This document shows, one piece after another, positions 1 through 64,000 of a DNA stretch of 64,000 bases. A program made the translations under genes and the position numbers. The notes beneath the pieces are model-generated. The model searched no databases. It saw only the letters and a list, made by a program, of their open reading frames with translations, and had not been told where the DNA came from. The DNA is taken from IMG/VR virus record IMGVR_UViG_3300012344_000001, positions 43,955 through 107,954 of that record; one strand, given 5' to 3'. Origin of the DNA: a virus (lineage: Duplodnaviria > Caudoviricetes). How positions within the stretch are numbered: the first letter of the stretch is position 1; each line of letters opens with the position of its first letter.

Positions 1-602
1 ATGCCCCACTTCTTTTCAAGCGCGGACATCTTCTTGTTGTATGCCTGTTCAATAACTTCCGTCACGGGCTTGTCGGTCGTCTTATCTTCATAGCCTTCGG
101 GACGGTCATTCTTGTAAACATCAAACGTTAAGTCTGCTTCTTCGTTGGTGCGATAGACACCTTGCAGGATTGTAAGATACTTACCAAACAGCGAAGTCTT
201 CGTATTGACAGCAATCTTATCAATGTCACTTTCGGTTTCTTCTTCTTCAACACCGTTGATTGCGTTTACAGTCGCTTGCATACCATTCTTTTCAAGCGCC
301 TTCATCAGCATACTATATGCCTTACTGTCGTAGCGGTAGTTCAAGCAGCGACACACTTCATAGATTGCAATATCAATGCGACCGTGCATCTGATAGAAGT
401 AATTAAATAGGTATGTGCAACAGTCGATACACACGCTAAGGCGTCCCGACGTGTCTAAGAAATCGTAGCTTTTGTAAAACCGCCTAATATCCTTTTCGTT
501 CGTGCAATAACGGCACTTTGCCTTTCGGATATCGCGGTCTTTTGTTTTTGCTTCGGCGATGGTCAGCGGTGCCGACCTGTCCATAGCCTTGGTCTTTCTC
601 AT
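1..602 (-). CDS. Cys-rich phage protein, 3' end outside the window; resembles proteins found upstream of the terminase in SPbeta-like phages
   Basis: Not in ORF track. I translate MRKTKAMDRS...CRYC...FYKSYDFLDTSGRLSVCIDCC...KKWG from ATG 602 with SD GGAAGGTGG; frame is open to the window edge. Confidence 0.6.
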   Translation of the reverse strand, partial: MRKTKAMDRSAPLTIAEAKTKDRDIRKAKCRYCTNEKDIRRFYKSYDFLDTSGRLSVCIDCCTYLFNYFYQMHGRIDIAIYEVCRCLNYRYDSKAYSMLMKALEKNGMQATVNAINGVEEEETESDIDKIAVNTKTSLFGKYLTILQGVYRTNEEADLTFDVYKNDRPEGYEDKTTDKPVTEVIEQAYNKKMSALEKKWG

Positions 603-624
603 GCGACCACCTTCCCAAAATAGT

Positions 625-648
625 AAAAGCCACCCGAAGGTGGCTTTC
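625..648 (-). terminator. Intrinsic terminator hairpin
   Basis: aaaagccacc-cgaa-ggtggctttc hairpin with a T-run on the minus strand, just after the 657..1856 gene. Confidence 0.65.
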
Positions 649-656
649 GTCTAAAA

Positions 657-1856
657 TTAAGTCAAATCAATAAAGTATTCAGCCGTCTTACCATGACCGG
701 GCGTAAGTTCAATAATCATAGCACCCGGGTTAGACCCCTTACTAAGCGACATGGCAAAATCGTCAATACCAATAATAGAAGGACATCTGGAAACAAACTT
801 CTTTACACCAACGTCTTCGCTATAGTGGTGATGAAGGTGTGCTGCAACAACACCGTCAACGGCAACGCCATACATATTAGAAAGGTCTTTGATAGCCTTT
901 TCCATATCCTTCATTTCGCCATGAACACCAAGGATATTATATCCAGCGATATTATCGAAGATGTTGCCGGACGGGTTTTCAATCAGTTCAAAGTTAGGAT
1001 TATACTTCATGCGCGCCTTAATATAGGCAATCACAATCTTAGACATGTTTTCGTCTTTGAACGTGCCGCGCGGCTGATTAAACATACGAAGTTCGGAATG
1101 ATTGCCAGCAACCATGTGGTAACGAACATTCACAACAGACGTAAGTTCGTTAAGCCATTCACTGATGAACTCCATATACTTAACAGTGCCGTCAACAACA
1201 CCATATCGAAGCTTTGTCAACTGACCAATACGAAGGACGCCATCGGTAAAGTCGCCCATCGAAAACACGTGAAGCGTTCCAATATCGTGTTCATGACAAA
1301 ACTGCTTAACATAATCAAGAAGCTTTGCCATGCGTTCTGCGAAAATTTCGGGGCTGTAGGCATTGATGATTTCGCCCATTAACCCCTTGATTTCAAATTC
1401 CGATCCAAAATGGTCGTCCCCCGCCACAAGGATATATTCCTTGTTACCGTTTCGTCCATCATAAGCGACTTCGGGGATGGGAAGCGGCTCAAGATTTTCA
1501 ATCGCGCCAAGAAGCTTTTCGACAATCAGTTCGTCACGAGCATTTTCGCGAAGCCAACTGTTGTACTCCATCTTTTCGGTCTGAAGACGAATACGTTCCT
1601 TCTTCAGTTCATTGCTTGCGACACGAATGCTTTCAAGCTGTTCCTGTCCGTCAATAAGCTTTGCGCGGTTTGCTTCAAACAGCTTCTTAAAGGAAGTGTA
1701 GTCTTTACGATACTTACTTTCGGTATATTCATAATTAAGTTCTTTGTTCAGAAGCTTTGCGACTTCATCCCAAGAACCAATCAGGTCTTTGTTCTCGCAG
1801 ATTCTAAAAATGTATTCAACCTCGCCTTCAGCGGGGTTTCTATGGAAGTTAGGCAT
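657..1856 (-). CDS. Calcineurin-like metallophosphoesterase with N-terminal coiled coil
   Basis: Motifs GDDHFG, MGDFTDG, AGNHSE, VHG, AHLHH. Confidence 0.8.
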   Translation of the reverse strand: MPNFHRNPAEGEVEYIFRICENKDLIGSWDEVAKLLNKELNYEYTESKYRKDYTSFKKLFEANRAKLIDGQEQLESIRVASNELKKERIRLQTEKMEYNSWLRENARDELIVEKLLGAIENLEPLPIPEVAYDGRNGNKEYILVAGDDHFGSEFEIKGLMGEIINAYSPEIFAERMAKLLDYVKQFCHEHDIGTLHVFSMGDFTDGVLRIGQLTKLRYGVVDGTVKYMEFISEWLNELTSVVNVRYHMVAGNHSELRMFNQPRGTFKDENMSKIVIAYIKARMKYNPNFELIENPSGNIFDNIAGYNILGVHGEMKDMEKAIKDLSNMYGVAVDGVVAAHLHHHYSEDVGVKKFVSRCPSIIGIDDFAMSLSKGSNPGAMIIELTPGHGKTAEYFIDLT

Positions 1857-2637
1857 TTTCGTCTTCCTCCGGTTCTAAAATTTCTTCGTCAGAATCATTT
1901 GTGGTCTTGTCATGGAACCAGTTTCCATACCCAGCTTCACGCAACTTCTTCCCAAAGAAGTGACCCATAGTCGGGTATTCTTCATTCGGATAAATTCCAT
2001 CTTCAACACCCTTGCGGTATTCGTTTGCAAGGGCACCCTTCTTCATCATGAACCGACGACGTTCAAGAATATCAGGGTGAAAGTTTTCGCGGAACCACCG
2101 CACTTTCTTAAAGCGACTACCTTCTGGATAGATGATTGTATTGTCGTCACGCACAACCATACTTTTACCAAGCTGTGCCGTTTCCTTTGCGGCGGCGTTA
2201 GAAGAATTGATAAGGTCTTCCAGTGTCTTTTCGCCATTCGACATGTACGGCGTGACAGATTCAACAAATCCTTCCGGAACAACTGTGTCCACGCCATAGT
2301 ACAGCATGTGCCAAGGCTTTTCGAAGTCAATCATTGGCTTGAAATAGCCGAACTGCCAAATTTCTTCATCTTGGACATAGCGCGGAAAGTCAAGTCGCTG
2401 CCACTTGCTACGAATGTTTACGCCATTGAAGTCAACAGTCTTTCTTTGTAAAAGCTGTGCATAGATTGCAGGCCCAACTTCTTCAAGCACTTCCTTGACG
2501 TCCCACACACGAAACTTCGTCTTTCTTGCAATCATTAGCGAAAGGTCATATATGCCAACCGACTTAGCAATCGGTTCGTTAGACGACGGTTTGGGCTTTC
2601 GCAAATAACTAAAATATTCGCGCTTAGATACGCGCAT
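1849..2637 (-). CDS. Protein with N-terminal HU/IHF-like DNA-binding domain
   Basis: DLSLMIARKTKFRVWDVKEVLEEVGPAIYAQLLQRKTVDFNG matches the HU helix pattern; coupled to the next gene. Confidence 0.5.
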   Translation of the reverse strand: MRVSKREYFSYLRKPKPSSNEPIAKSVGIYDLSLMIARKTKFRVWDVKEVLEEVGPAIYAQLLQRKTVDFNGVNIRSKWQRLDFPRYVQDEEIWQFGYFKPMIDFEKPWHMLYYGVDTVVPEGFVESVTPYMSNGEKTLEDLINSSNAAAKETAQLGKSMVVRDDNTIIYPEGSRFKKVRWFRENFHPDILERRRFMMKKGALANEYRKGVEDGIYPNEEYPTMGHFFGKKLREAGYGNWFHDKTTNDSDEEILEPEEDENA

Positions 2638-2658
2638 TCAATCACCCACTTCTAAAAA

Positions 2659-3270
2659 TCAACCAAAGATATCGTGATACAACTTGTCGAAATCTTCGTT
2701 CCGTTCAATAACATAATCACCCGTGTTCGAAAGTTCGTATGTGATACGAAGATGTGCGAACCTTCCGTCGGCGGTGTTCTTTGCGTAGTCCTTGTCCTTG
2801 TCGGTCTTTTCGATGAAACCGAAACTAAGCAACTCCTTCAAATGTCGCGAATACAGATGCGAACGGTCAATACCAAGCCATTCAGCAACCATCGGAAGCC
2901 GAATTCTAAAATTGCCGTCGTGGTCTGCGTGAATCTTGGCGTAGATTAGAAGAAACAATGCAAGCCGTCTTGACCGGATGTAGTCAGCAGCATACTTGAT
3001 TCGTTCAATGTCTTCGTTGTTGATTCGAACACAGAAGTTCCGCTTCATTTTGCCGCGTTTGTCATAAGCGTTCATAATCGTCAAGTTGTAATTAGCAAAC
3101 TTGTAACCAAGTTCGTTCAACCAGTTCGCAACAAAGTCTTTCGCATAGTGCGCCGATTTGCCTTCTTCTTTAAGGTATCGGGCAATCTTGAAGATGTATT
3201 CATCAAGACAATATTTGGTAACCTTTCGCCCAGCGATGTATTCTTGAACTTCTTCAAATTCGTTAAACAA
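2659..3270 (-). CDS. Hypothetical protein, possible C-terminal winged HTH
   Basis: 203-aa ORF; LPMVAEWLGIDRSHLYSRHLKELLSFGFIE is HTH-like. Confidence 0.5.
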   Translation of the reverse strand: MFNEFEEVQEYIAGRKVTKYCLDEYIFKIARYLKEEGKSAHYAKDFVANWLNELGYKFANYNLTIMNAYDKRGKMKRNFCVRINNEDIERIKYAADYIRSRRLALFLLIYAKIHADHDGNFRIRLPMVAEWLGIDRSHLYSRHLKELLSFGFIEKTDKDKDYAKNTADGRFAHLRITYELSNTGDYVIERNEDFDKLYHDIFG

Positions 3271-3374
3271 TAAAAGCCGTCCTTTCAGTGGGCGAAAAAT
3301 GGCACCTTTTGGTCGTCCTACTTTTGCAGTATCTATAAAGTATTATATTCAATTATATCTGACGGCGGTTGGCA

Positions 3375-5906
3375 TTATTCACCAACCGCTTCGCCAGTAT
3401 AACTAATCATACTATACCGCTTACCAAGGTAGGCATATTCGCCAGTCGGATTTTTTACAGGCAGTGCAATTTCCACCTGTTTGATATTTTCAAGTACGCC
3501 TTCAGAAGCACACGACCAAATGAACTTCTTGCCGCGCTTCGGATACTTTTCGTAGCACAGCTTAACAGCAATGTTCGCAAGTTCCTTTTTGTCTGGACAA
3601 AGCTTCAAGCATTCATTCCTATACTTCGAATACACGGAATCCCAGTTCACATAGTAGTTCATCGCCGATTCCTTATCCCATGCCTTCAGTTCGTCTTTGA
3701 ATTCATCGTAGCGATGAAGCTTGTTTTCGAATGTGACAAGGTACTTCATTTCCTTGTTGAAGTCCTTATACACGCCTTCGATTGCTTCGAAGTGTTCAGG
3801 CGAAACTTCTACGCTGTCATCAACCATGATTGTGTAGTCAAAAGCATCAGCGCGTTTCCACTTGATTTCACGGTCGTGGAACTTTTCAATCATGAACGCA
3901 AGCTGATTCATGTTACTACGGGCGCGGCTAAAGCGATATGTGCTTTTAGTGCGTTCCATTGATTCAAATAGCCTATTGTAGTATTCACCAACATACCGCA
4001 TGAAGTATGGATACGGTTTTGAATACTTAGCAATCTCGAACGGAATCTGCATGATATACCCAGTCTTCGCGAAGTCGATTGCGAACGAATTAACGATTGA
4101 AAGAATGTCGACGTAGGTTTCGTATCGCTTCTGTTGTGTTTCCTTCTTCGTGATTTTGTTGTGATAGCACGTTGCCGCATTTGAATCTTCGCCAATCAGC
4201 GAAACAAGTGTCCGTTCAACGAGGCTTGCAATGTTTTCGATTGTGATATCTTCTGCAAGCGCAGTAAGCTTTTCGTCGAGATTAAGGACGATTGCACAAT
4301 CCTTGTCAGCGCCTTCAAGAAATAGTGGTTCGTCCATCAGCAGAACCAAATCTCCGTCATAGTCAGCTCCGTTCATTCGCTGTGGACTTGGGCTTTTGCC
4401 ATTAAGCATACAAGTGTTCACCAAGTGACCACAATATCGTTCAAGTTCTTCTGTGTTTTTTGCCTTCAGAATAAGATGTTCGCTTTTGCAAATGTGCGGA
4501 TTTCGTTCAATCGCGTGTTCGCCTTCATAGCCCCTTGCCCAAAATTCATCGGCTTCAAGCGCGCCCTTTGGATTCTTGTCTCCACCAATCCATTCAAGCA
4601 TCATGATGATGTCTGGAATCAAAAACTTGTAGCAAGCGCGAAGATAAATCTTGCCACACTTCATGCTGTCAATGTACTTCTTAACTTGACGCTTCAAGAA
4701 GTCGCGGACACTTTGTTCCTTCATCATTTCAGGATTCTTCATAATGGCGCGCGCATAATTATTAAGCGGCTTAGGATTGTCATTCGCCAAACCAAGGAAG
4801 CAATACGTGTAGAACGTGTCGCCATTAACAATCTTTTCAGCCCAGTTCATCGACTTAGACGCAAGCTTTTGGAATTCTTCGAAGGGCAAATCGAGGTCTT
4901 GCAGAATCTGATAGTTGCCGCGCGTATACACCGGTTCCTGTTCTTCTGTGAAATTCCACTTTGCAACGCCCCAGCAGTGTCCATACTTCTGGAACTTGCT
5001 CCAGTAGTTGTCCCAATCTTGGTATGTGCCAGTCTGTTTGAAATACTTGAAACCCTTGTACATACTGACCGTCAGCACAATCATTGGTTCGTCAACGGAA
5101 TGCCACTTTCCCCAGACGTCTTGAATGAATTCAATGTCGTGGTCGTGATAGTATGTCGTGTAGTCAATTTCGCAGACAAGCCCCTTGATGAACGGAGCGC
5201 GTAGCATCATCGTTGTCGGACGTTCTTCCATTCCAATGCGGTCGCGAACTTCATCAACAAGCGCGGGGTGTATGAAGCCGTGTCCGTCAAAAACATTGAT
5301 TGGAACGTCTTTATACCCTTCTTCAATGCCGTGTGTCTTCCAAACGCGCTTTTCGCCAGTTTCCTTGTCGGCGTATTCGCGTTCTTCTTCCACCAACCAA
5401 CGAAGTTTCTGGTGCGGCACCACCGTTTCGTAGTCGGGCACGACGATTGTTTTGGGATACCACCCGTCAAGACAATGACACGAACTAAACATAAGACCGC
5501 GATACGCGCACCACTTCGAAAGGACTGTCTTTTTCATTTCCAAGTCCATGGTGATATGCCTGTCGACTTCTTCAGCAACAGAAGCATCAATGAAACCAAG
5601 GATTGCGTTTCTTGTCATGCTGGCGCTTCGTTCGCTCATGACAAACTTCACGCCGTTAAGCATGAAGCCGTCAATGACCATGTGTTTGATTTCTTCCTTC
5701 TTGCTTTTAGAACCGTTACAGTCGATAAACACAATATATGGCACGAAGATACCGATTCTTCCGGTAATGTTTCGCAAAAGGCGAAACATCATGTTGTCAC
5801 CCTGCGAAACGGTATAGTCGGCGTTATTTATGCGCGCGTCATAACCACTGTTGATTATTACGCTTGCGGGCAGCTTTCTGACTTTGTAGAGCTTTGGTGC
5901 GAACAA
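3375..5906 (-). CDS. YonO-like single-subunit DNA-dependent RNA polymerase (two-barrel, RdRP-like)
   Basis: 843 aa; RSASMTRN, FDGHG, RAPFIKG, ERNPH and catalytic GADYDGD motifs. Confidence 0.85.
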   Translation of the reverse strand: MFAPKLYKVRKLPASVIINSGYDARINNADYTVSQGDNMMFRLLRNITGRIGIFVPYIVFIDCNGSKSKKEEIKHMVIDGFMLNGVKFVMSERSASMTRNAILGFIDASVAEEVDRHITMDLEMKKTVLSKWCAYRGLMFSSCHCLDGWYPKTIVVPDYETVVPHQKLRWLVEEEREYADKETGEKRVWKTHGIEEGYKDVPINVFDGHGFIHPALVDEVRDRIGMEERPTTMMLRAPFIKGLVCEIDYTTYYHDHDIEFIQDVWGKWHSVDEPMIVLTVSMYKGFKYFKQTGTYQDWDNYWSKFQKYGHCWGVAKWNFTEEQEPVYTRGNYQILQDLDLPFEEFQKLASKSMNWAEKIVNGDTFYTYCFLGLANDNPKPLNNYARAIMKNPEMMKEQSVRDFLKRQVKKYIDSMKCGKIYLRACYKFLIPDIIMMLEWIGGDKNPKGALEADEFWARGYEGEHAIERNPHICKSEHLILKAKNTEELERYCGHLVNTCMLNGKSPSPQRMNGADYDGDLVLLMDEPLFLEGADKDCAIVLNLDEKLTALAEDITIENIASLVERTLVSLIGEDSNAATCYHNKITKKETQQKRYETYVDILSIVNSFAIDFAKTGYIMQIPFEIAKYSKPYPYFMRYVGEYYNRLFESMERTKSTYRFSRARSNMNQLAFMIEKFHDREIKWKRADAFDYTIMVDDSVEVSPEHFEAIEGVYKDFNKEMKYLVTFENKLHRYDEFKDELKAWDKESAMNYYVNWDSVYSKYRNECLKLCPDKKELANIAVKLCYEKYPKRGKKFIWSCASEGVLENIKQVEIALPVKNPTGEYAYLGKRYSMISYTGEAVGE

Positions 5907-6283
5907 TCAACCACATCCTTAACGCATCTAAGAATTTCGGTAACAGCGGGCCAAACGTCTTCGCCTTCATTTTCAACAGTGAAGTCCACATGGATTGAAT
6001 CATACTTCTGCGCTTCTGTCATAATTTCAGCAAAAACGGCTTTTTCATCCATGCCAGAATCAATGCAATGTCTGAACCGCTTATACGTTCCACGCGAAAC
6101 AAAAAACGAAACGAAGTCCATATCCTTGTCCGTCTGCATCTTTCGCAAGCCATACGGGCTTGAAACAAATACCTTTAGGTCGTTCGCGTCACCATCTGCC
6201 GCTTCATAGCGAAAGTAGTCCATCAGCCGCTTTGCGATGTCGTCCACGCCACTTCCGATTTTACCAATAAGAACAATGTTCAA
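5858..6283 (-). CDS. Guanylate-kinase-like protein
   Basis: IVLIGKIGSGVD degenerate P-loop, SPYGLRKM, DFTVEN. Confidence 0.55.
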   Translation of the reverse strand: MNIVLIGKIGSGVDDIAKRLMDYFRYEAADGDANDLKVFVSSPYGLRKMQTDKDMDFVSFFVSRGTYKRFRHCIDSGMDEKAVFAEIMTEAQKYDSIHVDFTVENEGEDVWPAVTEILRCVKDVVDCSHQSSTKSESCPQA

Positions 6284-6850
6284 TTAACCACGACCTTCCA
6301 AATACTTCTGAATTTCACGACCGAACGCATCAGACTTGTTATAGTGACAGGACTTGTCACATTCGGGACAGATGCCACCGCGATAAACGCATTCACGAAC
6401 GCAGCAACTTGCAAGATTATGGTCAACAGCGTCAAGCGTTCTAATCACCTGCTTCCATACTTCGCGCGTTTCGGGATGCGCCATGTTGCAAAGCCGCTTT
6501 CGACTAACGTTAATGAGCGCCTGCGCATTAAGCACAATGTCCATGTTTACAAGTGCGCCTTGCGGCAGTTCGTCACGCGGAATATCCGACTTATGCCTAT
6601 CGTCGCGCTGCGTGCTGACATACGGCGTATACCCTTCGTGGTGCCGCACAAGGTGCGTAGCTACCCAAGACTTAATTCCACGGATTTCGATAAGGAACGT
6701 CTTGGCACGAATTGGGGAATGTTCCTTGAAGTAAATGTCCTTCATAAACCTTTCGGAAGGAAGCTTTTCCGCGTCGTCTTTCCACACCGTTACCCGCGCC
6801 GTATTAAGAACAGCAGAATCATCTGTCAGCGGGAAAATCTGGATTATCAT
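6284..6850 (-). CDS. thyX: Flavin-dependent thymidylate synthase-like protein
   Basis: EHSPIR, HLVRH, STQR, RLCNMAHPETR motifs. Confidence 0.8.
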   Translation of the reverse strand: MIIQIFPLTDDSAVLNTARVTVWKDDAEKLPSERFMKDIYFKEHSPIRAKTFLIEIRGIKSWVATHLVRHHEGYTPYVSTQRDDRHKSDIPRDELPQGALVNMDIVLNAQALINVSRKRLCNMAHPETREVWKQVIRTLDAVDHNLASCCVRECVYRGGICPECDKSCHYNKSDAFGREIQKYLEGRG

Positions 6851-7403
6851 TAAACCACCTCAACAGTTCTTCAATTTCTTGCCACGTGTCAACTACATAA
6901 ATATCTGCACCAGCAGGAATCTTCTGCCATGTATGACTGTTGCCGTTCTTGAACAGAATCTTCACAGCGGCGTTCGTGTATAGAAGCGAATCAACCCTGT
7001 CGTCGATTTGGACTGCACCAGCCATATCAAATTCGCACTTATCACGACCGCTTTTCCTTCCGCCTTGCGTGTCAATGAATGCAATTCCATAGCCAAGCGC
7101 ACTTTCGGATATAAACTGCGCCTTCCTGCGAAGATTCTCAGAACAGCCGCAACTGCACACAGTCACATCGTGTCCGCGAAGAATGTCAACGGCGTCACGA
7201 AATAGAGCCACATTGTTCCAGAAGTAGTCACCTGCATAGACATCTTCTACCATCTTGGGTGTCATGTGCCGATAGACGGAGCGGTAGCACCAGTCATGGA
7301 CGTCATTCACGGTCTTGCTTAACCCGTACTTTTCGTTCAAATAGTTAACTACGGTCGCGCTCGACATGGCAAGCGTGTCGTCGAAATCAACGAAAATTTT
7401 CAA
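6819..7403 (-). CDS. HAD-family 5'(3')-deoxyribonucleotidase
   Basis: FVDFDDTL and QIDDRV HAD motifs; probable TTG start after SD GAAGGAAG. Confidence 0.75.
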   Translation of the reverse strand: MKIFVDFDDTLAMSSATVVNYLNEKYGLSKTVNDVHDWCYRSVYRHMTPKMVEDVYAGDYFWNNVALFRDAVDILRGHDVTVCSCGCSENLRRKAQFISESALGYGIAFIDTQGGRKSGRDKCEFDMAGAVQIDDRVDSLLYTNAAVKILFKNGNSHTWQKIPAGADIYVVDTWQEIEELLRWFNDNPDFPADR

Positions 7404-7430
7404 ATCATCACTTCCTTCATTGCAATCGTG

Positions 7431-7459
7431 ATTATACCACAAAATGCAGCATTTGTCAA
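7431..7459 (-). promoter_or_regulatory. Sigma-A type promoter, leftward
   Basis: TTGACA-17 nt-TATAAT with TG extension. Confidence 0.85.
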
Positions 7460-7470
7460 GCCCTTTTCGC

Positions 7471-7750
7471 AAATGTTCACAAAATGTTTACAATTACAAA
7501 TCGCGCAGAAAAGAAAGAAAAAAGAAACAAAGAAAACTGATGTTCCCCCCTATAACCCCCTTCTTAGTAAAGAAATAAATAAAAAAGAAAGAAAAGAATA
7601 TAACAGGGAATATTTATATACTTCGTTATTGTTCAAGAATAATAAATTATTCTTTCTCAATAACTTCGTATATAAATATATATTATATATTATAGCAAAC
7701 AGCAAACGATTTGTCAAGTCTTTCAAAATGTTCACAAAATGTTTACAATT
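7471..7750. repeat. Two direct copies of AAATGTTCACAAAATGTTTACAATT flanking an AT-rich spacer
   Basis: Copies at about 7471-7495 and 7726-7750. Confidence 0.85.
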
Positions 7751-7756
7751 TACCTA

Positions 7757-7785
7757 TTGACAAATCGAGAAAAATGTGTTATAAT
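7757..7785 (+). promoter_or_regulatory. Sigma-A type promoter, rightward
   Basis: TTGACA-17 nt-TATAAT with TG extension. Confidence 0.85.
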
Positions 7786-7800
7786 ACGCACATAAAGGTG

Positions 7801-8337
7801 GTGATAGAACTGAAAGTTATCGTGATTAGCGGAAAGGCTGGAAGCGGCAAAAACTTCGTTGCAGACGTGATGCGGCACAAACTTGAGGACGATGGGCATC
7901 ATGTTCTTACTGTTGCTTTTGGCGACTATGTTAAGTTCCTTTGTAAAACCTATTTCGACTGGAACGGCGAAAAGGATGAAAAGGGAAGAACGCTTCTACA
8001 GCACATTGGGACAGGTGTTTTTCGGCAGTATGACGAGGATTACTTTGCAAATCGCGTTGTAGACTTAATCAAGGCTGTGGATATCTGGGACTACGTTATC
8101 ATACCAGACTTGCGGTTTGAAAATGAACTTCATGTAATTCACAGCAACTTCGATGCTGTTGCCGTTCGTGTAGAACGCGAAGGTTTCGAGAACGGTCTTA
8201 CAGCTACACAGAAGTTGAATCAGTCAGAAACCGAACTTGATAATCATCCGGGCTTTGACTACACTATCAACACTAATGATGCTGCTGAAAAGAAGCGGCA
8301 AGCACTTATGATTCTGGAGGAAATTGTAAATGGCTAA
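7801..8337 (+). CDS. Deoxynucleoside monophosphate kinase
   Basis: ISGKAGSGKN P-loop, GRTLLQHIGT, IPDLRFENE, SETELD. Confidence 0.8.
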   Translation: MIELKVIVISGKAGSGKNFVADVMRHKLEDDGHHVLTVAFGDYVKFLCKTYFDWNGEKDEKGRTLLQHIGTGVFRQYDEDYFANRVVDLIKAVDIWDYVIIPDLRFENELHVIHSNFDAVAVRVEREGFENGLTATQKLNQSETELDNHPGFDYTINTNDAAEKKRQALMILEEIVNG

Positions 8338-8596
8338 TAAGAAAACAACTACTGCTGCTGTCGACGCGTCTCCCGAGATTGCGAACGACATTCCCACGCC
8401 GACCTATCACAAGGTAGAAGAAAAGATTCCTTCTAAGCTGTGGTACTGCGTGGAAGACGCTACTGGTATTGGAACTATGGCGCTGAATCTTCCTTCTGGC
8501 TGTCTGATTATGGCTGTTGTTGACAAGAACCAGCCGGCACTTCAGTACATTCCGGGAATCCACTACGATGAAACAAACAAGCGATTTTCCGTATAA
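8330..8596 (+). CDS. Hypothetical protein
   Basis: 88 aa, SD GGAGG, overlaps both neighbours. Confidence 0.6.
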   Translation: MANKKTTTAAVDASPEIANDIPTPTYHKVEEKIPSKLWYCVEDATGIGTMALNLPSGCLIMAVVDKNQPALQYIPGIHYDETNKRFSV

Positions 8597-9281
8597 CCCA
8601 TACGGACGACAAAAGGCTATCATTCTTGGCACTTCTGATGATGGACGCGTGTTACTGAAGGTAGACGACCTTTCACTTATTGACAAATGCAAATCGGTCT
8701 TCATATCACCAAACGACACGCGTCAAATCACAGCAAACCAACGAAGAATGGTATGGGCGTTAATCGGCTATATAGCGGAATGGCAGGGTGAATCTAAGGC
8801 ATCTGCAATGAAGACAATGGTTAATGAAGCCATGAAGTATGACTTCCTTTCGTTGGCAGGTGAAGATATCGGAGAATCATTCTCGTTGTCGAATGCGCCA
8901 ATGTCGCTTGTATGCGAGTATCAAAAGTTTTTAATTGACTTCATTATCGAAAACGACATTCAGACGGACAGACCGCTTTACGAATACGTTGATGACAACG
9001 ACCGCTACGTATACAGTTGCCTTGTGAAGCAACGCTGCTGCATCTGCGGGCTGAAGTCGGATTTACATCACTGCAACATTGACGGTTCGCGTGTAGGCAT
9101 GGGACGCGATAGAAGGGCGATTATACATGAAGGGCTGTCCGTTCTTCCACTTTGCCGCGAACACCACAACGAAATACATACCATGCCAGAAAACGAATTT
9201 TTCGCAAAATACCACATCAGTCCAATAAAGTTAGACAAAAATCTATGCAGGAGGTACGGTTTGCACACCTATGCTGAATGA
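8568..9281 (+). CDS. Putative HNH-type nuclease (DUF968-like C-terminus)
   Basis: CCICG...DLHH...VGMGRDR...PLCREHHNEIH. Confidence 0.7.
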   Translation: MKQTSDFPYNPYGRQKAIILGTSDDGRVLLKVDDLSLIDKCKSVFISPNDTRQITANQRRMVWALIGYIAEWQGESKASAMKTMVNEAMKYDFLSLAGEDIGESFSLSNAPMSLVCEYQKFLIDFIIENDIQTDRPLYEYVDDNDRYVYSCLVKQRCCICGLKSDLHHCNIDGSRVGMGRDRRAIIHEGLSVLPLCREHHNEIHTMPENEFFAKYHISPIKLDKNLCRRYGLHTYAE

Positions 9282-9478
9282 TGCACACTATCAGATTTTT
9301 TGACGACGGCGGCATCTTCTTAGAAGAATTCGCCTACAACAACGTGATTGTTCCACATCTTGGTTCCGACGTTGTTGTGAATGATATGCGATACTTCGTC
9401 ACAGATGTCCTTATTACTTACGAAGGAGACCAGCAGTGCGTTGACGTTACTGTTGAACGAATCAATGAATTGGATTAA
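9278..9478 (+). CDS. Hypothetical protein
   Basis: 66 aa, coupled to neighbours. Confidence 0.5.
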   Translation: MMHTIRFFDDGGIFLEEFAYNNVIVPHLGSDVVVNDMRYFVTDVLITYEGDQQCVDVTVERINELD

Positions 9479-9686
9479 AACCGAAGACCGCCTACCGAAT
9501 GAAGGCGAAAAGGTCTGCGTAATGACCTATGACGCAAACGGCTTCAATGCAACCTTTGTTGGCGGCAACTTTATTGCAGACGGCACCAACGAATCCGTCA
9601 AGCCAGACGGCGTGGCTTATTGGTGCGTTGGCGAAAACTTTAACGCGCAGATTAAGAAGAAGTGCGGAATGTGCGGGAGGATTTAA
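9465..9686 (+). CDS. DUF551-like protein
   Basis: MNWIKTEDRLPNEG...VAYW. Confidence 0.55.
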   Translation: MNWIKTEDRLPNEGEKVCVMTYDANGFNATFVGGNFIADGTNESVKPDGVAYWCVGENFNAQIKKKCGMCGRI

Positions 9687-9688
9687 CT

Positions 9689-10312
9689 ATGCTTGACGAT
9701 ATTGTGATTGACCTTAGCGGAATTGAGGGGCTGTTCGATAAGCACCTACCCGACCCCGACCTGCTTGAGTTTTATCGCAACTGCAACGACCGAATCGTTA
9801 TCTGGAATAACGGAATCGACGATTCGTTCTGTAGCATTGGTTATCAGATTATGCGTTACAACATGGAAGACAAGGGCAAGCCGGTCGAAGACCGCATTCC
9901 CATCAAGCTGTTCATCAACAGCAACGGTGGTGAAATTGACGCAACCTTCTACGTCATGGACATCATCGCGGCTTCTAAGACGCCGGTCTACACGATTGGC
10001 ATGAGCCGCTGCTATAGCGCAGGCGGACTGATTCTTATGGGCGGGCACAAACGCTTCATCTTCAAGAACACGAAGTTCCTGCTTCATGACGGCGCAGTTG
10101 GCGACGTAAATTCGATGGGTAAGTTCTCTGACCACGCGGACTTCGTCAAGGAAAGCGAAAAGCGCATGATGGCTTACGTCACCAGCCACACCAACATCAC
10201 CGAAAAGGAATATTCCGACAACTACCGTCGCGACTGGTATATGTTCGCCGATGAAATCATTGCGCGTGGCGTCGCCGACAAAATTATCGAAAGCGTGGAC
10301 GAAATCATCTAA
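9689..10312 (+). CDS. clpP: ClpP-like serine protease (S14 family)
   Basis: LFINSNGG, catalytic Ser in CYSAG, His in FLLHDG, RDWYMFADE, GVADKI. Confidence 0.85.
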   Translation: MLDDIVIDLSGIEGLFDKHLPDPDLLEFYRNCNDRIVIWNNGIDDSFCSIGYQIMRYNMEDKGKPVEDRIPIKLFINSNGGEIDATFYVMDIIAASKTPVYTIGMSRCYSAGGLILMGGHKRFIFKNTKFLLHDGAVGDVNSMGKFSDHADFVKESEKRMMAYVTSHTNITEKEYSDNYRRDWYMFADEIIARGVADKIIESVDEII

Positions 10313-10323
10313 GGAGACTGGTT

Positions 10324-11031
10324 ATGGCGGCAAGAAAGACACCTACAATGCAAGTTCACAAAAAGGACTGCCCTGAAACTTTGAAAGACCACCCCTTCTA
10401 CGGAATGGTCTTAGACGAAGAACAGGAGGCCTTTCGTGACGCGATTTGGGACAAAGACAAATTGATTGTCTTCTGTAATTCAAAGGCGGGAACCGGCAAG
10501 TCGACCGTGGCGGTTGGTACAGCCAACCTTTTGTATGAATACGGTCGCTACGATGGCATTATCGTCGTCATGTTTCCCTGTGAAGAAAATCGCCAAGGTT
10601 ATCTTCCCGGGTCAATTACCGAAAAGTCTGAAGTGTACTTTGAACCAATCAATCAGGCAATTATCAAGTGCAACCTTGACCCGATGCACGTCGTGAATGA
10701 CGAAAGCCTTGTGAACCTAAAGAACGGCGACGGTTACATCAAGCTTCTGACAAGCACATTCCTTCGCGGCACCAACTTTGAAAACAAGGTGGTTATCGTC
10801 GAGGAGTCGCAAAACGGGACGGTTGACGAATTAAAGAAAGTCCTTACGCGTTGTGCAGACACCTGCAAGGTGGTCGTCATTGGACACACGGGGCAGTGCG
10901 ACCTGCGCGGTAGCACCAGAAGCGGGTTCGCGCAGTACATCGACCATTTCAAGGGCGAAGACAAGGCGGCGATTTGCGAACTGAAGACTAATCATCGCGG
11001 CTGGATTTCGACCAAAGCTGACGAAATCTGA
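10324..11031 (+). CDS. phoH: PhoH-family ATPase
   Basis: AGTGKS, GYLPG, FLRGTNF, VEESQN, IGHTGQCD. Confidence 0.9.
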   Translation: MAARKTPTMQVHKKDCPETLKDHPFYGMVLDEEQEAFRDAIWDKDKLIVFCNSKAGTGKSTVAVGTANLLYEYGRYDGIIVVMFPCEENRQGYLPGSITEKSEVYFEPINQAIIKCNLDPMHVVNDESLVNLKNGDGYIKLLTSTFLRGTNFENKVVIVEESQNGTVDELKKVLTRCADTCKVVVIGHTGQCDLRGSTRSGFAQYIDHFKGEDKAAICELKTNHRGWISTKADEI

Positions 11032-11037
11032 AAAGAC

Positions 11038-11066
11038 TTGACAAAATGCAAAAAGCGTGCTATGAT
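11038..11066 (+). promoter_or_regulatory. Sigma-A type promoter
   Basis: TTGACA-17 nt-TATGAT with TG extension. Confidence 0.7.
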
Positions 11067-11448
11067 ATAAGCACGATAGGGAAAGGGGCTGGCAACAGCC
11101 CCGCCCAATAAAAATGAAACGAGGAAATAAAAATGATTGAACTTATCTTCTGCCTGCTTATCAATGCTATCTTCTTCCCGAACGGCTACAACGATTCGCA
11201 GTCGCGCGCGGCAAGCTACGGCGCCTACTGCGGCGCTAAGAAGGCCATTCGTCGCAGTTGCCGTTGAACGGGAGGTGTGAACATGGGAATGATTTTAGTT
11301 TTCATCATTGTTCCGATTCTGCTGTTCCGCGAAATCGACAAACAACAGCAGGTTGACGAAACCATCTTGAAGGCGCGCATGGCAGACGAAGAATTCAGAA
11401 AGCGCCTTCGCACAGAAGGCAAAACTCTGCTTTAAGGAGGATTCGCGC

Positions 11449-12039
11449 ATGTGGCTTATTACAAATGGCGCGGGCTACATACTACAAGACGAACGCGGCG
11501 TTTCGACCGTGGCTAATCCCGAGTTGGCACTCAAGTTTTCGGAACGGAGCAAAGCCGAGAACTTCTACGCCAATTTGTCGAAGTCGTTCAAGAACATCGG
11601 CTACGCAGTTCAGGAGGCTACTGACCGCGAACGCTACAGCGACATCAACTTTGACGAATATCTCGACGAGGGCTGCTTGGACAACATCAAGTCGGACATC
11701 GCGGGCATTCAAACGCTACTTCGCAAGGTGCTGCGTATGCGTGAACATGCACAGTCGGAACTGGCAAAGGCAGACGCGGCGCTACTCGACATCGAACACG
11801 CGGCGGAGTTCTATTCGCTGAATGCGGCACAGGGCTATCGCCTTTATCGGATGCTGCACGAAACGCGTCTGGAACGCAGACGTCGCAAAGACCAAATCGC
11901 GGTCTGCAATATCATTATCGACAGCGGCTTCGACGGGCTTCTGGATGGGACGACGCTGAAACGAATCGCAGGCATGGACAGCCGCGAATATAAGCCGCGC
12001 ATACTTCAGGAACTGTTCACGGAGGAAAGAAATGTCTGA
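11449..12039 (+). CDS. Conserved hypothetical phage protein
   Basis: 196 aa, SD AAGGAGG; DIEH..EF..LNAAQGY...RRRRKD...YKPRIL motif. Confidence 0.7.
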   Translation: MWLITNGAGYILQDERGVSTVANPELALKFSERSKAENFYANLSKSFKNIGYAVQEATDRERYSDINFDEYLDEGCLDNIKSDIAGIQTLLRKVLRMREHAQSELAKADAALLDIEHAAEFYSLNAAQGYRLYRMLHETRLERRRRKDQIAVCNIIIDSGFDGLLDGTTLKRIAGMDSREYKPRILQELFTEERNV

Positions 12040-13048
12040 CGCCGTATACCAAAACCACCCCATATCAACAGAAGTCGCGGTGGTACTTCAAAATCAAACA
12101 CTTGAAGAAAAAGAATTCATGTCGTTCGAAAAGATACTCGAATGGTATCGCGCATGGGGGGGGGCGTTGCTATGTGTCTTTCAGCGGCGGCAAAGATTCG
12201 ACCGTGCTCGCCTACTTGGTTGCAGACACGCTTACCGAAATCGGCGCGACCTGCCCGCTACACTTGGCGTTCTGCGACACGGGTCTTGAATATCCCGAAA
12301 ACCGCGAATTCGTGCGCTACTACGCCGACTGGCTGAAAGATCGTTTCACAACAATCAGCATCGAACTGCACATCCTTAAGCCCGAAATGAATTTCAAACA
12401 GGTCGTCACGCATTACGGCTATCCAGTCATCAGCAAGGAAGTTGCGCACCTTATCAAAGACGCGCGAAGCTGTCCGGGCGGCAAGTGCTATCAACGCCTT
12501 TTCGACAATAACAATACATCAATGATAGACTGGCGCAAATATGCCTACCTGCTTGACGCGCCGTTCAAGATTAGCCACCAGTGTTGCGACGTCATGAAGA
12601 AGCGTCCTTCAAAACGCTTCGAAAAAGAAACGGTCTACATCCCATTGTCGGAACGATGGCTTGCGAAAGCGTGATGCGCAAACAGAAGTGGAAGCGCGAA
12701 GGCTGCAACGCCTTCGAAGGGAAACGCCCAATATCTTCGCCAATGTCGTTTTGGAACGAACAGGATGTGCTAACGTTCATTCGCAAGTACAACATCCCAA
12801 TCAGCGCCGCCTATGGTGACGTGGTTGAAGAAGACGGCAAGCTTCGCACCACCGGCGCGGATAGGACGGGCTGCATGTTCTGCGCATTCGGCGCTACGAA
12901 GGACGACCGCTTCTGCCGACTGGCGCACACGCACCCGACGCAGTTTGCTTGGATGATGAAGCCGGTGGAACAGGGCGGGCTTGGAATGAAAGCGGTTCTT
13001 GACTATATAGGCGCGAAATATGAAGAAAGTGACGGGGACGGACACTAA
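12032..13048 (+). pseudogene. PAPS-reductase-family protein broken by two frameshifts
   Basis: Three consecutive frames carry SFSGGKDS, DTGLEYPE, GYPVISK, CCDVMKK, IVGTMACES, RTGCMFC; shifts at the G9 tract 12156-12164 and near 12632. Confidence 0.8.
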
Positions 13049-13391
13049 AACCCGCCCCCCCTACGGCGATGAAGATTATCATTGGGAAGTTTGACGAAGC
13101 TGGCGAACCGGTCTGGTTCGAAGTGGAAACGGATGTTTGGAAGGACAAAGAAGGACGGTGGAAGGAATTTGAAGTATTACAAGAAGTCTGAACTGGTTGT
13201 TGCGCATCGTTGCGACACGTATAATGGCGTCGATGAAAACGGTGGTCGTTGATGGATGTGTTGTGAAATATGGCGACTTTATCGTTATGAAAGAATTCGG
13301 AACAGACTTTCGTACAGGATGGTCTAAGTGGAATAATTGGAATGGCATGTGAAAATTAGCCCAGTGTGTGAAAAAAATTACCCCTACCCTT

Positions 13392-13420
13392 CAAACGTAC
13401 CAAACGTACCAAACATTCCA
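13392..13420 (+). repeat. Tandem 9-mer (CAAACGTAC x2, CAAACATTC)
   Basis: Seen directly; a related array lies at 15545-15610. Confidence 0.8.
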
Positions 13421-13548
13421 TAACCGCCCCCTGCATAAAAATACACGCGCCATGCATATACACGGCGCGTGCATAATTATTCAGCCGTCGAGCTTGTGCA
13501 AAATGCACATAACGCCATAGGCAAAGCCCGCCGAAATGATCCACACCA

Positions 13549-13875
13549 TCATAATACCACCTCGGGAAACGTTGCGCTAAAATGCGCTTGCAAGCGTTGC
13601 CAAAGTTCCGCGCCGTCATCGTGACGGCGGATAAACAGCGCGAACAAAAGCGGAACGGCGCGATACTGTGCCATGCGATAAGCTACCACATCAAGCGGCT
13701 TGCTTCGCGCCGTGATGGTCACGCCGTCACGCGTTGCCGTCAGCGTTTGCCCCGCTTTGCCTTGCGTCATCTGGAACCAATCAAAAATAATGCGACTTGC
13801 AATTAACTGTTGTTCTTTGACGGTCAGCGCGGGCATTAAAGCCCGCGCCGCCGTTTTAACCGTGCTACAATCCAT
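13549..13875 (-). CDS. Hypothetical protein
   Basis: ORF downstream of the DUF262 gene, SD GGGGA. Confidence 0.5.
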   Translation of the reverse strand: MDCSTVKTAARALMPALTVKEQQLIASRIIFDWFQMTQGKAGQTLTATRDGVTITARSKPLDVVAYRMAQYRAVPLLFALFIRRHDDGAELWQRLQAHFSATFPEVVL

Positions 13876-13892
13876 TTTGCACCGTCCCCGCG

Positions 13893-15053
13893 TTACATAC
13901 CTAACGCCGCTGCAAGTGCGCTTGTATCGCATCCTAACGCCTTTTCCGTGGCATTGTCGCTTGCCTTTGTCGCGGCATCCTTTTCAGCGTCCGCGAAAAT
14001 GTCGCGGTTATAATCGCCTTCGCCGTCAAGAAAATATTTGACAGCGTCAAAGCGTCGCGCCGTATCAATCAGCGAACCGGACGAACCCGCACCAGTGGGA
14101 ATTGCGACCGCCTTTTTCAAGCGTCCTTTGCCATCTTCGCGGCTCGGCTGATAGGTACCGCCTTTAGTCCAGACAAGCGCATCTGCAAATAGCGCAATAA
14201 CATCCATCGCGTCATAGTCATCGGCGACCGCTTGCACAAGGCTAATGAAATTGTTTTTCTTGCGAACCGTGCCGAGCGCACGCCGTGCCGCCTTTGCGCG
14301 TGCCTTTGCGACCTTTGCCGCCGTCTTTTCATCCGCGAAAACTTCCGCGCCATCAATGCCATGCGTGCCATCCTTTGCGATATCGTCAAGCACTAACAAC
14401 GCCGCCGCGATACGGTCAAGAACGTTTAACGCCTTTGCCTTTGCTTCATCATCGACCGCTTCGGCGTTGTCCTTGAGCCATTTTTCTGTTGCCTTGGTGG
14501 ATGATTCGACAAACGACCAACCCGCGCAAATCGCAAGCGCAGATGCCGCAAACGCGGCTTTTTCCGTTCTGCCGTTCTGAATGGCTGACCATGGAATAAG
14601 GTTGAGCGCGTTATGTTCCGCACACGCAAGCAACGCCCTACCCGCTACGCCGTCAAGACTAACCGCCGTCACAAGCGCGCTACCAACGGGACATCCGATA
14701 TTCAGCACGCGAAACGCATCTTCGCCCGTGCGCCCGTTGTCAACCGCCGTTATAATCGGCGTATCTTTCGGCATCGTGCCATTTGCGACCGCATCGCGGA
14801 TACTACGCCCGCGCTGTTGACCGTCAATAATAACAAGCCGCTTTTCGCCCGTTTCGGGGTCAACTTCGACCGCAAACACGATAGGCGGCACATACAAGCC
14901 GCTCAGGATGTCCGCTACAAGCGCATCGCGCTTTTCCTGTGACCATTGATCACACCCGCGGATGGATTGATAGATGGGCAAACTGTCCATTGCTTTTGCG
15001 ACCATTTCCGCGCTATTGACTTCGATTGTAAAATTCTTGTTTTCAATTTTCAT
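13893..15053 (-). CDS. DUF262 / ParB-superfamily N-terminal domain protein
   Basis: QWSQEKRDALVADILSGLYVPPIVF...IIDGQQR. Confidence 0.75.
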   Translation of the reverse strand: MKIENKNFTIEVNSAEMVAKAMDSLPIYQSIRGCDQWSQEKRDALVADILSGLYVPPIVFAVEVDPETGEKRLVIIDGQQRGRSIRDAVANGTMPKDTPIITAVDNGRTGEDAFRVLNIGCPVGSALVTAVSLDGVAGRALLACAEHNALNLIPWSAIQNGRTEKAAFAASALAICAGWSFVESSTKATEKWLKDNAEAVDDEAKAKALNVLDRIAAALLVLDDIAKDGTHGIDGAEVFADEKTAAKVAKARAKAARRALGTVRKKNNFISLVQAVADDYDAMDVIALFADALVWTKGGTYQPSREDGKGRLKKAVAIPTGAGSSGSLIDTARRFDAVKYFLDGEGDYNRDIFADAEKDAATKASDNATEKALGCDTSALAAALGM

Positions 15054-15088
15054 TTTTTTTGTTCCCCTTTTCAATTTTAATTTTTAAT

Positions 15089-15104
15089 TGTTTCACGTGA
15101 AACA
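15089..15104. promoter_or_regulatory. Perfect parS-consensus palindrome
   Basis: TGTTTCACGTGAAACA. Confidence 0.75.
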
Positions 15105-15193
15105 TTTTTTGTTGCCCTTGCCTATTTCCTCCGATGCAAGTACTTGACGCGCGTCATGCACATTTAACCGCGCTTGCATCGGATTCTGCGAGG

Positions 15194-15211
15194 ATTCAGT
15201 TTTCAAGGTTC
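15194..15211 (-). promoter_or_regulatory. boxA-like antitermination element
   Basis: GAACCTTGAAAACTGAAT in the long leader; resembles Firmicutes rrn boxA. Confidence 0.45.
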
Positions 15212-15466
15212 ACGCGCCTGACCTACGCACGGCACTTTACTTGACTAAAGCACCCTATCATTCAGCCGTCCCCTTCCTGTTCGGCTACGCCGATTTTACC
15301 ATACCAATTATGAACAAGTCATGAACAAACTGTGAACAAATTGTGAACATTTTCAAGCGTGGAAAAACCGCGCTATATACATTATATATATAAAACGTCC
15401 CGCACGCCGCGCTTGCCATGTCCAGCGTTGCTATTAAAAAAACTAATCGTTTTCCCTTATGCTATT

Positions 15467-15495
15467 ATTATATCGCATCCATGTAGTTTTGTCAA
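15467..15495 (-). promoter_or_regulatory. Sigma-A type promoter
   Basis: TTGACA-17 nt-TATAAT. Confidence 0.75.
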
Positions 15496-15544
15496 GCATT
15501 TCAGGAATCGTTCACTTTTCCGAATATGACGGATTGCACAAATA

Positions 15545-15610
15545 CCAAACGTATGGTACATTCCGAATGTTCCGAATGTCCGGCACGTTCCAAACGTTCC
15601 AAACATTCCA
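15545..15610 (+). repeat. Degenerate tandem 9-mer array (CAAACGTTC / CGAATGTTC)
   Basis: Seen directly; same orientation as 13392-13420. Confidence 0.75.
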
Positions 15611-15941
15611 GACAACCCCGATGCCTGGTTTTTTCCGCCGCCGTCCCTATATTCCAGCGCCAAAAAGTTGACCATCGGCGCTATATTGCGTCTGCGAAAA
15701 GTTGACAGCAGCAGAAGAAGGAACATTGTTGCCGCCGCGAAGCAAGGCAACATACATATTATATATATAATGTATAGTTACCGTTCGGGGCGAATCAGTT
15801 CAGCCCAGAAGCAAGCGAAGGCGCAGCCAAACAGGAACACCACAAGCCAAATCACAGGGTCATTCGTGGGCGCAACACGCAATACCCAGCCGCCCGCAAA
15901 TGCGCTTAGAAGCGCGCCTAACGCACACAACACACGCACCA

Positions 15942-16241
15942 TTACAGGTTACCTCCAGCCAGCTCGAACGCCGTTGTGGGGCGTTCCTGCGCCTTGTAGA
16001 CGCCTTCTACGACGTCTAACATATACAGATAGCGGTCACCAGCAGCAGTTTCGGCATAGCCGTGTTCAATCAGCACACGGTCGTGCGCACATTCAGCAAG
16101 GTCTTGCGGAACACACTTCCACCAGCCGACAATCTTCACATCAAGTGTGCCAGCAGCATTGGTACGAATGGTGAACCCAGCGTGAAGCAGGTTCAGGGCA
16201 AGAACGTCAATCGGGTTCTTATCAGCAGCATTGTAAATCAT
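15942..16241 (-). CDS. Hypothetical protein
   Basis: MIYNAADKN... after SD AAGGAG. Confidence 0.55.
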   Translation of the reverse strand: MIYNAADKNPIDVLALNLLHAGFTIRTNAAGTLDVKIVGWWKCVPQDLAECAHDRVLIEHGYAETAAGDRYLYMLDVVEGVYKAQERPTTAFELAGGNL

Positions 16242-16278
16242 ATTAGCACTCCTTATATATATAATGTATATCACCGCG

Positions 16279-16488
16279 TTAACTGCGATATGTATTCGGC
16301 TTGAACTGGTAGCTACGATGATGTTCAAACACTACCTTGCCATTGGTCATGTCCAGCACTTCGCAGTAGGTTACACCCTTCTGCTTTATAATGCTGGCGG
16401 CAATACACTTTGCCATCACGTCGCCGTAGTATTCGCTTGTTGTTGTTTGTCCGTCTTGGTAGACGGTCAGCAGCCTATAACGCTTCAT
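16279..16488 (-). CDS. Hypothetical protein
   Basis: 69 aa after SD AAGGAG. Confidence 0.55.
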   Translation of the reverse strand: MKRYRLLTVYQDGQTTTSEYYGDVMAKCIAASIIKQKGVTYCEVLDMTNGKVVFEHHRSYQFKPNTYRS

Positions 16489-16639
16489 ATTGCACTCCTT
16501 CTGTTGGGAAGAATCTTTGTTCCGTTAGGAATAAATGGTTCTTTCCAACCATTTTGTCAACCAACAGTTGCATTTCACCAGAAGAAGAAGTATTTCCCCT
16601 TCGTTAGTATTATAGTAGCATATTTATCATAATTTGTCA

Positions 16640-17138
16640 AGAAAATTATAGATTTATTGTAGATTTTCTATAATTACAGGGAAAAATCATAAATATTTCA
16701 TCTTTTTTTCAAGACCCATAGATTTTCCCATAGATTTTTCACCAACATTCCAACCTACTACGATTGTCGTAGAAAATCCCTATAGATTATTTCCCTTTAT
16801 ATTTCACCCATAGATTATTCTGTCAAATTCTTCTATTGTTGTCTTTCCCCGCAACGATTTTTCAATTCCCGCCAACAACGTCTGGAAGTCCGTCATAATC
16901 TACTTGCCAGCGAAAATCAATCCACCGCCAACACCCTAATTGAATCATTCAACCCTATTAAAGTATAGCATAGAATCATTCTGTTAAGAATGATTGTATG
17001 CCAACAGTAAGTTACTACCTGAATAATTCCACACTATACAAAAGTACATAAAAGTAGATAAAAGTATAGCCTTGAATCATTCGGGTAGGTACACCCCGAA
17101 TGATTCGGGTAGCACCTACTTGAATTATTCGGGTAGGG
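16640..17138. repeat. Probable replication origin: AT-rich tract, CCCATAGATT repeats, GAATNATTC iterons
   Basis: GAATNATTCGGGTAG at 17074, 17098, 17122 (24-nt period); further GAATNATT at about 16942, 16973, 16988, 17021; AAAGTA 10-mers at 17041-17070. Confidence 0.6.
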
Positions 17139-17139
17139 A

Positions 17140-17814
17140 TTATCCAAAATCATCAAATAAATGCTTGTATTTTGCGTACTTGCCGTCCTTGTTTAAGCGG
17201 TCAAGTTCATCATACATCGCTATTGTTGTTCTTTGTCCTTTTAGGCGGTTATGTAATTCATTCATCAACAATTCGACTTCTTCATCGTTCAATTTCCTGA
17301 TGATTGCTTTCTTTTCGTCTATATTTCGCGCGCCAATATATTCATCAACGGGAATCTTGGGCTTAAATGAATCAAGATATTTTTCACGTTCTTCTTTGAA
17401 GTTCGGATATAGATTCTTTGGATTTTTTAGCTTGCCGCTTTTTAATTCCACGTCGTTTATAATATATACGCTTGGTCTGACAGTCCCCTTCTTGACATCT
17501 TTCCCGCCTTTTTGTAGGCACGTTAAATAGCCAGCGATAGAAAGCATATCAAGACAGTTGCCGATCGTATCTTCGCCGATGCCAGTTTCGCGAGAAAGTA
17601 GGTTGTGCGTTATTGTTGATGTTTTTTGTTGGTTGTTTCTGTGCGCGACCGTCATGATATAGACTAAGGCGCACGTTGCGCTATATTCATTTGAAATACG
17701 CCTGACCGCATTAAGCGCAGGACGCGCTTCACCAGAATTAAATCCGGTGTGGTCGATTTCATCAAACTTCTTATACTTTTCGCCATACTCGTAACGAAAC
17801 TTTCCTATTGCCAT
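17140..17814 (-). CDS. Winged-HTH protein, candidate replication initiator
   Basis: HNLLSRETGIGEDTIGNCLDMLSIAGYL HTH pattern; adjacent iterons. Confidence 0.55.
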   Translation of the reverse strand: MAIGKFRYEYGEKYKKFDEIDHTGFNSGEARPALNAVRRISNEYSATCALVYIMTVAHRNNQQKTSTITHNLLSRETGIGEDTIGNCLDMLSIAGYLTCLQKGGKDVKKGTVRPSVYIINDVELKSGKLKNPKNLYPNFKEEREKYLDSFKPKIPVDEYIGARNIDEKKAIIRKLNDEEVELLMNELHNRLKGQRTTIAMYDELDRLNKDGKYAKYKHLFDDFG

Positions 17815-17846
17815 AATAAAAACCTCATTTCAAGAAATATATAACA

Positions 17847-18011
17847 TCAAGAACGTTTCTTCCATTCTTCCCAAACGGTTTTCGTTTCGTCGATGTTAAA
17901 CACAAATCCAATCTTGTCATATCTGTCAGAATAGATAATTCTAAGAGGCCAGACGCCATTCTTCATGTAAAATTTCGCCTGTTCGACATAATAGATAATG
18001 ATTGTTTTCAT
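17847..18011 (-). CDS. Small hypothetical protein (54 aa)
   Basis: MKTIIIYYVEQAKFYMKNGV...GFVF...WEEWKKRS; below ORF-track cutoff. Confidence 0.5.
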   Translation of the reverse strand: MKTIIIYYVEQAKFYMKNGVWPLRIIYSDRYDKIGFVFNIDETKTVWEEWKKRS

Positions 18012-18148
18012 TGTTGTACCCCTATAAAATTATTGGTGTTTTCCACCTTGCTTATATTATAGCATATTCCCGCGCTGTTGTCAACCAGTGAATTGTAAAC
18101 ATTTTATTAACAATAGCGGGCAAACTTTCGTCCACCCGCCATGTTTGT

Positions 18149-18568
18149 TTAGCTGAACAGCTTGCTGAAAAAGCCTTTCTTTTTACCAGCGTTCTTTGCA
18201 ATGGCTACATAATTCTTTCGCCATCTTTCATAACGGCTAAAGTCGTCGCAAAGCCGTTCAATTTCTTTTTCATCCCAAGCAACATCAAAATAAAGAGTGC
18301 AATATTCGTCGCTTGTTATCGAAACAAAAAATCCAAGGTTTTCAAAGTAGTGTTTCAAGAAGTCCCAATCAATATCGTCCGCGTCGTTCGCGTCATCCGT
18401 GTACCAATATCCCCTTCCGTGTTCTGCCGCTTCTTTGATTTTGCCTTCAAAGTACGGAATCTTTTCTTCGGTACGCTTCCTGCGTTCTTCGCGCCGCGCG
18501 GCATTTTTTGCGTTTTCAGCTTTAACGCCATCTTCCTGAATACTGCGAATTTCATCAATGTTAATCAT
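18149..18568 (-). CDS. Hypothetical protein
   Basis: MINIDEIR... after SD AAGGGG. Confidence 0.6.
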   Translation of the reverse strand: MINIDEIRSIQEDGVKAENAKNAARREERRKRTEEKIPYFEGKIKEAAEHGRGYWYTDDANDADDIDWDFLKHYFENLGFFVSITSDEYCTLYFDVAWDEKEIERLCDDFSRYERWRKNYVAIAKNAGKKKGFFSKLFS

Positions 18569-18581
18569 GATTGTACCCCTT

Positions 18582-18794
18582 TTAGAAATATAGATAATCA
18601 AAGATAAGAACAATAAGTGGCAGTATAAGAATGGAATACAAAACAACAATCGCGATGTTGATGTATTTCATGATTTTTGGTGTTTCCCGACCAAGCATGG
18701 CGCATACGAACTTGAAGATAAAGCTTGCAACGGCCAATGCCACTACACACATAACGGCTGGTGCATAATACGGGTTGCTAACAATATTGGCCAT
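18582..18794 (-). CDS. Small membrane protein
   Basis: Two hydrophobic stretches. Confidence 0.55.
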   Translation of the reverse strand: MANIVSNPYYAPAVMCVVALAVASFIFKFVCAMLGRETPKIMKYINIAIVVLYSILILPLIVLIFDYLYF

Positions 18795-18795
18795 G

Positions 18796-19038
18796 TTACA
18801 CCACCCTTGCTTTTTCCGTCATAAATTCCTTGGCGTAGTTTTCGCCATATTCGTTCTTCATAATGTCGTCGTAGACTCTGAACGCTGGCGTAAGTTTCAT
18901 GTATTTATAGTGCTTTCGTGCTTCTTTCAACAGCATGTCTGCTGGTGCTAAACTACAGCCATATTCTTCAAGCGGACAGTCCGCGCATCGCCGTCTAAGA
19001 CAAGCCGCTTCAAACAGAAGGTGCTTGTTCATATTCAC
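18796..19038 (-). CDS. Cys-rich small protein, tail ARVV
   Basis: C-x4-CADCPL; C-terminal tail motif. Confidence 0.7.
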   Translation of the reverse strand: MNMNKHLLFEAACLRRRCADCPLEEYGCSLAPADMLLKEARKHYKYMKLTPAFRVYDDIMKNEYGENYAKEFMTEKARVV

Positions 19039-19286
19039 ACCACCTTCGCCTGCTTGATGATTGCCCGAACCACTTCTTCGGGAAACAGCTTTGGATTTTC
19101 GCGCACCACCCGTTCAATCGCCGCTTCTGCCGCCTTGTGTGTCGGGTCGTGATGCGATAGGCATAGAAAATTCGACGTGCCATCTTCTGCGAATTTCAGC
19201 TTGTAAAGCGGACAGCCGTAGCAGGTTGCGTCTTTAGACATTTTACAACACGTCCACAGCGCCTTGTTAAAAATTCTATCTTTCAT
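19035..19286 (-). CDS. Cys-rich small protein, tail AKVV
   Basis: CYGCPL. Confidence 0.7.
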   Translation of the reverse strand: MKDRIFNKALWTCCKMSKDATCYGCPLYKLKFAEDGTSNFLCLSHHDPTHKAAEAAIERVVRENPKLFPEEVVRAIIKQAKVV

Positions 19287-19288
19287 GG

Positions 19289-19582
19289 CTATACCACCGT
19301 TGCATCGGTGCGATGCCATTCCATATCGGTCGTGTAATGCGGTCTATGAACGCGTAAAATGATTTCGCCCGTGTACGGATTGGGATATAAATATCCGGCG
19401 GTGAAATGCTGACAGGTGTGATAAATCACTTTGTAACCCCATCCATTGCAATTCTTCATTTCTTGCAGAATCATGCGTTCGACAGTTTTCTTTGCGACGG
19501 AAGGTTTCTTGTAGGTATCACACACCCTCTGTTCTGGTGCGCGATTGTATGCAGAAATAAAATGATTTTCAAAAGTGTTCAT
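19289..19582 (-). CDS. Hypothetical protein, tail ATVV
   Basis: SD GGAGG; tail motif. Confidence 0.65.
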   Translation of the reverse strand: MNTFENHFISAYNRAPEQRVCDTYKKPSVAKKTVERMILQEMKNCNGWGYKVIYHTCQHFTAGYLYPNPYTGEIILRVHRPHYTTDMEWHRTDATVV

Positions 19583-20407
19583 ATTATATACCTCCAGCCT
19601 TCAGCACGCGATAAATTCGACCGCGCACAGGCACTCAAAGGATTCTTTCATCTGAAGTGCGTGGCGCATAGCCGCCATATACATTTCATCTTCGGGTCTG
19701 TCATCGTGAAGTTTGATGGTCGCCGTGCGTTCGTTGCCGTTGTCCATGTTCTGATACTTCGCTTCAAAAATATACATATTGTACTCCAACAGCAGATAGA
19801 TTAAAGGCTTCCCTTCCCTGCTGTAATTATAGTATAGCACGCCCATATAAAATTGTCAAGCTGGACAGAAGTGAATCCGCCCAGCTTGCATATTAAATTA
19901 CTTCCTTATGGACGGCGCAGTAGATAATCGCCAGCATAAACACTGGGTACCACGTCCAGCGCGGCATAACCCAATCACGATAGCCGCCGTCGGTATAATA
20001 ACCGATTCCAGTCAAAGTGTCAACATCAAACACCTTGTTTCTTTTCATCAAGCGGCAGAACGTTCGCAGACTCATGACAGTATATTCGTCCGAATTATCA
20101 ATGATGCCGACAATCCACAGCGCGACACAATAGACAAGAATAACTATCAGCATGGTGACAATAAACGTAATCATATTACACTCCTTCACACATAGACGCG
20201 CTTTGCGCCTGCAAACTTGCCGTTGACCGTGGTGACGTGGTACAGTCCATCGCAGTAGCCCGAAGTCAGATTGTCATAGACGTGGCTCATGCGAATCGTG
20301 AACAGCGTGATAGCTTCACCTTCTTCGCTGATGCGGTGCTTCTGATTTATGATTGTGCCTTGGCGGTAAAGCGCCGCCATGTGTTCTGCGTACCCCATGA
20401 TGTCACC

Positions 20408-20791
20408 TTAACCTTTCATAAAATGTTTGATTGGTGGATTGAAACGATAGGCGCCATGGTCATTCTCCACGGTGAATTTTTCATCCGTCTTTTTGGCGGG
20501 GAACATATCGTTCAGGCGATACTTCACGATGGTGGTTGCGCCATTAAAGCCTTCGCCGTAAAGTCCACACCAGCCTTCGACATTATATTCAACGCTTGCG
20601 AAGTTGACAGTTTCCGCCTTTTCAGACGTGGGAACAATGCCAGCTTTCGGCAGAAGTTCAGACGCTAAACCAGTTTCAGATAAGACAAGGCGATTGATGC
20701 GTACAGGCGTTCCGCAGATGATTTCTACACGCGATTCAAACTTGTAGATGGTGGCATTGCCATTCCAGTTGTCAAACTTGATATAATACAT
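20408..20791 (-). CDS. Hypothetical protein, possible paralog of 20802..21239
   Basis: Similar N-termini (YYIKFD..ATIYKFE vs YYVQLD..CTIYEIE). Confidence 0.55.
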   Translation of the reverse strand: MYYIKFDNWNGNATIYKFESRVEIICGTPVRINRLVLSETGLASELLPKAGIVPTSEKAETVNFASVEYNVEGWCGLYGEGFNGATTIVKYRLNDMFPAKKTDEKFTVENDHGAYRFNPPIKHFMKG

Positions 20792-20801
20792 ATAGTACAC
20801 C

Positions 20802-21239
20802 TCACTTTGTAATTTTGGCGTGTTTCTTGCCGTCTGCGCTAATATAGACATCGAACTTATAGCCACATCTTTCAAAGGATTCGCGCAATTCGGCTTCATC
20901 TTCGTCGTTGACGATTTCAAGTGCGGGTGTGAATTCATACCAAACACCGTCCGCGTGATATTTCACATCGAACTTGAAGTCTACGCGCTTAACTTCAAAA
21001 GCCCACATGTAATCCCCGTCCAAGCGGTTTCCAAAGTTCATGAAGTTGTACGGAACCTTTTCAACACAGCAAGCCTTGGCTGGATAGAAGCCGAGGTTGG
21101 ACATAATATCAAGACCGCCGCTTGCTACGGTGGTGCGAAGATGTGCATTGCGCACACCCCATTCGTCATGGACGATGGCTTCTTCAATTTCGTAGATGGT
21201 GCAGGATTCCTTGTCCAGTTGAACATAATACTTTTTCAT
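20802..21239 (-). CDS. Hypothetical protein
   Basis: 145 aa behind a promoter at about 21285-21316. Confidence 0.6.
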   Translation of the reverse strand: MKKYYVQLDKESCTIYEIEEAIVHDEWGVRNAHLRTTVASGGLDIMSNLGFYPAKACCVEKVPYNFMNFGNRLDGDYMWAFEVKRVDFKFDVKYHADGVWYEFTPALEIVNDEDEAELRESFERCGYKFDVYISADGKKHAKITK

Positions 21240-21320
21240 AATGTACTCCGCGCGGCATAGATTGGGGACTTCCCCGCCGCTATAACTATACTATCAGATT
21301 GGTGCAATTTTGTCAAGCGC

Positions 21321-21557
21321 TTATAGGACTTTCGCACCACCAATCGTTTTCCATTCGTTTGCGACCATCTGCATATAATTCGCGCCGTCTTCCTTCTTAG
21401 ATTTTCGCGTATATTCTTTGCGGGCAATCCCAATAAGGTCGGCTTCGCTGAAATTGTTCATGCGGCACTTGATATTTTCGCGGTCAAACATTAGACAATC
21501 GCCGTTACACCAATTATTAGTGCAGATAATCGACTTTGCCGCGTTGTACTTTGTCAT
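21321..21557 (-). CDS. Cys-rich small protein, tail AKVL
   Basis: ICTNNWCNGDCLM. Confidence 0.7.
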   Translation of the reverse strand: MTKYNAAKSIICTNNWCNGDCLMFDRENIKCRMNNFSEADLIGIARKEYTRKSKKEDGANYMQMVANEWKTIGGAKVL

Positions 21558-21874
21558 AACACCACCGCCTTCTTCGCCCGCGTTGCGTTGATAAGCGTGC
21601 CATATCTGTGATTGCAAATGCCTTCTTCAAGGTGGATGTGGTAGAAATCCAAGCTACCTTTAACATTCCAGCCGTCAAACTTGCCAAGAAAAGTGCGAAA
21701 CACAAGCTGGAATTCTGTATCGGCATCGTATTCGTTGATTTGCGACAAAAGCACATCTTCGCATTCGGGATAAATCGCCTTGGCGACTTCACCAAACTGT
21801 GCGATATTGTCGCCGAAATAAATCAAGGTGCGCGGCTTGCGTTTCACCTGTTCTAAAATCTGTTGCGTAGTCAT
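21554..21874 (-). CDS. Hypothetical protein (LIYFG family), tail AVVL
   Basis: Paralog of 24962..25288. Confidence 0.7.
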   Translation of the reverse strand: MTTQQILEQVKRKPRTLIYFGDNIAQFGEVAKAIYPECEDVLLSQINEYDADTEFQLVFRTFLGKFDGWNVKGSLDFYHIHLEEGICNHRYGTLINATRAKKAVVL

Positions 21875-21875
21875 G

Positions 21876-22094
21876 TTACACCACCTTCGCTTTCATAGGC
21901 GCAATGTCGTTGTTGTTAATCCACCAAAACCCGCCATAACCGTGGTTCATGTGCGTGTGGTTTGGTTCCCACGCGGAAAGATTGCCCTTGCCAGTGCTGC
22001 GGATTTCAACAACGGTTCCAATCGCAAAGCGGTGCCCACTGTGATTTTCAACGATTTTTACAAGGTCGCCCTTCTTAACTTTCATAATTACCAC
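21876..22094 (-). CDS. SH3/KOW-like small protein, tail AKVV
   Basis: KKGDLVKIVENHSGHRFAIGTVVEI. Confidence 0.7.
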   Translation of the reverse strand: MVIMKVKKGDLVKIVENHSGHRFAIGTVVEIRSTGKGNLSAWEPNHTHMNHGYGGFWWINNNDIAPMKAKVV

Positions 22095-22557
22095 CCTATT
22101 CTGCCGAAGCCAAGTTCACCAGCTTCACGACTTCGCCATTGACCATTCTATGATACCATAATCCGCTGAACGGTGCGCGGATAATGCGAATTCGCGCGTT
22201 GCCAATCAAATCATCCGTGATGAATTTGCCATAGCGCAGAAGATATTGCGAATATTCATAATCAATCGTGTTCATATTGCACCCCACAACAGATAGATTT
22301 AGGGTAGCCCCTTTTCTGTTGTACCTATATTGTAACAGTTTATTCACAATTTGTCAAGCCCTGCGCGATTTGCCCGACCAGACGCGCTAAAACCGCCATA
22401 AATGCCCTTAGAATGCGCTGTGCGCGCTTTTAGACGCGCGGTGGTAAAAGTACCCACCCTATTCTAAACGCGCTTAGAACGCATTTATGCGCGATTTGTA
22501 ATTGTGAACAAATTGTAAACAAGGCGGATAAAAAAAGAAGGCGGGATAGACCCGCCT

Positions 22558-22917
22558 TCACCAGACAACAATAAGCCTAACGCTTGAAGAAGATTGGTAG
22601 TAGTCTTCCCGTTCAACTTGAAAGCCGCGCCGTTTCAATCGCCTTTCAAACAGGTCGGCGTATTTGCGTCGGACGTATATCTTTGCGCATTTCATTCCCA
22701 AACTGGCTTCCGAATGGATTTCTGCGTTCAGCGCATTATAATCCTGCCATCGCCTGATAAATTCGCGTCTTCTGTCGTTTAAGTCCCCAAGGCGTCGTGC
22801 TGTTTTTGCATTAAGAAATGTAGCGCAAAAATCGGAAGCGTTAATAGCAAGCAGCAGTAATACAACAAGCGCAAAAAGAACAGTCAGAATTTTAAGAATT
22901 GTCATGTTAGCACCCAC
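22558..22917 (-). CDS. Hypothetical membrane-anchored protein
   Basis: N-terminal hydrophobic segment. Confidence 0.5.
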   Translation of the reverse strand: MGANMTILKILTVLFALVVLLLLAINASDFCATFLNAKTARRLGDLNDRRREFIRRWQDYNALNAEIHSEASLGMKCAKIYVRRKYADLFERRLKRRGFQVEREDYYQSSSSVRLIVVW

Positions 22918-23302
22918 CCTTCAGAAACGGCTTGGCAAACTTGTAGATTGTGATTTCGGGGATTGTCAGCGCCTTGATAATGTCAACCGCTTGAACACAA
23001 ATAACAGCAATGGCGATTGTGGCAATGATGGCGCAAATGACGGTGGCGACAACAAGCGAATAGTCATCATCGTCTGCTTCCGCCAGCGGCCTAATCTTCT
23101 TGTTGCGAATGTAAAATGCAAGAAACACGATGACAACTTGCAAAATTATCCATGCGGCAGAAGTAGCGATTTCGTAGGCGACGATGCGATGGCAAAGGTC
23201 TTGCAAATAGGGCATGATGTTGCTTGCCGTCCAGTCGATTACGATACCAAACTTTTCGCAGATGGCATCAAGAACGGCGATGATTTGGTTAGAAACAGTC
23301 AT
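22907..23302 (-). CDS. Membrane protein
   Basis: Two TM segments, SD GGAGG. Confidence 0.6.
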   Translation of the reverse strand: MTVSNQIIAVLDAICEKFGIVIDWTASNIMPYLQDLCHRIVAYEIATSAAWIILQVVIVFLAFYIRNKKIRPLAEADDDDYSLVVATVICAIIATIAIAVICVQAVDIIKALTIPEITIYKFAKPFLKGGC

Positions 23303-23317
23303 TTAATTTGTCCTCCA

Positions 23318-23539
23318 TTAAATTATTTTAGCGCCGACCGGTCTTAGGTCACAGGTGTAAATTTCCTGTGAAGTTTTACGGTTGCCGCTATTTATTGTTT
23401 TGCACCGCACAGAACAAGTATCTTTCCCAACGCGGGTAATTTCGCCGATTTGTGGGATGATTGCGTAGTGGATTTTATTCGTGTTTCCCACGATTTTCAC
23501 CTTTTGCCCAACGTGGAATTTATACAATCTTGGCACCAC
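23318..23539 (-). CDS. SH3/KOW-like small protein, tail AKII
   Basis: FHVGQKVKIVGN. Confidence 0.7.
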   Translation of the reverse strand: MVPRLYKFHVGQKVKIVGNTNKIHYAIIPQIGEITRVGKDTCSVRCKTINSGNRKTSQEIYTCDLRPVGAKII

Positions 23540-23771
23540 CTTTTGGATATTTTCTCGCGATTGCCGCCCATCGGTTCAGTAGTTTCTTATCGGCAGACGT
23601 TGCTCGTGGATATCTGTATTTGTACGCAAGCCGCGCAGCAGTTCGCAGGTCTTTCGTGCTTACATAGGACGATGCGCACCAGTGAACTGGACAGCGATTA
23701 CAGAACGAAACGCCATATATCGGGCTGCACATTATATTTATTAGGGTGTTGCGAAATTCAAGTTCGTTCAT
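23520..23771 (-). CDS. Cys-rich small protein, tail AKIV
   Basis: CNRCPV. Confidence 0.7.
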   Translation of the reverse strand: MNELEFRNTLINIMCSPIYGVSFCNRCPVHWCASSYVSTKDLRTAARLAYKYRYPRATSADKKLLNRWAAIARKYPKGGAKIV

Positions 23772-24037
23772 ACTACCGTCGCCCTTCTTATCACAAATCG
23801 CCCATATTCTGATGGCAAATCCTTAAACATTTGCGCGTTCCCGTGTTTAATACAGGCTTTTAGAAGTTTTACACGCTTTTCGTCATATTGCGAACAACAG
23901 TCTGTGCAAATTGCCATGTCGAAATCTGTACTAATTGACATTAGCGGACAATCTTCACAGCCGCCTGAGTGGTATAGCCTGCAAAAACAGTCGGTGATTG
24001 CACTCATTGCATTTTTGCTTGGGATATCCATATTCAC
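23768..24037 (-). CDS. Cys-rich small protein, tail ATVV
   Basis: CEDCPL. Confidence 0.7.
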   Translation of the reverse strand: MNMDIPSKNAMSAITDCFCRLYHSGGCEDCPLMSISTDFDMAICTDCCSQYDEKRVKLLKACIKHGNAQMFKDLPSEYGRFVIRRATVV

Positions 24038-24306
24038 ACCACCCTTGCACCATTCTTATAGTAGTACCAATTACCTTTTGGCGGCTCTTGATAGTTCTGG
24101 AAACCAATCACGGACGTTCCAGTGCAATCGCCATGCTCGTAGCGTATCTGCGTAGAGCCGCCCCCATAAACTTCATATTCATAATGCAGTATTGGACGAT
24201 GGATGGAAACGAAGTCTATATACTGTCTTGCGGTATCGCTGTTTGGGAATACGAAAATACAGGATTCACCACTGTTGGCGATTTCAAACATCTTTTTGAA
24301 CGTCAT
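24034..24306 (-). CDS. Hypothetical protein, tail ARVV
   Basis: Coupled ORF. Confidence 0.65.
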   Translation of the reverse strand: MTFKKMFEIANSGESCIFVFPNSDTARQYIDFVSIHRPILHYEYEVYGGGSTQIRYEHGDCTGTSVIGFQNYQEPPKGNWYYYKNGARVV

Positions 24307-24307
24307 G

Positions 24308-24413
24308 TCATACTACCTCCGCACCTGCTGCGCGCAGGTCGTGTTCGATGATAATCTGCGGTGGTGTTGTCAACAATGCGAACGCGCTGTCCAACACGAT
24401 ATAGATAGTTCAT
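24308..24413 (-). pseudogene. Internally deleted SH3/KOW-family gene, tail AEVV
   Basis: MNYLYRVGQRVRIVDNTT joined out of frame to QIIIEHDLRAAGAEVV*. Confidence 0.6.
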
Positions 24414-24658
24414 CAGAACACCTTCTTCACCAGTCGCGCGGTCACGATTTTGTCACCATCCGCAGCGATGTACGCCTGAACTTCACCCGTGTCATTGAAC
24501 TTACGCTTGTAGCCGTGCGCTTCGCAAATGTCATCAATCACATCGCCAGCGCAGATATTTGCAGAGTTCTGTGACTGGTGCATTGTGTCAACGTGGAACT
24601 TGCCATCTTCGTACTTGTATACGAACCAGCGAAAAATTTTGGGAACCATTTTGCACAC
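24413..24658 (-). CDS. Hypothetical protein
   Basis: 81 aa behind a promoter at about 24680-24708. Confidence 0.55.
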   Translation of the reverse strand: MCKMVPKIFRWFVYKYEDGKFHVDTMHQSQNSANICAGDVIDDICEAHGYKRKFNDTGEVQAYIAADGDKIVTARLVKKVF

Positions 24659-24712
24659 CGCCTTTCCTGTTGTAATAATATTGTAACATTTTGTTCACAA
24701 TTTGTCAAGCGA

Positions 24713-24739
24713 AATAAAAAAGACGCCCGCGAAGGCGTC
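24713..24739 (-). terminator. Intrinsic terminator
   Basis: agacgcc-ttcg-cgggcgtct followed by a T-run on the minus strand. Confidence 0.7.
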
Positions 24740-24960
24740 TAAATGATTTGTGCGGTGGTGGGCGCTGGCTTCAATTCGTTGAATTTGAAGTGGCACTCGA
24801 CGGGCGCAATGTGGCTGTCCACCCTTATTTTAATAGGGAATCGCCTGTCTGGGTTAATGTCAATGATAACGCCAATCATGCCGTTGTCAACGGCGCGGTC
24901 TTCAAGGTATTCCGTATCGTCACAGTCGATGATAACCTTTTGTCCGACGTAAAAATTCAC
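24739..24960 (-). CDS. SH3/KOW-like small protein, tail AQII
   Basis: FYVGQKVII...GMIGVII. Confidence 0.7.
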   Translation of the reverse strand: MNFYVGQKVIIDCDDTEYLEDRAVDNGMIGVIIDINPDRRFPIKIRVDSHIAPVECHFKFNELKPAPTTAQII

Positions 24961-24961
24961 A

Positions 24962-25288
24962 CTACACCACCTTTGCCCTTCTGTCGTGCGACAAATCTAC
25001 CAGTAACCATTCGTCGTCTTTTTCGCGTCCTGCGGCAGTCCAGCGGGCGTAGTGCGCTTTCTTCGTATCGAAATCCATTTTGAAGAACTCGATGCTATCT
25101 TCACGGTTGAATCCGTCGTATTTGCCGTTGGCGTACAGAATACAAAGTTCGGTGCAGTTGTCTGTTCGATGTGGCACGAATCCGCCCGTGGCTTTGTTGA
25201 CGGTAACAAATGATTCCCAATCGACGCCAAAATACAGCAGAACGCGCGGGTTTTCTTTGATAACATTTTTGATTGCAGTAATATTCAT
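24962..25288 (-). CDS. Hypothetical protein (LLYFG family), tail AKVV
   Basis: Paralog of 21554..21874. Confidence 0.7.
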   Translation of the reverse strand: MNITAIKNVIKENPRVLLYFGVDWESFVTVNKATGGFVPHRTDNCTELCILYANGKYDGFNREDSIEFFKMDFDTKKAHYARWTAAGREKDDEWLLVDLSHDRRAKVV

Positions 25289-25340
25289 ATTGCACCTCGC
25301 AAAAAAGGTTTACGGCGGCATCCGAACTGGATTTATTAAA

Positions 25341-25595
25341 TTAGACGATTTTACAGCCGCAGACATACGGGCGGAAATCAGGGTCTTCTTTGATTTCAGT
25401 TTTTATGCTTTCATGATACTTCTTGTCTGTGAAATATAGGAACTTGCCAACGTTAATGGTTCCGTCGTGGTTGTCATACGAACAACACCGTCCAAGCTTT
25501 TTGCGGATAGGGCAGGTGTTACATCCGTTTCCAAATCCAGGGATTCTGCAACCAGCGCGTTTGAAATGGTATGCAGCAGTTTCTTTGTCTATCAT
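25341..25595 (-). CDS. Cys-rich small protein, tail CKIV
   Basis: CNTCPI. Confidence 0.65.
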   Translation of the reverse strand: MIDKETAAYHFKRAGCRIPGFGNGCNTCPIRKKLGRCCSYDNHDGTINVGKFLYFTDKKYHESIKTEIKEDPDFRPYVCGCKIV

Positions 25596-25600
25596 ATTTA

Positions 25601-25978
25601 TCACCCCACCGCAATACCGCCGCAATAGCGAACAGAAATGATTCTATCACCAGCAATTTCGGGCGTGCCGCGGTCGTCGATAATCATGGCGGCGATGTCC
25701 CCAATCATCCAATCTTCGGCGCCGTAGAACATCCAGATTTCGCCGTTGTAGTCGGACAAATAGACCGAATCGTTGTTTTCATCCACTTCGACAACCACGG
25801 CGGCGTGCGGATAAAGATTGTCAACTGCTGGTTGCGCGTCATTTTTTACGCAGGACGTAGACGCGATGGCGACAATGATAAGCAATGCGATGCCAAAGAA
25901 TAGGATGATAGAATTTCGTGTGCGAAAATGTTTCATGGTAGTACCCCTTTCCTTATCATGCTTATATTGTAACGCCAA
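25601..25978 (-). CDS. Exported or lipoprotein-like hypothetical protein
   Basis: Signal-like hydrophobic stretch ending STSC; true start probably MKHFR. Confidence 0.55.
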   Translation of the reverse strand: MALQYKHDKERGTTMKHFRTRNSIILFFGIALLIIVAIASTSCVKNDAQPAVDNLYPHAAVVVEVDENNDSVYLSDYNGEIWMFYGAEDWMIGDIAAMIIDDRGTPEIAGDRIISVRYCGGIAVG

Positions 25979-25995
25979 AAGGTTGACTTGTCAAG

Positions 25996-26217
25996 CTAAA
26001 CTACCGTCGCACCCGCAGGTTCTATGTCTGCTTCGCGGACGATATAATGGCTTCCGTGTCCAGTCGATGCGTAAAACGGATGCCCATAACGGTTGACTTC
26101 GCGCCACGATTGTTCACCAAGGGCTACAATTTGCCCAATCTTAAAGCCATGGCTGTTGTGGTTGCCAATTATTCTGACACGCATACCTTGACGTGCGGTT
26201 CCAGTTTTCATGGTCAC
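25996..26217 (-). CDS. SH3/KOW-like small protein, tail ATVV
   Basis: QGMRVRIIGNHNSHGFKIGQIV. Confidence 0.7.
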   Translation of the reverse strand: MTMKTGTARQGMRVRIIGNHNSHGFKIGQIVALGEQSWREVNRYGHPFYASTGHGSHYIVREADIEPAGATVV

Positions 26218-26687
26218 ACCACCTTTGCAGACGACGGTTTGATTTTCTTTATATATTGCAGGGGAACATTAACATTGGTGTTATATATGTTTGCATAGAC
26301 AATGGCTTCGCCGTGTAATATTGATTTGACGCGCCCCGTGAAAACACCTGTGCCTACAAGGTCGCCAGCTTTGATGCTTTGGACGTCGTTCCACATCTTG
26401 ACCAGTTTTGGGATATCTTCGTCGGTAAATCCGACTGGACAGACGGTACAACCGATGTGGTAAAATTCGCCAAAGCGGTGTTCAATATAGGCTTGACCGC
26501 CACAGTGACACGGGACAGCTTTTTGTTCGCTGGATTTGATAAGCTTTTTAATGCGATTATTCTTGATTGATTTCTTGATGCGGTCAATGCAAAAATCATG
26601 AATCGCACTAACAAAAAGGATGGTGGCGGAGATGGCTAACGCCACAAAAAGAATCCACATAAAAACACACGCAATCTTTTCTATCAC
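26214..26687 (-). CDS. TM + Lar-like zinc ribbon + KOW-like protein, tail AKVV
   Basis: PCHCGG...CTVC...MWN; IKAGDLV. Confidence 0.6.
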   Translation of the reverse strand: MIEKIACVFMWILFVALAISATILFVSAIHDFCIDRIKKSIKNNRIKKLIKSSEQKAVPCHCGGQAYIEHRFGEFYHIGCTVCPVGFTDEDIPKLVKMWNDVQSIKAGDLVGTGVFTGRVKSILHGEAIVYANIYNTNVNVPLQYIKKIKPSSAKVV

Positions 26688-26920
26688 AACACCACCGCCT
26701 TCATATATTTCGCCATGATTTCGTTGACGCGGGTACATTGCTTGCGCTGCGTTGGCGTCTTTGTGTTCATATATTCGCCAACAGCCCTTAGAAGTTCGTG
26801 CGTTACAGGCGTGTCTTTGCGACAGCGGTAGTAACAGTCGTCGCTATCGGTTAGCGGACAAAGGTCGCACATATAATTAACACAAACGAACCTTCGCAAA
26901 TATTCGCCGTCATACTTCAT
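26684..26920 (-). CDS. Cys-rich small protein, tail AVVL
   Basis: CDLCPL. Confidence 0.7.
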   Translation of the reverse strand: MKYDGEYLRRFVCVNYMCDLCPLTDSDDCYYRCRKDTPVTHELLRAVGEYMNTKTPTQRKQCTRVNEIMAKYMKAVVL

Positions 26921-27192
26921 AATATAGTTCCTTTCATCGCCACGCCAATTTCGCGCATATCTTCGGCGGTAAAACATTCGCGATATTCTGGATTTTTAAT
27001 CAAGTCTTGAAAGGCGCGGTTCGCTGCAACTTGTCCAGCCGTCGTAAATATTTCATCACACCAGAATGTGGGGTCTGCGCCTTCTTCGCCTGTTGGATAT
27101 TTATATGGATAAAGCGGGCAATCTTCACAATTCGCAGCCGTTTCACAGATTCTTCCTGTCAGGTGTTCTATATTGACGTTAGTTACCGGCAC
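26917..27192 (-). CDS. Cys-rich small protein, tail GTIL
   Basis: CEDCPL. Confidence 0.7.
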   Translation of the reverse strand: MPVTNVNIEHLTGRICETAANCEDCPLYPYKYPTGEEGADPTFWCDEIFTTAGQVAANRAFQDLIKNPEYRECFTAEDMREIGVAMKGTIL

Positions 27193-27589
27193 AGTCTATC
27201 ACCTCTTCCCACGCTTCATACGTTTCGTTCCACCAGCACTTCGGCGAATCGTTCCACACTTCTTCGTCAAATTCGGCATAGTTATTTGCGAAATCTGCCA
27301 CGTCGCTTGCCTTGGCGTCGCCGAGTCGCACAAGACCGCTTTCGTCACAGATTGCGACGGGCTTACCATCAACAAGCATCACCTGCATTAACACACTGTC
27401 GATTGCAACAGCAACATCAATCCAGTCGCCCATGTCGGTGGACATGATAATTGTGCCAAGGCGACCATTCACAGAAATAGGTCGGGCGAACGCACATTCA
27501 AGACAGTTGCAGTCTTGATAGGACGTGCAGAGGTCGCAAAGCGCGTCGTTCATAGCTTCGACGTATTGATTTTTTTCTTCGCGGGTCAT
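27179..27589 (-). CDS. Cys-rich hypothetical protein (no tail motif)
   Basis: CDLC..CNCLEC. Confidence 0.6.
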   Translation of the reverse strand: MTREEKNQYVEAMNDALCDLCTSYQDCNCLECAFARPISVNGRLGTIIMSTDMGDWIDVAVAIDSVLMQVMLVDGKPVAICDESGLVRLGDAKASDVADFANNYAEFDEEVWNDSPKCWWNETYEAWEEVIDCAGN

Positions 27590-27801
27590 AACACAACCGC
27601 CTTTCTGATTGGTTTAACGTCAACAAATGAAACCCACTGGTCGTAGATTCTGCCATCGTGTCCACAGCCAAAAACTTTGAAGCTGGTGGAATCCATGTCT
27701 ACGACTTCGGCAGTAGATGGTATGGCAAGGCAATGATTGATTCGCGATTTGCCAATAATTCGCACTTTGTCACCGATTTTGATTCTATTCATTTTCATCA
27801 C
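27586..27801 (-). CDS. SH3/KOW-like small protein, tail AVVL
   Basis: IKIGDKVRIIG. Confidence 0.7.
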   Translation of the reverse strand: MMKMNRIKIGDKVRIIGKSRINHCLAIPSTAEVVDMDSTSFKVFGCGHDGRIYDQWVSFVDVKPIRKAVVL

Positions 27802-27834
27802 CCTATATTATCCTACCATAAAGTTAAGGTTTTG

Positions 27835-28164
27835 TCAAACCACTACGGCGGCGCGGCGAATGTATTTCTGCGCCAGTTTCCACATTTTGTCGCGACTAAG
27901 AATCCGTGTGTCGTCATTTTCATCAACAAGGCGAAGCCTTCCCCAATACGCGCGGCTATGCACGGCTTCATCCCAAATCTTTTCGTTGATTTCAAAATGC
28001 TTAACAAGCGTGAAATTTTTGATGGCGCAATAGGCGGTGAAACCATCCTGATAGTTGACGTAGGAACACGCATCGGACGTCGTTAGGACAATTCCGTATT
28101 GACCGAAACGGTTAGATTTCGGATTATTGTTGCGCACAATGTCGCAAGAACAAGCAAATTTCAT
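27835..28164 (-). CDS. SH3-like protein, tail AVVV
   Basis: DIVRNNNPKSNRFGQYGIV. Confidence 0.65.
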   Translation of the reverse strand: MKFACSCDIVRNNNPKSNRFGQYGIVLTTSDACSYVNYQDGFTAYCAIKNFTLVKHFEINEKIWDEAVHSRAYWGRLRLVDENDDTRILSRDKMWKLAQKYIRRAAVVV

Positions 28165-28812
28165 TTAACCACCTGCTTTATACGGTAAAAATTTGGTAAT
28201 CTTGCCGCCATACTCTTTGTTGCCGTGGTCGCAGACCCAAACCGCCTGACCTTCATCAATCATGTAAACGGGCTTGTTGTACTTGGTCGCATAGTTGCGG
28301 AAAAGTTCCTTGTGTTGAATCCAGCCGCCCGCATGGGGCTTCACCAGAAAATCGGTAAGGCTAAGGCTGTTCAGTTCATCACCAGCAAGACAGAGATAAT
28401 TGTCGTCGGCAACGGATGCAAGTTCGATGGTCGGACTGATAATGTGGGAACCGGCAGAAACGCCCATCAAGATACCGCGCTGTGCAAACTTGCGAAGGTC
28501 GTCATCAAGACCACGGAAATGAATCATAGTCCATTCTTCAAAAGTATTCCCGCCGCTTACCAAAATCGCATCGCTTTCAAGCGCGTAGTCCCAACGCTTC
28601 TTGTCGAAGTTTTCACCAACAGGGCAAATAATGTATTCTTCAAAACCCATCTTAGCAGCGAAGTAAGGCGGATAGTCGCGGGTGGTCGCCTGCCAATAGG
28701 ACGGAATGACGGCGATACGACGATTCTTGCCGTGCTTATTCAGCCAGTCATTCACGCGGTTGTTTAGACGCTTATCACCACAGGTGGTAGAAAATAGAAT
28801 TACGTTTTTCAC
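28165..28812 (-). CDS. Peptidase S51 (PepE/cyanophycinase-like)
   Basis: ILVSGGNT, GVSAG nucleophile elbow, VKPH; probable GTG start. Confidence 0.8.
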   Translation of the reverse strand: MKNVILFSTTCGDKRLNNRVNDWLNKHGKNRRIAVIPSYWQATTRDYPPYFAAKMGFEEYIICPVGENFDKKRWDYALESDAILVSGGNTFEEWTMIHFRGLDDDLRKFAQRGILMGVSAGSHIISPTIELASVADDNYLCLAGDELNSLSLTDFLVKPHAGGWIQHKELFRNYATKYNKPVYMIDEGQAVWVCDHGNKEYGGKITKFLPYKAGG

Positions 28813-29879
28813 TTCTTCTTGTCCTCCTTCACGCACTTGTTTTTGCAAGACAGCCAATTCTTATAGCTGTGCAAATCGGTAAATTTTTTACCGCAGCAAA
28901 CACAATGCAGCTCTTCTGTTCCCATGTTACGAACTTTCGGTTCCGATACGCCGAACCAAGAATAATTGTAAACATCATAATAATAGGAGCCCTGTTGGTT
29001 GTTCCTTTTTGCGCCGTTGTGCATTTTCCAGTTTTCGCCACCCATGACTTCGTGAAGCATTTCGCCCCAAACGTCACGGATTGCGTCGCTGGGCGTACCG
29101 TTATAATGCCCGTAGACCACGTTGGTCAAATCGTTCTTGTCGATGGTCAGCAACTGACGGAAAATCATATCCGTCCATTCAAACGAACCGTAGTCATTTG
29201 CGAACACGGCTGTCTTGTTGTGGTCAAGATATGCCACGGTGGTGCAATCGTCGCGCATCAAAGAAAATCCGCCGACCTTATTGAAGCCGCCACGATTCTG
29301 CGTGCGGTCGTTGCGGTCATAGAGAATGGACATACAACTACCCCATTTATGCGTGTTGGTAGACAGCATAACCATATCCACGGGGTCGATACTAACGATT
29401 GCGCGACCCTTGACCATATTGTTCTGCAAAATCTTCGACAGTTCCACGTCGAAGTCATAGTCGTTCAGAATCTTCGACAGAACTTTAGACGTCTTTGCGC
29501 CCTTACGATAGACACGGGGGAACAGCCACGCCAGCGTCTTGCTGGTCGTCTTGTTGATAACGCCTTCACAGAAATCTTCCGTGCGCAGTTCGCTGATGGT
29601 CGCGGCATACGCGGGATACTTGCGGCAAAGTTCTTGAATATTCGACCGCATCGTCTCGTTGTCGGCGGGAATTTCGACTTCGCGAATTAGGCGCGTCTTG
29701 TGTCCAAACAGTTCAAACATCCACGCCTTAGCGGCAACCCACTGACGCAGATATTCGTTCACCTGCTTGCGCGAAATCGTTTTCGGGTCAATTTCAGCAG
29801 TGATTTTGACGGCTTCCATAAACGCCTTTTTGTCGACCGCCGCCAACATTTCCTTTTTAAGTTCAGCAGAAACAGTCAT
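28809..29879 (-). CDS. Unknown phage protein, paralog of 29991..31538
   Basis: KGAKTSK, SIDPVDMVMLS..WGSC, C-terminal CVCCG. Confidence 0.7.
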   Translation of the reverse strand: MTVSAELKKEMLAAVDKKAFMEAVKITAEIDPKTISRKQVNEYLRQWVAAKAWMFELFGHKTRLIREVEIPADNETMRSNIQELCRKYPAYAATISELRTEDFCEGVINKTTSKTLAWLFPRVYRKGAKTSKVLSKILNDYDFDVELSKILQNNMVKGRAIVSIDPVDMVMLSTNTHKWGSCMSILYDRNDRTQNRGGFNKVGGFSLMRDDCTTVAYLDHNKTAVFANDYGSFEWTDMIFRQLLTIDKNDLTNVVYGHYNGTPSDAIRDVWGEMLHEVMGGENWKMHNGAKRNNQQGSYYYDVYNYSWFGVSEPKVRNMGTEELHCVCCGKKFTDLHSYKNWLSCKNKCVKEDKKK

Positions 29880-29990
29880 GTCGGTGTACTCCTTTATCCT
29901 TTTTATACTTATATTATAGCGTCAAAAAGCTGTTTTGTCAATAGAAGAAAAGGGCGGGCGTTTCCACCCACCCCAATCTTCGAACGGAGG

Positions 29991-31538
29991 TTACTGACAG
30001 TTATCGAACACGGCGTTGTTTTTGATTTCGCGACCGCAACACAGGCAATACAGCTTGCCACCCGCAGTCACCTGCACCTTGGACATATCCGTGTTGGCGG
30101 GCGAAATCAGCGCCTTCTTGATTTCGGGATAGGAACGCTTCAAGGATTCCCACTCGTGGATGTCGCTATAGTGATGGTTCGTCACGTCGGCATACACGGG
30201 CTTGTTCCCGAAATACTTTTCGCCGTGAATCCGCTTCAAGTCACCATAGTTATCCCAATCGGTCACGCCGATATAAGAACCGATGGTGTTTTCCAGCAGT
30301 TCACGCGCTTTTTCAGACACGACTTCGATGTCCTTGTGCTGGGGATATTCGCGACCAAACAGGAACGTGCAGTTCATACGGTCGCCGTTGATAATCTGGC
30401 GCCAAGACTTGGAATTGCCCTCAAAGGCGTTCTTGCCGAAGTTATATTCGTCGCGTTCGCCATCCTGTCGCGCCACGATGCGGTCGTACAGATACGTCTT
30501 GCCGTTGTCGCGATACGCAATCAGCGCGTTCGGGTCCCAAATCCACTGGACAGTTCCATAGTTCATAGAACCGTACAATTTCTGACAGGTGCTCCACCCA
30601 TGCATATTCGTGCCGGAGGTCATGAAGTCGTACGGGTCGATGCTAACGCATACAAACCCCTTAATCATGCGATTCTGCATGACCTTGCTGAAGTCGATGT
30701 CAAATTCCTTGTTCTGGAAAAGCTGGCTAAAGAACTTGGAAATCTTCATGCCCTTCTTGTAGACGTCGGGCGCATAGGTCTTGTAGAAATCGCACTTCGG
30801 CATTTCGTTCTTCGTGAAGTAGTCGATGCCGTCGCGACCACCCGCTTCGACAACCTTGTCGATAGACGCGGCATACTGGGGCCACTTCTTGTACATATCA
30901 TACACCATGGGGCGCATTTCGTTCGCGTCCATCGTATATTCGATGGGCGTGCGGATGATAAGCTGATGACCAAATGCGACATAGTAGTCGTACTTCGCTT
31001 CTGCCCACTTACGAAGAAGAATGTCGATTGCTTCGTCGGTCGGCTTCTTGCCGTTACCAACAGCGACGGAACAAAGCTTGCGGAAGCGGTCGCGGTCGAC
31101 CTTATCCATCATTTCCTTGATAATATCTTCGTCCTGCACGTCGTGGTGGATGCTATAATTCTTCATTGCGGGCTTCGCGCTTTCGACTTCGGGTTCCTTG
31201 TCGCGGAAAGAAAGCACAGAAAATGGAACGGCAACGTCGAAACCAGTCTTGAAGTCGCCGGTGAAACCGTTCGCGCGAACCTGTTCCTGACGTTCGGCGG
31301 GAATTTCGTCGTTGATTGTCACGTCAACGCTTTCGCCAGAATCCATCTGCCAACGCATATAATCGTCGGCAAGAAGGCAAAGCCCCTTAGCCCAAAGAAG
31401 TTCCTTGGGATATTCCTTGTCCGCGTCGAAACGATTGATGATAAGAACATCGCCGTCATGAATGCCGCGAAGATGGGGATATTTCGAAAAATTCCAAGCA
31501 TCTTCCTTGCATTCAACCTTTTTGACAATCTCTGCCAT
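29991..31538 (-). CDS. Unknown phage protein, paralog of 28809..29879
   Basis: KGMKISK, SIDPYDFMTS..WSTC, C-terminal CLCCG. Confidence 0.7.
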   Translation of the reverse strand: MAEIVKKVECKEDAWNFSKYPHLRGIHDGDVLIINRFDADKEYPKELLWAKGLCLLADDYMRWQMDSGESVDVTINDEIPAERQEQVRANGFTGDFKTGFDVAVPFSVLSFRDKEPEVESAKPAMKNYSIHHDVQDEDIIKEMMDKVDRDRFRKLCSVAVGNGKKPTDEAIDILLRKWAEAKYDYYVAFGHQLIIRTPIEYTMDANEMRPMVYDMYKKWPQYAASIDKVVEAGGRDGIDYFTKNEMPKCDFYKTYAPDVYKKGMKISKFFSQLFQNKEFDIDFSKVMQNRMIKGFVCVSIDPYDFMTSGTNMHGWSTCQKLYGSMNYGTVQWIWDPNALIAYRDNGKTYLYDRIVARQDGERDEYNFGKNAFEGNSKSWRQIINGDRMNCTFLFGREYPQHKDIEVVSEKARELLENTIGSYIGVTDWDNYGDLKRIHGEKYFGNKPVYADVTNHHYSDIHEWESLKRSYPEIKKALISPANTDMSKVQVTAGGKLYCLCCGREIKNNAVFDNCQ

Positions 31539-31644
31539 GTTAAGACCTCCGTTATATATTTTTTGTTTGCTTGCCTATGCTATTATAATAGCACTATTTT
31601 TCGTTTTTGTCAACACTTATAGAAAAAGGCGTATTTCTACGCCT

Positions 31645-31720
31645 TGGTGACGCACAGAAGGAATTGCAACTTCTATCTCCGCCGTGAGAAGGCGGCATCC
31701 TTACTTTAGACGAGTGCGCC
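31645..31720 (-). tRNA. tRNA-Glu (CUC) with encoded CCA and an atypical T loop
   Basis: Acceptor GGCGCAC/GTGCGTC, anticodon arm CCGCC-TTCTCAC-GGCGG, T stem AGAAG/CTTCT, ACCA end. Confidence 0.8.
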
Positions 31721-31768
31721 ATGTGTAGGGAAGGGACTTTCGTCCCTTCCCGCTGGGGATTGCGATGA

Positions 31769-32161
31769 TTACTGATACATCGCGATGGTGGCACGGGCGG
31801 CGGCAGCAGCGGCTTCAGCATCCGCAAGTGCCTTCTTAGCCGCAGTCACGCGGGGGTCTTCAGCGGTGTAGATGGTGACAAGCGTGGCACAGGCAGGTCT
31901 GCCGGTATAGACCATCTTGATACCCTCCGAAATCGCATTAAGGACGGGGGTGGCATCGAAGATTGCGATGCTCTGAATGGGGTCGTGATTCTTGCCAATC
32001 GTAAGGTCGTCGTCGTTGACGCGCAGATACGTCCCCTTGGACGTGTAAACCGCACGATTGCCCTCGGAATCGGACAAAAGAACATAAGTGTTACCACGCT
32101 TGCTCTTCACGATAGCACCAGGCAGAACATCCTTCCAGCTCTTCACAACATAATCAGTCAT
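31769..32161 (-). CDS. Hypothetical protein
   Basis: 130 aa, SD AAAGGAG, own promoter. Confidence 0.7.
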   Translation of the reverse strand: MTDYVVKSWKDVLPGAIVKSKRGNTYVLLSDSEGNRAVYTSKGTYLRVNDDDLTIGKNHDPIQSIAIFDATPVLNAISEGIKMVYTGRPACATLVTIYTAEDPRVTAAKKALADAEAAAAAARATIAMYQ

Positions 32162-32309
32162 TTTTCATTTCTCCTTTAATATTAAAGATTTTTATGTTCA
32201 CAGGCGACCAACCTGTTCACACCGTTTCCTGTTATGCTATTATATTAGCACACATTTTGGTTTTTTGTCAAGGTCGTGCGGCGGTTAAACCGCACGACCT
32301 GTAATTTCC

Positions 32310-32382
32310 TCGCCCATATCGTAGTCGAAACGATGTCTCCAGATTGAAGGTCTGGCGGCTTAGACCGCTTGCCTAATGGGCG
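32310..32382 (-). tRNA. tRNA-Glu (UUC) with C at position 33, no encoded CCA
   Basis: Acceptor CGCCCAT/ATGGGCG, anticodon arm CCAGA-CCTTCAA-TCTGG, T arm ATCGT-TTCGACT-ACGAT; own promoter at about 32398-32429. Confidence 0.8.
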
Positions 32383-32431
32383 ATTTCCAACTGTGCTATT
32401 ATAATAACACACGCTTTAGATTTTGTCAAGT

Positions 32432-32686
32432 GCTTACCGCTATCCCACTTTCACGGTTTGCAACAGCTAATCCTTGCCGCCTTGAAATGACGGTTTCGCC
32501 GGTAGCCCTAACGCATAGCCAATCCACGTTGTTGTGGCGGCGTTGCAGATAGGCGATTCTACCATGTTAATAATATTCGCACGGATTTCAATGGGCGCTG
32601 AACCCTACCTTGGCGGACTGTTTTACAGCACGCTACTTGTCGGGTTGGTGGCGAGGTTATTTTAGGTGTCACCCGCCATTCCACCA
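32432..32686 (-). ncRNA. Unknown structured RNA, copy 1
   Basis: 45-nt core 32641-32685 shared with 37948-37992, with compensatory changes; 3' boundary uncertain. Confidence 0.6.
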
Positions 32687-32688
32687 TG

Positions 32689-32857
32689 CGGCTGATGTGC
32701 TACTACGCCAAATTATCCACGGCAATCATAGGCGGTCAAGAAATATCATTCTGCATGATTGCAACAGCAAATATTTCCCACGGCACAAAGACCGTCATGA
32801 CTCGCCCCGCGACAAATTCCTTAGACGATGGCTGCTTCTAAGCCTACGTTTCAACCG
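32689..32857 (-). ncRNA. 23S rRNA GTPase-associated-centre (L11-binding) mimic with about 105-nt insertion
   Basis: GTAGGCTTAGAAGCAGCCATC..TAAGGA..[insert]..GGCGTAGTAGCAC, closed by helix CGGTTGA/TCAGCCG; promoter directly upstream at about 32865-32894. Confidence 0.75.
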
Positions 32858-32890
32858 TTGTGATTATAATATCACACCGTTTTGCTTTTG

Positions 32891-33868
32891 TCAATAGTTG
32901 TCGCCGTAATCCGGCTGGAAGTTCCAAGAAGTCGACCAAACCTTTTCGCCGTTATATTCAATCTGGATGAAATCATCTTTGACGTCCAGCACAACAAACG
33001 AACGATAAGCGGGCAAATATACGCCTGAAATTGGACTATTGTAATTCGGCTTCTTGTAGATGGCGCTGGAACCGTACTTCGTGAATACTTCATCGCCCTT
33101 GATGTAGAACTTCGACCAAAAGTGCGAACCCTTATTGCCATAGTAATTCTGCGTGGGCTTTGGCTTCGCTTCACAGTACGGATAGATAATGTCATCCTTC
33201 GTGTCGGCGATAATCTTCACCACCTTGTCGATGGTGCCCTGCAATTCGGCATAGCGAACATATTCTTCGGGATGGTGTTCGTTATAATAGCCGCAGGACA
33301 GATTGACGCTTGCAAGGTCAAACACGGGCGACAGATTGCAGATATCCGTGAACGAACCCTGCGCCTCGACAAAGCCGTGTTCATCAATGAACTTCTTGAA
33401 CTGCTTGTTGTCGCACTTATAATAGACCGAATCCTGCTTGCCGCGACGGTCAATCTGAATCATGTAGCCTACACCAGCAACGCGACCCTTGATTTCCTGC
33501 GCCGCCCGCTTCGTGGATGCACCGCCGACTTCTTCGTCCGTGCTGAAAAACAGATAAGGACGCTTCCCGCTTTCTTCTGTTGCCTTCAACACCGCCAGAA
33601 CGGCATAGACGCCACAGCGGTCGTCACCGCCAATGCCCATGGGCGAACTTACCTTTTCGCCATCATCGACAATCTTGGTCGGCTGACGCTTATGCACCGT
33701 ATCAAGATGCGCACAAAGCATCGTCGGGCAGTTGCCGCTGAAAAACAGATAGTCGCCACCATTGACCGTGTTTGCCAGACCATAATATTCGCTTAACTGC
33801 TGATAAAGCCACGCAAGCAAATCTTCCTTGACGGGCAGGCAAAGTTTCTTGAAGCCTTCTTTGTTCAT
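32891..33868 (-). CDS. M20/M28-type zinc peptidase with C-terminal SH3-like domain
   Basis: AHLDTVH, GGDDRCG, DEEVG, IDRRG, SFTD, GYYNEH. Confidence 0.8.
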   Translation of the reverse strand: MNKEGFKKLCLPVKEDLLAWLYQQLSEYYGLANTVNGGDYLFFSGNCPTMLCAHLDTVHKRQPTKIVDDGEKVSSPMGIGGDDRCGVYAVLAVLKATEESGKRPYLFFSTDEEVGGASTKRAAQEIKGRVAGVGYMIQIDRRGKQDSVYYKCDNKQFKKFIDEHGFVEAQGSFTDICNLSPVFDLASVNLSCGYYNEHHPEEYVRYAELQGTIDKVVKIIADTKDDIIYPYCEAKPKPTQNYYGNKGSHFWSKFYIKGDEVFTKYGSSAIYKKPNYNSPISGVYLPAYRSFVVLDVKDDFIQIEYNGEKVWSTSWNFQPDYGDNY

Positions 33869-34047
33869 TTAATGCACCCCTTCTTGTAGCCGCCAATAAT
33901 GCCTTCGATTGACGACGCTTCAAAAATGTAGATTTTCCTTGTGATATCTTTCAGGTCGCGCTTGGTTTTCAGCAGTTTGCCGCCGTTCGCCAGCAGGTAT
34001 TCACACATTCGCGGACTGTGGACAATTTTTTCATTCTTAAAAGCCAA
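33865..34047 (-). CDS. Small hypothetical protein
   Basis: Coupled ORF; similar pattern to 17847..18011. Confidence 0.5.
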   Translation of the reverse strand: MAFKNEKIVHSPRMCEYLLANGGKLLKTKRDLKDITRKIYIFEASSIEGIIGGYKKGCIK

Positions 34048-34063
34048 TACACGTCACAACCCT

Positions 34064-34639
34064 TCACACAACGTCGCGCCAGCCAATACGGTCGGTCAAC
34101 AGCGGCGTCATCACATAGCTTCCACGTTCGCGGGCGTTGTAGCCGTCCTTGTAAGACCAATCCTTGATGCGTTCGTCGATATAGTCCTTTGCCGCGTCCA
34201 GTTCTTCCTTCTTGAACTCCGGCATCACCATGATGCGAACATCTTCAAAGGTCAGGTCGCCAACAACAATGTCTGCCGACATATTGCCGCCCAGCGTGAA
34301 ATTCATACAAACGTAATCTTCCACGCCAAGGAAGGACTTGTCGAACAGTTCGATGTCATCCTTGGAAAAATCAAGCTTCGTGCCATAACCCGTGCGACAA
34401 AGACCGCCGTATTCCGCGCCCAGCTTGCGAAGTTCTGCGTCCGCAATAATACAGTGCATTGTGTTGCAGTTCTGTTCGGGAATATAGATTTCCTTTACGC
34501 GATATGTGCTACCGTCCTTGTTGGTTTTAAGGAAAATAGCCGCCATTCGCGCCGAACTGGCAACCGCATACTTACGCAGTTCGTTATATACCGCCTGTGA
34601 CATCTTAATGTCGGGTTCTGTTCCGCGATAACTAATCAT
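34064..34639 (-). CDS. Possible degenerate JAB/MPN-fold protein
   Basis: YRVKEIYIPEQ and FSKDD resemble JAB, but the HxH ligands are absent. Confidence 0.4.
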   Translation of the reverse strand: MISYRGTEPDIKMSQAVYNELRKYAVASSARMAAIFLKTNKDGSTYRVKEIYIPEQNCNTMHCIIADAELRKLGAEYGGLCRTGYGTKLDFSKDDIELFDKSFLGVEDYVCMNFTLGGNMSADIVVGDLTFEDVRIMVMPEFKKEELDAAKDYIDERIKDWSYKDGYNARERGSYVMTPLLTDRIGWRDVV

Positions 34640-34863
34640 GCCAGCACCTCCCTGTTAATCGGAACAACGGTCATGATTTGCACGTCGTCGCGCACCACAA
34701 TCGTTCTTCGCAAGCCCTTGGCTTCAAGCCTTGCGTCTGCATCCGCCCTTGCCGCATCAACCTGTTCGCGGGTAGCGTAAAAGCTACAAGTGTCACAGTT
34801 GATGTCGCCAGAAAGAACGGAACATCCGCCCATGCCGTTGCAACCAAAGCAATCACGTTTCAT
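34636..34863 (-). CDS. Cys-rich hypothetical protein
   Basis: DCFGC..CSVL..CDTCSFYAT. Confidence 0.6.
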   Translation of the reverse strand: MKRDCFGCNGMGGCSVLSGDINCDTCSFYATREQVDAARADADARLEAKGLRRTIVVRDDVQIMTVVPINREVLA

Positions 34864-34977
34864 TTTTCGTCCTCCTATTCATGCGGTTTAACCGCTATGA
34901 TACTATAATAGCACACCGTTTAGATTTTGTCAAGCGTTTTTGTATCCGCCAAAGAATGTCTTTAACTAAAATGGTAA

Positions 34978-35104
34978 TGACATAATCCACCGCCTCTTGG
35001 TGTTTGTATTTCTACAATTTCCACATCATTGATTTTGCTTGCACTTGCGAAGTCTTACAAATCTCCGTGGACATTCAGGACGTACCCCGCCCCAAGATAT
35101 TGCT
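34978..35104 (-). ncRNA. Probable omega/reRNA scaffold and right end of tnpB-1
   Basis: Non-coding tract after tnpB ending ..GATTATGTCA; boundary inferred. Confidence 0.45.
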
Positions 35105-36217
35105 TTACGCTAACATCTGTAATCCTTCTTGCAGGATGTTTAACGCGGCATTTAAGTCGCGCACATGATGCACGCCGCAACAAGGACAATCCCATTCGCG
35201 AACAGACAAATCCTTTGTTTTCGGATTCTTCCAACCGCAGAAAGAACACAACTGACTTGATGGGAAATATCTATCAACAATATGAAGATTCTTTCCATAC
35301 CACGCACACTTATATTCTAATTGCCTGCGGATTTCATAGAATGAAACTTCCTGTGCCGCCTTTGCGCCAAAATGATTCTTTTTCATTTCAGATACCTTCA
35401 AATCTTCTATGCAGATGTCATCATATTTGCGCACAATGTCCGTCGTCAGCTTGTTGATGTAGTCTTTTCGCTGGTTGGCGACGTGTTCCATAGCCCTTGC
35501 AAGTTTAATTCGCGCCTTTTTCCAGTTTTCGCTACCGTTTGTTTTTCGCGATAGTTCTTTCTGTAGACGTGTAATCTTCTTTTGTGATTGCTTTAGGAAC
35601 TTAGGATTAGGAACAACTGTTCCATCTGAAAACGTCATTAGATTATCTGCTGAATTTAAGTCGATACCGATAGATTTTCCGGTTTTAGGTAGATGTTTTT
35701 CGGGGACATCAGTACAACAAACAGATATATAATATTTGTCTGCTGGTGTTTTAATGACCGTGACAGACAGGATTCTGCCTTCTACTTTTTTGCTGACGCA
35801 ACATTTCACCATACCTATTTTAAGCAGCTGAACACAGTCATCAAACAGGTGAACGCCAGTTCCAAGGACTCGATACGACTGCATTGTCTTTTTTGATTTG
35901 AAACGCGGATAGCCAACGCTTTGACCTTTTTTGATTCCACGAAAGAAATTAGAATAAGCACAATCTAAATCGCGCAATGATTGTTGCAAACCGACGGCGC
36001 TAACTTCGCGCAAATATGCAAATTCTTCCGTCTTTTTAAGACTTGTCAAATCTTTCATGCAGTCAAATCCGCCTATTCGTTTCTTTTCGGTTTCCCATGC
36101 AGTTTTGCGCATTTCAAGATAATGGTTATAAACTTTACGACAACAGCCGAAAGTTCTTTTCATGTGTTCTTTTTGTGCATCATTCGGATAAATGCGGAAC
36201 TTATATGATTTTTCCGT
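35105..36217 (-). CDS. tnpB: TnpB (IS200/IS605 family); RuvC triad intact, start codon apparently ACG
   Basis: (T)EKSYKFRIYP, GYPRFKSKK, GIDL, IEDL, PSSQLCSFCG, CPCCG, RDLNAA; no tnpA. Confidence 0.9.
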   Translation of the reverse strand, partial: TEKSYKFRIYPNDAQKEHMKRTFGCCRKVYNHYLEMRKTAWETEKKRIGGFDCMKDLTSLKKTEEFAYLREVSAVGLQQSLRDLDCAYSNFFRGIKKGQSVGYPRFKSKKTMQSYRVLGTGVHLFDDCVQLLKIGMVKCCVSKKVEGRILSVTVIKTPADKYYISVCCTDVPEKHLPKTGKSIGIDLNSADNLMTFSDGTVVPNPKFLKQSQKKITRLQKELSRKTNGSENWKKARIKLARAMEHVANQRKDYINKLTTDIVRKYDDICIEDLKVSEMKKNHFGAKAAQEVSFYEIRRQLEYKCAWYGKNLHIVDRYFPSSQLCSFCGWKNPKTKDLSVREWDCPCCGVHHVRDLNAALNILQEGLQMLA

Positions 36218-36223
36218 TATCTA

Positions 36224-36772
36224 TCATCCCTTCATAATTCCACCGAAAAATGTATTATCTATTATGGCATACTGGGTATAATTATAAAAATTATGATGCC
36301 TTTGAGAACGAAAATAACAAACCCAGTCTGGAATTGTGCATCCATTGTAAATAATATAGTCCACGGCCTCATATTGCATTTCATTGGGGGTCACGTTCCC
36401 CAGCTTATTGCCCAAATCAAACTGCGGGACACCGCCGCTATTCTGTTTAATTACTTCTTCAATGCTGTTAGGAAATTCGTCAGACTTCACGCGATTCATC
36501 ACAACGCTTACGACAGCGCGCTGACATTCCATAGATTCGCCACGCGCTTCCGTCCATAATAGACGCGCCAGCATTTCACGTTCGGTTGACGTTACGAAGA
36601 AATATGGCGTCGGTTCCACATAGACTTCCACATAGTCGGTGTGGTGAAACAGTTCTGTCCGCACGATAATTTCGACTGGAACTTCTTCTTCTGGTGCCAA
36701 AAGCGGCATAATTGTAGAAATAAACGTCCAGCAAACACAAATCCAAAGGAACAGCTTTTTGATGTCTTTCAT
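36224..36772 (-). CDS. Cell wall hydrolase (SleB/Hydrolase_2)
   Basis: LARLLWTEARGE, VVMNRV, FPNSIEEVIKQ; N-terminal TM. Confidence 0.8.
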   Translation of the reverse strand: MKDIKKLFLWICVCWTFISTIMPLLAPEEEVPVEIIVRTELFHHTDYVEVYVEPTPYFFVTSTEREMLARLLWTEARGESMECQRAVVSVVMNRVKSDEFPNSIEEVIKQNSGGVPQFDLGNKLGNVTPNEMQYEAVDYIIYNGCTIPDWVCYFRSQRHHNFYNYTQYAIIDNTFFGGIMKG

Positions 36773-36788
36773 ATTGTACCCCTTTTGC

Positions 36789-36998
36789 TTAGATGATTTT
36801 TGCGCGGGTTTGCACCGGTTCAAAGAAGACGGTTTCAACGTCCCATTCGTTCCCAGCATATCGCCCTTCGATGATGCGCACTTCAATATAGCCCTGTTTT
36901 AGTCTTGAAGTGCTTGTCACCATGCACTTCACATGATAATCTGTTTGGGTATACTGTTCGCTCGTATTACACCAAACAATTTGACCGACTTTGAACAC
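36789..36998 (-). CDS. SH3-like small protein, tail AKII
   Basis: FKVGQIVWC..YHVKC; paralog of 39265 and 50440. Confidence 0.7.
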   Translation of the reverse strand: MFKVGQIVWCNTSEQYTQTDYHVKCMVTSTSRLKQGYIEVRIIEGRYAGNEWDVETVFFEPVQTRAKII

Positions 36999-37001
36999 CG
37001 A

Positions 37002-37219
37002 CTACACCACCTTTGCCTTTAGATAAATCTGCCTTTCAAAACACGACACGCGAATATCGGTCAGAACATCGCTGCCGCTTTTTGCGACAAGCTTTTTGTC
37101 GACAATCGCATAGTCGCGACGGACGTCGGCATATTTTTCGTCTTTACAGCAACGACGCGATAAACGTTCGTGTCGTATACCAGCAAATCACCAATGCGCG
37201 GCTTATATCCGTTAGTCAT
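37002..37219 (-). pseudogene. Frameshifted SH3-like gene, tail AKVV
   Basis: MTNGYKPRIGDLLVYDTNVYRVVAVK, then a 1-nt shift near 37135-37145 to DEKYADV...LKAKVV*. Confidence 0.6.
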
Positions 37220-37506
37220 GCGACCACCCTTCCCAAAATTTGGTCGTGGACAATGCGACCCTTCTTTTCGCCATTCTTGCCGATGGAATACCAGCGTCCA
37301 TCAATCGCCAGAATGTCATAGATTCCCCACGCGCCAGTCTTCGTGAACACCTTGTCGCCAACATGGAACTGCGTGGTGTTCTTGACGGGTGCGACGTTGT
37401 ATCGCTGACCACCGACCTTGATTACGCCATATTCGCCAAGACGTAACTTGGCGGCGGCGAAATCGTTTGGAACAGATTCAAAAGATGCAAAAAATTTTTT
37501 ACCCAT
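37216..37506 (-). CDS. Hypothetical protein with C-terminal SH3-like region
   Basis: FHVGDKVF; ends GRVVA. Confidence 0.6.
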   Translation of the reverse strand: MGKKFFASFESVPNDFAAAKLRLGEYGVIKVGGQRYNVAPVKNTTQFHVGDKVFTKTGAWGIYDILAIDGRWYSIGKNGEKKGRIVHDQILGRVVA

Positions 37507-37744
37507 ATTTATTCTCCATCATATTCAAAGAAAAAGACTGGTTCGCCACCCATTGACACAACCCAATCAGGGTTTTCGTTCTGTATTCTGTGGCAGAATT
37601 TTTCCGCCTGCTTGCGAAACAAAAAATAGACGTGTGAAAATGTGCCATTTTCTGCCGACAATTCGATGTCCCATATTAGAATGTGTAAATCTGCAATAAA
37701 CGCTTTGATTCTTTTCATACCGACCACCACAAAAAATTAGAATC

Positions 37745-37995
37745 GGCAGGGGTTTAATCGCTATACGGCTTGACGCCCCATCAAACATCCGTATCCGCTA
37801 TTGCCGTTCGCAACAATGCCCGTCCATGTAGTAATTCGACGGGATGATTTCGACACTTTGTATACCGAACGAAACCTTTGCCTGTTGCCGCGAAATATCG
37901 GTTTTGGCTTAACGCGCCCCGTGGAACACGCCAGTGTCACGCCCTTTCGGGCTGGTAGTCGGGTTATTTTAGGTGTCACCGACTATTCCACCGAA
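37745..37995 (-). ncRNA. Unknown structured RNA, copy 2
   Basis: Starts right after promoter TTGACA-17 nt-TATTAT (about 38004-38033); core shared with copy 1; several hairpins. Confidence 0.6.
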
Positions 37996-38010
37996 CATGA
38001 TATTATAATA

Positions 38011-38238
38011 TCACACAACTTGCGCTTTGTCAAGTCCCTTTGCAAGTTCAAAGAAGCAGGTGTGGCTACCATAATCAAACCAATAATGGTCTGAAAATTC
38101 GCACCAGCGGACATAGAACGACTGAAAGTCGTGTTCTTTGCACCAGTCGCCAATCATATCAAGGGCTTCGTTTACGTTGTCAGCGTTTCCAACGAACGTG
38201 CGGTCGCCTTTTCTGTCAAGCCATTCAAGACGCATCAA
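38011..38238 (-). CDS. Hypothetical protein, tail AQVV
   Basis: YVRW..FDYGSHTCFF; tail overlaps a promoter. Confidence 0.6.
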   Translation of the reverse strand: MMRLEWLDRKGDRTFVGNADNVNEALDMIGDWCKEHDFQSFYVRWCEFSDHYWFDYGSHTCFFELAKGLDKAQVV

Positions 38239-38486
38239 TCGTCACCTTCCATCCGCGTCAGTTCGTAGATACTGTTGCGTGTCACGATGCGAATATCGCC
38301 TTCGCACAGATAGTCTACTTCCTGAATTGTGGACGTGTGGACACCACCACCATCGACAGGGCGAATATAGCCACGTTCGCCAACGTTGATATTTTCAAGG
38401 TCGGTTACAACCTTGCCGTTGACCAATTCGTGGACATAGGTTAATTCGCGACCTTCGCGGGGATAGACATTGCAATAATACTTCAC
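38235..38486 (-). CDS. Hypothetical protein
   Basis: HTSTIQEV...TRNSIYEL; probable GTG start. Confidence 0.55.
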   Translation of the reverse strand: MKYYCNVYPREGRELTYVHELVNGKVVTDLENINVGERGYIRPVDGGGVHTSTIQEVDYLCEGDIRIVTRNSIYELTRMEGDD

Positions 38487-38797
38487 AGAATCTTCGCCAC
38501 CTTTCTTTCGGGGATGTAAAATGTTCCGATTGTACGCCAATTTTCATGTTCGGATGGATACCAGTCAAGGTCACTATCCCAGCCGTTATATTCACCGTCT
38601 TGGTTAAACCAAAGGTAGTTGCCGTGCCAATACGCTTTGCCGATTTTTCTAAGAAAAGATACGGCGTCATTGTTTGATTCGACAAACACAACAACTTCTG
38701 AAAAATCTATAAACGGAATCGTTTTTATGTCGGCTATGCTATCAAGTTTTTGCCAGTTCAACTTAACGCCACCAATTTCTTTGCGAAGATTCATCAT
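38483..38797 (-). CDS. Hypothetical protein, tail AKIL
   Basis: Coupled ORF. Confidence 0.65.
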   Translation of the reverse strand: MMNLRKEIGGVKLNWQKLDSIADIKTIPFIDFSEVVVFVESNNDAVSFLRKIGKAYWHGNYLWFNQDGEYNGWDSDLDWYPSEHENWRTIGTFYIPERKVAKIL

Positions 38798-39033
38798 GTT
38801 TTCACCCACTTCTTGCGATAGAAATTGGTTTTGTCCTGCTTCTTGAACCACTTGTTCACGGCTTCCACCAACGACTTATTGCAATCCGCACACATCTTAA
38901 TGCGCGGTTCAAAGTCAAGGTGCCAGTCGGCAGTTCCAGCGATTTGGTTCATGTTTGCCACATATTCCACCTGCATATTGTTGCCACAAATGGGGCAGGC
39001 GGGAATCAGTTTTTCGGCTTTTGGTCTTGCCAT
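38794..39033 (-). CDS. Zinc-ribbon protein
   Basis: CPICG...CADC. Confidence 0.6.
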   Translation of the reverse strand: MARPKAEKLIPACPICGNNMQVEYVANMNQIAGTADWHLDFEPRIKMCADCNKSLVEAVNKWFKKQDKTNFYRKKWVKT

Positions 39034-39034
39034 A

Positions 39035-39268
39035 TCACACCACCCTTGCTTTCACGCGAACAATGTGAAGGATGTTCGGATTGCCGGTAAACCAGTGTGG
39101 TTCACAGGTGCTATATTTGCCCAGCTTTTCGCCAACCCTATCGCCGTCGCGAAAGTGTGTACAAATAAGTCTTACTCCAACAGCAGATGTTTCCAGCACA
39201 GTCCAGACACGACCTTTATTGCCATCAGAAAACACAAGGTCGCCCTTGCGAAAGTCCGAAAATTTCAT
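39035..39268 (-). CDS. SH3-like small protein, tail ARVV
   Basis: DFRKGDLVFS; paralog of 45317. Confidence 0.7.
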   Translation of the reverse strand: MKFSDFRKGDLVFSDGNKGRVWTVLETSAVGVRLICTHFRDGDRVGEKLGKYSTCEPHWFTGNPNILHIVRVKARVV

Positions 39269-39471
39269 AAGACCACCGCCTTATTTTGCACCAGCTCGAA
39301 ACAATTTCCGTCCACAGGATATGTGTAGCCAGAATAGCGTCCTTCTAAAACCTTAACACGGATAGCACAATTCATTTTGTGCGCTTCGGTCACTTCGCAC
39401 TTGACGTGATAATTTGTAATGTCATAGATGCCATTTCTTTTGCACCAGACGATTTGTCCGACCTTGAACAT
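39265..39471 (-). CDS. SH3-like small protein, tail AVVL
   Basis: FKVGQIVWC..YHVKC. Confidence 0.7.
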   Translation of the reverse strand: MFKVGQIVWCKRNGIYDITNYHVKCEVTEAHKMNCAIRVKVLEGRYSGYTYPVDGNCFELVQNKAVVL

Positions 39472-39473
39472 GA

Positions 39474-39761
39474 TTACACCACCTTCGCCGACCGCGGTCT
39501 GTCGAATGACAGAACGGAATATTCGCGTCCTTCAAAATATCCCTTGCCATTTTTAATGTCATAACAATTATTCGGGCACACCGTATACCCCGCGTATTTG
39601 TTGAAAATGAACCGGTACGCAATAACGTCTGAATAGTCATTTATTGCGCCGCTGTATTTCTGTCGAATACGCTTGTATAGTTCTTTTGTATTCTTGTTGA
39701 AAACAACGATTGCGAAGTCGTGGTTTTGGATGAAATTAACAGCCTTATCAAAATCATTCAT
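39474..39761 (-). CDS. Hypothetical protein, tail AKVV
   Basis: First gene after a promoter at about 39787-39816. Confidence 0.65.
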   Translation of the reverse strand: MNDFDKAVNFIQNHDFAIVVFNKNTKELYKRIRQKYSGAINDYSDVIAYRFIFNKYAGYTVCPNNCYDIKNGKGYFEGREYSVLSFDRPRSAKVV

Positions 39762-39812
39762 TTTTTGTTCACCGTCCTTATGGTATTATATTACCACAAA
39801 ATAAAGTTGTTG

Positions 39813-40358
39813 TCAAGCCCATCCGCAGAAGTCGCTGATTTCGTTCAGTGTTCGTGGCGTATAATCCATCAACGGATTCATACACCCCACGTTAAACGAA
39901 CGCATCTGCTTTTCGTAATGCTTTTCCCAAGCGCGGCGATATGCGTCAAACAATCCATCTTCAAATGAATTGTGGACGTGTCCGTACAGGTGGTAATATC
40001 CGTGCGTCATATTTTTATAAGACGCGATAGGAAAATGCGACAGAATGACGTGGCGATTATTATCAACAATTTCAGCAAACGGCAGAATTTCCTTCCAATC
40101 GGCGGTCGGCTTATAATCGTGGTTACCGCGAATCAGAATCTTTTCGCCATTCAACTGTTGAAGAATTGCGCTTTCTTCTGCGGGCTTTAGCCATGAAAAA
40201 TCGCCAAGGTGGTAAACCGTATCAGTCGGCTTCACCGCTTCATTCCAGCGCTTGATAAGGTCGGCGTCCATTTCAGCAACAGTGAAGTATGGGCGATTGT
40301 CATATTTCAGTATGTTCTTGTGTCCGAAGTGCGTGTCGGAGATATAAAAGTTAGCCAT
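39813..40358 (-). CDS. Calcineurin-like phosphoesterase
   Basis: SDTHFGH, LGDF, GNHD, SHFP, YGHVH, NVG. Confidence 0.85.
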   Translation of the reverse strand: MANFYISDTHFGHKNILKYDNRPYFTVAEMDADLIKRWNEAVKPTDTVYHLGDFSWLKPAEESAILQQLNGEKILIRGNHDYKPTADWKEILPFAEIVDNNRHVILSHFPIASYKNMTHGYYHLYGHVHNSFEDGLFDAYRRAWEKHYEKQMRSFNVGCMNPLMDYTPRTLNEISDFCGWA

Positions 40359-40574
40359 CAGAAGTGCTCCTTAATGTATTCTTCTGCTTTTGCAAGTTTT
40401 GCCTGCGTAGCTTGCAATTCTTCAAGAACTGCGCTCGCTTCTGCCCTTGCGTCCCTATAAAGTTCAACGCGATAATCAAGGTCGTGCGCTAAATTTTCAA
40501 TGGCGTCGGCAGCCTGTCGACATAGCTTCTTATTGAAATGCGCGTGTCGCAGCTTGTATACGGTGTACCAAATA

Positions 40575-41096
40575 TCAACCATGGTGTTCGCCCCTTTCTA
40601 AATCCTCATATTGGTAATAAAAACCGTCAACGCGGCAGGAATCTTCAAATTTGCCCTTGCATAGTTCACACATGACCGTCAGGCTGATATAATTCGCTTT
40701 TGCCGCCTTTGTCGCAGACGGGTAGATTTCAACAATCGTGCGGTCGTACAACATTTTAAGCACGGGCTTGCGCCTGTTGCTGGCAGACATTTGCGCAGTT
40801 TCTTCTTTTGTAGCGAACCGTAGATTTGACAGTCGATTGTCGTACTTCATGCCGTTCTTATGGACAATATTGTAGCCTTCGATACGCCCACCCATAAAGG
40901 CATCTGCCATCAGATTTACCACGGGCACAGAAATTTTCACGCCGTCTGCGCGGGTCATTGTGACGCGCGTCCGCTTCTGCCCGCAGGTATACTGGCGCAG
41001 GTCATGTGCGAAACCGTATGCGTCTATCCAACGCACCTGTCCATCTTCGTTGATTTGATAGACGTATTTATAACCGTCAATGTTTACCCAGTCCAT
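40575..41096 (-). CDS. HNH endonuclease with NUMOD-type domains
   Basis: HKNGMKYDNRLSNL; IYPSATKAAK. Confidence 0.7.
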   Translation of the reverse strand: MDWVNIDGYKYVYQINEDGQVRWIDAYGFAHDLRQYTCGQKRTRVTMTRADGVKISVPVVNLMADAFMGGRIEGYNIVHKNGMKYDNRLSNLRFATKEETAQMSASNRRKPVLKMLYDRTIVEIYPSATKAAKANYISLTVMCELCKGKFEDSCRVDGFYYQYEDLERGEHHG

Positions 41097-41136
41097 TGCA
41101 CACCTCTAAAATCGGCTAAAAGAAGCCTGTCTCATG

Positions 41137-42375
41137 GTGAACTACACACGATGATAAAGCACCGGTGCTTCCTAATCAATATCTCTAACGAGACAAGTTT
41201 ACTTAGGCTATCCCCGTAGTTCCTACGGTTCTTATTCTCAATCCTTCATTAAGAATATTTATTGCAGCGTTAATGCCTCTATCGTGAACAGTTCCACATT
41301 GCGGACACACCCATTCTCTAACAGACAAATCCTTTATTTCTGTATTTTTGTATCCGCATTTACTACACAACTGCGAACTTGGATACCACGAATCAATTTT
41401 CACAATTTCTCTTCCGTACCAGTTTGCTTTGTATTCCAGTTGTCGTACAAATTCTGACCATGATACATCAGCAATAGACTTAGCGAGTTTATGATTTTTC
41501 ATCATATTCTTAACTTTCAATGTTTCCAGACATATGACTTGGTTTTCATCAATCAGTCTTTTTGAAAGTTTGTTTAGAAAGTCCTTGCGTTGATTCGTTA
41601 TTTTCTCGTGACAACGTGCAACTTTAATTCTACATTTCTCTCGATTTTTACTTCCTTTTTTACAACGAGACAAGTCTTTCTGCAACTTCCGCAGTTTCTT
41701 TTCTGATTTTTTCAAGTATTTCGGATTTTCAATCACTTTGCCATCAGAAGTGGTTGCGAACCCCTTGATTCCCAAATCTATTCCAAGTTCAGAATCACAT
41801 GGAATTTTCTTTGGAATATCTTCTTGTTCAACAAGAACCGAAACATAATATTTTCCCGATGGCGTTCTTGTAATGGTAGCGTGTTTGATTGTTCCAAAAA
41901 AATTCCTGTGTTTCTTAATCCTGACAAGTCCAATTTTCGGAAGGTTAATGTGTCGTTCTGTCACGCGGATATTGGCTTGATTTGTAGTATAAGAATCATA
42001 TCGCGTTTTCTTACTTTTGAATTTTGGGAACCCAACTTCTGGTCGCTTGAAGAAGTTGTTGTACGCTGTCCGTAAATTCATCTGAGCATTTGACAACGCT
42101 TGCGCATCGACTTCTCGAAGCCATGGAAATTCGTCTTTATATTGGGCTGGCGTATTTTTCAGGTTTTGTTTTGTCTTATTGTAAAACTCGATTTTATCAG
42201 CAAGCATACGATTGTAGATAAATCTGACGCAACCGAAGCATTTTGAAAAATAAGTTTTCTGTTCTTCATTTGGATACATTCTATATTTGTAGGCAATCAA
42301 CATATCTACAATCACTTCCTTTCCGATATAGTTCTCTTTCTTTTGCCGACTATGCTAAAGCATAGCGGATATCTT
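41137..42375 (-). mobile_element. tnpB-only IS200/IS605-family element
   Basis: Left-end hairpin CCGCTATGCT-TT-AGCATAGTCGG at about 42346-42368; right end ..TAGTTCAC at about 41137; lower GC than flanks. Confidence 0.7.
41203..42315 (-). CDS. tnpB: TnpB with RuvC-III Asp replaced by Gly (HDRGINAA)
   Basis: [41 protein letters not shown]. Confidence 0.9.
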
Positions 42376-42794
42376 TGATTTCATGTTATACTGATAGTAT
42401 AGCACAAAAACAGGCTTCTGTCAAGCTTATTTCAGAAGTGCGCCTTCGGGTCTGTGGCAATCGTTCCACGTTCTAATAGGAAAGGCGTCAAACGCACAGC
42501 GGCGGATTACCTTGCGATGCTTTACGCCGCCAACGGTTTCTTCTGAAATTATGGTTTCGGTTGTAGGGAAATAGATGCAATTCGGATTACATTCCATTGT
42601 CATCATCCTTCGACATGATATATCGTGCCCATGTATACGAGCTGTATGTGATAACGCAAAAGGTGTACAGCAGGAATACAGTAAGCCATGTCGGCTGTCC
42701 GCCATGCGTAGCGTCATAGATTCCGCTTGCGATACCAGCGACAATGCAAATCCATGTCAGACGATTAAAAATCTTTTCAACTTTTGTCATAAAA

Positions 42795-43331
42795 TCAACC
42801 CCTTCTTATTTCTTCAAAAACGATTTGTTCCGGAAGCACATGATGACACACATAGACGCTGCTGAATGGCGGGTTGAAGCTGGGCTTCTGGTCGGCGTAA
42901 TCCTTGAAAAACGAAATGCGCTTATTGAAATACATCAGTTCAAATTCGTTGTCGCGAAACATTTCAAAGCGTGCCTGCGATTCAAACAGTCCAACAACGC
43001 CGACAAGCATAGCAAACGGCGTCCCGATTTTAAAAAGACATTGGAACACTTGTTGTTTAAGGCTAAACGGCGGATTGCTGATGATATAGTCGCACTTTGG
43101 CGGTTTGATAGTGAAGAAATCGCCACCAAAATCAATGTGTGTTGCAATCACGTCGTGTCCAGCTTCGCGCAACAGTTTGACGTAGTTACTTTCTTCCGTG
43201 TCGAACGGACACCAAATCGTGCTATTCGGCTTCAAATATTTGACTATCGGCTTAATCGCATAGGGGGGGGTGTAGTATTCATTGTTGCCACTACCCGCCA
43301 CAACGTCCATTTTCATGTCACGCCTCCGCAA
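42795..43331 (-). CDS. N6-adenine DNA methyltransferase (small phage type)
   Basis: EYYTPPYA, IWCPFD, DFF, SNPPFS. Confidence 0.8.
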   Translation of the reverse strand: MRRRDMKMDVVAGSGNNEYYTPPYAIKPIVKYLKPNSTIWCPFDTEESNYVKLLREAGHDVIATHIDFGGDFFTIKPPKCDYIISNPPFSLKQQVFQCLFKIGTPFAMLVGVVGLFESQARFEMFRDNEFELMYFNKRISFFKDYADQKPSFNPPFSSVYVCHHVLPEQIVFEEIRRG

Positions 43332-44283
43332 TCAGCTTTGCCCGCGTTGCAGGGCCAACAGAACCATCGACCGCAAGACCGCGCGACTTCTGATACGCCT
43401 TAACCGCCGCATAACAACCACCGCCAAAACTGCCGTCGATGCCCTTGGGGTCAAAGCCGCAATAGACCAACTGCCACTGTAGCCAGCGGACATCATCGCC
43501 CGTGCAACCACGAACAAGGGTTCGCTTCGGAACGGGATAGGGATTTTTTCCGTCTACCTTATTGGTGATGATAAGTGCGGTGGAAATCCTGCGATTTTCC
43601 AGCGTAGCGTGCTTAATAGAACCGTCAACACGCATGATTTCGCTTCCACCGCCGTCAAATTTCAGCACGTCTGTGAAGCCAAGGGCGTGGAACTTCTTGA
43701 AAGCTTCCTTGGACGTAATCATATTGCCAGTGCTGGTATGCCAATCCATGACATAGATGGTGTCAGAACCACGCTTCAAGCCGACAAAAATGTGGTAGGT
43801 GTTATAGACCTCGCCGCCCTTCCAGCCGCAACCGATTACGTCGTTCTGATAGTTAGACGCAACGCCGTTCTTCATGATGGAAATTCCAGTCGCGCAGTAG
43901 TCATATTCCGGCTTCGGATGGTCGATGCGTTCGATGACTGGCTTACCGTTGGCGATAGCGAAAACATCAACAGCCTTGTGATAAAAGCTGTTCCATTGCG
44001 CGCCCCACAAGTCGTAGAAGTCGCAGGTGTATTTGCCGTCGGCGAACTTGCCATTCTGCCCGCAGATTTCGCGCGTCTTTGCACCAATGGTGGCGACATT
44101 GCAAACGGTCGCGCCAACGGGATATGTGTATTTCTGACCGTTCTGTGTTCCAGCGGAGAAGAAGCCAAGGTTCACATAGGTGGAATCGGTGATGTTCTTC
44201 TTGGTTTTGTCAACCATGACGATTGATGCTTCAGCGGGTTGACATTCGATAATTTTGATGCCATTTGAAACGTAATATTTCAA
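43318..44283 (-). CDS. Phosphodiester-glycosidase-like domain plus peptidoglycan-binding domain
   Basis: VNLGFF, FDGGGS; C-terminal GDDVRWLQ..IDGSFG..AVKAYQ..VDGSVGPAT. Confidence 0.7.
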   Translation of the reverse strand: MKYYVSNGIKIIECQPAEASIVMVDKTKKNITDSTYVNLGFFSAGTQNGQKYTYPVGATVCNVATIGAKTREICGQNGKFADGKYTCDFYDLWGAQWNSFYHKAVDVFAIANGKPVIERIDHPKPEYDYCATGISIMKNGVASNYQNDVIGCGWKGGEVYNTYHIFVGLKRGSDTIYVMDWHTSTGNMITSKEAFKKFHALGFTDVLKFDGGGSEIMRVDGSIKHATLENRRISTALIITNKVDGKNPYPVPKRTLVRGCTGDDVRWLQWQLVYCGFDPKGIDGSFGGGCYAAVKAYQKSRGLAVDGSVGPATRAKLIAEA

Positions 44284-44289
44284 ATCAAA

Positions 44290-44985
44290 TCACCCCTTAT
44301 ATTGAAATAATTTTTCGACACGCATAAACGTGTTTCCACCTTGATTATCAAGCTGGCGGCGAAGCGGCTTTTCCCACACACAAACGAAATCTTCTGGCGC
44401 AGATTCTTCGCTGATAAACACGTTGGCGCGCTTTGAAATTTCGCGCATATATTCCCAAAAACCTTCTGTGTCGAATGCACCAGTAGCATAGCCCGTCACG
44501 TTTTTATACGGCGGGTCGCTATAAACAACGGCGCCGTCTGGAATTTCAACTTCGCGATAATCGCCACATAAAAAAGTTGCGGTCTTAACACCTTCAAAAT
44601 CTTTCATTAACGACACCTTTGGCGTCTTGCAGAAGTCGTCGCCGCGATGTTCGCGGGCGAGTCCACCCCACCATTTGCCACCATAAGAACAACCAAAGCC
44701 AACAAAGCCAGCAAGCCCCATATCGTCGTTTTGGCGCGCCTTTATTTTAAGATAGTCGCCAGTGGTTATAATATCAGGGAAGTTGCGTTCGTTCTGGAGG
44801 TCACGCCACATAGCTATAAGGTGTGGGTGCAAATCGTTCAAGATTTTTACATCGAAATCCAAGAGCGATTCTACGGCACAAGAGCCACAAAAAAGCGATA
44901 TGAGCGGTTGATTGTGGTCGGCGTTTGCGTTAATATATTCGGCAATGTCGCGCTTAATCCGCGATTTCCCGCCTAAATATCGCAT
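44290..44985 (-). CDS. D12-class (Dam-like) DNA adenine methyltransferase
   Basis: YLGGK, LFCGS, ILND, DPPY. Confidence 0.85.
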   Translation of the reverse strand: MRYLGGKSRIKRDIAEYINANADHNQPLISLFCGSCAVESLLDFDVKILNDLHPHLIAMWRDLQNERNFPDIITTGDYLKIKARQNDDMGLAGFVGFGCSYGGKWWGGLAREHRGDDFCKTPKVSLMKDFEGVKTATFLCGDYREVEIPDGAVVYSDPPYKNVTGYATGAFDTEGFWEYMREISKRANVFISEESAPEDFVCVWEKPLRRQLDNQGGNTFMRVEKLFQYKG

Positions 44986-44987
44986 AA

Positions 44988-45320
44988 TCACACCACCTTT
45001 GCTTTTTGTTCTGGTACATTCCACGGATAAAACGCCACTTCCCAAAGCGCGCCGTTATATTTTGCGCGATATTTGTCATGCGAATATTGGATTCGCGTGA
45101 TAACATATTCGATTCCGAACGCGGTATCACGAAACCGATAACCGTCTGGAAAGCGCGGCGAAACGAACTTAACGGACGACATCTTCATGCGAAGTTTCAC
45201 ACCGCTGTCAACAATAAAACGGGCGCGGTCGTTTTCGTCTGGCATGTCAATAATCCAAACGTGGCGACCATAGAATTTTGAATTTTTATTTGTGATGATA
45301 TATTTGTCCAGATAGTTCAT
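44988..45320 (-). CDS. SH3-like protein, tail AKVV
   Basis: ITNKNSKFYG; similar to 27835. Confidence 0.65.
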   Translation of the reverse strand: MNYLDKYIITNKNSKFYGRHVWIIDMPDENDRARFIVDSGVKLRMKMSSVKFVSPRFPDGYRFRDTAFGIEYVITRIQYSHDKYRAKYNGALWEVAFYPWNVPEQKAKVV

Positions 45321-45547
45321 ACTACTTTCGCCACCTTTCTTCTGTGTAAGCGTAGATTGTACGCATCTGCGCTACGCCAATACGGTTCAGAACCTGAGTC
45401 GGGATAGATTTTGTCACCAGCGCGCTTATAGTTCGGAACAAGCCTAACGCGATTGTCATAGCGGTCAATTTCGACGACCGTGTAAGCATAATGGACGTTT
45501 TCCGTAGAAAACAAGATGTCGCCAACGTGATAGTCCCCAATCGTCAT
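45317..45547 (-). CDS. SH3-like small protein, tail AKVV
   Basis: DYHVGDILFS. Confidence 0.7.
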   Translation of the reverse strand: MTIGDYHVGDILFSTENVHYAYTVVEIDRYDNRVRLVPNYKRAGDKIYPDSGSEPYWRSADAYNLRLHRRKVAKVV

Positions 45548-45780
45548 AATACCACCGCCTTCTTTTGGACTTTTCGACAGAAATTTTCGGGGAATACGGT
45601 ATACGCGCCGCCAATGTGTGAGAAATGGCGTTGCAGATTATGGTCATATTTTTCAACGGTTTGCACTGTGACTGTGCGCGACGCGTCGTTCTTATGCGTA
45701 ACCTTATAACGATACGTTTTATCTTCGGAATCGGCAATCAAAATATCGCCTATGTTGATTTCGTTGTAAGTCACAGTCAC
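45544..45780 (-). CDS. SH3-like small protein, tail AVVL
   Basis: EINIGDILIA. Confidence 0.7.
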   Translation of the reverse strand: MTVTYNEINIGDILIADSEDKTYRYKVTHKNDASRTVTVQTVEKYDHNLQRHFSHIGGAYTVFPENFCRKVQKKAVVL

Positions 45781-46022
45781 ACCACCTTTGCACCGAAATA
45801 TACGCCGATTTTGTTCGCTTCTGCCATCGTGCGTTCGCCATGGTCAATTCGCCACTTCATAACGCGAAGCAACTGTGCGCGTTTCTTAGGATTGCAATTC
45901 CACGCTTCCGTGATAGAATAGCACCTGCCCAATACTTGCTGCATACAACAAGTGTTGTTACAGGCCGAACCACCGCAGATAAAGCTACAAACGTTGCTAC
46001 CCTCAACATTGTCAAAACGCAT
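45777..46022 (-). CDS. Cys-rich small protein, tail AKVV
   Basis: ICGGSACNNTCC. Confidence 0.7.
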   Translation of the reverse strand: MRFDNVEGSNVCSFICGGSACNNTCCMQQVLGRCYSITEAWNCNPKKRAQLLRVMKWRIDHGERTMAEANKIGVYFGAKVV

Positions 46023-46047
46023 GATACTTTCACCACCTTATGATGGT

Positions 46048-46076
46048 ATTATATCATGCGTTTTAACTTTTGTCAA
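46048..46076 (-). promoter_or_regulatory. Sigma-A promoter overlapping the dnaE stop codon
   Basis: TTGACA-17 nt-TATAAT; one of more than 20 near-consensus minus-strand promoters in the window. Confidence 0.8.
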
Positions 46077-49000
46077 GTGAACTTGGAAGTGACGATATCG
46101 TATTCTACAAGGCAATCGCAGTACGTTCCGGTTTGTTCAAAGCCGCTTTCAGTTTTTCGCCAGTTCGGTCGCTTTTGAAACTTCTTGCAATACAAGATGT
46201 CATCTGCCTTAAACTTGTGTTTGCCATAGAATTTTTTGTCCGCTTTGCACTCTATGGATTTTCCGGTCGCGATACAATACAGCGTAACGCGCGGCGTAAA
46301 TTTGGTATCTGCCGCCAACACATAGCAGAAGTTTTTCGGAAGTTCGGGCTGTGTGAACGACACATAGCCAAGATATTCGCGGTCGGCTTGTATGCGTTCT
46401 GCCAGCGGCAAATATTCGTCGGGCAAAGACGCTTCAAACGCTTTCAGTTCAGCGATTCGCGCTTCTTTCGTCTTGGCAACATACGTTTTCTTGTAGCGGT
46501 CGAAGAATTTGTCAACGATTGCCAACAGCTTCTTGTTTTTGCCAAATTCGCTAAAGAAGCCGATGGTGGTCAGCACCTTGATTTGGCGGGCGTCAACCGT
46601 GGTATTTTCGCGAAGATAGACAAGAAGGTCGGCGAACGTGGGAAAATCCATGAAGCGGATAGAATAAAGCTGGTCGGCGCAATCGGCAGAAATATATTTG
46701 ATGGAACCAATTCCTTTGTATATAGTTCTTGTGGATTCATCAAATGAATATTCCAGCTTCGCGGAACGAAATCTTCCCGGCTTTAGATTTATGCCAAAAT
46801 ATTTCAGTTCCTTCGTTAGCCTTGATGTCTTTTCTTGGTTTCCGTCGTAAATATTAAATACGACAGTGTAGTAATGAAGCGGATAGTTTTTCTTCAAATA
46901 CGCTCCATACAGACAATCAAGCGCCGTCGCGGCACCGTGGGGACTGTTAAACCCATAGTTCATTTGTGCCTGCATATCTGACCACATTTTATCAAATCCG
47001 TCGTCTGAACCAGTGTTTTTCTTCCAGTTTTCGCGTAGTCCTTGTTCGAGTTTTTTGAAATCTTCCGGCTTGATTTTTTTCTTTGAAATCTTCTTTATTA
47101 GACCAATAGATTCTGCCGGCGTTACGCCAAGAAACTCGAACATTGACATCAGGGATTCTTGGAAGATTACTCTGTGTCCAGTTGGTTCAAGAACTTTGTC
47201 TAACGCTTCTGAACCGGTGGTATGTGGCTTTCTCGCAATAAAATCATCTCGTTGTGGCGCAAAATTTGGTCGAATTGCACCAACAAACATCGCCAGTTCT
47301 TCCATGGAACGCGGCTTATATTTTCGCAACAATGCTGTCGCCCAATCTTCGCCAACTTGGTTCAAGGTGCAGGTAATTCCATCGTCAAAAAGTTTCCATG
47401 TATCTTCGTCGATATTTTCTAAAAGACGTTTTACGGGCATAATTGGCTTGCCGATTGATTTGAAAACTTTTGAAATAATGTCCCAAACGCTAACGATAAG
47501 ATAATCATTTTTAAGATATTTCCACGAATCGGCTTCAGAAGATGTTATCATTGCGCACAAGAAATCACCAAGTTTTACAACACCAACCTCTTCTTCGATA
47601 TCGCAATTCATCAAAAGATGGGCGCATGGATGCACAGACGCGCTTACAATCGTACCGACATACTTTTGCGATTCACTAATATAAGCGCCCCATTTTTTGT
47701 CGTCGCGATATGCATCAATATCCTTAGACACTTCATTTACTTCGCCATATGGTTCACCAGCAGAACGACACACATTCCTAAACGCTTCACTTTCTCCCAT
47801 AGTACCATACGCCAACATTGGGAAACATCCGTCTTCGCCAAGAAGTTCGCGACTTGCCTTCACAAAAGGTTCTTGACCGACAACGTTAGCATCGAAATCT
47901 GGAAGCGCGTGGTTTTCCAGCAGTCGTGCGGTCGACATAAACCTTTCGCCGTACATCGGAAGCGTTGTTCTAAGACGATCAATTTGTGTCAAGCCAAGGA
48001 TTTTATTCAGAATGAACGCACCACACGAATTATGAACAACAATATTATTTATTGTGTAACTATGACAACCATCTACTTCCATGTCGTATACCGTGGTCGT
48101 CATGTTCTTGTGGATTTCGACAGATGTAACCGGCAAATACCAATATTCATCATCTTCTACTAATTTATTTATATTTCGATGATAACCGCCATTTAAGGTT
48201 CTTAACTTATAAGATTCGGCGTTTTTATACCCACGAACATCGTCGTATGCAAGCCGCACATCTAAAGATACAGGAGAAGAACCGTCTACAATATCATGAA
48301 GCGTTTTGTAGGTTCCACAAAGCGATAGCGACGTAGTATCGTAGCAGACCTTATTATATTCTTTCCCACTGCTACCATCGGCTTTCATCATTCCAATATA
48401 AATCCATTTAAGAAGTTCTTTCTTTTGATTCAACAAGTCCTTATTAAATGTTTTTTGTTTCCCTTTTTTCGACTTGAAGAATTCGGTTGAAAACCACGCG
48501 TTCAATATTCCGCTAAACATTGTCATTTGAATAAGGTTTTTGTTTTTAGCATAATTGTAATATATTGGAATTCCTATTCTTTGCGAAATCTTCTCAAACA
48601 CATACCTATTGAATCCATTTTTTGTTGTGTTATTTATGGCAAGTCCTATACCGTTGCTTCTTTGTGTCCATCCGTCTGCATACATAAGTCCGACAAAGGC
48701 ATTCCACATATAGTCCATAGAAATATACCTTGGTATACGTCTTCTTATAAATCCATGTTTCTTACAGTATTTAGAATAGTCTTCCATTGTCTTAAATGGA
48801 ATATTGTCAAACATATCAGCCAATGATTTTTTCGTTTTGCCGTTCGTTCCGATTTTTCCATTCACAACACTTAATGCAAATGCCTTGCTTGTAATACCAG
48901 CACGACCCAACTCGCTTGGGCTATATGGATATTTCGCTGGGGTTGGAACAACTTCGTAAATATAATTTTCATCGAATTCATATCCGAAAACATTATATTT

Positions 49001-50434
49001 ATTTAGGTCATATACGATTTCTTCATCGTATTCGTGTTTTAATTTTGGACAACAAAGCAAGCTTCCAACAGACAGTTCGTCTGCACAAACGTATTTTCTA
49101 CACCCATCTTTATAGACAAGTATTTTGTGGTCGGTGGTACAAATATTTTTATATTTTTTGTAACTACTTCCTTGGCACCTATATGTAAATTCAATCATGT
49201 CTTCGCATATATCATACGACATGGTTTTATTTACCCTGTGCCACATTCTATCTTCCGAAAGAACTTCGTCCCCAACAACCACAGAGTCTATTGTCTTCAT
49301 TGCGTTTGGTGTTCTTATAAGCGCATCTTTTGTAAAACACCCGCGGCCCGTGCGAGTCAAGACGCCACCATATTTGTTTATAGCCAAGTCGAACAGCTTG
49401 TCGTTGAGAAGAAAATAATCAGACGTGTGGACTTCGCTTGTTTCTTCAATAACCTGCATTTCCTTTCGACATTCGGCGGCATACTTTTTTCTTTCTTCTG
49501 GCGTCACTTCATCTTCTTCCATGACCTTGTTAAATTTTTTATTTACAATATCCTTCAGAATAACGATTTTTTCTTCTTCCGTCTTGCCTGCGTATATGGT
49601 TGGCATCTTGATTGTTCTGTCAATGTTGATGTTTTCGCAGGCGTCGAACGCAAGCGTGTTATTTATTGCAGAAACAATCTGCGGTCTTGTCAACACGCCC
49701 TGTTTTTCAAATCGCGAATACATAACATCAATAGTGGGATAATCAAGAATAAACGAATCTTCTTCGCCGTAATTTATGCCTTTGCCTTTTAGAAATTCAA
49801 GCCGTTCCTTGGCTTGTTCTGGATAAATATAATGACTGTCATTTGCTGCAATTATATCCAACCCATGTTCTTTTGCGAAGGAAATCGCCTTCTTGTTTAT
49901 TTCAATCTGATGTTCTTCGTTATGGTTTTGGACTTCAAGGAAAATATTTTTGCCAAACTTTTCCACCAATGGAAGAAGAATTTGATTGGTGGCGTCTTCG
50001 TCGCGAAGCAACCCCGCCATACATGCCGAAGTAATAAACAGTTCGTCATCATCAAAATTATCCGTTAAATCAGATAAAAACAGGCGCGGCTTATAATAAT
50101 ACCCGTCCCTGTTTGCGTGGCTACTTGCTTTATTAAGTTTCTTTCGTGCCACATTTGTCTTGGGAATTAAGATGATATGATAATTTCTATTGTCTTTTTC
50201 AAGCGGGTTTGGTACTATATAGCCTTCCATACCGAATTTACAGTCAAGCCCATACTTGTCACAGACTTCACGCGCTTCGAAGATATCACCACCGCTTCCA
50301 TGCTCGGTGCTAAATATATTTTTTTCACCAAGTTCAATGGCGCGCTTGGCATAATCTTCGATTTTAACATTAACATCTGGTGTAAAAATATTTGAAACGT
50401 GTGTATGTTTGTGATAATTGTTATACCTATCCAA
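46073..50434 (-). CDS. dnaE: DNA polymerase III alpha subunit with intein
   Basis: PHP motifs HKHT, TEHG, NDSHY; GRG|S; PDFD; KNDYL; YGFNSPH. Confidence 0.92.
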   Translation of the reverse strand: MDRYNNYHKHTHVSNIFTPDVNVKIEDYAKRAIELGEKNIFSTEHGSGGDIFEAREVCDKYGLDCKFGMEGYIVPNPLEKDNRNYHIILIPKTNVARKKLNKASSHANRDGYYYKPRLFLSDLTDNFDDDELFITSACMAGLLRDEDATNQILLPLVEKFGKNIFLEVQNHNEEHQIEINKKAISFAKEHGLDIIAANDSHYIYPEQAKERLEFLKGKGINYGEEDSFILDYPTIDVMYSRFEKQGVLTRPQIVSAINNTLAFDACENINIDRTIKMPTIYAGKTEEEKIVILKDIVNKKFNKVMEEDEVTPEERKKYAAECRKEMQVIEETSEVHTSDYFLLNDKLFDLAINKYGGVLTRTGRGCFTKDALIRTPNAMKTIDSVVVGDEVLSEDRMWHRVNKTMSYDICEDMIEFTYRCQGSSYKKYKNICTTDHKILVYKDGCRKYVCADELSVGSLLCCPKLKHEYDEEIVYDLNKYNVFGYEFDENYIYEVVPTPAKYPYSPSELGRAGITSKAFALSVVNGKIGTNGKTKKSLADMFDNIPFKTMEDYSKYCKKHGFIRRRIPRYISMDYMWNAFVGLMYADGWTQRSNGIGLAINNTTKNGFNRYVFEKISQRIGIPIYYNYAKNKNLIQMTMFSGILNAWFSTEFFKSKKGKQKTFNKDLLNQKKELLKWIYIGMMKADGSSGKEYNKVCYDTTSLSLCGTYKTLHDIVDGSSPVSLDVRLAYDDVRGYKNAESYKLRTLNGGYHRNINKLVEDDEYWYLPVTSVEIHKNMTTTVYDMEVDGCHSYTINNIVVHNSCGAFILNKILGLTQIDRLRTTLPMYGERFMSTARLLENHALPDFDANVVGQEPFVKASRELLGEDGCFPMLAYGTMGESEAFRNVCRSAGEPYGEVNEVSKDIDAYRDDKKWGAYISESQKYVGTIVSASVHPCAHLLMNCDIEEEVGVVKLGDFLCAMITSSEADSWKYLKNDYLIVSVWDIISKVFKSIGKPIMPVKRLLENIDEDTWKLFDDGITCTLNQVGEDWATALLRKYKPRSMEELAMFVGAIRPNFAPQRDDFIARKPHTTGSEALDKVLEPTGHRVIFQESLMSMFEFLGVTPAESIGLIKKISKKKIKPEDFKKLEQGLRENWKKNTGSDDGFDKMWSDMQAQMNYGFNSPHGAATALDCLYGAYLKKNYPLHYYTVVFNIYDGNQEKTSRLTKELKYFGINLKPGRFRSAKLEYSFDESTRTIYKGIGSIKYISADCADQLYSIRFMDFPTFADLLVYLRENTTVDARQIKVLTTIGFFSEFGKNKKLLAIVDKFFDRYKKTYVAKTKEARIAELKAFEASLPDEYLPLAERIQADREYLGYVSFTQPELPKNFCYVLAADTKFTPRVTLYCIATGKSIECKADKKFYGKHKFKADDILYCKKFQKRPNWRKTESGFEQTGTYCDCLVEYDIVTSKFT
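48029..49339 (-). mobile_element. Intein with LAGLIDADG homing endonuclease in DnaE (437 aa)
   Basis: GRG|CFTKDA...TTDH...VGLMYADG...IGMMKADG...VVHN|SCG. Confidence 0.9.
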
Positions 50435-50439
50435 TCATA

Positions 50440-50646
50440 TCACACCACCTTCGCCTGTTTTGGAATAAGTTCAAATTGACCGACATCCATACCGTATATC
50501 CATTCAAGTCTTGTGTCATCCTTGCTAATAGACGCAACATTTATTCGTCCACTTTCTTGTTCCGTTATATCGCACACAAAGAATTTGACGTGGTAACTTG
50601 GCTTGGATTTGTCTTTTCCCCACACAATTTGTCCAAGCTTAAACAT
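50440..50646 (-). CDS. SH3-like small protein, tail AKVV
   Basis: FKLGQIVWG..YHVK. Confidence 0.7.
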   Translation of the reverse strand: MFKLGQIVWGKDKSKPSYHVKFFVCDITEQESGRINVASISKDDTRLEWIYGMDVGQFELIPKQAKVV

Positions 50647-50648
50647 GG

Positions 50649-50825
50649 CTACACCACCTTCGCGGTTTTCTTCTTCACAGGATAAGCCCATATTTTCGTC
50701 GCGTTAGCCCACCAGTCTTGTTCGCTGTAAATTTGATACGCCGACGGAATCCAGTTGGCGGTCGTATTGTTATATTCCGTTCGTGCATAGTCGGTTGCTA
50801 TAATATAATAATCAATTTTCGCCAT
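50649..50825 (-). CDS. Small protein, tail AKVV
   Basis: MAKIDYY...KKTAKVV. Confidence 0.6.
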   Translation of the reverse strand: MAKIDYYIIATDYARTEYNNTTANWIPSAYQIYSEQDWWANATKIWAYPVKKKTAKVV

Positions 50826-51273
50826 CTTTGACCGCCGTTTCTTCGTCCATAAAATCTTCCGCCACACCATCGCGCGGTTCGACTTCACCCTTAATTCGCG
50901 CAAGAAGATATTCCAAATCTTCGATAGATGCTTCATAGAAACTGATGTCCCAAATCCAATAATCAGAAAATTGTGGAGCCTTAAATTTTAGCGCATACTT
51001 ATCGCACCACAGCCTATCCCAAAGTGCCTGTCTGCCTTCGCCAGGTTTCGCCAGCATATCCATGATTTCATGCACCAGTTTTCCGCGTACCTTGCCCTTA
51101 TTGTCGTCGTCCCGCGACACATAATCACGCGCATTCTGCGACGTGCGTACAAACATCGGCTTGCCGCGATAATACAGCATATCACCAACAAGGTCAAGCG
51201 ACTTTCCATAAGGAATGTTTACATCGCCAGAAATAGACTTAATTCGCATCCTACGATTTGTAATATATCTCAT
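50812..51273 (-). CDS. Hypothetical protein
   Basis: MRYITNRR..VNIPYG. Confidence 0.6.
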   Translation of the reverse strand: MRYITNRRMRIKSISGDVNIPYGKSLDLVGDMLYYRGKPMFVRTSQNARDYVSRDDDNKGKVRGKLVHEIMDMLAKPGEGRQALWDRLWCDKYALKFKAPQFSDYWIWDISFYEASIEDLEYLLARIKGEVEPRDGVAEDFMDEETAVKDGEN

Positions 51274-51446
51274 TATTTCCCCAGCCTTTCCCCGCAGAAC
51301 GGGCAATAATTTATATAGATTCTGTCATAGACGAAGTCGTCTTCGTAGATGTCCCATTCGCCAGTTTCGTGGTCAAGATACCATTCACCGACCGCATCTT
51401 GAAAAATCGTGCAATCGTTTGAACCATAGTCGCAGTATTTACACAT
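51273..51446 (-). CDS. Small zinc-ribbon protein
   Basis: MCKYC...INYCPFCGERL; below ORF-track cutoff. Confidence 0.6.
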   Translation of the reverse strand: MCKYCDYGSNDCTIFQDAVGEWYLDHETGEWDIYEDDFVYDRIYINYCPFCGERLGK

Positions 51447-51685
51447 TATATAACCGCCGCCTTTCGATAACGCGCAATAATTTCACGCGCCGTTTCTTCG
51501 TCTTTGTCTGTAAGCATAAGTTCATCGCTATTTGGTAAATCAATTATTCTTTTTGCGACTTCCACGACTTCTTGGCTTGTTGGTTCGACATCGCAATCGC
51601 CATATTTATTCAGCGGACATTCGTCGCACGAATCATAGCGCGAACAAATAAATTCGTTCAGCAGAAAATATTCTTTGTCATTCAA
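51446..51685 (-). CDS. Cys-rich small protein, tail AAVI
   Basis: ICSRYDSCDECPL. Confidence 0.7.
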   Translation of the reverse strand: MNDKEYFLLNEFICSRYDSCDECPLNKYGDCDVEPTSQEVVEVAKRIIDLPNSDELMLTDKDEETAREIIARYRKAAVI

Positions 51686-51897
51686 ACAACCACCGCCTTC
51701 ATATAGCGCGACAAAATTTCCATTGTCTGCAATCCCGCAACGCCAGATTTGCGGTATACAATCAGTGCATACTTCACAAGTTCCTTATCTGGCGTTTCCG
51801 TGTTACAGGGGACCCAAGCATCAATAGGGCAAGTGCCGCACGCACCAAAATTTCCGCAAATATACCTGTGTAAGATTTCGCGTTCATTTGCCGTCAT
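51682..51897 (-). CDS. Cys-rich small protein, tail AVVV
   Basis: ICGNFGACGTCPI. Confidence 0.7.
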   Translation of the reverse strand: MTANEREILHRYICGNFGACGTCPIDAWVPCNTETPDKELVKYALIVYRKSGVAGLQTMEILSRYMKAVVV

Positions 51898-51926
51898 AAT
51901 ATCACCCCTGAAATTATCATAACAAA

Positions 51927-52805
51927 TCAGACGCAATTTGTCAAGTAATAGTGGCAGAACGGCGCCGCCTTGCAATAGTTCATACACTTACGACTTTCAC
52001 CCTTGCGCTCTTCGATATAGCAACCTTTCGCGTCATTCAGTTCCATCCACGTTTCAGCTTCTTCGCGTGACGGCAAAACGCGCAACGCAGATTTCCGCCC
52101 GTCCTTTTTGACGGCGTAGGTCGTTGGTGTTTCCCAGCGGTTTTCAGCAGAACACGGCGGCAATTCGTCGTCAGGGGTATCTTTCAGCGCGTTGATTTCA
52201 CGCAGTTTTGCGCGCACGGCTTCTTCTGTCTGCGCGATATCTTCGTCTGTGAAATAGTAGTCAATTACACGAATAGGAGACTGCGGATAAGACTTGTCAA
52301 ACTTCGCCTTGGACATGGAATGGTCGCGGAAGAACTGGATAATCTGCGCATGACGACAGCGAATATTCAACACCAACTGGAACAACAATAGGTATATTGA
52401 AAGTTGCGCACGATATTTTCCGCCGTCACCATAGATTGCCGTCCATGTAGACGTACATTTGTAATCGCGTAAGACTTCGTTTCCTTCTGTTGCGTCAAAA
52501 CTATCAAACTTACCAGAAATTGCACCTTCGGGGAATTCATAGAAAAGGCGCTCTTCACGAATTTCATTTTCATCTTCTTTGGCGCGTTCCAATACTTCGT
52601 GCAAAGCGGAACCAAGAAGAGCGTAAAGTGATTCGCTTGCGTCTTCTTCGATTTCAGCGGCGTGACGGTTTGTTAAAATGATTTCACACGGGTCTTTGGT
52701 CAGAGTCGTAGCAGAATAAGTATTTTCTATGCGCCCATCATAAGTATCGTTGCAAACCGCGTTGTATATTGCAGGCGGAAGATTTAATTTGTTTGTAATC
52801 TTCAT
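51927..52805 (-). CDS. PD-(D/E)xK Cas4-like exonuclease
   Basis: GSALH, EERL, SGKFD, DYK, QLSIY, C-terminal C..YC...PFC. Confidence 0.8.
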   Translation of the reverse strand: MKITNKLNLPPAIYNAVCNDTYDGRIENTYSATTLTKDPCEIILTNRHAAEIEEDASESLYALLGSALHEVLERAKEDENEIREERLFYEFPEGAISGKFDSFDATEGNEVLRDYKCTSTWTAIYGDGGKYRAQLSIYLLLFQLVLNIRCRHAQIIQFFRDHSMSKAKFDKSYPQSPIRVIDYYFTDEDIAQTEEAVRAKLREINALKDTPDDELPPCSAENRWETPTTYAVKKDGRKSALRVLPSREEAETWMELNDAKGCYIEERKGESRKCMNYCKAAPFCHYYLTNCV

Positions 52806-53290
52806 GCGCGATACGTCCTTCGCCAAAAATTCTTCATTTTGAAATATGGATTGTTCGTCACATCTTTCGCTTCGCCAAAAGGCCAGACATAAGACTTTGC
52901 TTCTTCTTCGTTGTCGAATTCGACTTCGGCATAGTAGAAGTCTTCGTTTAGCCCGCCGTCGCAATGACAAATTTCAACCCTGTGCCCATCCACATTATAA
53001 ATACGATAATACTTGTGGAATGTCGGCAAGTGGAAAGAATCCAGCAGTTCATGGTAGGTTTTTTCGCTGATATAGTTGTTGACTTCCGCGCGCGTAAGAC
53101 CACCATCGCCCTTAATGGTCATAAGATAATCGACCTTGCCTTCCCATTTGCCAGTCAAGATTTCCATGCGTCGGATACGCACCTCTGGTGTTCCAGACAC
53201 GACATAGCTTCCTTCAACAGAAATTTCGCAATCGGGCTTCGCATCAGGGAAGCCATCTACAAGGAACTTGCGTTCAATTTCTAAAGCCAT
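52802..53290 (-). CDS. CYTH-domain protein
   Basis: EIERKFLV, VRIR, TIKG, AEVEF. Confidence 0.85.
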   Translation of the reverse strand: MALEIERKFLVDGFPDAKPDCEISVEGSYVVSGTPEVRIRRMEILTGKWEGKVDYLMTIKGDGGLTRAEVNNYISEKTYHELLDSFHLPTFHKYYRIYNVDGHRVEICHCDGGLNEDFYYAEVEFDNEEEAKSYVWPFGEAKDVTNNPYFKMKNFWRRTYRA

Positions 53291-53644
53291 CAGTATTTCC
53301 TTTCCACGGTTGTCACGCCGTCAATATGTCCAACCTTAATAAATCCTTCCGGTTCGTCAAGGTCGATTGAATAATCATAGTTAATTTTCTGAAATTTGTC
53401 GCCATCAACAAACCAAAGGTCGCCAAAACACGGATTCAGGTAAACATCACCGTTATTATACATTAAATCAACCCCTTTGAAATAGCATCAAGCATGGACA
53501 CGATGAACAAAATCATCATAAAAACGATAAGCGCCCAGCCAAGATAGTTCCAGTCTTTCTGCTGGATGAAATACACAATGCACGACGCATCCATCAGCAT
53601 GAATATCGCGCAGACCACAAACAACGCACCGACAAAACTCATAA

Positions 53645-54586
53645 TTATTCCACCTTTCTTTTTTTGTTATATAGTTCCATCCACCTGTCATATCCCATAT
53701 CTACCGGTGCATTTTTTGGCGCAACACCACGCATCGGAATACGCCAGACGGACTTATAATGTTTCAATATTTCACTTTGCTTGTAGATTTCTTCGACCGC
53801 CACATCTTCGTCGTAGGCAAAGATTAACGTGTTGAACGGGCATTTCACCAAAAGCGGGATTTCATCCTTCAACCCGTGCGAACCAACGGCTACGGCATTG
53901 TGGATTCCCCAGCTTTCAAGTTTCAGCGCGGACTTTTCGCTTTCCACTACGATACATTCGTTTAAACCGACGATTGCATCGCGCGCGTTCACATAGTTAA
54001 ACAAAAAGTCCTTTCGCCCAAGTTTGTTGACGTATGAATACTTCGGTTTCGCCACCAGATTGCGATATTTAATCGTCACCAGCCGATTGTCCGCGTCATA
54101 AATCGGGAACATAATTCGCGTCTTGTCCGCGTTATAACGCACGTCATAGCGCGTCAAGACGTCTTGTGTGATGCCTTCTGCCAACCATTCTTTGATTTCG
54201 TGTGACGGCGGGAAGGCGTCCATTGCATCTGCCAAAAGAAAAAGGCGCTGTTCAAACGCCCTTTCCTTCGGGCGGAATACACTTGCAACCTTGATGAAAC
54301 ACGGCGTTTCGATAATTTCAGAACCCGTTTCCATTTCAAGGATTTGCACGGCTTCACGAAACGGCACGTTGTGATACTTTTGAATAAACGACAAGATATC
54401 GCCAGACGAACCACACGAAAAACAGTTGAACATCTGCTTTTCACGATTCACAAAAAACGACGGGTTGTCGTCGCGGTGGAATGGGCATGAACAGTAGAAT
54501 TCGACGCCGTTGCGCGTCTGCAAATCTGCATAACGCCCGATATAATCAACAATATCCAGCTTGTCGCGAATCTTTTTAACGTCCAT
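53645..54586 (-). CDS. dnaG: DNA primase (CHC2 zinc finger + Toprim)
   Basis: CPFHRDDNPSF..CFSC; IMFPI; VESEKS; AYDED. Confidence 0.85.
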   Translation of the reverse strand: MDVKKIRDKLDIVDYIGRYADLQTRNGVEFYCSCPFHRDDNPSFFVNREKQMFNCFSCGSSGDILSFIQKYHNVPFREAVQILEMETGSEIIETPCFIKVASVFRPKERAFEQRLFLLADAMDAFPPSHEIKEWLAEGITQDVLTRYDVRYNADKTRIMFPIYDADNRLVTIKYRNLVAKPKYSYVNKLGRKDFLFNYVNARDAIVGLNECIVVESEKSALKLESWGIHNAVAVGSHGLKDEIPLLVKCPFNTLIFAYDEDVAVEEIYKQSEILKHYKSVWRIPMRGVAPKNAPVDMGYDRWMELYNKKRKVE

Positions 54587-54915
54587 GCCCACACCACCTT
54601 TCATTGTATTATATCACATTTTTACACGCTTGTCAACAGGTTATGTCTTTTATGCCCTTTTCGTTATACGACGCATACTTGGTCGGCGTGTCAACGAACT
54701 TGCGTTTGCCGCATCGCAAACATTCATATTCCACAGTGCAAACAGACAACGCGTTCTTAGACGGGCGATAACCCACGCGCTTCCAGTCGTGCAGTCCAAT
54801 CGCGCAAGGGTCTTGTGTGGAACCAGTCCCGTTACAAGTCACATCCATATTGCTGCAACTGCAATATGCCACCCACGGCGCGTTCACACGACCACAGCGC
54901 GGACAAATCCAGCCT

Positions 54916-55197
54916 TCACTTTGCATGGTCACAGTCCTCGCAGTCGCAGTCGTCGTCAAGGTATGCCGCCAGTCGTTCAGCAAGACAATCAAGATACATA
55001 GACATAGCGTCAGCCTGCGTTTCAAGAATGTCGATGTCGCAGTCAAGCGGGTACTCAAGCTGGTGCGTGTTGAACAGCTTGATGGTATCGTACAGCTTGG
55101 CAAGGCGGTACTGAAGCTGCTGATATTCGGCGGCAAGACGCTTAACGTGGTCGTCAGACAGCATGAATTCTACGGTTTCCTTCAGATTTTCAATCAT
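54916..55197 (-). CDS. Conserved phage protein
   Basis: RLAAEYQQL..R..KL..Q...M..Y...L..R pattern. Confidence 0.6.
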   Translation of the reverse strand: MIENLKETVEFMLSDDHVKRLAAEYQQLQYRLAKLYDTIKLFNTHQLEYPLDCDIDILETQADAMSMYLDCLAERLAAYLDDDCDCEDCDHAK

Positions 55198-55633
55198 ATT
55201 ATTTATCCTTTCTTATCACTTTTTATAAACACCAGAAGCTTTCTGTCGTTCATCAATTAAATTTCGAATCTCCACGAGACAATCCTTGCAGCATTCATAT
55301 TCGTTTTTAGTGTTGGCGGCGTAGTACACCGCGACGCTCATACACGTATGGGGGATTTCCTTCCCGCAAATGTCACAATAATATTTCGTCATAAATTCAC
55401 TTCACGCCCACAGGTCGTAGAAGTAGGCTTCCAGCGCGTCCTTGCAATCTTCAACGGTGTCGCACTCGTCAAAGATTTCGTCAATCTTGTCGCGCAGGTC
55501 ACGGGCAAGCTTGGCGGGGACGCCATACAGTTCGTTGAACTCGTCAAGAATCCAACTGGCATTAGTGTCGGGGTCGGGATAAAGACCACCGGTGATGATA
55601 GTGTAAACCTTCGTGACGTTCTTGTTAATCTTC

Positions 55634-57037
55634 TTATCCATTGTTATTTTCTCCCTTATTATTGTTATTATTTGCCGCTTCTTGCGGGATTTCACCATAG
55701 ATATCTTCTTGCATATGCTGTTCACATTCTTGGAACTTCGCATAGTTACCGAAGAAGTTTGCATCAATCCACTGTTCGCCTTCCTGCATCTGTTCTCCAA
55801 GACGATTATAAAGAACGGTAAACCGATAATTTCCCTGTGCTTCATTCGCCTTGAAGTCTGCGTAGTCCTTGCGTTCCATCTTGATAACAGCCGAACTATA
55901 CTGCGCGATACGAATAGAATCAGCGATACCGCCATTTCGCGACGCCTGACACGCCGAAACAACTGCCATATCAAGGTCGCCAGCAATGCGATTTTTCAAA
56001 ATATTCGTCAGATTGCCAAGTTCTGCATAGTTGCTATAAGCGTCTGTCGCAGTTGACGGCTTCAGATAGTCAAAGAAAAGAACATCGCATCCGCATTTGC
56101 GCTTCATAGTTTTGACATAACCATAGATTTCGTCTGACGTGTAAATCGGAATATACTTGTGATATAGTTCAAGACCCTTGATTTTTTCAAGCGCCAGTTC
56201 TACGCGACGTTGTTCGTCGTCGCTGTAATTACCGCGCCTGATATGCTGGACTGGCACCTGAGAATAATATGCAATCAATCGCTGTGTGAAAAGCGCGTCG
56301 GTCATCTCGGTGTCCAAGTAAATGCACTTGCCACCCTGTCGAATTACGTCAATCGCTGTATCCATCAGCATAATTGACTTACCGCTTTTCATCGGCGCCA
56401 AGAATGTCAACATTTCGTTTTTGTCGATTGTCACATAGTCATTCAACTGCGGGACACATTCAAACACATATCCGCGCCCTGCGCCCTGCTTTGCTTCAAT
56501 CTTCTGCATGATATCTTCAAGCTGGTCACCAATCTTTGGAATGTCCGCGCCGTTGATATAGTTGTCCGCCGCGCTATCAAGAATATCAGACACATCGCGC
56601 TGAATATCCGTGATAGATTTTGCCGACAAAACGCGGGTCTGTGCCGCGTTCAGGTCGCGATATAGCTTGCGCTTATACGCCATCGCCAACACGTTGTTTA
56701 CGCATAGAACGAATTCTTCGGACGTTCCACGCGCCAGAAACTTCGCATTGTCAACAATCTGCGAAATGATGTCGGGCGAAAGACAGCCCTCTGCGCGCTT
56801 CATAAGCTTCGCGTCACCAGAAATGGACGCGTTAATATTGAAGGCGTCAATCTGCTGAATTTCCTGTTCCCTTAGACGGCAAATCGCGTCATAGATTACG
56901 CCGTTTGCGCGGTCGGTGAAGTCGTCGCCTTTCAGATTTTCGATGAAGTTCAGCATATTGGGTTCGGCAATAAGCGATGCGACTACACCAGATTCGGATT
57001 TGACGTCGGCAAGTTCTTCAAATTTGATAATATTCAC
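55634..57037 (-). CDS. DnaB-like replicative helicase
   Basis: APMKSGKS, YLDTEM, FDYLK, ACQ, ADS. Confidence 0.85.
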   Translation of the reverse strand: MNIIKFEELADVKSESGVVASLIAEPNMLNFIENLKGDDFTDRANGVIYDAICRLREQEIQQIDAFNINASISGDAKLMKRAEGCLSPDIISQIVDNAKFLARGTSEEFVLCVNNVLAMAYKRKLYRDLNAAQTRVLSAKSITDIQRDVSDILDSAADNYINGADIPKIGDQLEDIMQKIEAKQGAGRGYVFECVPQLNDYVTIDKNEMLTFLAPMKSGKSIMLMDTAIDVIRQGGKCIYLDTEMTDALFTQRLIAYYSQVPVQHIRRGNYSDDEQRRVELALEKIKGLELYHKYIPIYTSDEIYGYVKTMKRKCGCDVLFFDYLKPSTATDAYSNYAELGNLTNILKNRIAGDLDMAVVSACQASRNGGIADSIRIAQYSSAVIKMERKDYADFKANEAQGNYRFTVLYNRLGEQMQEGEQWIDANFFGNYAKFQECEQHMQEDIYGEIPQEAANNNNNKGENNNG

Positions 57038-57093
57038 CCCTTTCGGTAAAAAATAGGAGTACGACTAATTAAATCGTACTCCTATTGGGTTAA

Positions 57094-57474
57094 TCAGAAC
57101 GGCAAATCCGAACTGTCGGGGTCATATTCGTCGACAGGGGCTTTGCCAGCGGGCTTGCGACCAACATCAGCAAAATCGAAATCGAAAATTACCATCCGAG
57201 GCGACTTTGGAAAAACCTTCTGCCCTGTCTTGTCAATATAAGGCTCGCATTCCAGACTAAAACGGACATTGGTAATCTTGTCCTTTTCATTCAGGTCGGC
57301 AAGCTTTGCAAAGGCATTGCCAACAAGCCTACACCATCCCCAATTCGAGTTTTTCCATTCGCCAGTCTGCTTATCTTTGCGACTTGTTGAAAAAACACAG
57401 GTCGCATACTTCTGCTGCTGATCGGTAGTACGCCAATACGACCAAAAACTATCACTTGTTGCAAAAATTGCCAT
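57094..57474 (-). CDS. ssb: Single-stranded DNA-binding protein
   Basis: OB-like body, acidic tail ending DLPF, replication-module context. Confidence 0.7.
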   Translation of the reverse strand: MAIFATSDSFWSYWRTTDQQQKYATCVFSTSRKDKQTGEWKNSNWGWCRLVGNAFAKLADLNEKDKITNVRFSLECEPYIDKTGQKVFPKSPRMVIFDFDFADVGRKPAGKAPVDEYDPDSSDLPF

Positions 57475-58041
57475 TTACTTTACCTCTTCTTTCTTTTCTG
57501 CTTCTTTTGCCGCCTTCGCCTTTAAGCTACACGCATAGCAGAGGGGCTTGCCAAAACTTTTAGTAGTTCCACTAACAAGCTTGTCTACGCTAAGACCCTT
57601 TTCAGGACGAATTTCACTGCCGCAATCTGCGCAAATAGGCTTGTCTGCTTCTGGCAAATCTTCTCCGCCATATACGTACAACCCCAGACCATGGCGAGCA
57701 CACGCCTTCGTAAGACTGCGCTGAATCGTCTTATTCACATCAAAGGACGTCAGCTTATCTGCCGGAATAGATTGATTCTTGTAATCCATAACCGGAAGAT
57801 ATTCGATGTGTTCAAGACCATCAATAGTTACACCGGTTTTGACCCAAGCAGTTCTACTGTCTGTGAAGTAGTTCCACCCATCAGCATTTTCATAAATCGT
57901 GTAAAATGCCATAGGATGCCGCTTTTTGATTTCTGCCCACGCAAACGCCCAAGACAGATAAGTTAGGCCATTCTTCTTTTCCGTTTTGTCATTTACGTTG
58001 ACATCATAAAGTTCCTGAAAATAGTTCTTTACTTCTGCCAT
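57475..58041 (-). CDS. Sak/Rad52-like single-strand annealing protein (DUF1071)
   Basis: LTYLSWAFAW, LPVMDY, RSLTKACARHGLGLYVY. Confidence 0.85.
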   Translation of the reverse strand: MAEVKNYFQELYDVNVNDKTEKKNGLTYLSWAFAWAEIKKRHPMAFYTIYENADGWNYFTDSRTAWVKTGVTIDGLEHIEYLPVMDYKNQSIPADKLTSFDVNKTIQRSLTKACARHGLGLYVYGGEDLPEADKPICADCGSEIRPEKGLSVDKLVSGTTKSFGKPLCYACSLKAKAAKEAEKKEEVK

Positions 58042-58059
58042 AGATTTTTCTTTCCTTTC

Positions 58060-58260
58060 TTAAATTTGTTCGAACCGCCTATTCTTCGCATCGCGACACG
58101 CCTTACATCTTGTCGTTACCCTTAAACTATTATCATGTGCATATAAAATTTCGCCAAGCTTAATAGTCGTGGGTCTACCACAATCGGTACAATTATATGT
58201 GTACGTCAAATCGCAGGTGCGATTCTGTACGCGGTTCTCCATCTTCTCATTTTCGGTCAT
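58060..58260 (-). CDS. Zinc-ribbon protein
   Basis: CTDCG...RCKACR. Confidence 0.55.
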   Translation of the reverse strand: MTENEKMENRVQNRTCDLTYTYNCTDCGRPTTIKLGEILYAHDNSLRVTTRCKACRDAKNRRFEQI

Positions 58261-58307
58261 TAACCTTTTCCTCCTTGATTGTATTATAACACACTGTTTT
58301 AGTCTTG

Positions 58308-58775
58308 TCAAGCCCCTGTTCCAGTCGACCCAATTCCACCGTCGCGATTACCAACAGCGTCGTCATCGTCACACACCAGATACGGCTGAATAATTCCCTG
58401 CGCGACACGTTCGCCAGCAAGAAATTCCACATCTTCGTCACCTTCATTTCGCAATGCAAGCCAAATATCCTTATTAAAATCGCTGTCGATAATACCCACA
58501 TTATTGCACAGTACGACATTGCGCTTAATACCCACGCTGGAACGCACATAAACCGCCATAAAAACGCTTCTGGGCATATCGGTAATACGAACACCCGTCG
58601 GAACTTTGACGGTGCTGTGGGGCGCCAGAACCGCGTCAAACGGGATGCAAATATCGTAGCCCGCGCTACCCTTGGTTGCACGACGCGGAATAACCACGTT
58701 GGCATATTCAACAGCGAAGCCAGCGGCATCGCAATCAGCCGCAAACTGCGCGGCAGAAACACGTTCAAATTTCAT
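58308..58775 (-). CDS. dut: dUTPase (trimeric)
   Basis: SAGYD, RSS, GIIDSDF, AQG, RDGGIGSTG. Confidence 0.92.
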   Translation of the reverse strand: MKFERVSAAQFAADCDAAGFAVEYANVVIPRRATKGSAGYDICIPFDAVLAPHSTVKVPTGVRITDMPRSVFMAVYVRSSVGIKRNVVLCNNVGIIDSDFNKDIWLALRNEGDEDVEFLAGERVAQGIIQPYLVCDDDDAVGNRDGGIGSTGTGA

Positions 58776-58943
58776 ATTTATAATCCTTTCTTTCCAAACG
58801 AACTAACACTTTTAATAATGTTGTATATAAGTCCTTCGCACCATGAACAACATTCGATTTTTTCATCAATCCTGCCGTCATGTCGAAGTTCTATAATATG
58901 CGGCAATTCCGTGATTTCACAGCCGCAGATGTCACAATATTTT

Positions 58944-59132
58944 CTATCCATCTTTTACCTCGTATTTTTCAAATAGTTCGCAGTTGCAGAAACCCGCGTG
59001 ATTCATCTGCTTGAACTTGTCGCATTGACAAGTAGCATCCAACTGACAGGGGCAACTGCGACTGTTGGCACGCAAATAGTCTGTGACCATTTTGACGATT
59101 TCTTTGTCGGGGTTCACCCTTACTTTTAACAT
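58944..59132 (-). CDS. Ferredoxin-thioredoxin-reductase catalytic-like small protein
   Basis: NPD...CPC...CQC...CNCELF. Confidence 0.55.
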   Translation of the reverse strand: MLKVRVNPDKEIVKMVTDYLRANSRSCPCQLDATCQCDKFKQMNHAGFCNCELFEKYEVKDG

Positions 59133-59593
59133 TAGATATACTTCCTTCTGAATTTTGACGTAATATCTTCTTTCGCACTTCCTTTTTCCATAACATACAT
59201 TCGCTGATTGGTTGTTGGTTTGTCCAGCCCGCCAAATTGTTCGTCATAACGTCCGATTTTAACGTAGTCAAATGCGCCAACACAATCTTTAAGGTCGTCC
59301 AAGCTGTCATAACCGCTATAAAGGCACGTCTTATAGCCTACGCACATTTTCGCCAGATGAACAAGTTCCTGCTGGTCTTGGTCGCCACCCATAAAGCAGA
59401 CACAAGTAATCGCGTCTGCGTATTGGCGGATTGCGTCCGCAATATCCGCAGAAAGGTCGCGACCGACATCTTCCCACAGATATTGCGAATGGCAACCCTT
59501 GCAATGGTGGGTGCAACCACTAATGTTAAACACCAACGAGACTTCGTTTGGAACTTCTTGGAATGCGATAGTATAGCCGGTGTATTTCAACAT
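59132..59593 (-). CDS. nrdG: Anaerobic RNR activase (radical SAM)
   Basis: CTHHCKGCHS, GGD, KIGRY, TNQR. Confidence 0.88.
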   Translation of the reverse strand: MLKYTGYTIAFQEVPNEVSLVFNISGCTHHCKGCHSQYLWEDVGRDLSADIADAIRQYADAITCVCFMGGDQDQQELVHLAKMCVGYKTCLYSGYDSLDDLKDCVGAFDYVKIGRYDEQFGGLDKPTTNQRMYVMEKGSAKEDITSKFRRKYI

Positions 59594-62500
59594 CAGATAT
59601 TCACCTGACTATCATAGAAACGCTTGGCGGCTTCGCGCTGACGCGCTTCGCTGAAACGGGAAATGCGTTTGAGATATCCAATCACCCTTGTCGCATAATC
59701 AAGATTTTCACTTCCACAAGCAGGACATCTATCAAGCATATGTTTACTAATATGTCCACAATCGTTACAGACGGTATTCGGGATATTGAATGTAAAATAA
59801 GAACATCCGGTTTTGATGGCATAATCAAGAATTCGACGATACTGTTCTTTTGTAAGGTGTTCCGCCAAATTTACGTGGTTCGCCGCCCCGCCGTCAAGAT
59901 ATTTTGTCGACTTCTTACCCTGAAGGATAAACTTGTCGGCTACGTTACAAGATTCATCTTCGACAAGATAGAAGTAACTGTTATAGCAATCGCGTGGGAC
60001 GAAATAGCCATCAACTTTATCCCACTTGGCATTTTTAACGGCGAGGTTTTCTGAAGGCGCCATTTCACAATTAAACATCACTTCATCCGTCCTGTCTCGA
60101 CGGTTGATTTCGTAAATCGGCTTCAGAACAGATTCAAGATATTCAAAAAACTTGTCGTTTGGTGAAATGTCGATTCCAAGGAACTGTGCTCCTTCAACGA
60201 CGCCATTGATGCTCGCCGTAAGGAATTGTTTTTCCATAGAAATAAAGCCGGCATCATAGACAGGAAGAAGCCTTGCATTTAGATTATCTTTAACAATTTC
60301 ATTATATGCAATAAGATATTTATGAACCTTTTCCACTTGTTCCGCAACTACATCAGAAATATTGCGCCTATTTTTCATGGCGTTTTGCACCAATCTATTG
60401 ATATTCATGGTAATTACACCCTTACTTCCAGTGGAAACGCCGCCCGCACCAAGCGTATAGCTAAACGTATTATCCTGCAACTCGTTCCGAAGACGACAGC
60501 ACGATGCGAGGCTGTCTACACTGTCACTCGTGTAAGTAAAAAAGCTGTGTCCCCTTGCATACATTTCAGCGGTAAAATCCGCAGAATTTTCATCAACATA
60601 TTTCGTTCCATCACTAAGAAGATTCATTGTTTCGACCGGGAACGTAATCACAGCCTTCCTGCGTTCTTCATTAAGCCAATTCATAAACTCACGCTGGAGC
60701 CATTCCAAACTTTCCCAGCAGGGGGTACTTCCGTCTGGAAAAATAAATGTTTCAAAAAGACCCTTGAAGTACGGTTCGTCAAAGTAAGCGATGTTCCAGA
60801 ACGCGGCTTGAAAACCTCTTGCGGCGGCAGGCTGGTTAATTGAATAAACAACCTGTGACGCTTTATCATGAACAACGTCACGAATTGTTCTTTGGCGTTT
60901 TACAGACGGCATTGTGACAATTTCGTCTGCGCGAAGATAATAGTCGTCACCATAATCCTTACGAAGAAAATAATCCATATACATAAGGAATTCAGGCGTC
61001 GCAACAGCGCCAGCGAACTGTGAAGATACAGCAAAAACAAGATTGATAAACGCACCGCAAAAACTATCAAGATTGGTTGGCGCCGTAGAAATTCCACCAA
61101 TTTTTGTCATTCCGTCAAACAAGAACGGGTACATAGTAATGCTAACGCAGTTGTGAACCCAGAATCCATTACAAACGAAGCTATGCGATTCGGTTGTAAT
61201 ATCATAGATATAGTCGTTCATGTCCAGATAAGGCTCGTTATCAATCGGTTCGACATTGGTAATTGTTTGCCATTCATCAAACGAATTCTTCTGTCCTTTT
61301 TCAATACGACGCGCCTTTTTACTTTTTTCCGCCATACCAAACGTAAAGGGTTCGCCCTTTTCTCTAAATCTTACGCCAAAAAGCTGGTACTTTTGCTGAA
61401 TTTTTTCATTACAACCAAATTTTGTCTGCTGAACGCCGCATCCAGAAGTAATTCCAAACGCATTTACAACCGTAGCAATCTGCATTGTTAGCGTGCGGGA
61501 TGAAGTCCTAATAGAATAGCACCCACCACCATCAATACTTCCATCACTATCAATAAGCCCTTCAATGATTCCCTTCGCAAAGTCTTCATTGTAATCAAAA
61601 ATATTTTCAGGCATAGACTTATTCATAGCCAGATGTCCAATATTAAAAACATTTTTTAACAGGACAAACATGAAAGGATTTGGCGTAATCAACTGATACT
61701 TTTCATCAGAAATGTTATACTGGATTCTTGCGGCACCATTCAAATGCGTATAAATAATATTTCCAATTTTCTTTAACACATCGTCTTTAGCTTGTGTTAC
61801 GCAAATATCAGACGAATATAAGGAAAAGTTTCCGTCGCCAATAAAAAACCCTACAAGATATCCAAAATTTCTGTCAAGCTTTACTTTTTTTGGCACAGCA
61901 TACCAAGTATTTTTTGTTGACGTCTGCATAACAAAACAATCATCATATTCGATGAAGTTCATGTGTCCAGCTTTGAAAACTTCGCGCGAATCAATTTCGG
62001 TCTGACCACCGAACTTCATTTTAGATGAACACCTATATTGTTTATAACCCAAGGATTCAGATGCGGGGATTGTTTTGTCGATATCGTCTTCAACAATAAT
62101 CGGGTGATTATCTGTCACAATGATGTCGTTGCTAAATGCGGTTTTTACTCTAACAAGGTCGCGATGGCGTTTTTTTCTAATTAGTCGTTGTATCTTTGTA
62201 AACCCGTCCCTATCTTCGACAAACATATCTACCGGATACTTTGCCCAAACATCTTTATCTTCATCGAGAAGTTCTTCGTCGTCTTCACAAAGGCTATATA
62301 GGCGCCACATTGGAATTGTATACGTTTTCCCCACATATCTGACGTTTACGATTTCGTGCGCCCCATAAGTGTACGGTGCGATATTTGTTTCGTCGTGTTT
62401 ATAAATCTCATGACTTTCTAACTGACGAATATATTCCCTTGCCATATCTTCGCCATACATCTGCGTCAGCTTGTCAATCATCAACAGACGGTTCGCGCCA

Positions 62501-62670
62501 ATCTTTTCGCGTTTGCACAGTTCTTCCTGACACGTCGCGATGTTTTTGGTTTCCACGTTCGCGTTTGCATCAACTTCGCTTGCAGACGCCGCATTAGACG
62601 GCTTTCGATATTTTTCAATAAAATCTACGTATTTTCGGTAATTCGCATTGTAATCTTCAAATTTCATCAT
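59593..62670 (-). CDS. nrdD: Anaerobic ribonucleotide reductase (class III) with intein
   Basis: YKHDE, PY|CV, ASCCRL, CNDC..CPAC, glycyl-radical loop RVIGYL. Confidence 0.92.
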   Translation of the reverse strand: MMKFEDYNANYRKYVDFIEKYRKPSNAASASEVDANANVETKNIATCQEELCKREKIGANRLLMIDKLTQMYGEDMAREYIRQLESHEIYKHDETNIAPYTYGAHEIVNVRYVGKTYTIPMWRLYSLCEDDEELLDEDKDVWAKYPVDMFVEDRDGFTKIQRLIRKKRHRDLVRVKTAFSNDIIVTDNHPIIVEDDIDKTIPASESLGYKQYRCSSKMKFGGQTEIDSREVFKAGHMNFIEYDDCFVMQTSTKNTWYAVPKKVKLDRNFGYLVGFFIGDGNFSLYSSDICVTQAKDDVLKKIGNIIYTHLNGAARIQYNISDEKYQLITPNPFMFVLLKNVFNIGHLAMNKSMPENIFDYNEDFAKGIIEGLIDSDGSIDGGGCYSIRTSSRTLTMQIATVVNAFGITSGCGVQQTKFGCNEKIQQKYQLFGVRFREKGEPFTFGMAEKSKKARRIEKGQKNSFDEWQTITNVEPIDNEPYLDMNDYIYDITTESHSFVCNGFWVHNCVSITMYPFLFDGMTKIGGISTAPTNLDSFCGAFINLVFAVSSQFAGAVATPEFLMYMDYFLRKDYGDDYYLRADEIVTMPSVKRQRTIRDVVHDKASQVVYSINQPAAARGFQAAFWNIAYFDEPYFKGLFETFIFPDGSTPCWESLEWLQREFMNWLNEERRKAVITFPVETMNLLSDGTKYVDENSADFTAEMYARGHSFFTYTSDSVDSLASCCRLRNELQDNTFSYTLGAGGVSTGSKGVITMNINRLVQNAMKNRRNISDVVAEQVEKVHKYLIAYNEIVKDNLNARLLPVYDAGFISMEKQFLTASINGVVEGAQFLGIDISPNDKFFEYLESVLKPIYEINRRDRTDEVMFNCEMAPSENLAVKNAKWDKVDGYFVPRDCYNSYFYLVEDESCNVADKFILQGKKSTKYLDGGAANHVNLAEHLTKEQYRRILDYAIKTGCSYFTFNIPNTVCNDCGHISKHMLDRCPACGSENLDYATRVIGYLKRISRFSEARQREAAKRFYDSQVNI
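61150..62370 (-). mobile_element. Intein with LAGLIDADG endonuclease in NrdD (407 aa), first residue Thr
   Basis: APY|TYGAHEIV...VTDNH...VGFFIGDG...EGLIDSDG...WVHN|CVS. Confidence 0.88.
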
Positions 62671-62680
62671 TCCACCAGCC

Positions 62681-62905
62681 TTAGATATGTTTTTCCACCC
62701 ACTCTTTCGCCTGCAAAAAGTTATAATACGCCCCATCAATCATTACAATCGGTAGTTCGTCTGTATTATGTTCCTTTGCAACGTCCTTAACCTGTTGGTT
62801 GTCGTGGATGACTGTCACCATCGCATCTTTTACGTCTTGCATTTTGCGTTCAGCAAAAAAGCAATGGGGGCATCCTGTTCGCCCATAAATTTTTACATCA
62901 TACAT
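62681..62905 (-). CDS. Glutaredoxin / NrdH-like protein
   Basis: GCPHC, LPIVMIDG. Confidence 0.8.
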   Translation of the reverse strand: MYDVKIYGRTGCPHCFFAERKMQDVKDAMVTVIHDNQQVKDVAKEHNTDELPIVMIDGAYYNFLQAKEWVEKHI

Positions 62906-63132
62906 TTCTTTTCTCCTTTTCATTTGATAAAAAAAGGATGCACACATTGCGTTGTGTACACCCTAATTTAACTTATTCGTTGTTCCCTTTTCAAGTTCAC
63001 TTTCGATTATACACCATAAATGTGAACTTGTCAAGTCTTTCTTGTAAACAAATTATGAATATTATTGCCAAATCATGAAAAATTTGTGAATAATCTGTAA
63101 ATTTTTTCACGTTGGCTAAAAACGGGGAACCA

Positions 63133-63483
63133 TTAAGTTCCCCGCATAGCGTCCAGTTGCCTACGCTTTTCTTCGATTTCCCGCGTAAGTTCCTGAATCG
63201 TTTCAATCAGCCCGTTGACCTGCTTGTCCTGATGTTCCTTCCAGTCCATATAGTCAACGATGTCATACGCAATCGAATCTTCCACGCCGCGCCCATAGCT
63301 GGGTACACCCTTGTGTAAGCGTTCGATTACGTCTTGACAGTATTCGCGCTGCTGTTCATCGGTCGTCGCCTTGAACATTTCGCGCAGTTTGTCCGATACG
63401 AATTCGCGCGCATCATCTAATGACGCTACGATTCGCGTTTCGTCAAATTTTGTAAATGTGTTTCGCAATGTTACCGTTAGCAT
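63133..63483 (-). CDS. Hypothetical protein
   Basis: MLTVTLR... after SD GGAGG and a promoter at about 63543-63572. Confidence 0.6.
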   Translation of the reverse strand: MLTVTLRNTFTKFDETRIVASLDDAREFVSDKLREMFKATTDEQQREYCQDVIERLHKGVPSYGRGVEDSIAYDIVDYMDWKEHQDKQVNGLIETIQELTREIEEKRRQLDAMRGT

Positions 63484-63583
63484 TTTTGCCTCCAAAATCG
63501 CGTTATATTGTGGGGCGGAAAAGTTGACCGCCCCATTGTTTGTATTATAGCACGCGATTTGGTTTTTGTCAAGCGATTCTTTC

Positions 63584-63599
63584 GCGCGCTTTCGCGCGC
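63584..63599 (-). other. GC-rich hairpin GCGCGC-GAAA-GCGCGC (DGR target-recognition-like)
   Basis: About 26 nt downstream of the stop codon of the lectin-fold gene. Confidence 0.6.
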
Positions 63600-63625
63600 T
63601 GTGTATTAAGTGTTGTTTGACTTCG

Positions 63626-64000
63626 TCAAACTTTGAAAGCCACAGCCAACCCAAACGAAAGAGAAGCGGCGGCAGCGGCGGCAGTACCGTTGCCGTCCAC
63701 ACCGCAGAAAGCGTAGGTGTACGTCGCACGCACGGAACGCTCCCACCAACACACGGCAGTCGCCGTCGAACTATGATTATACTTGACCTTTGAATTACCG
63801 GCGACATAGTAGGCATACTGCTGTTGCTTAGTTTGTTCGGCGCTGTTAGCGTAAGTTCTTGCACCGAAGATTTCAAATTCAGCAAGCAGATACAAGTCAT
63901 CTTGTGTCGCAGTAACATAAGAAGCAGCAGTAGATGAGCCACCGGTATTGTCTGTATAAATGGTCGTAGTTTTCAGCACCGACTGCAAATCGCTGGGCAA
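63626..64000 (-). CDS. C-terminus of a C-type-lectin-fold (DUF6273-like) protein; probable DGR target; 5' end outside the window
   Basis: DDLYLLAEFEIFG...WWERS...FCGV..NG...GLAVAF. Confidence 0.7.
   Translation of the reverse strand: MPSDLQSVLKTTTIYTDNTGGSSTAASYVTATQDDLYLLAEFEIFGARTYANSAEQTKQQQYAYYVAGNSKVKYNHSSTATAVCWWERSVRATYTYAFCGVDGNGTAAAAAASLSFGLAVAFKV

Follow-up and report, generated by a model that had tools for sequence, protein, structure and literature searches.

Phage T7 gp2.5 and gp4 dock on the T7 DNA polymerase through their acidic C-terminal tails, and the replication proteins of phage T4 carry clamp-binding tails. The XB tail of SspB (LRVVK) docks on the N-domain of ClpX, serving docking and not degradation. 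PTS1 (SKL) and the encapsulin cargo-loading peptides are C-terminal tags of 3–10 residues that address unrelated proteins to one machine. Among the C-terminal signals recognized by ClpX are an ssrA class (…LAA) and a MuA class (RRKKAI), described by Flynn et al. 2003 (via PMC8138137).

Here, we examined a C-terminal tail in a 108-kb gut phage, the host of which is probably a Firmicute. The window, the whole stretch of DNA analyzed, comprises 64,000 nt of the 107,954-bp genome, and all features below lie on its minus strand unless otherwise indicated. An initial annotation had listed 33 genes ending in [A/G/C]-x-[V/I]-[V/I/L]-stop, and on re-reading, the coordinates and tails of all 33 were right. 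In the whole genome, the tail occurred in 33 of 169 called genes, approximately one-fifth, against 0.7 expected from the internal 4-mer frequency (binomial P ~1e-44); the listed tails are therefore real and strongly enriched. The motif occurred 54 times on the minus strand and seven times, a chance level, on the plus strand. Among early-region proteins, the tail was present on 33 of the 58 with ≤160 aa but on none of the 15 with >160 aa, and it was absent from the enzymes, as had been stated for the core enzymes. Two broken genes reported to carry the tail were also present: a 33-codon remnant ending in GAEVV (24308..24409), of which relatives have a full-length gene, and a 61-codon open frame ending in KAKVV (37002..37187), probably a remnant. 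The consensus was (P)-x-[K/R]-[K/G/S]-A-x-[V/I]-[V/I/L]-COOH, with Ala at −4 in 90% of tails, a variable −3 (K/V/R/T), V/I/L at −2 and −1 in 100%, and frequent basic residues at −5 and −6, after which come small and hydrophobic ones. The pattern of the initial annotation combines a single motif in two registers, (K)-A-K-V-V, encoded by GCN AAG GTG GTG, and K-A-V-V-L, encoded by AAG GCG GTG GTN TTA TGA.

A junction was classed as coupled when the next start lay −15 to +6 from the stop. Iterated HMM searches assigned 10–11 SH3/KOW-like proteins to family A: 69 aa at 21876..22085 (AKVV, coupled), 23318..23527 (AKII in codons unlike a Shine–Dalgarno [SD] sequence, the next gene having its own SD), and 36789..36998 (AKII in non-SD codons, uncoupled); 73 aa at 24739..24960 (AQII in non-SD codons, then a terminator); 71 aa at 25996..26211 (ATVV, uncoupled, then a promoter); 68 aa at 27586..27792 (AVVL, ATGA overlap), 39265..39471 (AVVL), and 50440..50646 (AKVV, directly upstream of a DnaE-type polymerase gene); 77 aa at 39035..39268 (ARVV, coupled); and 76 aa at 45317..45547 (AKVV coded GCG AAA GTA GTA, ATGA overlap) and 45544..45774 (AVVL, ATGA overlap). 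Family B has at least five Cys-rich CxxCP members, at 18796..19032 (78 aa, ARVV, coupled), 26684..26920 (78 aa, AVVL, GTGA overlap), 26917..27192 (91 aa, GTIL in non-SD codons, ATGA overlap), 51446..51685 (79 aa, AAVI, TAATG overlap), and 51682..51897 (71 aa, AVVV, coupled). Other Cys-rich proteins are encoded at 19035..19286 (83 aa, AKVV, coupled, SD AAGGTGGTG), 21321..21557 (78 aa, AKVL in non-SD codons, uncoupled, then a promoter), 23520..23771 (83 aa, AKIV, the next gene having its SD in a different frame, K-G-G, ahead of the tail), 23768..24037 (~87 aa, ATVV, ATGA overlap), 25341..25595 (84 aa, CKIV, uncoupled), and 45777..46022 (81 aa, AKVV, coupled). Family C has two members, at 21554..21874 (106 aa, AVVL, ATGA overlap, SD AAGGCGGTG) and 24962..25288 (108 aa, AKVV, coupled; ARIV in orthologs, where the codons are non-SD). 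The remaining proteins are at 19289..19582 (97 aa, ATVV, coupled), 24034..24306 (90 aa, ARVV, coupled), 26214..26687 (157 aa, AKVV, coupled), 27835..28164 (109 aa, AVVV, uncoupled, adjoining an S51 peptidase gene), 38011..38235 (74 aa, AQVV, uncoupled), 38483..38797 (104 aa, AKIL, GTGA overlap), 39474..39761 (95 aa, AKVV, coupled), 44988..45320 (110 aa, AKVV, coupled), and 50649..50825 (58 aa, AKVV, coupled). The initial annotation had described approximately 35 unrelated proteins; most in fact belong to a few paralog families (at least three, plus singles), although the tail does cross unrelated folds, being common to at least three. Because of this paralogy, the 33 tails do not represent as many independent events, which counts against reading the tail as a tag. 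When queries were trimmed of the tail, 101 of 120 homologs still ended in it. In the AF2 model of the family A protein at 39265..39471 (pLDDT 86.6), a five-strand barrel ends at residue 60 and residues 61–68 are coil (tail pLDDT ~66), so that in the one family modelled the tail is predicted to project from the folded domain as a flexible segment.

Homologs in related phages carried the same tail, both at 75–82% nucleotide identity (the whole genome G001 and eight 10–20-kb loci) and in the deeper clades L133, L135, and L136. Tail status was all-or-none per ortholog group: 30 groups were fully tailed, 7 had only conservative variants, and 90 had no tail. In a sister clade (G005/L128/L129), we found a different tail, x-M-E and often C-x-M-E, on the same families, which is a new finding. 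The ME end occurred on 12 of 130 genes where 0.29 would be expected (P = 3e-16). Its contexts were SD-coupled, ATGA-overlap, long-overlap, and uncoupled, and the proteins were family A-like, family B-like, and the ortholog of the 27835..28164 protein, which ends in VHME. A distant relative, TR-TP1, had tails in 0 of 123 genes.

Our best guess at the function of the tail is lineage-specific recognition or addressing. The leading account, which we hold tentatively and at a little short of an even chance, is that the tail, a short C-terminal peptide, is a tag and provides a common handle for a putative lineage-specific reader. Placed on most small early proteins of the phage lineage, the tag would deliver them as a set to one reader, and since x-Met-Glu occurs on the same protein families in the sister clade, the reader would differ between lineages. 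The most concrete candidate machine would be Clp-type proteolysis by a host unfoldase with host ClpP or phage ClpP, the outcome being timed removal or delivery of the early proteins. The acidic x-M-E end is unlike known Clp degrons. An equally possible candidate would be a phage-encoded reader, either the S51 (peptidase E-like) protein encoded at the head of a tail-gene array (28165..28812) or the two paralogous proteins of 356 and 515 aa and unknown fold upstream of it (28809..31538). The phage ClpP noted earlier is indeed a ClpP-family protease (9689..10312, plus strand) that retains the Ser/His/Asp triad and is encoded next to a PhoH-like ATPase. The S51 protein keeps its Ser and His motifs, its gene is syntenic with tail-gene arrays in both tail clades, and no homolog was found among 50,697 deposited phage records. 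Both tail clades have ClpP, S51, and the 356/515-aa paralogs, whereas TR-TP1 has none of them, a co-occurrence that spans three lineages only. Phage ClpP and the S51 peptidase are unproven candidates for the machine that reads the tail.

An alternative that we regard as unlikely is that the tail is a C-degron read by a host AAA+ protease, either ClpXP-type, as with the MuA-like RRKKAI, or FtsH/Lon, which would take non-polar ends. It might feed the phage ClpP, and the early proteins would be cleared on a timer or act as protease-flooding decoys. The predicted free and flexible end, the resemblance of the basic −5/−6 and the small and hydrophobic residues after them to the MuA tag (PMC8138137), and the intact triad of the phage ClpP are consistent with this proposal. 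However, the C-x-M-E end of the sister clade is acidic and unlike any listed degron, so that the generic "basic then hydrophobic" degron of the initial annotation does not fit it; TR-TP1, also a phage of a gut Firmicute, has no such tails; and the terminal Ala-Ala of ssrA tags is lacking, the candidate-host tmRNA tag (AEDNLAYAA) resembling neither tail. The SspB-like LRVVK and PDZ patterns also proposed there fit the tail poorly, in the case of PDZ because the position that such a domain would read is the most variable in the tail.

Coupled junctions held 25 of the 33 tails; approximately 25 of the 33, or three-quarters, overlap an SD (AAGGTGGTG or AAGGCGGTG), and coupling and tail were associated (odds ratio 5.6 in this genome). 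Among 146 unique tail junctions across relatives, 82 were coupled with SD-type codons, 32 were uncoupled with non-SD codons, and 18 were coupled with non-SD tails. Furthermore, the third base of the Ala codon was a purine in 93% of cases, as an extended SD would favor, which together with the SD overlap indicates that RNA-level selection also acts on the tail codons. Relatives also differ in gene order, and the breakpoints lie at the junctions. These observations would suit a pure by-product, in which the tail is no more than a translated, conserved SD/stop/start junction (AAGGTGGTG-TGA-N2-ATG or AAGGCGGTGGTGTTATGA) spread among gene cassettes by duplication and recombination at the junction, and the peptide has no role. 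We consider this quite unlikely on several grounds. Outside coupled junctions, the tail remained enriched, on 8 of 85 genes against 0.35 expected (P = 3e-9), and these eight (left coordinates 21321, 23318, 24739, 25341, 25996, 27835, 36789, and 38011) write it in non-SD codons; across relatives, the peptide at uncoupled genes is kept in such codons through 20–25% nucleotide divergence, and tail status shows no decay within ortholog groups. Conversely, 43 coupled junctions here and 169 unique ones across the clade are tailless, and their SDs and frames are different. Canonical GGAGG, which would place Glu in the tail, is rare at tail junctions (4 of 124; at other coupled junctions, 32 of 169; P = 2e-5). 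The SD core of tail junctions lies in phase 2 in 94 of 100 cases, against 44 of 76 elsewhere. At tail junctions the core is GGNGG in one fixed frame, with a middle base of T (Val at −2) or C (Ala at −4), that is, a systematically suboptimal GGTGG or GGCGG.

Codon changes within ortholog groups point the same way. At the −4 Ala, 21 minimal codon changes comprised 17 silent and 4 replacement changes, and single groups toggle between AKVV (AAG GTG GTG, coupled) and AKII (AAA ATT ATC, then a terminator). ATVV before a promoter was written in five different codon combinations, and in orthologs of the 25996..26211 gene all four third positions of the tail codons differ while the peptide is the same; at 27835..28164, the stop codon is part of a −35 box (TTGACA). 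Judging from the non-SD codons at uncoupled genes, the AKVV/AKII switching, the silent excess at −4, and the avoidance of GGAGG, the tail is kept by purifying selection on amino acids, not on the SD alone, as the initial annotation had argued; this silent-change evidence concerns the Ala-x-Val/Ile tails, the ME-clade sequences being ~95% identical to one another. Because the tail genes are packed end to end, the tail codons must also carry the ribosome-binding site of the next gene, and the two are mutually adapted, with T or C in the middle of GGNGG; an A there, although optimal, would introduce Glu.

It is very unlikely that the tail serves each protein separately, without any common reader, whether as a generic stabilizing cap, a self-association strand, or a preferred termination context. 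Its residues are simple beta-branched hydrophobics, and with many members from families A and B, the sharing is partly inheritance; however, the same tail is found on unrelated folds, 90 further ortholog groups in these genomes lack it, it is predicted to lie outside the fold, and in the sister clade the same families end in a tail of different chemistry. Finally, that the S51 (peptidase E/cyanophycinase family) or an M20/M28-like peptidase trims a terminal dipeptide (VV, VL, or II; ME in the sister clade) to switch small proteins on or off is highly improbable, since, despite the kept motifs, synteny, and restricted distribution of S51, the substrates of known S51 enzymes are Asp-X dipeptides or cyanophycin and not protein ends, and S51 identity (47% in L133, a clade with the same tail, and 39% in the ME clade) does not clearly track tail type.

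Compared with the known systems, the phage tail resembles the ClpX signals in being short, at a free C-terminus, potentially transferable between proteins, and found in a phage context, and it shares with the MuA class basic residues followed by small or hydrophobic terminal ones. Those cases are single proteins, whereas the tail marks about one-fifth of a genome; it has no terminal Ala-Ala as in ssrA, and the x-M-E of the sister clade does not fit. Like the SspB XB tail, it is C-terminal with basic and Val-Val residues, but Ala replaces the key Leu, the terminal Lys is missing, and SspB is a protein of Proteobacteria whereas this phage probably infects a Firmicute. PTS1 and the encapsulin peptides differ in sequence and cell biology; the tail genes are under early sigma-70-type promoters and not linked to capsid genes. 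The T7 and T4 tails likewise place one short C-terminal handle on several different phage proteins, read by one partner, but there a few replication proteins have acidic or aromatic tails with known readers, whereas here the hydrophobic tail is carried by over 30 small proteins, themselves of unknown function. As in translational coupling through an SD embedded in the 3′ end of the upstream gene, the last codons are the SD of the next cistron in approximately three-quarters of cases. Ordinary coupling uses any frame and canonical GGAGG, as at the 169 non-tail junctions, whereas the tail junctions have a fixed frame, a non-canonical core, and a peptide that persists without coupling.

The pattern [AGC]-x-[VI]-[VIL]-stop ended 33 of the 169 genes called over the whole genome using a simple model of codon usage and Shine-Dalgarno (SD) sequences, whereas the rate at which these four residues occur at internal positions of the proteins predicts 0.7 (p about 1e-44). 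All 33 coordinates and tails listed in the initial annotation proved exact on re-reading, and the two broken genes said to carry the tail were found as remnants w24308 and w37002 (the prefix w denotes window coordinates, and genes are named by their left coordinate). In the early region, the tail was present on 33 of the 58 proteins with at most 160 residues and on none of the 15 larger ones. Counted from the C-terminus, the tail profile had Ala (90%) at -4, K, V, R or T, and also Q or E, at -3, and solely V, I or L at -2 and -1; position -3 was the most variable, and -4 and -2 were fixed. Positions -5 and -6 held basic residues or Gly/Ser (K or R about 45% at -5 and 42% at -6). The codons took two forms: GCN AAG GTG GTG stop, with an ATG 1-2 nt later and AAGGTGGTG as the SD, and AAG GCG GTG GTN TTA TGA, in which the next start is reached through an ATGA overlap and the SD is AAGGCGGTG.

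The window spans bases 43,955-107,954 of the 107,954-bp IMG/VR record, which carries direct terminal repeats. When 10 kb were compared with deposited phages by megablast, no match was returned. The phage encodes a YonO-like single-subunit RNA polymerase (w3375-5906, minus strand, with a Pfam RdRP match) that shares 39% identity with those of the Thomasclavelia phages TR-TP1/TP2, the nearest cultured relatives by this protein, and 26% with SPbeta YonO, and this similarity links the phage distantly to both. The tail genes are small, tightly packed and located on the minus strand, mixed among replication and early genes. Genes encoded on this strand include a DnaE-type polymerase with an intein (w46073-50434) and an anaerobic ribonucleotide reductase, NrdD, whose intein bears a LAGLIDADG endonuclease domain (w59593-62667); other genes amid the tail arrays encode DnaB, primase, a PD-(D/E)XK nuclease, methyltransferases, a cell-wall hydrolase, an S51 peptidase, an M20/M28-like peptidase and three TnpB proteins (IS605 OrfB; w35105-36163, w41203-42303 and genome positions 34572-35708). 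In relatives, TnpB copies start a few bases past the ...GTG GTG TGA/TAA of tail genes (for example, in the ortholog groups of w24962 and w23318), suggesting that the tail-gene junction may be an insertion target. The best TnpB homologs occurred in Lachnospiraceae-type genomes and MAGs (73-75%), which is only a hint of a Lachnospiraceae-type host. Twelve near-perfect TTGACA-N17-TATAAT promoters, every one on the minus strand, were found within w18500-38499, suggesting that the tail arrays are most likely early operons transcribed by the host polymerase. In several promoters, the stop codon of a tail gene doubles as part of the -35 box (...T TGA CAA...). Sites at which a gene's stop codon contributes to the -35 box of the next early promoter (TTGACA, N17, TATAAT-like) include w27800-27840, w46040-46075 and w25960-25996. 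The early region also contains the only tRNA of the phage, a tRNA-Glu with anticodon TTC (genome positions 76263-76337, w32309-32383, minus strand), and the phage encodes no tmRNA.

The tail-bearing proteins had been described as unrelated, which was overstated, as most of them fall into three paralog families, defined by searching the genome against itself with BLAST and iterated HMMs. The 10-11 proteins of family A have N-termini like MFKVGQIVW or xxxGDxV, family B has at least five clear members together with several further Cys-rich CxxCP proteins, and family C has two; the remaining tail proteins are singles. No tail-bearing protein had a match in Pfam or PHROGs. An AlphaFold2 model of a family A member (41-row alignment, pLDDT 86.6) gave a five-stranded SH3/KOW-like barrel, in which the last strand ends at residue 60 and residues 61-68, including the tail, form a coil of lower confidence; the fold matches were weak (SH3/KOW/Tudor-like, E about 0.01, TM 0.65-0.7). 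These assignments and the model indicate that part of the original description stands: three or more kinds of protein with no relation to one another have the tail in common, and in the sole modelled case it is predicted to lie outside the fold.

Because many tails double as the SD of the next gene, the tail might be a pure by-product of SD sequences and recombination, the peptide itself having no role. Consistent with this alternative, 25 of the 33 tails occur at coupled junctions (next start -15 to +6 nt from the stop), and coupling and tail are associated with an odds ratio of 5.6. Furthermore, a GGNGG core was located within the tail codons, mostly 6-7 nt before the next start (4-10 nt being expected of an SD), at 100 of 124 unique coupled tail junctions. 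The third base of the Ala codon was a purine in 93% of tails versus 57% elsewhere, a bias that would suit an extended SD, so RNA-level selection on the tail codons is not absent. However, the other eight genes are uncoupled and bear the tail nonetheless, compared with 0.35 expected (p 3e-9); what comes after them is a terminator, a promoter or a next gene with its own SD, and their codons include GCT AAA ATA ATT, GCA CAA ATC ATT, TGT AAA ATC GTC and GCG ACG GTA GTT, none of which contains an SD. An RNA function alone therefore fails as an explanation, since uncoupled genes keep the peptide in non-SD codons, with silent variation.

The relatives examined were a whole genome (IMGVR_UViG_3300001528_000208), eight 10-20-kb gut-metagenome loci with 75-82% nucleotide identity, and three deeper lineages collected through the S51 gene. 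In all of them, 35-55% of the small genes carried the tail. Among 127 ortholog groups, 30 were tailed in every member, 7 showed conservative variants only (Leu at -2, Val at -4), and the other 90 were tailless. At position -4, 21 minimal codon changes were counted, of which just 4 altered the amino acid. Three ortholog groups switched codons according to context while keeping the tail motif, which argues against the by-product explanation: the w24739 group has AKII, AQII or CAKII in AT-rich codons before a terminator in seven genomes and AKVV, written AAG GTG GTG, in the one genome with a gene directly downstream; the w25996 group has A-T-[V/I/L]-V before the same promoter in five codon combinations; and the w24962 group alternates between AKVV in SD codons and ARIV (GCG CGR ATT GTA). 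When 146 unique tail junctions were classified, 82 were coupled with SD-type codons and 32 uncoupled with non-SD codons, the rest being coupled with non-SD tails (18) or uncoupled with SD-like codons (14). Database searches with family A queries from which the tail had been trimmed retrieved 120 homologs, 101 of which ended in the tail.

The clade also has 169 unique coupled junctions without the tail, a further point against a by-product of coupling. The SD core at these junctions occurred in all three frames and was GGAGG in 19%, whereas at the 124 coupled tail junctions the canonical GGAGG occurred in just 4 (3%) and GGTGG or GGCGG in 77% (p 2e-5), with the core in one frame in 94 of 100 cases. 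In the tail frame, the variable N of GGNGG falls on the middle position of a codon, so that T gives Val (-2, the AKVV form) and C gives Ala (-4, the KAVVL form), whereas Glu would result from the optimal A; Glu was found at -3, the one free position (GAEVV, GCG GAG GTG GTG). The fixed frame and the avoidance of GGAGG suggest that the peptide seems to dictate a suboptimal SD rather than the SD the peptide. Taken together, the uncoupled non-SD tails, silent change, codon switching, suboptimal SD core and tail-trimmed search uphold the initial proposal that selection very probably acts on the tail peptide itself, not just on the SD, and leave the by-product explanation improbable.

In two more relatives from IMG/VR, the RNA polymerase shows 76% identity. 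AxVV tails were absent from one of these, G005 (IMGVR_UViG_3300045988_126990, 85 kb), as well as from two metagenome loci (L128 and L129) that match it at 95% identity. Instead, 12 of the 130 G005 genes end in Met-Glu, often as C-x-M-E, versus 0.29 expected (p 3e-16); these 12 small early proteins ending in x-Met-Glu lie at L123:3294-9792, and such proteins are also present in L128 and L129. In the syntenic region of G005, 11 of 33 small genes have this ending. Its codons are ATG GAG stop with a nearby start (SD GGAG) or ATG GAA TGA with an ATGA overlap; one case overlaps the next gene by 23 nt, and one is uncoupled before a promoter. The Met-Glu-tagged proteins are SH3-like (MKLYVGQKVV..., MIKPGDKILL...) or Cys-rich CxxC proteins with weak matches to the family B model, and the w27835 ortholog, whose gene adjoins that for S51, is among them as well; the sister lineage therefore puts another shared ending on the same protein families. 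No common ending was found in the distant relative TR-TP1 (0 of 123 genes matched) despite its packed small genes, the last residues being mostly E, K or D.

Candidate readers of the tail were sought among genes that the two tagged lineages share and TR-TP1 lacks, a co-occurrence judged from three lineages only. These genes include those for the S51 peptidase, two neighbouring proteins of 356 and 515 aa that are paralogs of each other, and a ClpP-family protease. The S51 peptidase (w28165-28812) keeps its Ser and His motifs and had no homolog among 50,697 deposited phage records. Together with the paralogs just upstream (w28809-31538), which have a C-terminal CxCCG motif, it forms a conserved trio heading a small-gene array (w28165-31538, minus strand). 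Some relatives have a second S51 copy (L011:15461-16048, L135:14378-14965). A model of the 356-aa protein (pLDDT 75.7) gave no fold match in Foldseek or a wide structural search (best Z 4.6), and the 515-aa paralog had no match in a protein atlas. A predicted complex of S51 with a family A tail protein, run without controls, scored 0.00, which speaks neither for nor against binding. The ClpP-family protease is encoded as a stand-alone gene with an intact Ser/His/Asp triad (w9689-10312), beside a PhoH-like ATPase (w9689-11031, plus strand). This plus-strand module also includes dNMP-kinase-like, HNH nuclease and PAPS-reductase-like genes, and is far from the capsid genes.

We tentatively read the tail, at somewhat less than even chances, as a tag for a shared reader of some kind, such as a common recognition tag, a degron or a docking handle. 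A more specific reading, possible but distinctly less likely, is a lineage-specific address-tag system (AxVV-type here, CxME in the sister lineage) with one co-evolving reader for more than 30 small early effectors. In such a system, a C-terminal tag of 4-5 residues on effectors of unrelated folds would be recognized by a reader such as a phage receptor or a protease with the phage-encoded ClpP at its centre; the whole early proteome would be timed, destroyed or delivered as a single set, and the tag constraint would dictate the sequence of the embedded ribosome-binding sites. To our knowledge, no part of phage genomes is less well understood than the small early proteins. If most of these share a tag, the whole set could be approached experimentally through a single handle, and the tag would point to a common machine, of host or phage origin, by which they are controlled. 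The switch of tag between sister lineages is a natural experiment by which the reader might be found through co-variation. Furthermore, this case shows numerically that, where operons are tightly coupled, the optimal ribosome-binding sequence can give way to a constraint at the protein level, which is relevant to gene annotation and to the interpretation of C-terminal composition biases.

Full-text literature searches turned up no account of such a phage-wide C-terminal tag, and the tail was compared with known C-terminal signals. The bacterial sliding-clamp-binding motif is a QL[SD]LF-like pentapeptide, and the tail profile has no Gln/Leu/Phe pattern; a CaaX-like reading fits the CKIV family only, and a start-codon-like role for the last two codons is ruled out by the common use of GTA, GTT and GTC. 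Three further analogies fit poorly. Capsid or encapsulin cargo loading is disfavoured because the tagged genes are not linked to shell genes and lie far from the structural module; the tail arrays have strong sigma-70-type promoters and sit among replication and early genes. PDZ-binding motifs (class I or II) have a hydrophobic last residue and S/T or a hydrophobic residue two positions before; the last residue of the tail fits, but the position read by PDZ domains (-3) is the most variable one. The SspB XB tail, which docks on the ClpX N-domain, has the C-terminal consensus L-R-V-V-K, whereas the phage tail has Ala at the aligned Leu position and no terminal Lys. The ssrA-like C-motif 1 is a terminal L/V/Y-A-A-COOH, from which the tails differ in that none ends in AA; the tmRNA tag of two Lachnospiraceae-type candidate-host genomes, AEDNLAYAA, is likewise unlike the AxVV and x-M-E tails. 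A further comparison is with ClpX C-motif 2, the MuA-type signal RRKKAI (PMC8138137): the ME-clade tail does not fit it, and the AxVV-type tail is only loosely similar, with basic residues followed by a small or hydrophobic end on a C-terminus predicted to be flexible, and a Clp-type route is the most concrete, though unproven, candidate within the shared-reader reading.

Follow-up and report, generated by a model that had tools for sequence, protein, structure and literature searches.

TYMV-type acceptor arms, known from the tRNA-like structures of plant viruses, are pseudoknots with the strand order S1 5', L1, S2 5', S1 3', L3, S2 3', A-CCA; the TYMV element terminates an RNA genome on its 3' side, ends in a free CCA and also has T-, D- and anticodon-like arms. 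In tRNA punctuation, a tRNA or tRNA-like fold placed between RNA units, such as the spacer tRNAs and the mascRNA-type elements, would offer RNase P a site at which their ends can be defined, and the stable RNAs of the T4 tRNA cluster provide a case for comparison. The preQ1-I aptamer is a small H-type pseudoknot, and the groove of its first stem holds an A-rich third loop. Substrate determinants of RNase P include pairing of RCCA with the P15 loop and a U at position -1, and hairpins serve as model substrates (PMC11143913). Cleavage of the pseudoknotted TYMV tRNA-like structure by RNase P is attributed in that source to its refs 218 and 219.

A 45-base module comparable in part with these systems occurs on the minus strand of a Caudoviricetes phage genome (IMG/VR record IMGVR_UViG_3300012344_000001). 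All coordinates refer to the window, the 64,000-nucleotide stretch at positions 43,955 to 107,954 of that record. An earlier sequence-only reading had described two copies with an identical 19-nt core, and both were recovered exactly as first quoted, at 32641-32685 and 37948-37992. The core has two sites at 0 mismatches (0.01 expected by chance) and no third site when up to 3 mismatches are allowed. A pattern search and a covariance model, the latter being a check proposed in that reading, both recovered exactly this pair of copies from the complete genome of 107,954 bp (73.1 bits for copy 1 and 75.9 bits for copy 2 with the covariance model) and two from the genome of the closest relative. 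The copies differ, as had been described, by a real change of the stem from GGCG/CGCC in copy 1 to AGUC/GACU in copy 2.

Structurally, this is an autonomous H-type RNA pseudoknot. Stem S1 is formed by four bases at the 5' side and four loop bases of a 5-bp hairpin whose helix is stem S2, while the loops L1 (GAAU), L2 (UGA) and L3 (A-rich, 9 nt) are almost invariant across relatives. The 3' strand of S2 is followed by one variable base and then by an unpaired ACCA. The positions of these elements and of the flanking features are given in Table 1.

Table 1. Features of the two module-bearing RNAs and their surroundings (window coordinates)
Feature	Position	Strand	Basis or description
Promoter of RNA 2	38005..38033	-	TTGACA-17-TATTAT with TG extension; 11/12 consensus positions
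Module copy 2	37953..37992	-	Sequence, pair counts, covariance model match
Copy 2 S1	37992-37989 with 37975-37972	-	
Copy 2 S2	37983-37979 with 37962-37958	-	
Copy 2 ACCA	37956-37953	-	
GNRA-loop hairpin right after copy 2 ACCA	37941..37952	-	Alignment
Domain B	37738..37940	-	Conserved RNA of ~200 nt, covarying helices
Promoter of RNA 1	32866..32894	-	11/12 consensus positions
23S helices 43/44-like element (GTPase-associated centre)	32689..32857	-	BLAST, relatives
Module copy 1	32646..32685	-	Sequence, pair counts, covariance model match
Copy 1 S1	32685-32682 with 32668-32665	-	
Copy 1 L1 (GAAU + one base)	32681-32677	-	
Copy 1 S2	32676-32672 with 32655-32651	-	
Copy 1 L2 (UGA)	32671-32669	-	
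Copy 1 L3 (A-rich, 9 nt)	32664-32656	-	
Copy 1 unpaired ACCA	32649-32646	-	
Variable hairpin right after copy 1 ACCA	32601..32645	-	Alignments
Domain A	32436..32600	-	Conserved non-coding RNA of ~165 nt, kept in L003, L010, L013 and L022
Promoter of tRNA-Glu	32401-32429	-	Own promoter, just downstream of RNA 1
tRNA-Glu(UUC)	32309..32383	-	Only confident tRNA in the genome

Across 14 distinct sequences, metagenome relatives included, pairing holds in 95.7% of cells, compared to 29-44% (with 0-1 compensated pairs) in controls slid by 1-3 columns. S1 pairs without exception in the 14 sequences, with changes of both partners at two pairs (GC/AU and UA/CG). The pseudoknot tentatively proposed earlier between the 5' GGUG and the loop CACC is shown to be real by relatives in which both strands change jointly, to AGCG:CGCU and GGCG:CGCC. 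The S2 pairs 15-40 to 19-36 are likewise paired in every sequence, the pair types being UA/CG, then CG/UA/GC, then GC/GU. This stem has five pairs in a register slightly shifted from the four-pair stem originally quoted, whose outermost pair is often open in relatives. Altogether, pairing in the two helices has been preserved through five or more independent compensated changes, and the G-U pairs are compatible with the minus-strand RNA only. The ACCA is invariant (14/14), one base 3' of S2, and no conserved pairing partner for it was found across the module contexts. By single-sequence folding, the whole RNAs are not more stable than shuffled sequences (z of -0.68 and +0.22) and local hairpins show only a mild stability excess. 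A long helix proposed by RNAalifold in RNA 2, in which the first 25 nt at the 5' end pair with a segment ~50 nt downstream, was rejected because its changes are one-sided only and because it is broken in the RNA 1 relatives, in which the stem changes and the downstream segment does not.

The module matches no catalogued RNA family, in line with the sequence-only reading. It would represent a compact RNA family new to the catalogue, and its comparative support is unusually clean. The search of window positions 31500-39000 against Rfam 15 returned, at E<=10, only tRNA-Glu and chance matches, and in four relatives only tRNAs were matched. At the same threshold there was no match to small self-cleaving ribozyme models (pistol, twister, hatchet, hammerhead, HDV-like), to preQ1-I RF00522 or to any riboswitch model; the Rfam tRNA-like-structure families did not match the module, and neither copy was called as a tRNA by ARAGORN or RF00005. 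The module itself has no likeness to rRNA (best E of 0.46 against the E. coli rrn operon by BLAST). Short open reading frames overlap both copies; a protein-coding reading was rejected because they start at different points of the motif, because a stop in copy 2 interrupts the frame that is open in copy 1, and because indels in relatives are not multiples of three. A DNA-level recombination site, for example a folded single strand, was also rejected, since it leaves the pseudoknot covariation and the strand-specific G-U pairs unexplained.

Both copies lie in promoter-driven transcripts. The RNA 2 promoter is conserved in relatives and its expected start falls ~6 nt before S1 of copy 2, which agrees with the earlier placement of this copy at a promoter. 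In RNA 1, the 23S-like element occupies the space between the promoter and copy 1, in agreement with the earlier description of copy 1 as following an rRNA mimic; it matches nt 1059-1089 of E. coli 23S rRNA by BLAST (87% over 31 nt, E of 8e-6) and is optional, being present in the window, L003 and L017 and absent in L010, L013 and L022. Each copy is followed by ~200 nt of non-coding sequence, as had been noted, which is conserved in relatives and differs between the two RNAs. The hairpin after the copy 1 ACCA has covarying closing pairs and varies in length among relatives, and domain A beyond it is limited on its 3' side by the promoter of tRNA-Glu. After copy 2, the closing pair of the GNRA-loop hairpin covaries between G-C, A-U and G-U. 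Domain B contains near its 3' end (~37814-37740) a second H-type pseudoknot inside a closing helix, whose pairs were read from anchored sequence as MAFFT misplaced one column there. This domain ends 10-25 nt upstream of the ribosome-binding site of a small gene with its ATG at 37718. No terminator-like site was found on the RNA strand after RNA 1 or RNA 2, and therefore the RNA ends must come from processing. Neither an RNA ligase nor a CCA-adding enzyme is encoded in the phage genome.

The module is portable: among these gut phages, three conserved RNA domains that are unrelated to one another have it at their front. It precedes domain A in the window, L003, L010, L013 and L022, domain B in the window, L003, L008-L014, L022 and L034-L043, and domain C in L017 and L021. 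On its upstream side there is either a small hairpin, the 23S-like element or no feature at all. The distance to the expected transcript start is ~0-25 nt in most contexts. Internal modules, ~170 nt from the 5' end and behind the 23S-like element, occur in the window, L003 and L017, and in L022 the module sits in a short 5' leader ~110 nt upstream of a start codon. The loops are invariant across lineages in which the flanks were replaced.

In sister phages, the slot in front of domain B is filled by tRNAs and tRNA-like folds, so that the module and a real tRNA interchange at one position. In L030 and L032, ARAGORN calls a tRNA-Leu(CAA) ahead of the same GNRA hairpin and domain B, L021 carries a tRNA-Met (59 bits with Rfam) and L019 a tRNA-Ile-like cloverleaf, and in L017, L031 and L033 there is a cloverleaf-like fold closed by a stem of 8 bp. 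All of these tRNAs and degenerate tRNA-like elements terminate in ACCA. In its 5' half (U, 4-nt S1 strand, GAAU, GG, GA, S1 partner), the module aligns with and follows the D-stem and D-loop of the L030 tRNA-Leu, which is of type II. For three module variants the alignment score was matched by only 1-8 of 500 shuffles; it was reached by 68 of 500 for the L010 variant, and the likeness is modest. Unlike this tRNA, the module is devoid of the acceptor 5' strand and of the anticodon, variable and T arms, and its D-loop-like bases pair with the strand that precedes ACCA.

We consider that the module is best explained as a tRNA-derived mimic of the acceptor end and a putative handle for RNase P or another reader of tRNA ends, a reading to which we assign a probability of about 0.45. 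It would be a shrunken derivative of a tRNA, probably tRNA-Leu, that retained the acceptor end, with S1 corresponding to the D-stem and with S2 and ACCA mimicking the acceptor stem, the discriminator A and CCA. A helix does run 3' into an unpaired discriminator and CCA, and the strand order is that of the TYMV-type arm. In contrast to TYMV, the module has 45 nt and a 3-nt L2 and lies at the 5' side of DNA-phage transcripts. Against an acceptor mimic, the CCA is internal with no free 3' end, the stacked helices comprise 9-10 bp plus the 3-nt L2 versus 12 bp in the acceptor/T arm, and tRNA models give the module no score; the modest D-arm likeness and the restriction of all examples to one clade also weigh against it.

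The most likely reader of such a handle would be the host RNase P, with ACCA, a U preceding the stem and a purine at +1 as its recognition features and the junction of L1 and S2 as its cleavage site. Cleavage would leave a new 5' end buried in a hairpin and would divide terminator-less transcripts with several domains into units, for instance by freeing the 23S-like RNA from domain A. The alternation of real tRNAs and the module in one slot resembles tRNA punctuation, whose elements, however, are cloverleaf-shaped, whereas the module is a minimal pseudoknot for which processing is proposed. For modules placed at the extreme 5' end, a cut would remove only ~15 nt, including one strand of S1. 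As S1 covaries even there, punctuation alone cannot account for its upkeep; another factor that reads tRNA ends may use the same handle. Among the functions suggested earlier, a processing element or binding domain fits best, since features of a tRNA end are present and sister phages have real tRNAs in its place, while nothing supports the ribozyme also listed. The invariant ACCA, the tRNA slot, the shuffling of modules and the difference between the two downstream RNAs are additions to that earlier reading.

The position of most modules near the expected transcript start would also suit a generic 5' cap, in which a triplex-stabilised pseudoknot shields the downstream RNA from 5'-end-dependent decay, by RNase J1 or RNase Y type enzymes in Firmicutes, with no tRNA-type recognition. 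A tRNA in the slot would protect likewise, the slot alternatives all being compact folds; the 5' strand itself is paired in S1, and A-rich third loops are typical of stable pseudoknots. Such a cap leaves the invariant single-stranded ACCA and the invariant L1 and L2 unexplained, and the internal modules of the window, L003 and L017 stand behind a 23S-like element that already pairs the 5' end; we regard this explanation as rather unlikely. Invariant loops on variable stems are what an aptamer-like site would show if it bound a small ligand or a protein of phage or host, regulating or localising the RNA downstream in the manner of a riboswitch. The small H-type topology, with an A-rich third loop placed in the first stem's groove, is shared with the preQ1-I class, although the module has a longer S2 and a shorter S1. 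The location in a leader in L022 would also suit such a site. Unlike the preQ1-I riboswitch, the module shows no link with queuosine genes or a ribosome-binding site, its partners being non-coding RNA domains. An aptamer is unlikely given the lack of a riboswitch family match noted above, the absence of overlap with a ribosome-binding site or terminator, and downstream partners that are unrelated RNAs and differing small genes with no single regulated pathway.

Two further explanations are much less probable. The promoter-proximal position and the two copies per genome recall the put sites of HK022, which have the same arrangement, and pseudoknots are frequent in small ribozymes. Nevertheless, an element rendering RNA polymerase resistant to termination would have no downstream terminators to override, no ribozyme family was matched, and neither idea predicts replacement by a tRNA; both are quite improbable. 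The tRNA slot, the D-arm likeness and the degenerate tRNA-like elements of sister phages could also be read as a decaying tRNA-gene remnant, functionless itself and carried along with a promoter. A remnant should drift freely, which is disfavoured by the compensated changes in both helices; the two paralogous copies maintained per genome and the constancy of the loops where flanks were replaced likewise speak against it, and we judge it very improbable.

If the acceptor-end mimic is correct, the swapping of a tRNA and its 45-nt derivative in one slot offers a direct view of a tRNA shrinking into a processing or recognition handle. To our knowledge, no pseudoknot-type mimic of a tRNA acceptor end has been described before in a DNA phage. 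In the window, L003 and L017, a single transcript joins a mimic of the GTPase centre to a mimic of an uncharged tRNA end, and could, as a highly speculative and improbable extension, act as a decoy or activator. Its targets would then be factors that read both features on the ribosome, for example RelA with L11 or translational GTPases, or else defence toxins that modify tRNA 3' ends, and the phage RNA would manipulate the stringent response or tRNA-targeting immunity.

The phage region consists of shuffled promoter-driven RNA modules, namely the 23S-like element, domains A, B, C and X, and tRNAs. Cultured phages gave no blastn match with the module or RNA 2, and the scan of prokaryote genomes gave two chance matches only, one of them inside a coding region. 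Scans of viral contigs with exact and degenerate patterns recovered one relative only, and eight matches, two of them due to chance, were obtained from metagenomes. All examples of the module come from one phage clade.

The 45-nt minus-strand module represents a new RNA family, which as far as our searches reach is confined to one gut-phage clade. Its two copies in the window bear out the motif of the sequence-only reading exactly, and the pseudoknot that this reading had proposed tentatively is its best-supported feature. The pseudoknot joins S1, formed by the 5' bases and the bases of the hairpin loop, to the hairpin helix S2. Both strands of S1 change together in relatives: GGUG and loop CACC become AGCG and CGCU in three related contigs (L010, L013 and L017), and GGCG and CGCC in a fourth (L022). 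S2 occurs as GUCGG, GCUGG or GCGGG with matching partners. A structure of 4 bp in S1 and 5 bp in S2 plus a variable outer pair was tested on 14 distinct sequences, where 95.7% of cells were paired, compared with 29–44% when the partners were slid by 1–3 columns. The four pairs of S1 and the five inner pairs of S2 were formed in all 14 sequences, and four of these nine pairs show two-sided changes. The outer pair, the first of the four in the stem drawn earlier, is unpaired in six of the 14 sequences. A variant in L038 assigns the base preceding the 3' strand of S2 to the loop. S2 and the neighbouring hairpins contain G-U pairs, and because these would be A-C mismatches on the opposite strand, the RNA has the minus-strand sense. 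The loops GAAU and UGA, a 9-nt A-rich strand and the ACCA tail after S2 are invariant or nearly so.

Within this genome the 19-nt core has two sites and no others even at three mismatches (0.01 expected by chance), and a covariance model finds exactly two copies here and two in the genome of L003. Exact-core scans recovered one viral contig (L003) and six real metagenome contigs (L008–L010 and L012–L014); further contigs (L017–L023 and L030–L043) came to light through homologues of two genes, one for a peptidase upstream of copy 1 and one of 75 aa upstream of copy 2. Prokaryote genomes and cultured phages were scanned as well, with no real hit. At gathering scores the one Rfam 15 family matched in the window was tRNA-Glu; in 31500–39000 nothing relevant appeared even at E ≤ 10, and four related loci gave only tRNAs.

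Five near-consensus promoters with an extended -10 element lie on the minus strand, and each copy is found downstream of one of them. Copy 2 begins about 6 nt past the expected transcript start, and copy 1 lies about 170 nt into its transcript, behind an element that resembles 23S helix 43/44 and matches E. coli 23S rRNA 1059-1089 at 87%. No terminator-like site follows either RNA on its own strand, and they run into a tRNA-Glu unit (RNA 1, with copy 1) and small genes (RNA 2, with copy 2), so that their ends must come from processing.

The contexts of the module vary on both sides, which marks it as a portable unit. Its upstream side may be bare, or occupied by a 6-bp hairpin or by the 23S-like element; the window, L003 and L017 have this last element, whereas L010, L013 and L022 lack it. 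Downstream, copy 1 is followed by domain A whereas copy 2 is followed by domain B; a third domain, C, adjoins the module in L017 and L021. ACCA accompanies it in all three downstream contexts. Domain B ends in a second H-type pseudoknot inside a closing helix, and both stems and this helix show compensated changes across six lineages. Domain B is a separate conserved, structured RNA with conserved loops. Its end almost always lies 10–25 nt ahead of a ribosome-binding site, and the small genes that this site serves differ among relatives; domain B may be either a leader or an independent stable RNA.

Domain B also occurs without the module. The slot before its GNRA hairpin is filled by a tRNA-Leu(CAA) ending in ACCA in L030 and L032, by a tRNA-Met (59 bits) in L021, by a cloverleaf called tRNA-Ile(UAU) by ARAGORN in L019, and, in L017, L031 and L033, by a cloverleaf-like fold that is closed by an 8-bp stem and followed by ACCA. 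The module's ACCA is therefore positionally equivalent to a tRNA discriminator plus CCA. Its 5' half can also be aligned with the D-arm of the tRNA-Leu in L030, at a score reached by only 1–8 of 500 shuffles for three variants and by 68 of 500 for a fourth. We infer descent of the module from a tRNA of this kind; S1 would be the former D-stem, with D-loop bases now pairing with the strand before ACCA.

Among known systems, pseudoknotted tRNA-like structures and tRNA punctuation come closest to the module. Bacterial RNase P recognises a U at -1, the first acceptor pair and the RCCA end, the last by pairing with the enzyme's P15 loop; hairpin model substrates and the pseudoknotted TYMV tRNA-like structure are cut too (review PMC11143913). 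In the module, a helix of 5–6 bp is preceded by a near-invariant U, has a purine at +1 and is followed by A-CCA; in four architectures, a module or tRNA stands between two RNA domains, as in a punctuation layout. Because of these features and the missing own-strand terminators, we rank first a tentative reading from sequence (probability about 0.45), in which the module would mimic a tRNA end and serve as a handle for RNase P or a tRNA factor. Its probability is kept at this level because the CCA lies within the RNA, the stacked helices fall short of an acceptor/T arm in length, and S1 is maintained even in modules at the very 5' end, where cleavage would achieve little. Behind the tRNA-end mimic we place a generic 5' protective cap, then a protein- or ligand-binding aptamer, then a functionless remnant and then a ribozyme or antiterminator.

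Features of the module loci and their surroundings (window coordinates unless a contig is named)
Feature	Position	Strand	Remark
Copy 1	32641-32685	-
Copy 2	37948-37992	-
23S-like element	32689-32857	-	closing helix differs in a compensated way among window, L003 and L017
Domain A	32600-32436	-	follows copy 1; conserved in L003, L010, L013, L022
Domain B	37940-37738	-	follows copy 2; several covarying helices
Domain B in relatives	L017 4217-4478; L019 2937-3199; L021 4104-4388; L030 1884-2100
Domain X, conserved RNA segment	L017 4083-4141; L021 3985-4057; L030 1740-1797		between promoter and tRNA or tRNA-like element, in phages without the module at that site
Degenerate tRNA-like element, called tRNA-Ile(UAU)	L019 2892-2965		atypical T-loop; does not reach Rfam report
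Degenerate tRNA-like element	L017 4142-4236		8-bp closing stem, long extra arm; no ARAGORN call
Weak tRNA-like match	31649-31719	-	28.4 bits, slightly below the cut-off of 29; Glu(CUC)-type anticodon loop
Five promoters	31500-38300	-	11/12 consensus positions each, identical spacing, TG extension
TnpB (OrfB_IS605)	35105-36163	-	between the module copies
TnpB (OrfB_IS605)	41203-42315	-
843-aa protein	3375-5906	-	RdRP family PF05183, E 4.6e-17
DNA polymerase III alpha	46073-50434	-	intein
Anaerobic ribonucleotide reductase	59593-62739	-	intein; LAGLIDADG domain also present

The units that the five promoters drive are very short (RNAs, one tRNA and small genes), and hardly any terminators separate them. 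An intact tRNA-Glu(CUC) is present in relatives such as L010. By blastn, two other phages have 86–88% matches to the core of the 23S-like element, both in unannotated regions: Pseudomonas phage pf16 (29565-29600) and Xanthomonas phage XacN1 (150547-150579). The source record, of which the window covers bases 43955-107954, is a complete virus of 107,954 bp (45.5% G+C) with direct terminal repeats. Among its gene products are a DnaB helicase and a two-barrel RNA polymerase of the YonO type; PF05183 has the fold shared by single-subunit phage polymerases like YonO. The virus's nearest cultured relative, a Clostridium innocuum phage, is very distant (27% identity in DnaB), and several related contigs carry pig-gut metagenome names. 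The TnpB gene between the module copies is missing from L003, where the copies are 4027 bp apart as against 5307 bp here, and is thus a recent insertion unrelated to the motif.

Follow-up and report, generated by a model that had tools for sequence, protein, structure and literature searches.

Features of a free-standing mimic of the ribosomal GTPase-associated center in a family of phage RNAs

Why would a phage carry a copy of one small domain of 23S rRNA? The question is raised by a locus in an uncultured 108-kb phage, represented by a complete 107,954-bp IMG/VR virus record with direct terminal repeats (IMGVR_UViG_3300012344_000001). The window analyzed here is a 64-kb stretch that forms the right-hand part of this genome. 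A first-pass annotation of the window had pointed to a minus-strand RNA at 32689–32857 that keeps the loop sequences of helices 43 and 44 (H43 and H44) of the GTPase-associated center (GAC), the L11-binding domain of 23S rRNA, inside a rewritten closing helix, and had proposed that it is a selected decoy. The best explanation of the sequence is that the window encodes a small, stable RNA predicted to fold on its own into the GAC tertiary structure, made up of the top of H42, H43 and H44. The features of the locus are as follows, with RNA positions numbered after E. coli 23S rRNA.

32866–32894, minus strand: promoter, TTGACA plus extended -10 (11/12 match, TG present)
32689–32857, minus strand: putative GAC-mimic RNA unit, from first to last base of the closing helix, 169 nt (sequence; R1 match)
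32851–32857, minus strand: closing helix 5' strand, H42-like, CGGUUGA, pairing with 32695–32689; A32851 is position 1055
32825–32850, minus strand: A1056 and the H43 mimic (1057–1081), including the 1067 loop (sequence, LSU model match)
32816–32824, minus strand: C1082-U-A-A-G1086 turn and H44 5' strand, G1087 A1088 A1089 U1090 (family conservation)
32713–32815, minus strand: insert between 1090 and 1091, 103 nt (alignment to R1)
32709–32712, minus strand: UUUG linker from the insert to the H44 hairpin (family alignment)
32697–32708, minus strand: H44 hairpin GCGUAGUAGCAC, positions 1091–1102; A1095 is 32704 and A1101 is 32698
32689–32696, minus strand: A1103 and closing helix 3' strand UCAGCCG, 32695–32689 (sequence)
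32309–32383, minus strand: tRNA-Glu(UUC), context outside the RNA unit, 306 nt downstream, with its own promoter-box copy at 32429–32401

The ends of the unit pair as the first-pass annotation had proposed: CGGUUGA (32857–32851) and UCAGCCG (32695–32689) form a closing helix of 7 bp, including one U·G, that ends in A1055–U1104, as it does in 11 of 84 family members. Next come 1056·1103, which is A·A, and the A–U pair 1057:1081. The H43 stretch GGCUUAGAAGCAGCCAUC (32844–32827) is identical to E. coli 23S 1062–1079 in 18 of 18 letters, and the GUAnnA loop of H44 is kept, so that the loops are indeed preserved inside a rewritten helix. Two pairs, 1058:1080 and 1082:1086, are C–G here as against U–A in E. 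coli, and both differences are compensatory. H43 and H44 are not contiguous as in 23S, where GAGU runs straight into GCGUAAUAGCUCAC; here they are split by the 103-nt insert and the UUUG linker.

The simplest answer would be that the locus is captured, decaying host 23S rDNA, an assembly artifact, or the cis-acting leader of a ribosomal-protein gene, and that no free RNA has a function at all. The Rfam LSU model (RF02541) does match locally, at 32849–32804 (model positions 1098–1143; 19–24 bits against a cut-off of 50; E-value 1.2e-3 in the local search and 9.1e-7 genome-wide), and real host 23S is found in some phage records, such as that of Paenibacillus phage Pd_22F. However, the genome is complete, with terminal repeats, and the LSU model finds no other LSU sequence in its 107,954 bp beyond this one 46-nt match, which agrees with the earlier remark that no other rRNA sequence was seen. 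The 3' part of the RNA reads GCACAU, unlike the real 23S at another locus (L237). Nor does the leader version fare better: the RNA has its own promoter, and downstream lie non-coding sequence and tRNA-Glu, with no ribosomal-protein gene there. Apart from that tRNA (32383–32309), no Rfam family exceeds its threshold around the RNA.

A second line of evidence comes from other phages. The exact H43 18-mer is found in at least 117 IMG/VR viral contigs, almost none of which continue as 23S; they read GGAnGUnGGCUUAGAAGCAGCCAUCnnnUAAnGAGU, a variable stretch, and then UUUG-GCGUAnnAGC-A-CAC. This design, GAGU followed by an insert, UUUG and GCGUAAUAGC-A-C, is also present in cultured phages. The 3' motif of the family, UUUGGCGUAAUAGCACAC, is absent from real 23S and occurs in at least 119 viral contigs; in a scan with this motif, the H43 variants recovered are not dictated by the 18-mer. 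At least 147 distinct RNAs of 98–439 nt (median 210) were collected from IMG/VR phage contigs. Among 185,579 species-representative bacterial genomes, the 3' motif appears in 20, mostly on MAG contigs, and the full RNA in 15.

Cultured phages were reached with a 47-nt core query; a search of cultured-phage DNA with 32300–32950 as the query gave no matches. The RNA is present, unannotated, in Pseudomonas phage pf16, where it sits between tRNA-Asn and tRNA-Pro, and in Xanthomonas phage XacN1, Cronobacter phage GAP32 and Aeromonas phage 4_4572. The core also matches other Pseudomonas phages and jumbo phages of Erwinia, Serratia, Pectobacterium, Yersinia and Vibrio, which suggests that these are carriers as well.

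Three signatures set the phage RNAs apart from rRNA. The linker is UUUG in 56 of 72 members and UUUA in another 9 of the 72, and it is missing in real 23S. Position 1101 is an A in all 72, pairing with U1090, where 23S has U. Finally, the RNAs carry the insert. The RNA in the window displays the whole set, with an insert between U1090 and G1091 on a paired base, UUUG at 32712–32709 and A1101 at 32698. That A1101, the linker and the insert are common to at least 147 RNAs points to a phage-specific family rather than to captured rRNA. No description of such a family was found in Rfam 15 or in the searchable literature, and the RNA belongs to a large phage RNA family for which we found no public name. 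Paenibacillus phage Pd_22F was considered as an insert-less minimal member and rejected, as its record contains a true 23S rRNA gene; it was kept as a control.

The first-pass annotation had proposed an Infernal and Rfam search and a look for covariation across phage homologs, whose absence would have counted against its reading; covariation proves to be strong. A covariance model, R1, was derived from an alignment (A2) of 39 non-redundant members from other phages, with the RNA of the window excluded. Where the LSU model gives 19–24 bits, R1 matches the window with 84.6 bits (E-value 2.6e-24) at 32861–32685, covering model positions 1–168 of 168, and this is its single match in the entire genome, the window included. 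Cultured members score 85–100 bits, and the genuine 23S in the Pd_22F record scores 59.5 bits. In A2, 92.5% of the cells that should pair do so, compared to 68.1% in shuffles, none of which (0 of 500) reaches the observed value, and 18 of the 25 pairs of the GAC-type structure have changed on both sides. The covariation score reaches 0.621, whereas shuffles give 0.150 and slid partners 0.10–0.18, and RNAalifold, unaided, predicts the same helices.

The pattern of change follows the structure closely. In the closing helix (1047–1055/1104–1112), which ends at G/A1055–C/U1104 in the family, all 9 of 9 pairs covary, and the sequence is unconserved beyond the junction. The junction itself retains 1056·1103 as G·A or A·A in 74 of 84 members, non-Watson–Crick as in rRNA. 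The pair 1057:1081 is formed in 70 of 72 members and 1058:1080 in 71 of 72, the latter with all four Watson–Crick types, and 1082:1086 alternates between U–A and C–G (paired in 62 of 72). The basal stem of the insert, formed in the window by UUGU (32815–32812) and AUAA (32716–32713), is paired at its three positions in 71, 71 and 64 of 72 members, with covariation. In the set collected with the 3' motif, 1065:1073 switches from U–A to A–U in one member.

Within this changing framework, a set of nucleotides is frozen. G1059, U1060, U1083, A1084, A1085 and A1088 are invariant in 72 of 72 members, as are G1091, C1092, G1093, U1094, A1098, G1099 and C1100 on the H44 side, and G1071 and C1072 are unchanged in all H43 variants seen in the 3'-motif set. 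The tips are looser. A1067 is conserved at about 85% and A1095 at about 93% in the family; in the 3'-motif set, about 9 of 60 RNAs have G, C or U at 1067, and positions 1096 and 1097 vary (1096 is A in 56 and G in 15 of 72 members, and G in the window).

Family-wide covariation and the family-specific signatures thus support the view that the RNA is a selected, free-standing GAC mimic with a rewritten closing helix. This part of the earlier proposal stands. For uL10, as one of the stalk proteins that the RNA might sequester, the outlook is poorer: since the H42-like helix has no conserved sequence beyond the junction and 9 of 9 of its pairs covary freely, uL10 binding is unlikely to be a conserved function. 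The possibility of a decayed rRNA fragment, which the first-pass annotation had raised against its own reading, is at odds with the family signatures and with the lack of other rRNA in the genome. Together with the preservation of the RNA in a close relative, the signatures and covariation across at least 147 RNAs leave rDNA capture, artifact or leader a highly improbable explanation; it is already contradicted by the genome search, the signatures, the covariation and the R1 match.

The close relative, L213, has a neighboring peptidase that is 94% identical and keeps the RNA with few changes, and those that fall in the proposed stems all keep pairing. In the closing helix, the U·G has become U–A; at the base of the insert, a G·U has become A–U; and in an insert hairpin, CUGU/GCAG has become CUAU/AUAG. 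The first-pass annotation had described about 105 nt able to form a long stem. The length is close to the 103 nt found, while the long stem is a prediction, for which only the three compensatory changes in L213 speak; the minimum free energy fold of the RNA alone is no better than that of shuffles (z = -1.0) and does not draw H43 and H44. Downstream of the peptidase in a second relative, L214, the RNA is absent. In a 499-nt contig of a relative, 121 other letters replace 32601–32862.

The insert is the most variable part of the RNA. Its position between 1090 and 1091 is constant in nearly every member, at lengths of 24 to about 350 nt, and blastn sorts 150 distinct inserts into 81 clusters, including 67 singletons. 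The insert in the window matches that of L213 alone and is thus lineage-specific. Some motifs recur (UGAUGU, GGUAAG, CACCCC and GGAUAA), none of them universally, and near its 3' end the window's insert has UAUGAU...GGAUAA, which is common to one insert class. A copy of the sarcin–ricin loop was considered as a general feature of the inserts and rejected: AGUAC is present in 20 of 84 inserts, in varied contexts, and not in that of the window.

This variability raises the idea that the GAC fold is a chassis, a nuclease-resistant and tRNA-sized cap bound by abundant uL11, while the insert does the work, which would differ between phages; it might act, for example, as antisense RNA or offer a site to a ligand or to a further protein. 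The constant insertion point with its wide range of lengths, the many clusters with some recurring motifs and the compensatory changes that keep the insert stems in L213 would all fit such an arrangement. However, any stable fold would do as a cap, and an exact copy of an rRNA center with frozen tertiary nucleotides points instead to the natural ligands of that center. In addition, the smallest members (L118 and L188) have inserts of about 24 nt, and the insert motifs are not universal. On balance, we consider the chassis unlikely.

How might the RNA be made? A promoter of its own had been read from the sequence, and it proves to be near-consensus: TTGACA (32894–32889), a 17-nt spacer and TG-n-TATTAT (32874–32866), on the minus strand, match at 11 of 12 positions with an extended -10. 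It belongs to six copies of one 45-nt box within 31500–38500 (family D1). Transcription would start near 32859, about 7 nt past the -10 element and 2 nt ahead of the closing helix. Since no terminator was found downstream of the RNA and a conserved non-coding stretch runs from it to the promoter of tRNA-Glu, the primary transcript may extend beyond 169 nt. This tRNA, on the same strand, is the sole sure tRNA of the genome. Two wastewater "RNA-Seq" runs contain short contigs, restricted to 32817–32854, with several letters different and unlike flanks; these stem from other DNA or RNA, most probably real 23S rRNA or other family members.

In the family at large, the setting is dominated by tRNA genes, of which 853 lie on the strand of the RNA and 1 on the opposite strand. 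A tRNA is found within 30 nt in 59 of 147 RNAs, with the closing helix beginning 0–9 nt past the upstream tRNA and stopping 1–20 nt ahead of the downstream one. Because the closing helices lie flush with the adjoining tRNAs, the unit occupies a slot in the array like a tRNA; this is its place in most phages, where the enzymes of tRNA processing probably excise it. The fetched flanks of 40 of the 147 members hold no tRNA, and the RNA in the window has the one, 306 nt downstream with its own promoter. As to a link to amber suppression or stop-codon recoding, a tRNA(CUA) lies near 4 of 60 loci and is absent from this genome. Protein genes show no regular association: when 2,896 ORFs from 209 loci were clustered, no family was present in more than 15 loci, and the top clusters were HNH endonucleases and proteins of unknown function.

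What, then, might a free GAC be for? The frozen positions of the family are known as those from which the 58-nt rRNA domain builds its compact tertiary structure. All nucleotides of the uL11-binding fold are present in the window: the U1060–A1088 pair, the 1067 stem, and the triples of 1071/1072 with 1091–1092/1099–1100. Because the frozen nucleotides are the uL11-binding core and the tips that face factors and drugs are looser, uL11 of the host is the best candidate for the ligand. It is favored further because uL11 is universal, which matches the very wide host range of the family. Neither this genome nor any of 20 carrier phages, including 11 with a completeness of at least 90%, has a gene for uL11, so the partner must be that of the host. 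The most likely reading of the RNA's function, and one toward which the sequence evidence leads us to lean, is therefore an off-ribosome decoy that binds uL11.

In this mechanism, the free RNA would bind host uL11 through the C-terminal domain of the protein, for which precisely this fold is the recognition site, and act as an off-ribosome decoy or sponge. If the RNA is abundant, the occupancy of uL11 on ribosomes would fall, or newly made uL11 would be trapped. Loss of uL11 would in turn be expected to alter the activation of RelA in the stringent response, RF1-dependent termination and the binding of thiopeptides; which of these downstream effects would help the phage is a matter of speculation. 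Van Dyke, Xu and Murgola in 2002 reportedly found that limited uL11 shifts RF1/RF2-dependent termination. The activation of RelA needs uL11 (PMC7058999). The C-terminal domain of uL11 hydrogen-bonds the U1060–A1088 pair and elsewhere reads the shape of the backbone in the minor groove of the 1067 stem, and bacterial L11 still accepts the corresponding yeast site (PMC2175356).

Several points argue against a decoy of this kind. Most uL11 is bound to ribosomes, and a sponge would have to be very abundant or rely on exchange of the protein. A plain sponge needs no insert, yet nearly all members have one, and it is structured within lineages. The fold energy of the single sequence is no better than that of shuffles. 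Moreover, A1067 and A1095 are mostly kept although the C-terminal domain of uL11 needs neither, which hints at a further ligand, for which the N-terminal domain of uL11, a factor or an enzyme are candidates.

A different idea would dispense with uL11: the RNA might directly bind, and thereby titrate, RelA, a release factor or one of the translational GTPases. On the ribosome, the GAC contacts EF-G, EF-Tu, RelA and release factors, and A1067 and A1095 are mostly kept. These factors, however, also need the sarcin–ricin loop, the stalk and other ribosome surfaces, the inserts provide no general sarcin–ricin-like element (AGUAC in 20 of 84), and it is the factor-facing bases that are less conserved. 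Direct factor binding thus seems to us very unlikely.

An alternative with more in its favor, although still a doubtful one, is that the RNA, as a decoy or a dead-end substrate, soaks up an agent that would attack or read the GAC on the ribosome, and so spares the ribosomes that the phage needs. Candidates for this agent comprise toxins or defense effectors, such as a Tre23-like ADP-ribosyltransferase or an RNase, as well as rRNA-modifying enzymes and thiopeptide antibiotics. The exposed bases A1067 and A1095 are mostly kept, and the RNA adjoins phage tRNAs, which often stand in for tRNAs destroyed by defense nucleases. Tre23 ADP-ribosylates H44 of 23S rRNA at 1095–1098 and thereby blocks EF-G (PMC8661411), RNA-directed ADP-ribosyltransferases also act in anti-phage defense (CmdT, cited in PMC13768812), and phage RNA decoys exist in the form of pseudo-ToxI (PMC3475682). 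However, 1096 and 1097 vary freely inside the mapped target of Tre23, A1067 is altered in about 15% of members, and extra substrate does little to block a catalytic enzyme. Because the family spans phages of very different hosts, its ligand is expected to be universal, and uL11 suits this expectation better than any single toxin. We also know of no defense system directed at the GAC.

Returning to the uL11 decoy, a wider picture can be drawn, although only tentatively: a portable copy of the GAC that takes uL11 off host ribosomes, or keeps it off, may be a widespread and so far unrecognized phage strategy that blinds RelA. With RelA blinded, no stringent response would follow when defense nucleases or the phage take-over leave tRNAs uncharged, and the copy might also retune RF1/RF2-dependent termination. 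If true, this would be the first known viral RNA that reprograms the composition of the ribosome through rRNA mimicry.

The broader interest of the family lies in its distribution. A complete, self-closed copy of a highly conserved ribosome center is carried by many unrelated large phages (at least 147 RNAs), of which the cultured ones infect Pseudomonas, Xanthomonas, Cronobacter and Aeromonas, and many are uncultured. Conservation this wide implies that the host ligand is universal and that the phage truly benefits. Should uL11 be this ligand, the RNA would represent a new viral route to altered ribosome composition, with the stringent response silenced; if it is an effector directed at the GAC, a class of defense not yet described would be indicated. 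The question lends itself to direct testing, as the carriers include cultured phages with tractable hosts. For structural work, the RNA is also useful as a natural, stabilized GAC fold that tolerates an insertion. To our knowledge, few phage small RNAs have known roles, and rRNA mimicry is known only from the cis-acting leaders of cellular ribosomal-protein operons.

The closest known relative in structure is the GAC of bacterial 23S itself, for which E. coli 1051–1108 is the minimal fragment that binds uL11 and thiostrepton. The phage RNA shares its three-helix junction, the GUAnnA loop of H44, the nucleotides of the tertiary fold and the non-Watson–Crick 1056·1103. Unlike the 23S GAC, it is free-standing, with an arbitrary closing helix, an insert at 1090/1091 followed by UUUG, and a U1090–A1101 pair (23S has U1101), and A1067, 1096 and 1097 are variable. 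Moreover, phages encode it, either within tRNA arrays or, as here, under a separate promoter. In this tRNA-cluster setting, the family resembles the species 1 and 2 RNAs of phage T4 (rnaC/rnaD), small stable RNAs of unassigned function that are co-transcribed with phage tRNAs and freed by tRNA processing. The resemblance is one of setting, and the core matches in cultured phages include no T4-type record.

The rRNA-mimicking leaders of ribosomal-protein operons, such as the rplJ/L10 leader (Rfam L10_leader) and the L1-binding leader of rplKA, are likewise off-ribosome copies of a ribosomal-protein site, although we know of no leader that binds uL11. They act in cis in their own mRNA, consist of a minimal motif and are cellular, whereas the phage RNA is viral, comprises the complete domain, adjoins no ribosomal-protein gene and matches no Rfam family above threshold. 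Such leaders are reviewed in PMC10931766 and, cited there, in Meyer 2018. A function as a trans-acting titrator that imitates a ligand, as proposed here, is akin to that of CsrB/RsmZ, which titrate CsrA, of 6S RNA, which titrates sigma-70 RNA polymerase, and of pseudo-ToxI, a case of RNA mimicry used by a phage (PMC3475682). What sets the phage RNA apart from these sponge RNAs is its template, a domain of rRNA, and its putative target, which would be either a ribosomal protein or a factor directed at the ribosome. Both rRNA mimicry and decoy RNAs were thus known before; what would be new in the phage family is their union in an RNA that is trans-acting, viral and domain-complete.

Six copies of a 45-nt promoter box, the sequence of which on the minus strand is TTGACAAAA...TGTGnTATTATAAT, are found in the window, and several of them precede non-coding units. 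This arrangement suggests a group of small RNAs with strong transcription. The promoter boxes and the candidate non-coding features are as follows (window coordinates):

31575-31619, 32232-32276, 32391-32435, 32856-32900, 34895-34939 and 37995-38039: promoter box
31649-31719 (-): weak tRNA-like match, downstream of tRNA-Glu (28.4 bits, just below the Rfam cut-off of 29)
32440-32685 (-): ORF-poor stretch of ~250 nt between the GAC mimic (the predicted RNA resembling the 23S rRNA GTPase-associated centre) and the tRNA-Glu promoter
32640-32685 (-): 46-nt motif, copy 1
37947-37992 (-): 46-nt motif, copy 2

The two copies of the 46-nt motif are 83% identical to each other and share an identical core, GGUGACACCUAAAAUAACC, while the flanking stem is GGCG/CGCC in one copy and AGUC/GACU in the other. 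Copy 1 starts 4 nt past the GAC mimic, and copy 2 is located directly behind the promoter box at 38039-37995, where it heads a second non-coding unit. The ORF-poor stretch contains no credible ORF, and no terminator was found within it downstream of the GAC mimic. Apart from one replaced patch, it is kept in L213, a close relative. The stretch may represent a second RNA that is co-transcribed with the GAC mimic.

A 499-nt metagenome contig from a relative (run X20, record 12) matches both flanks of positions 32601-32862, but the GAC mimic and the 46-nt motif are replaced there by 121 other letters. This relative either lacks both elements or carries a diverged, shorter version.

At one locus (L044:5138-5700; IMGVR_UViG_3300042197_004918), a single tRNA array includes two GAC-mimic RNAs ~320 nt apart, with a tRNA-Pro between them. 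Three other loci (L136, L147 and L176) have a variant architecture in which the H43 end, ...GCAGCCAUG, is followed by GCUGGAAGGCUG... that replaces the UAA turn, a sequence layout that looks as if there were a second insertion at 1079/1080. In the Paenibacillus phage Pd_22F record (MZ092003.1), labelled "complete phage genome", a genuine 23S rRNA gene of bacterial type (2617 bits) spans 82477-85512, where the annotation gives small hypothetical proteins; this gene is probably host DNA within the assembly.

Several protein-coding genes elsewhere in the window were also noted:

3375-5906 (-): 843-aa protein matching the eukaryote-type RNA-dependent RNA polymerase fold (PF05183, 4.6e-17)
35105-36163 (-): TnpB/IS605 OrfB-type gene (OrfB_IS605, 1e-27; Cas12f1-like TNB, 4e-23)
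46073-50434 (-): DNA polymerase III alpha-like gene, interrupted by an intein
59593-62739 (-): anaerobic ribonucleotide reductase gene (NrdD), split by an intein that contains a LAGLIDADG endonuclease

The TnpB-type gene resides within the phage genome, ~2.2 kb upstream of the GAC mimic. The PF05183-matching protein is possibly a single-subunit RNA polymerase of the YonO/crAss-like kind.
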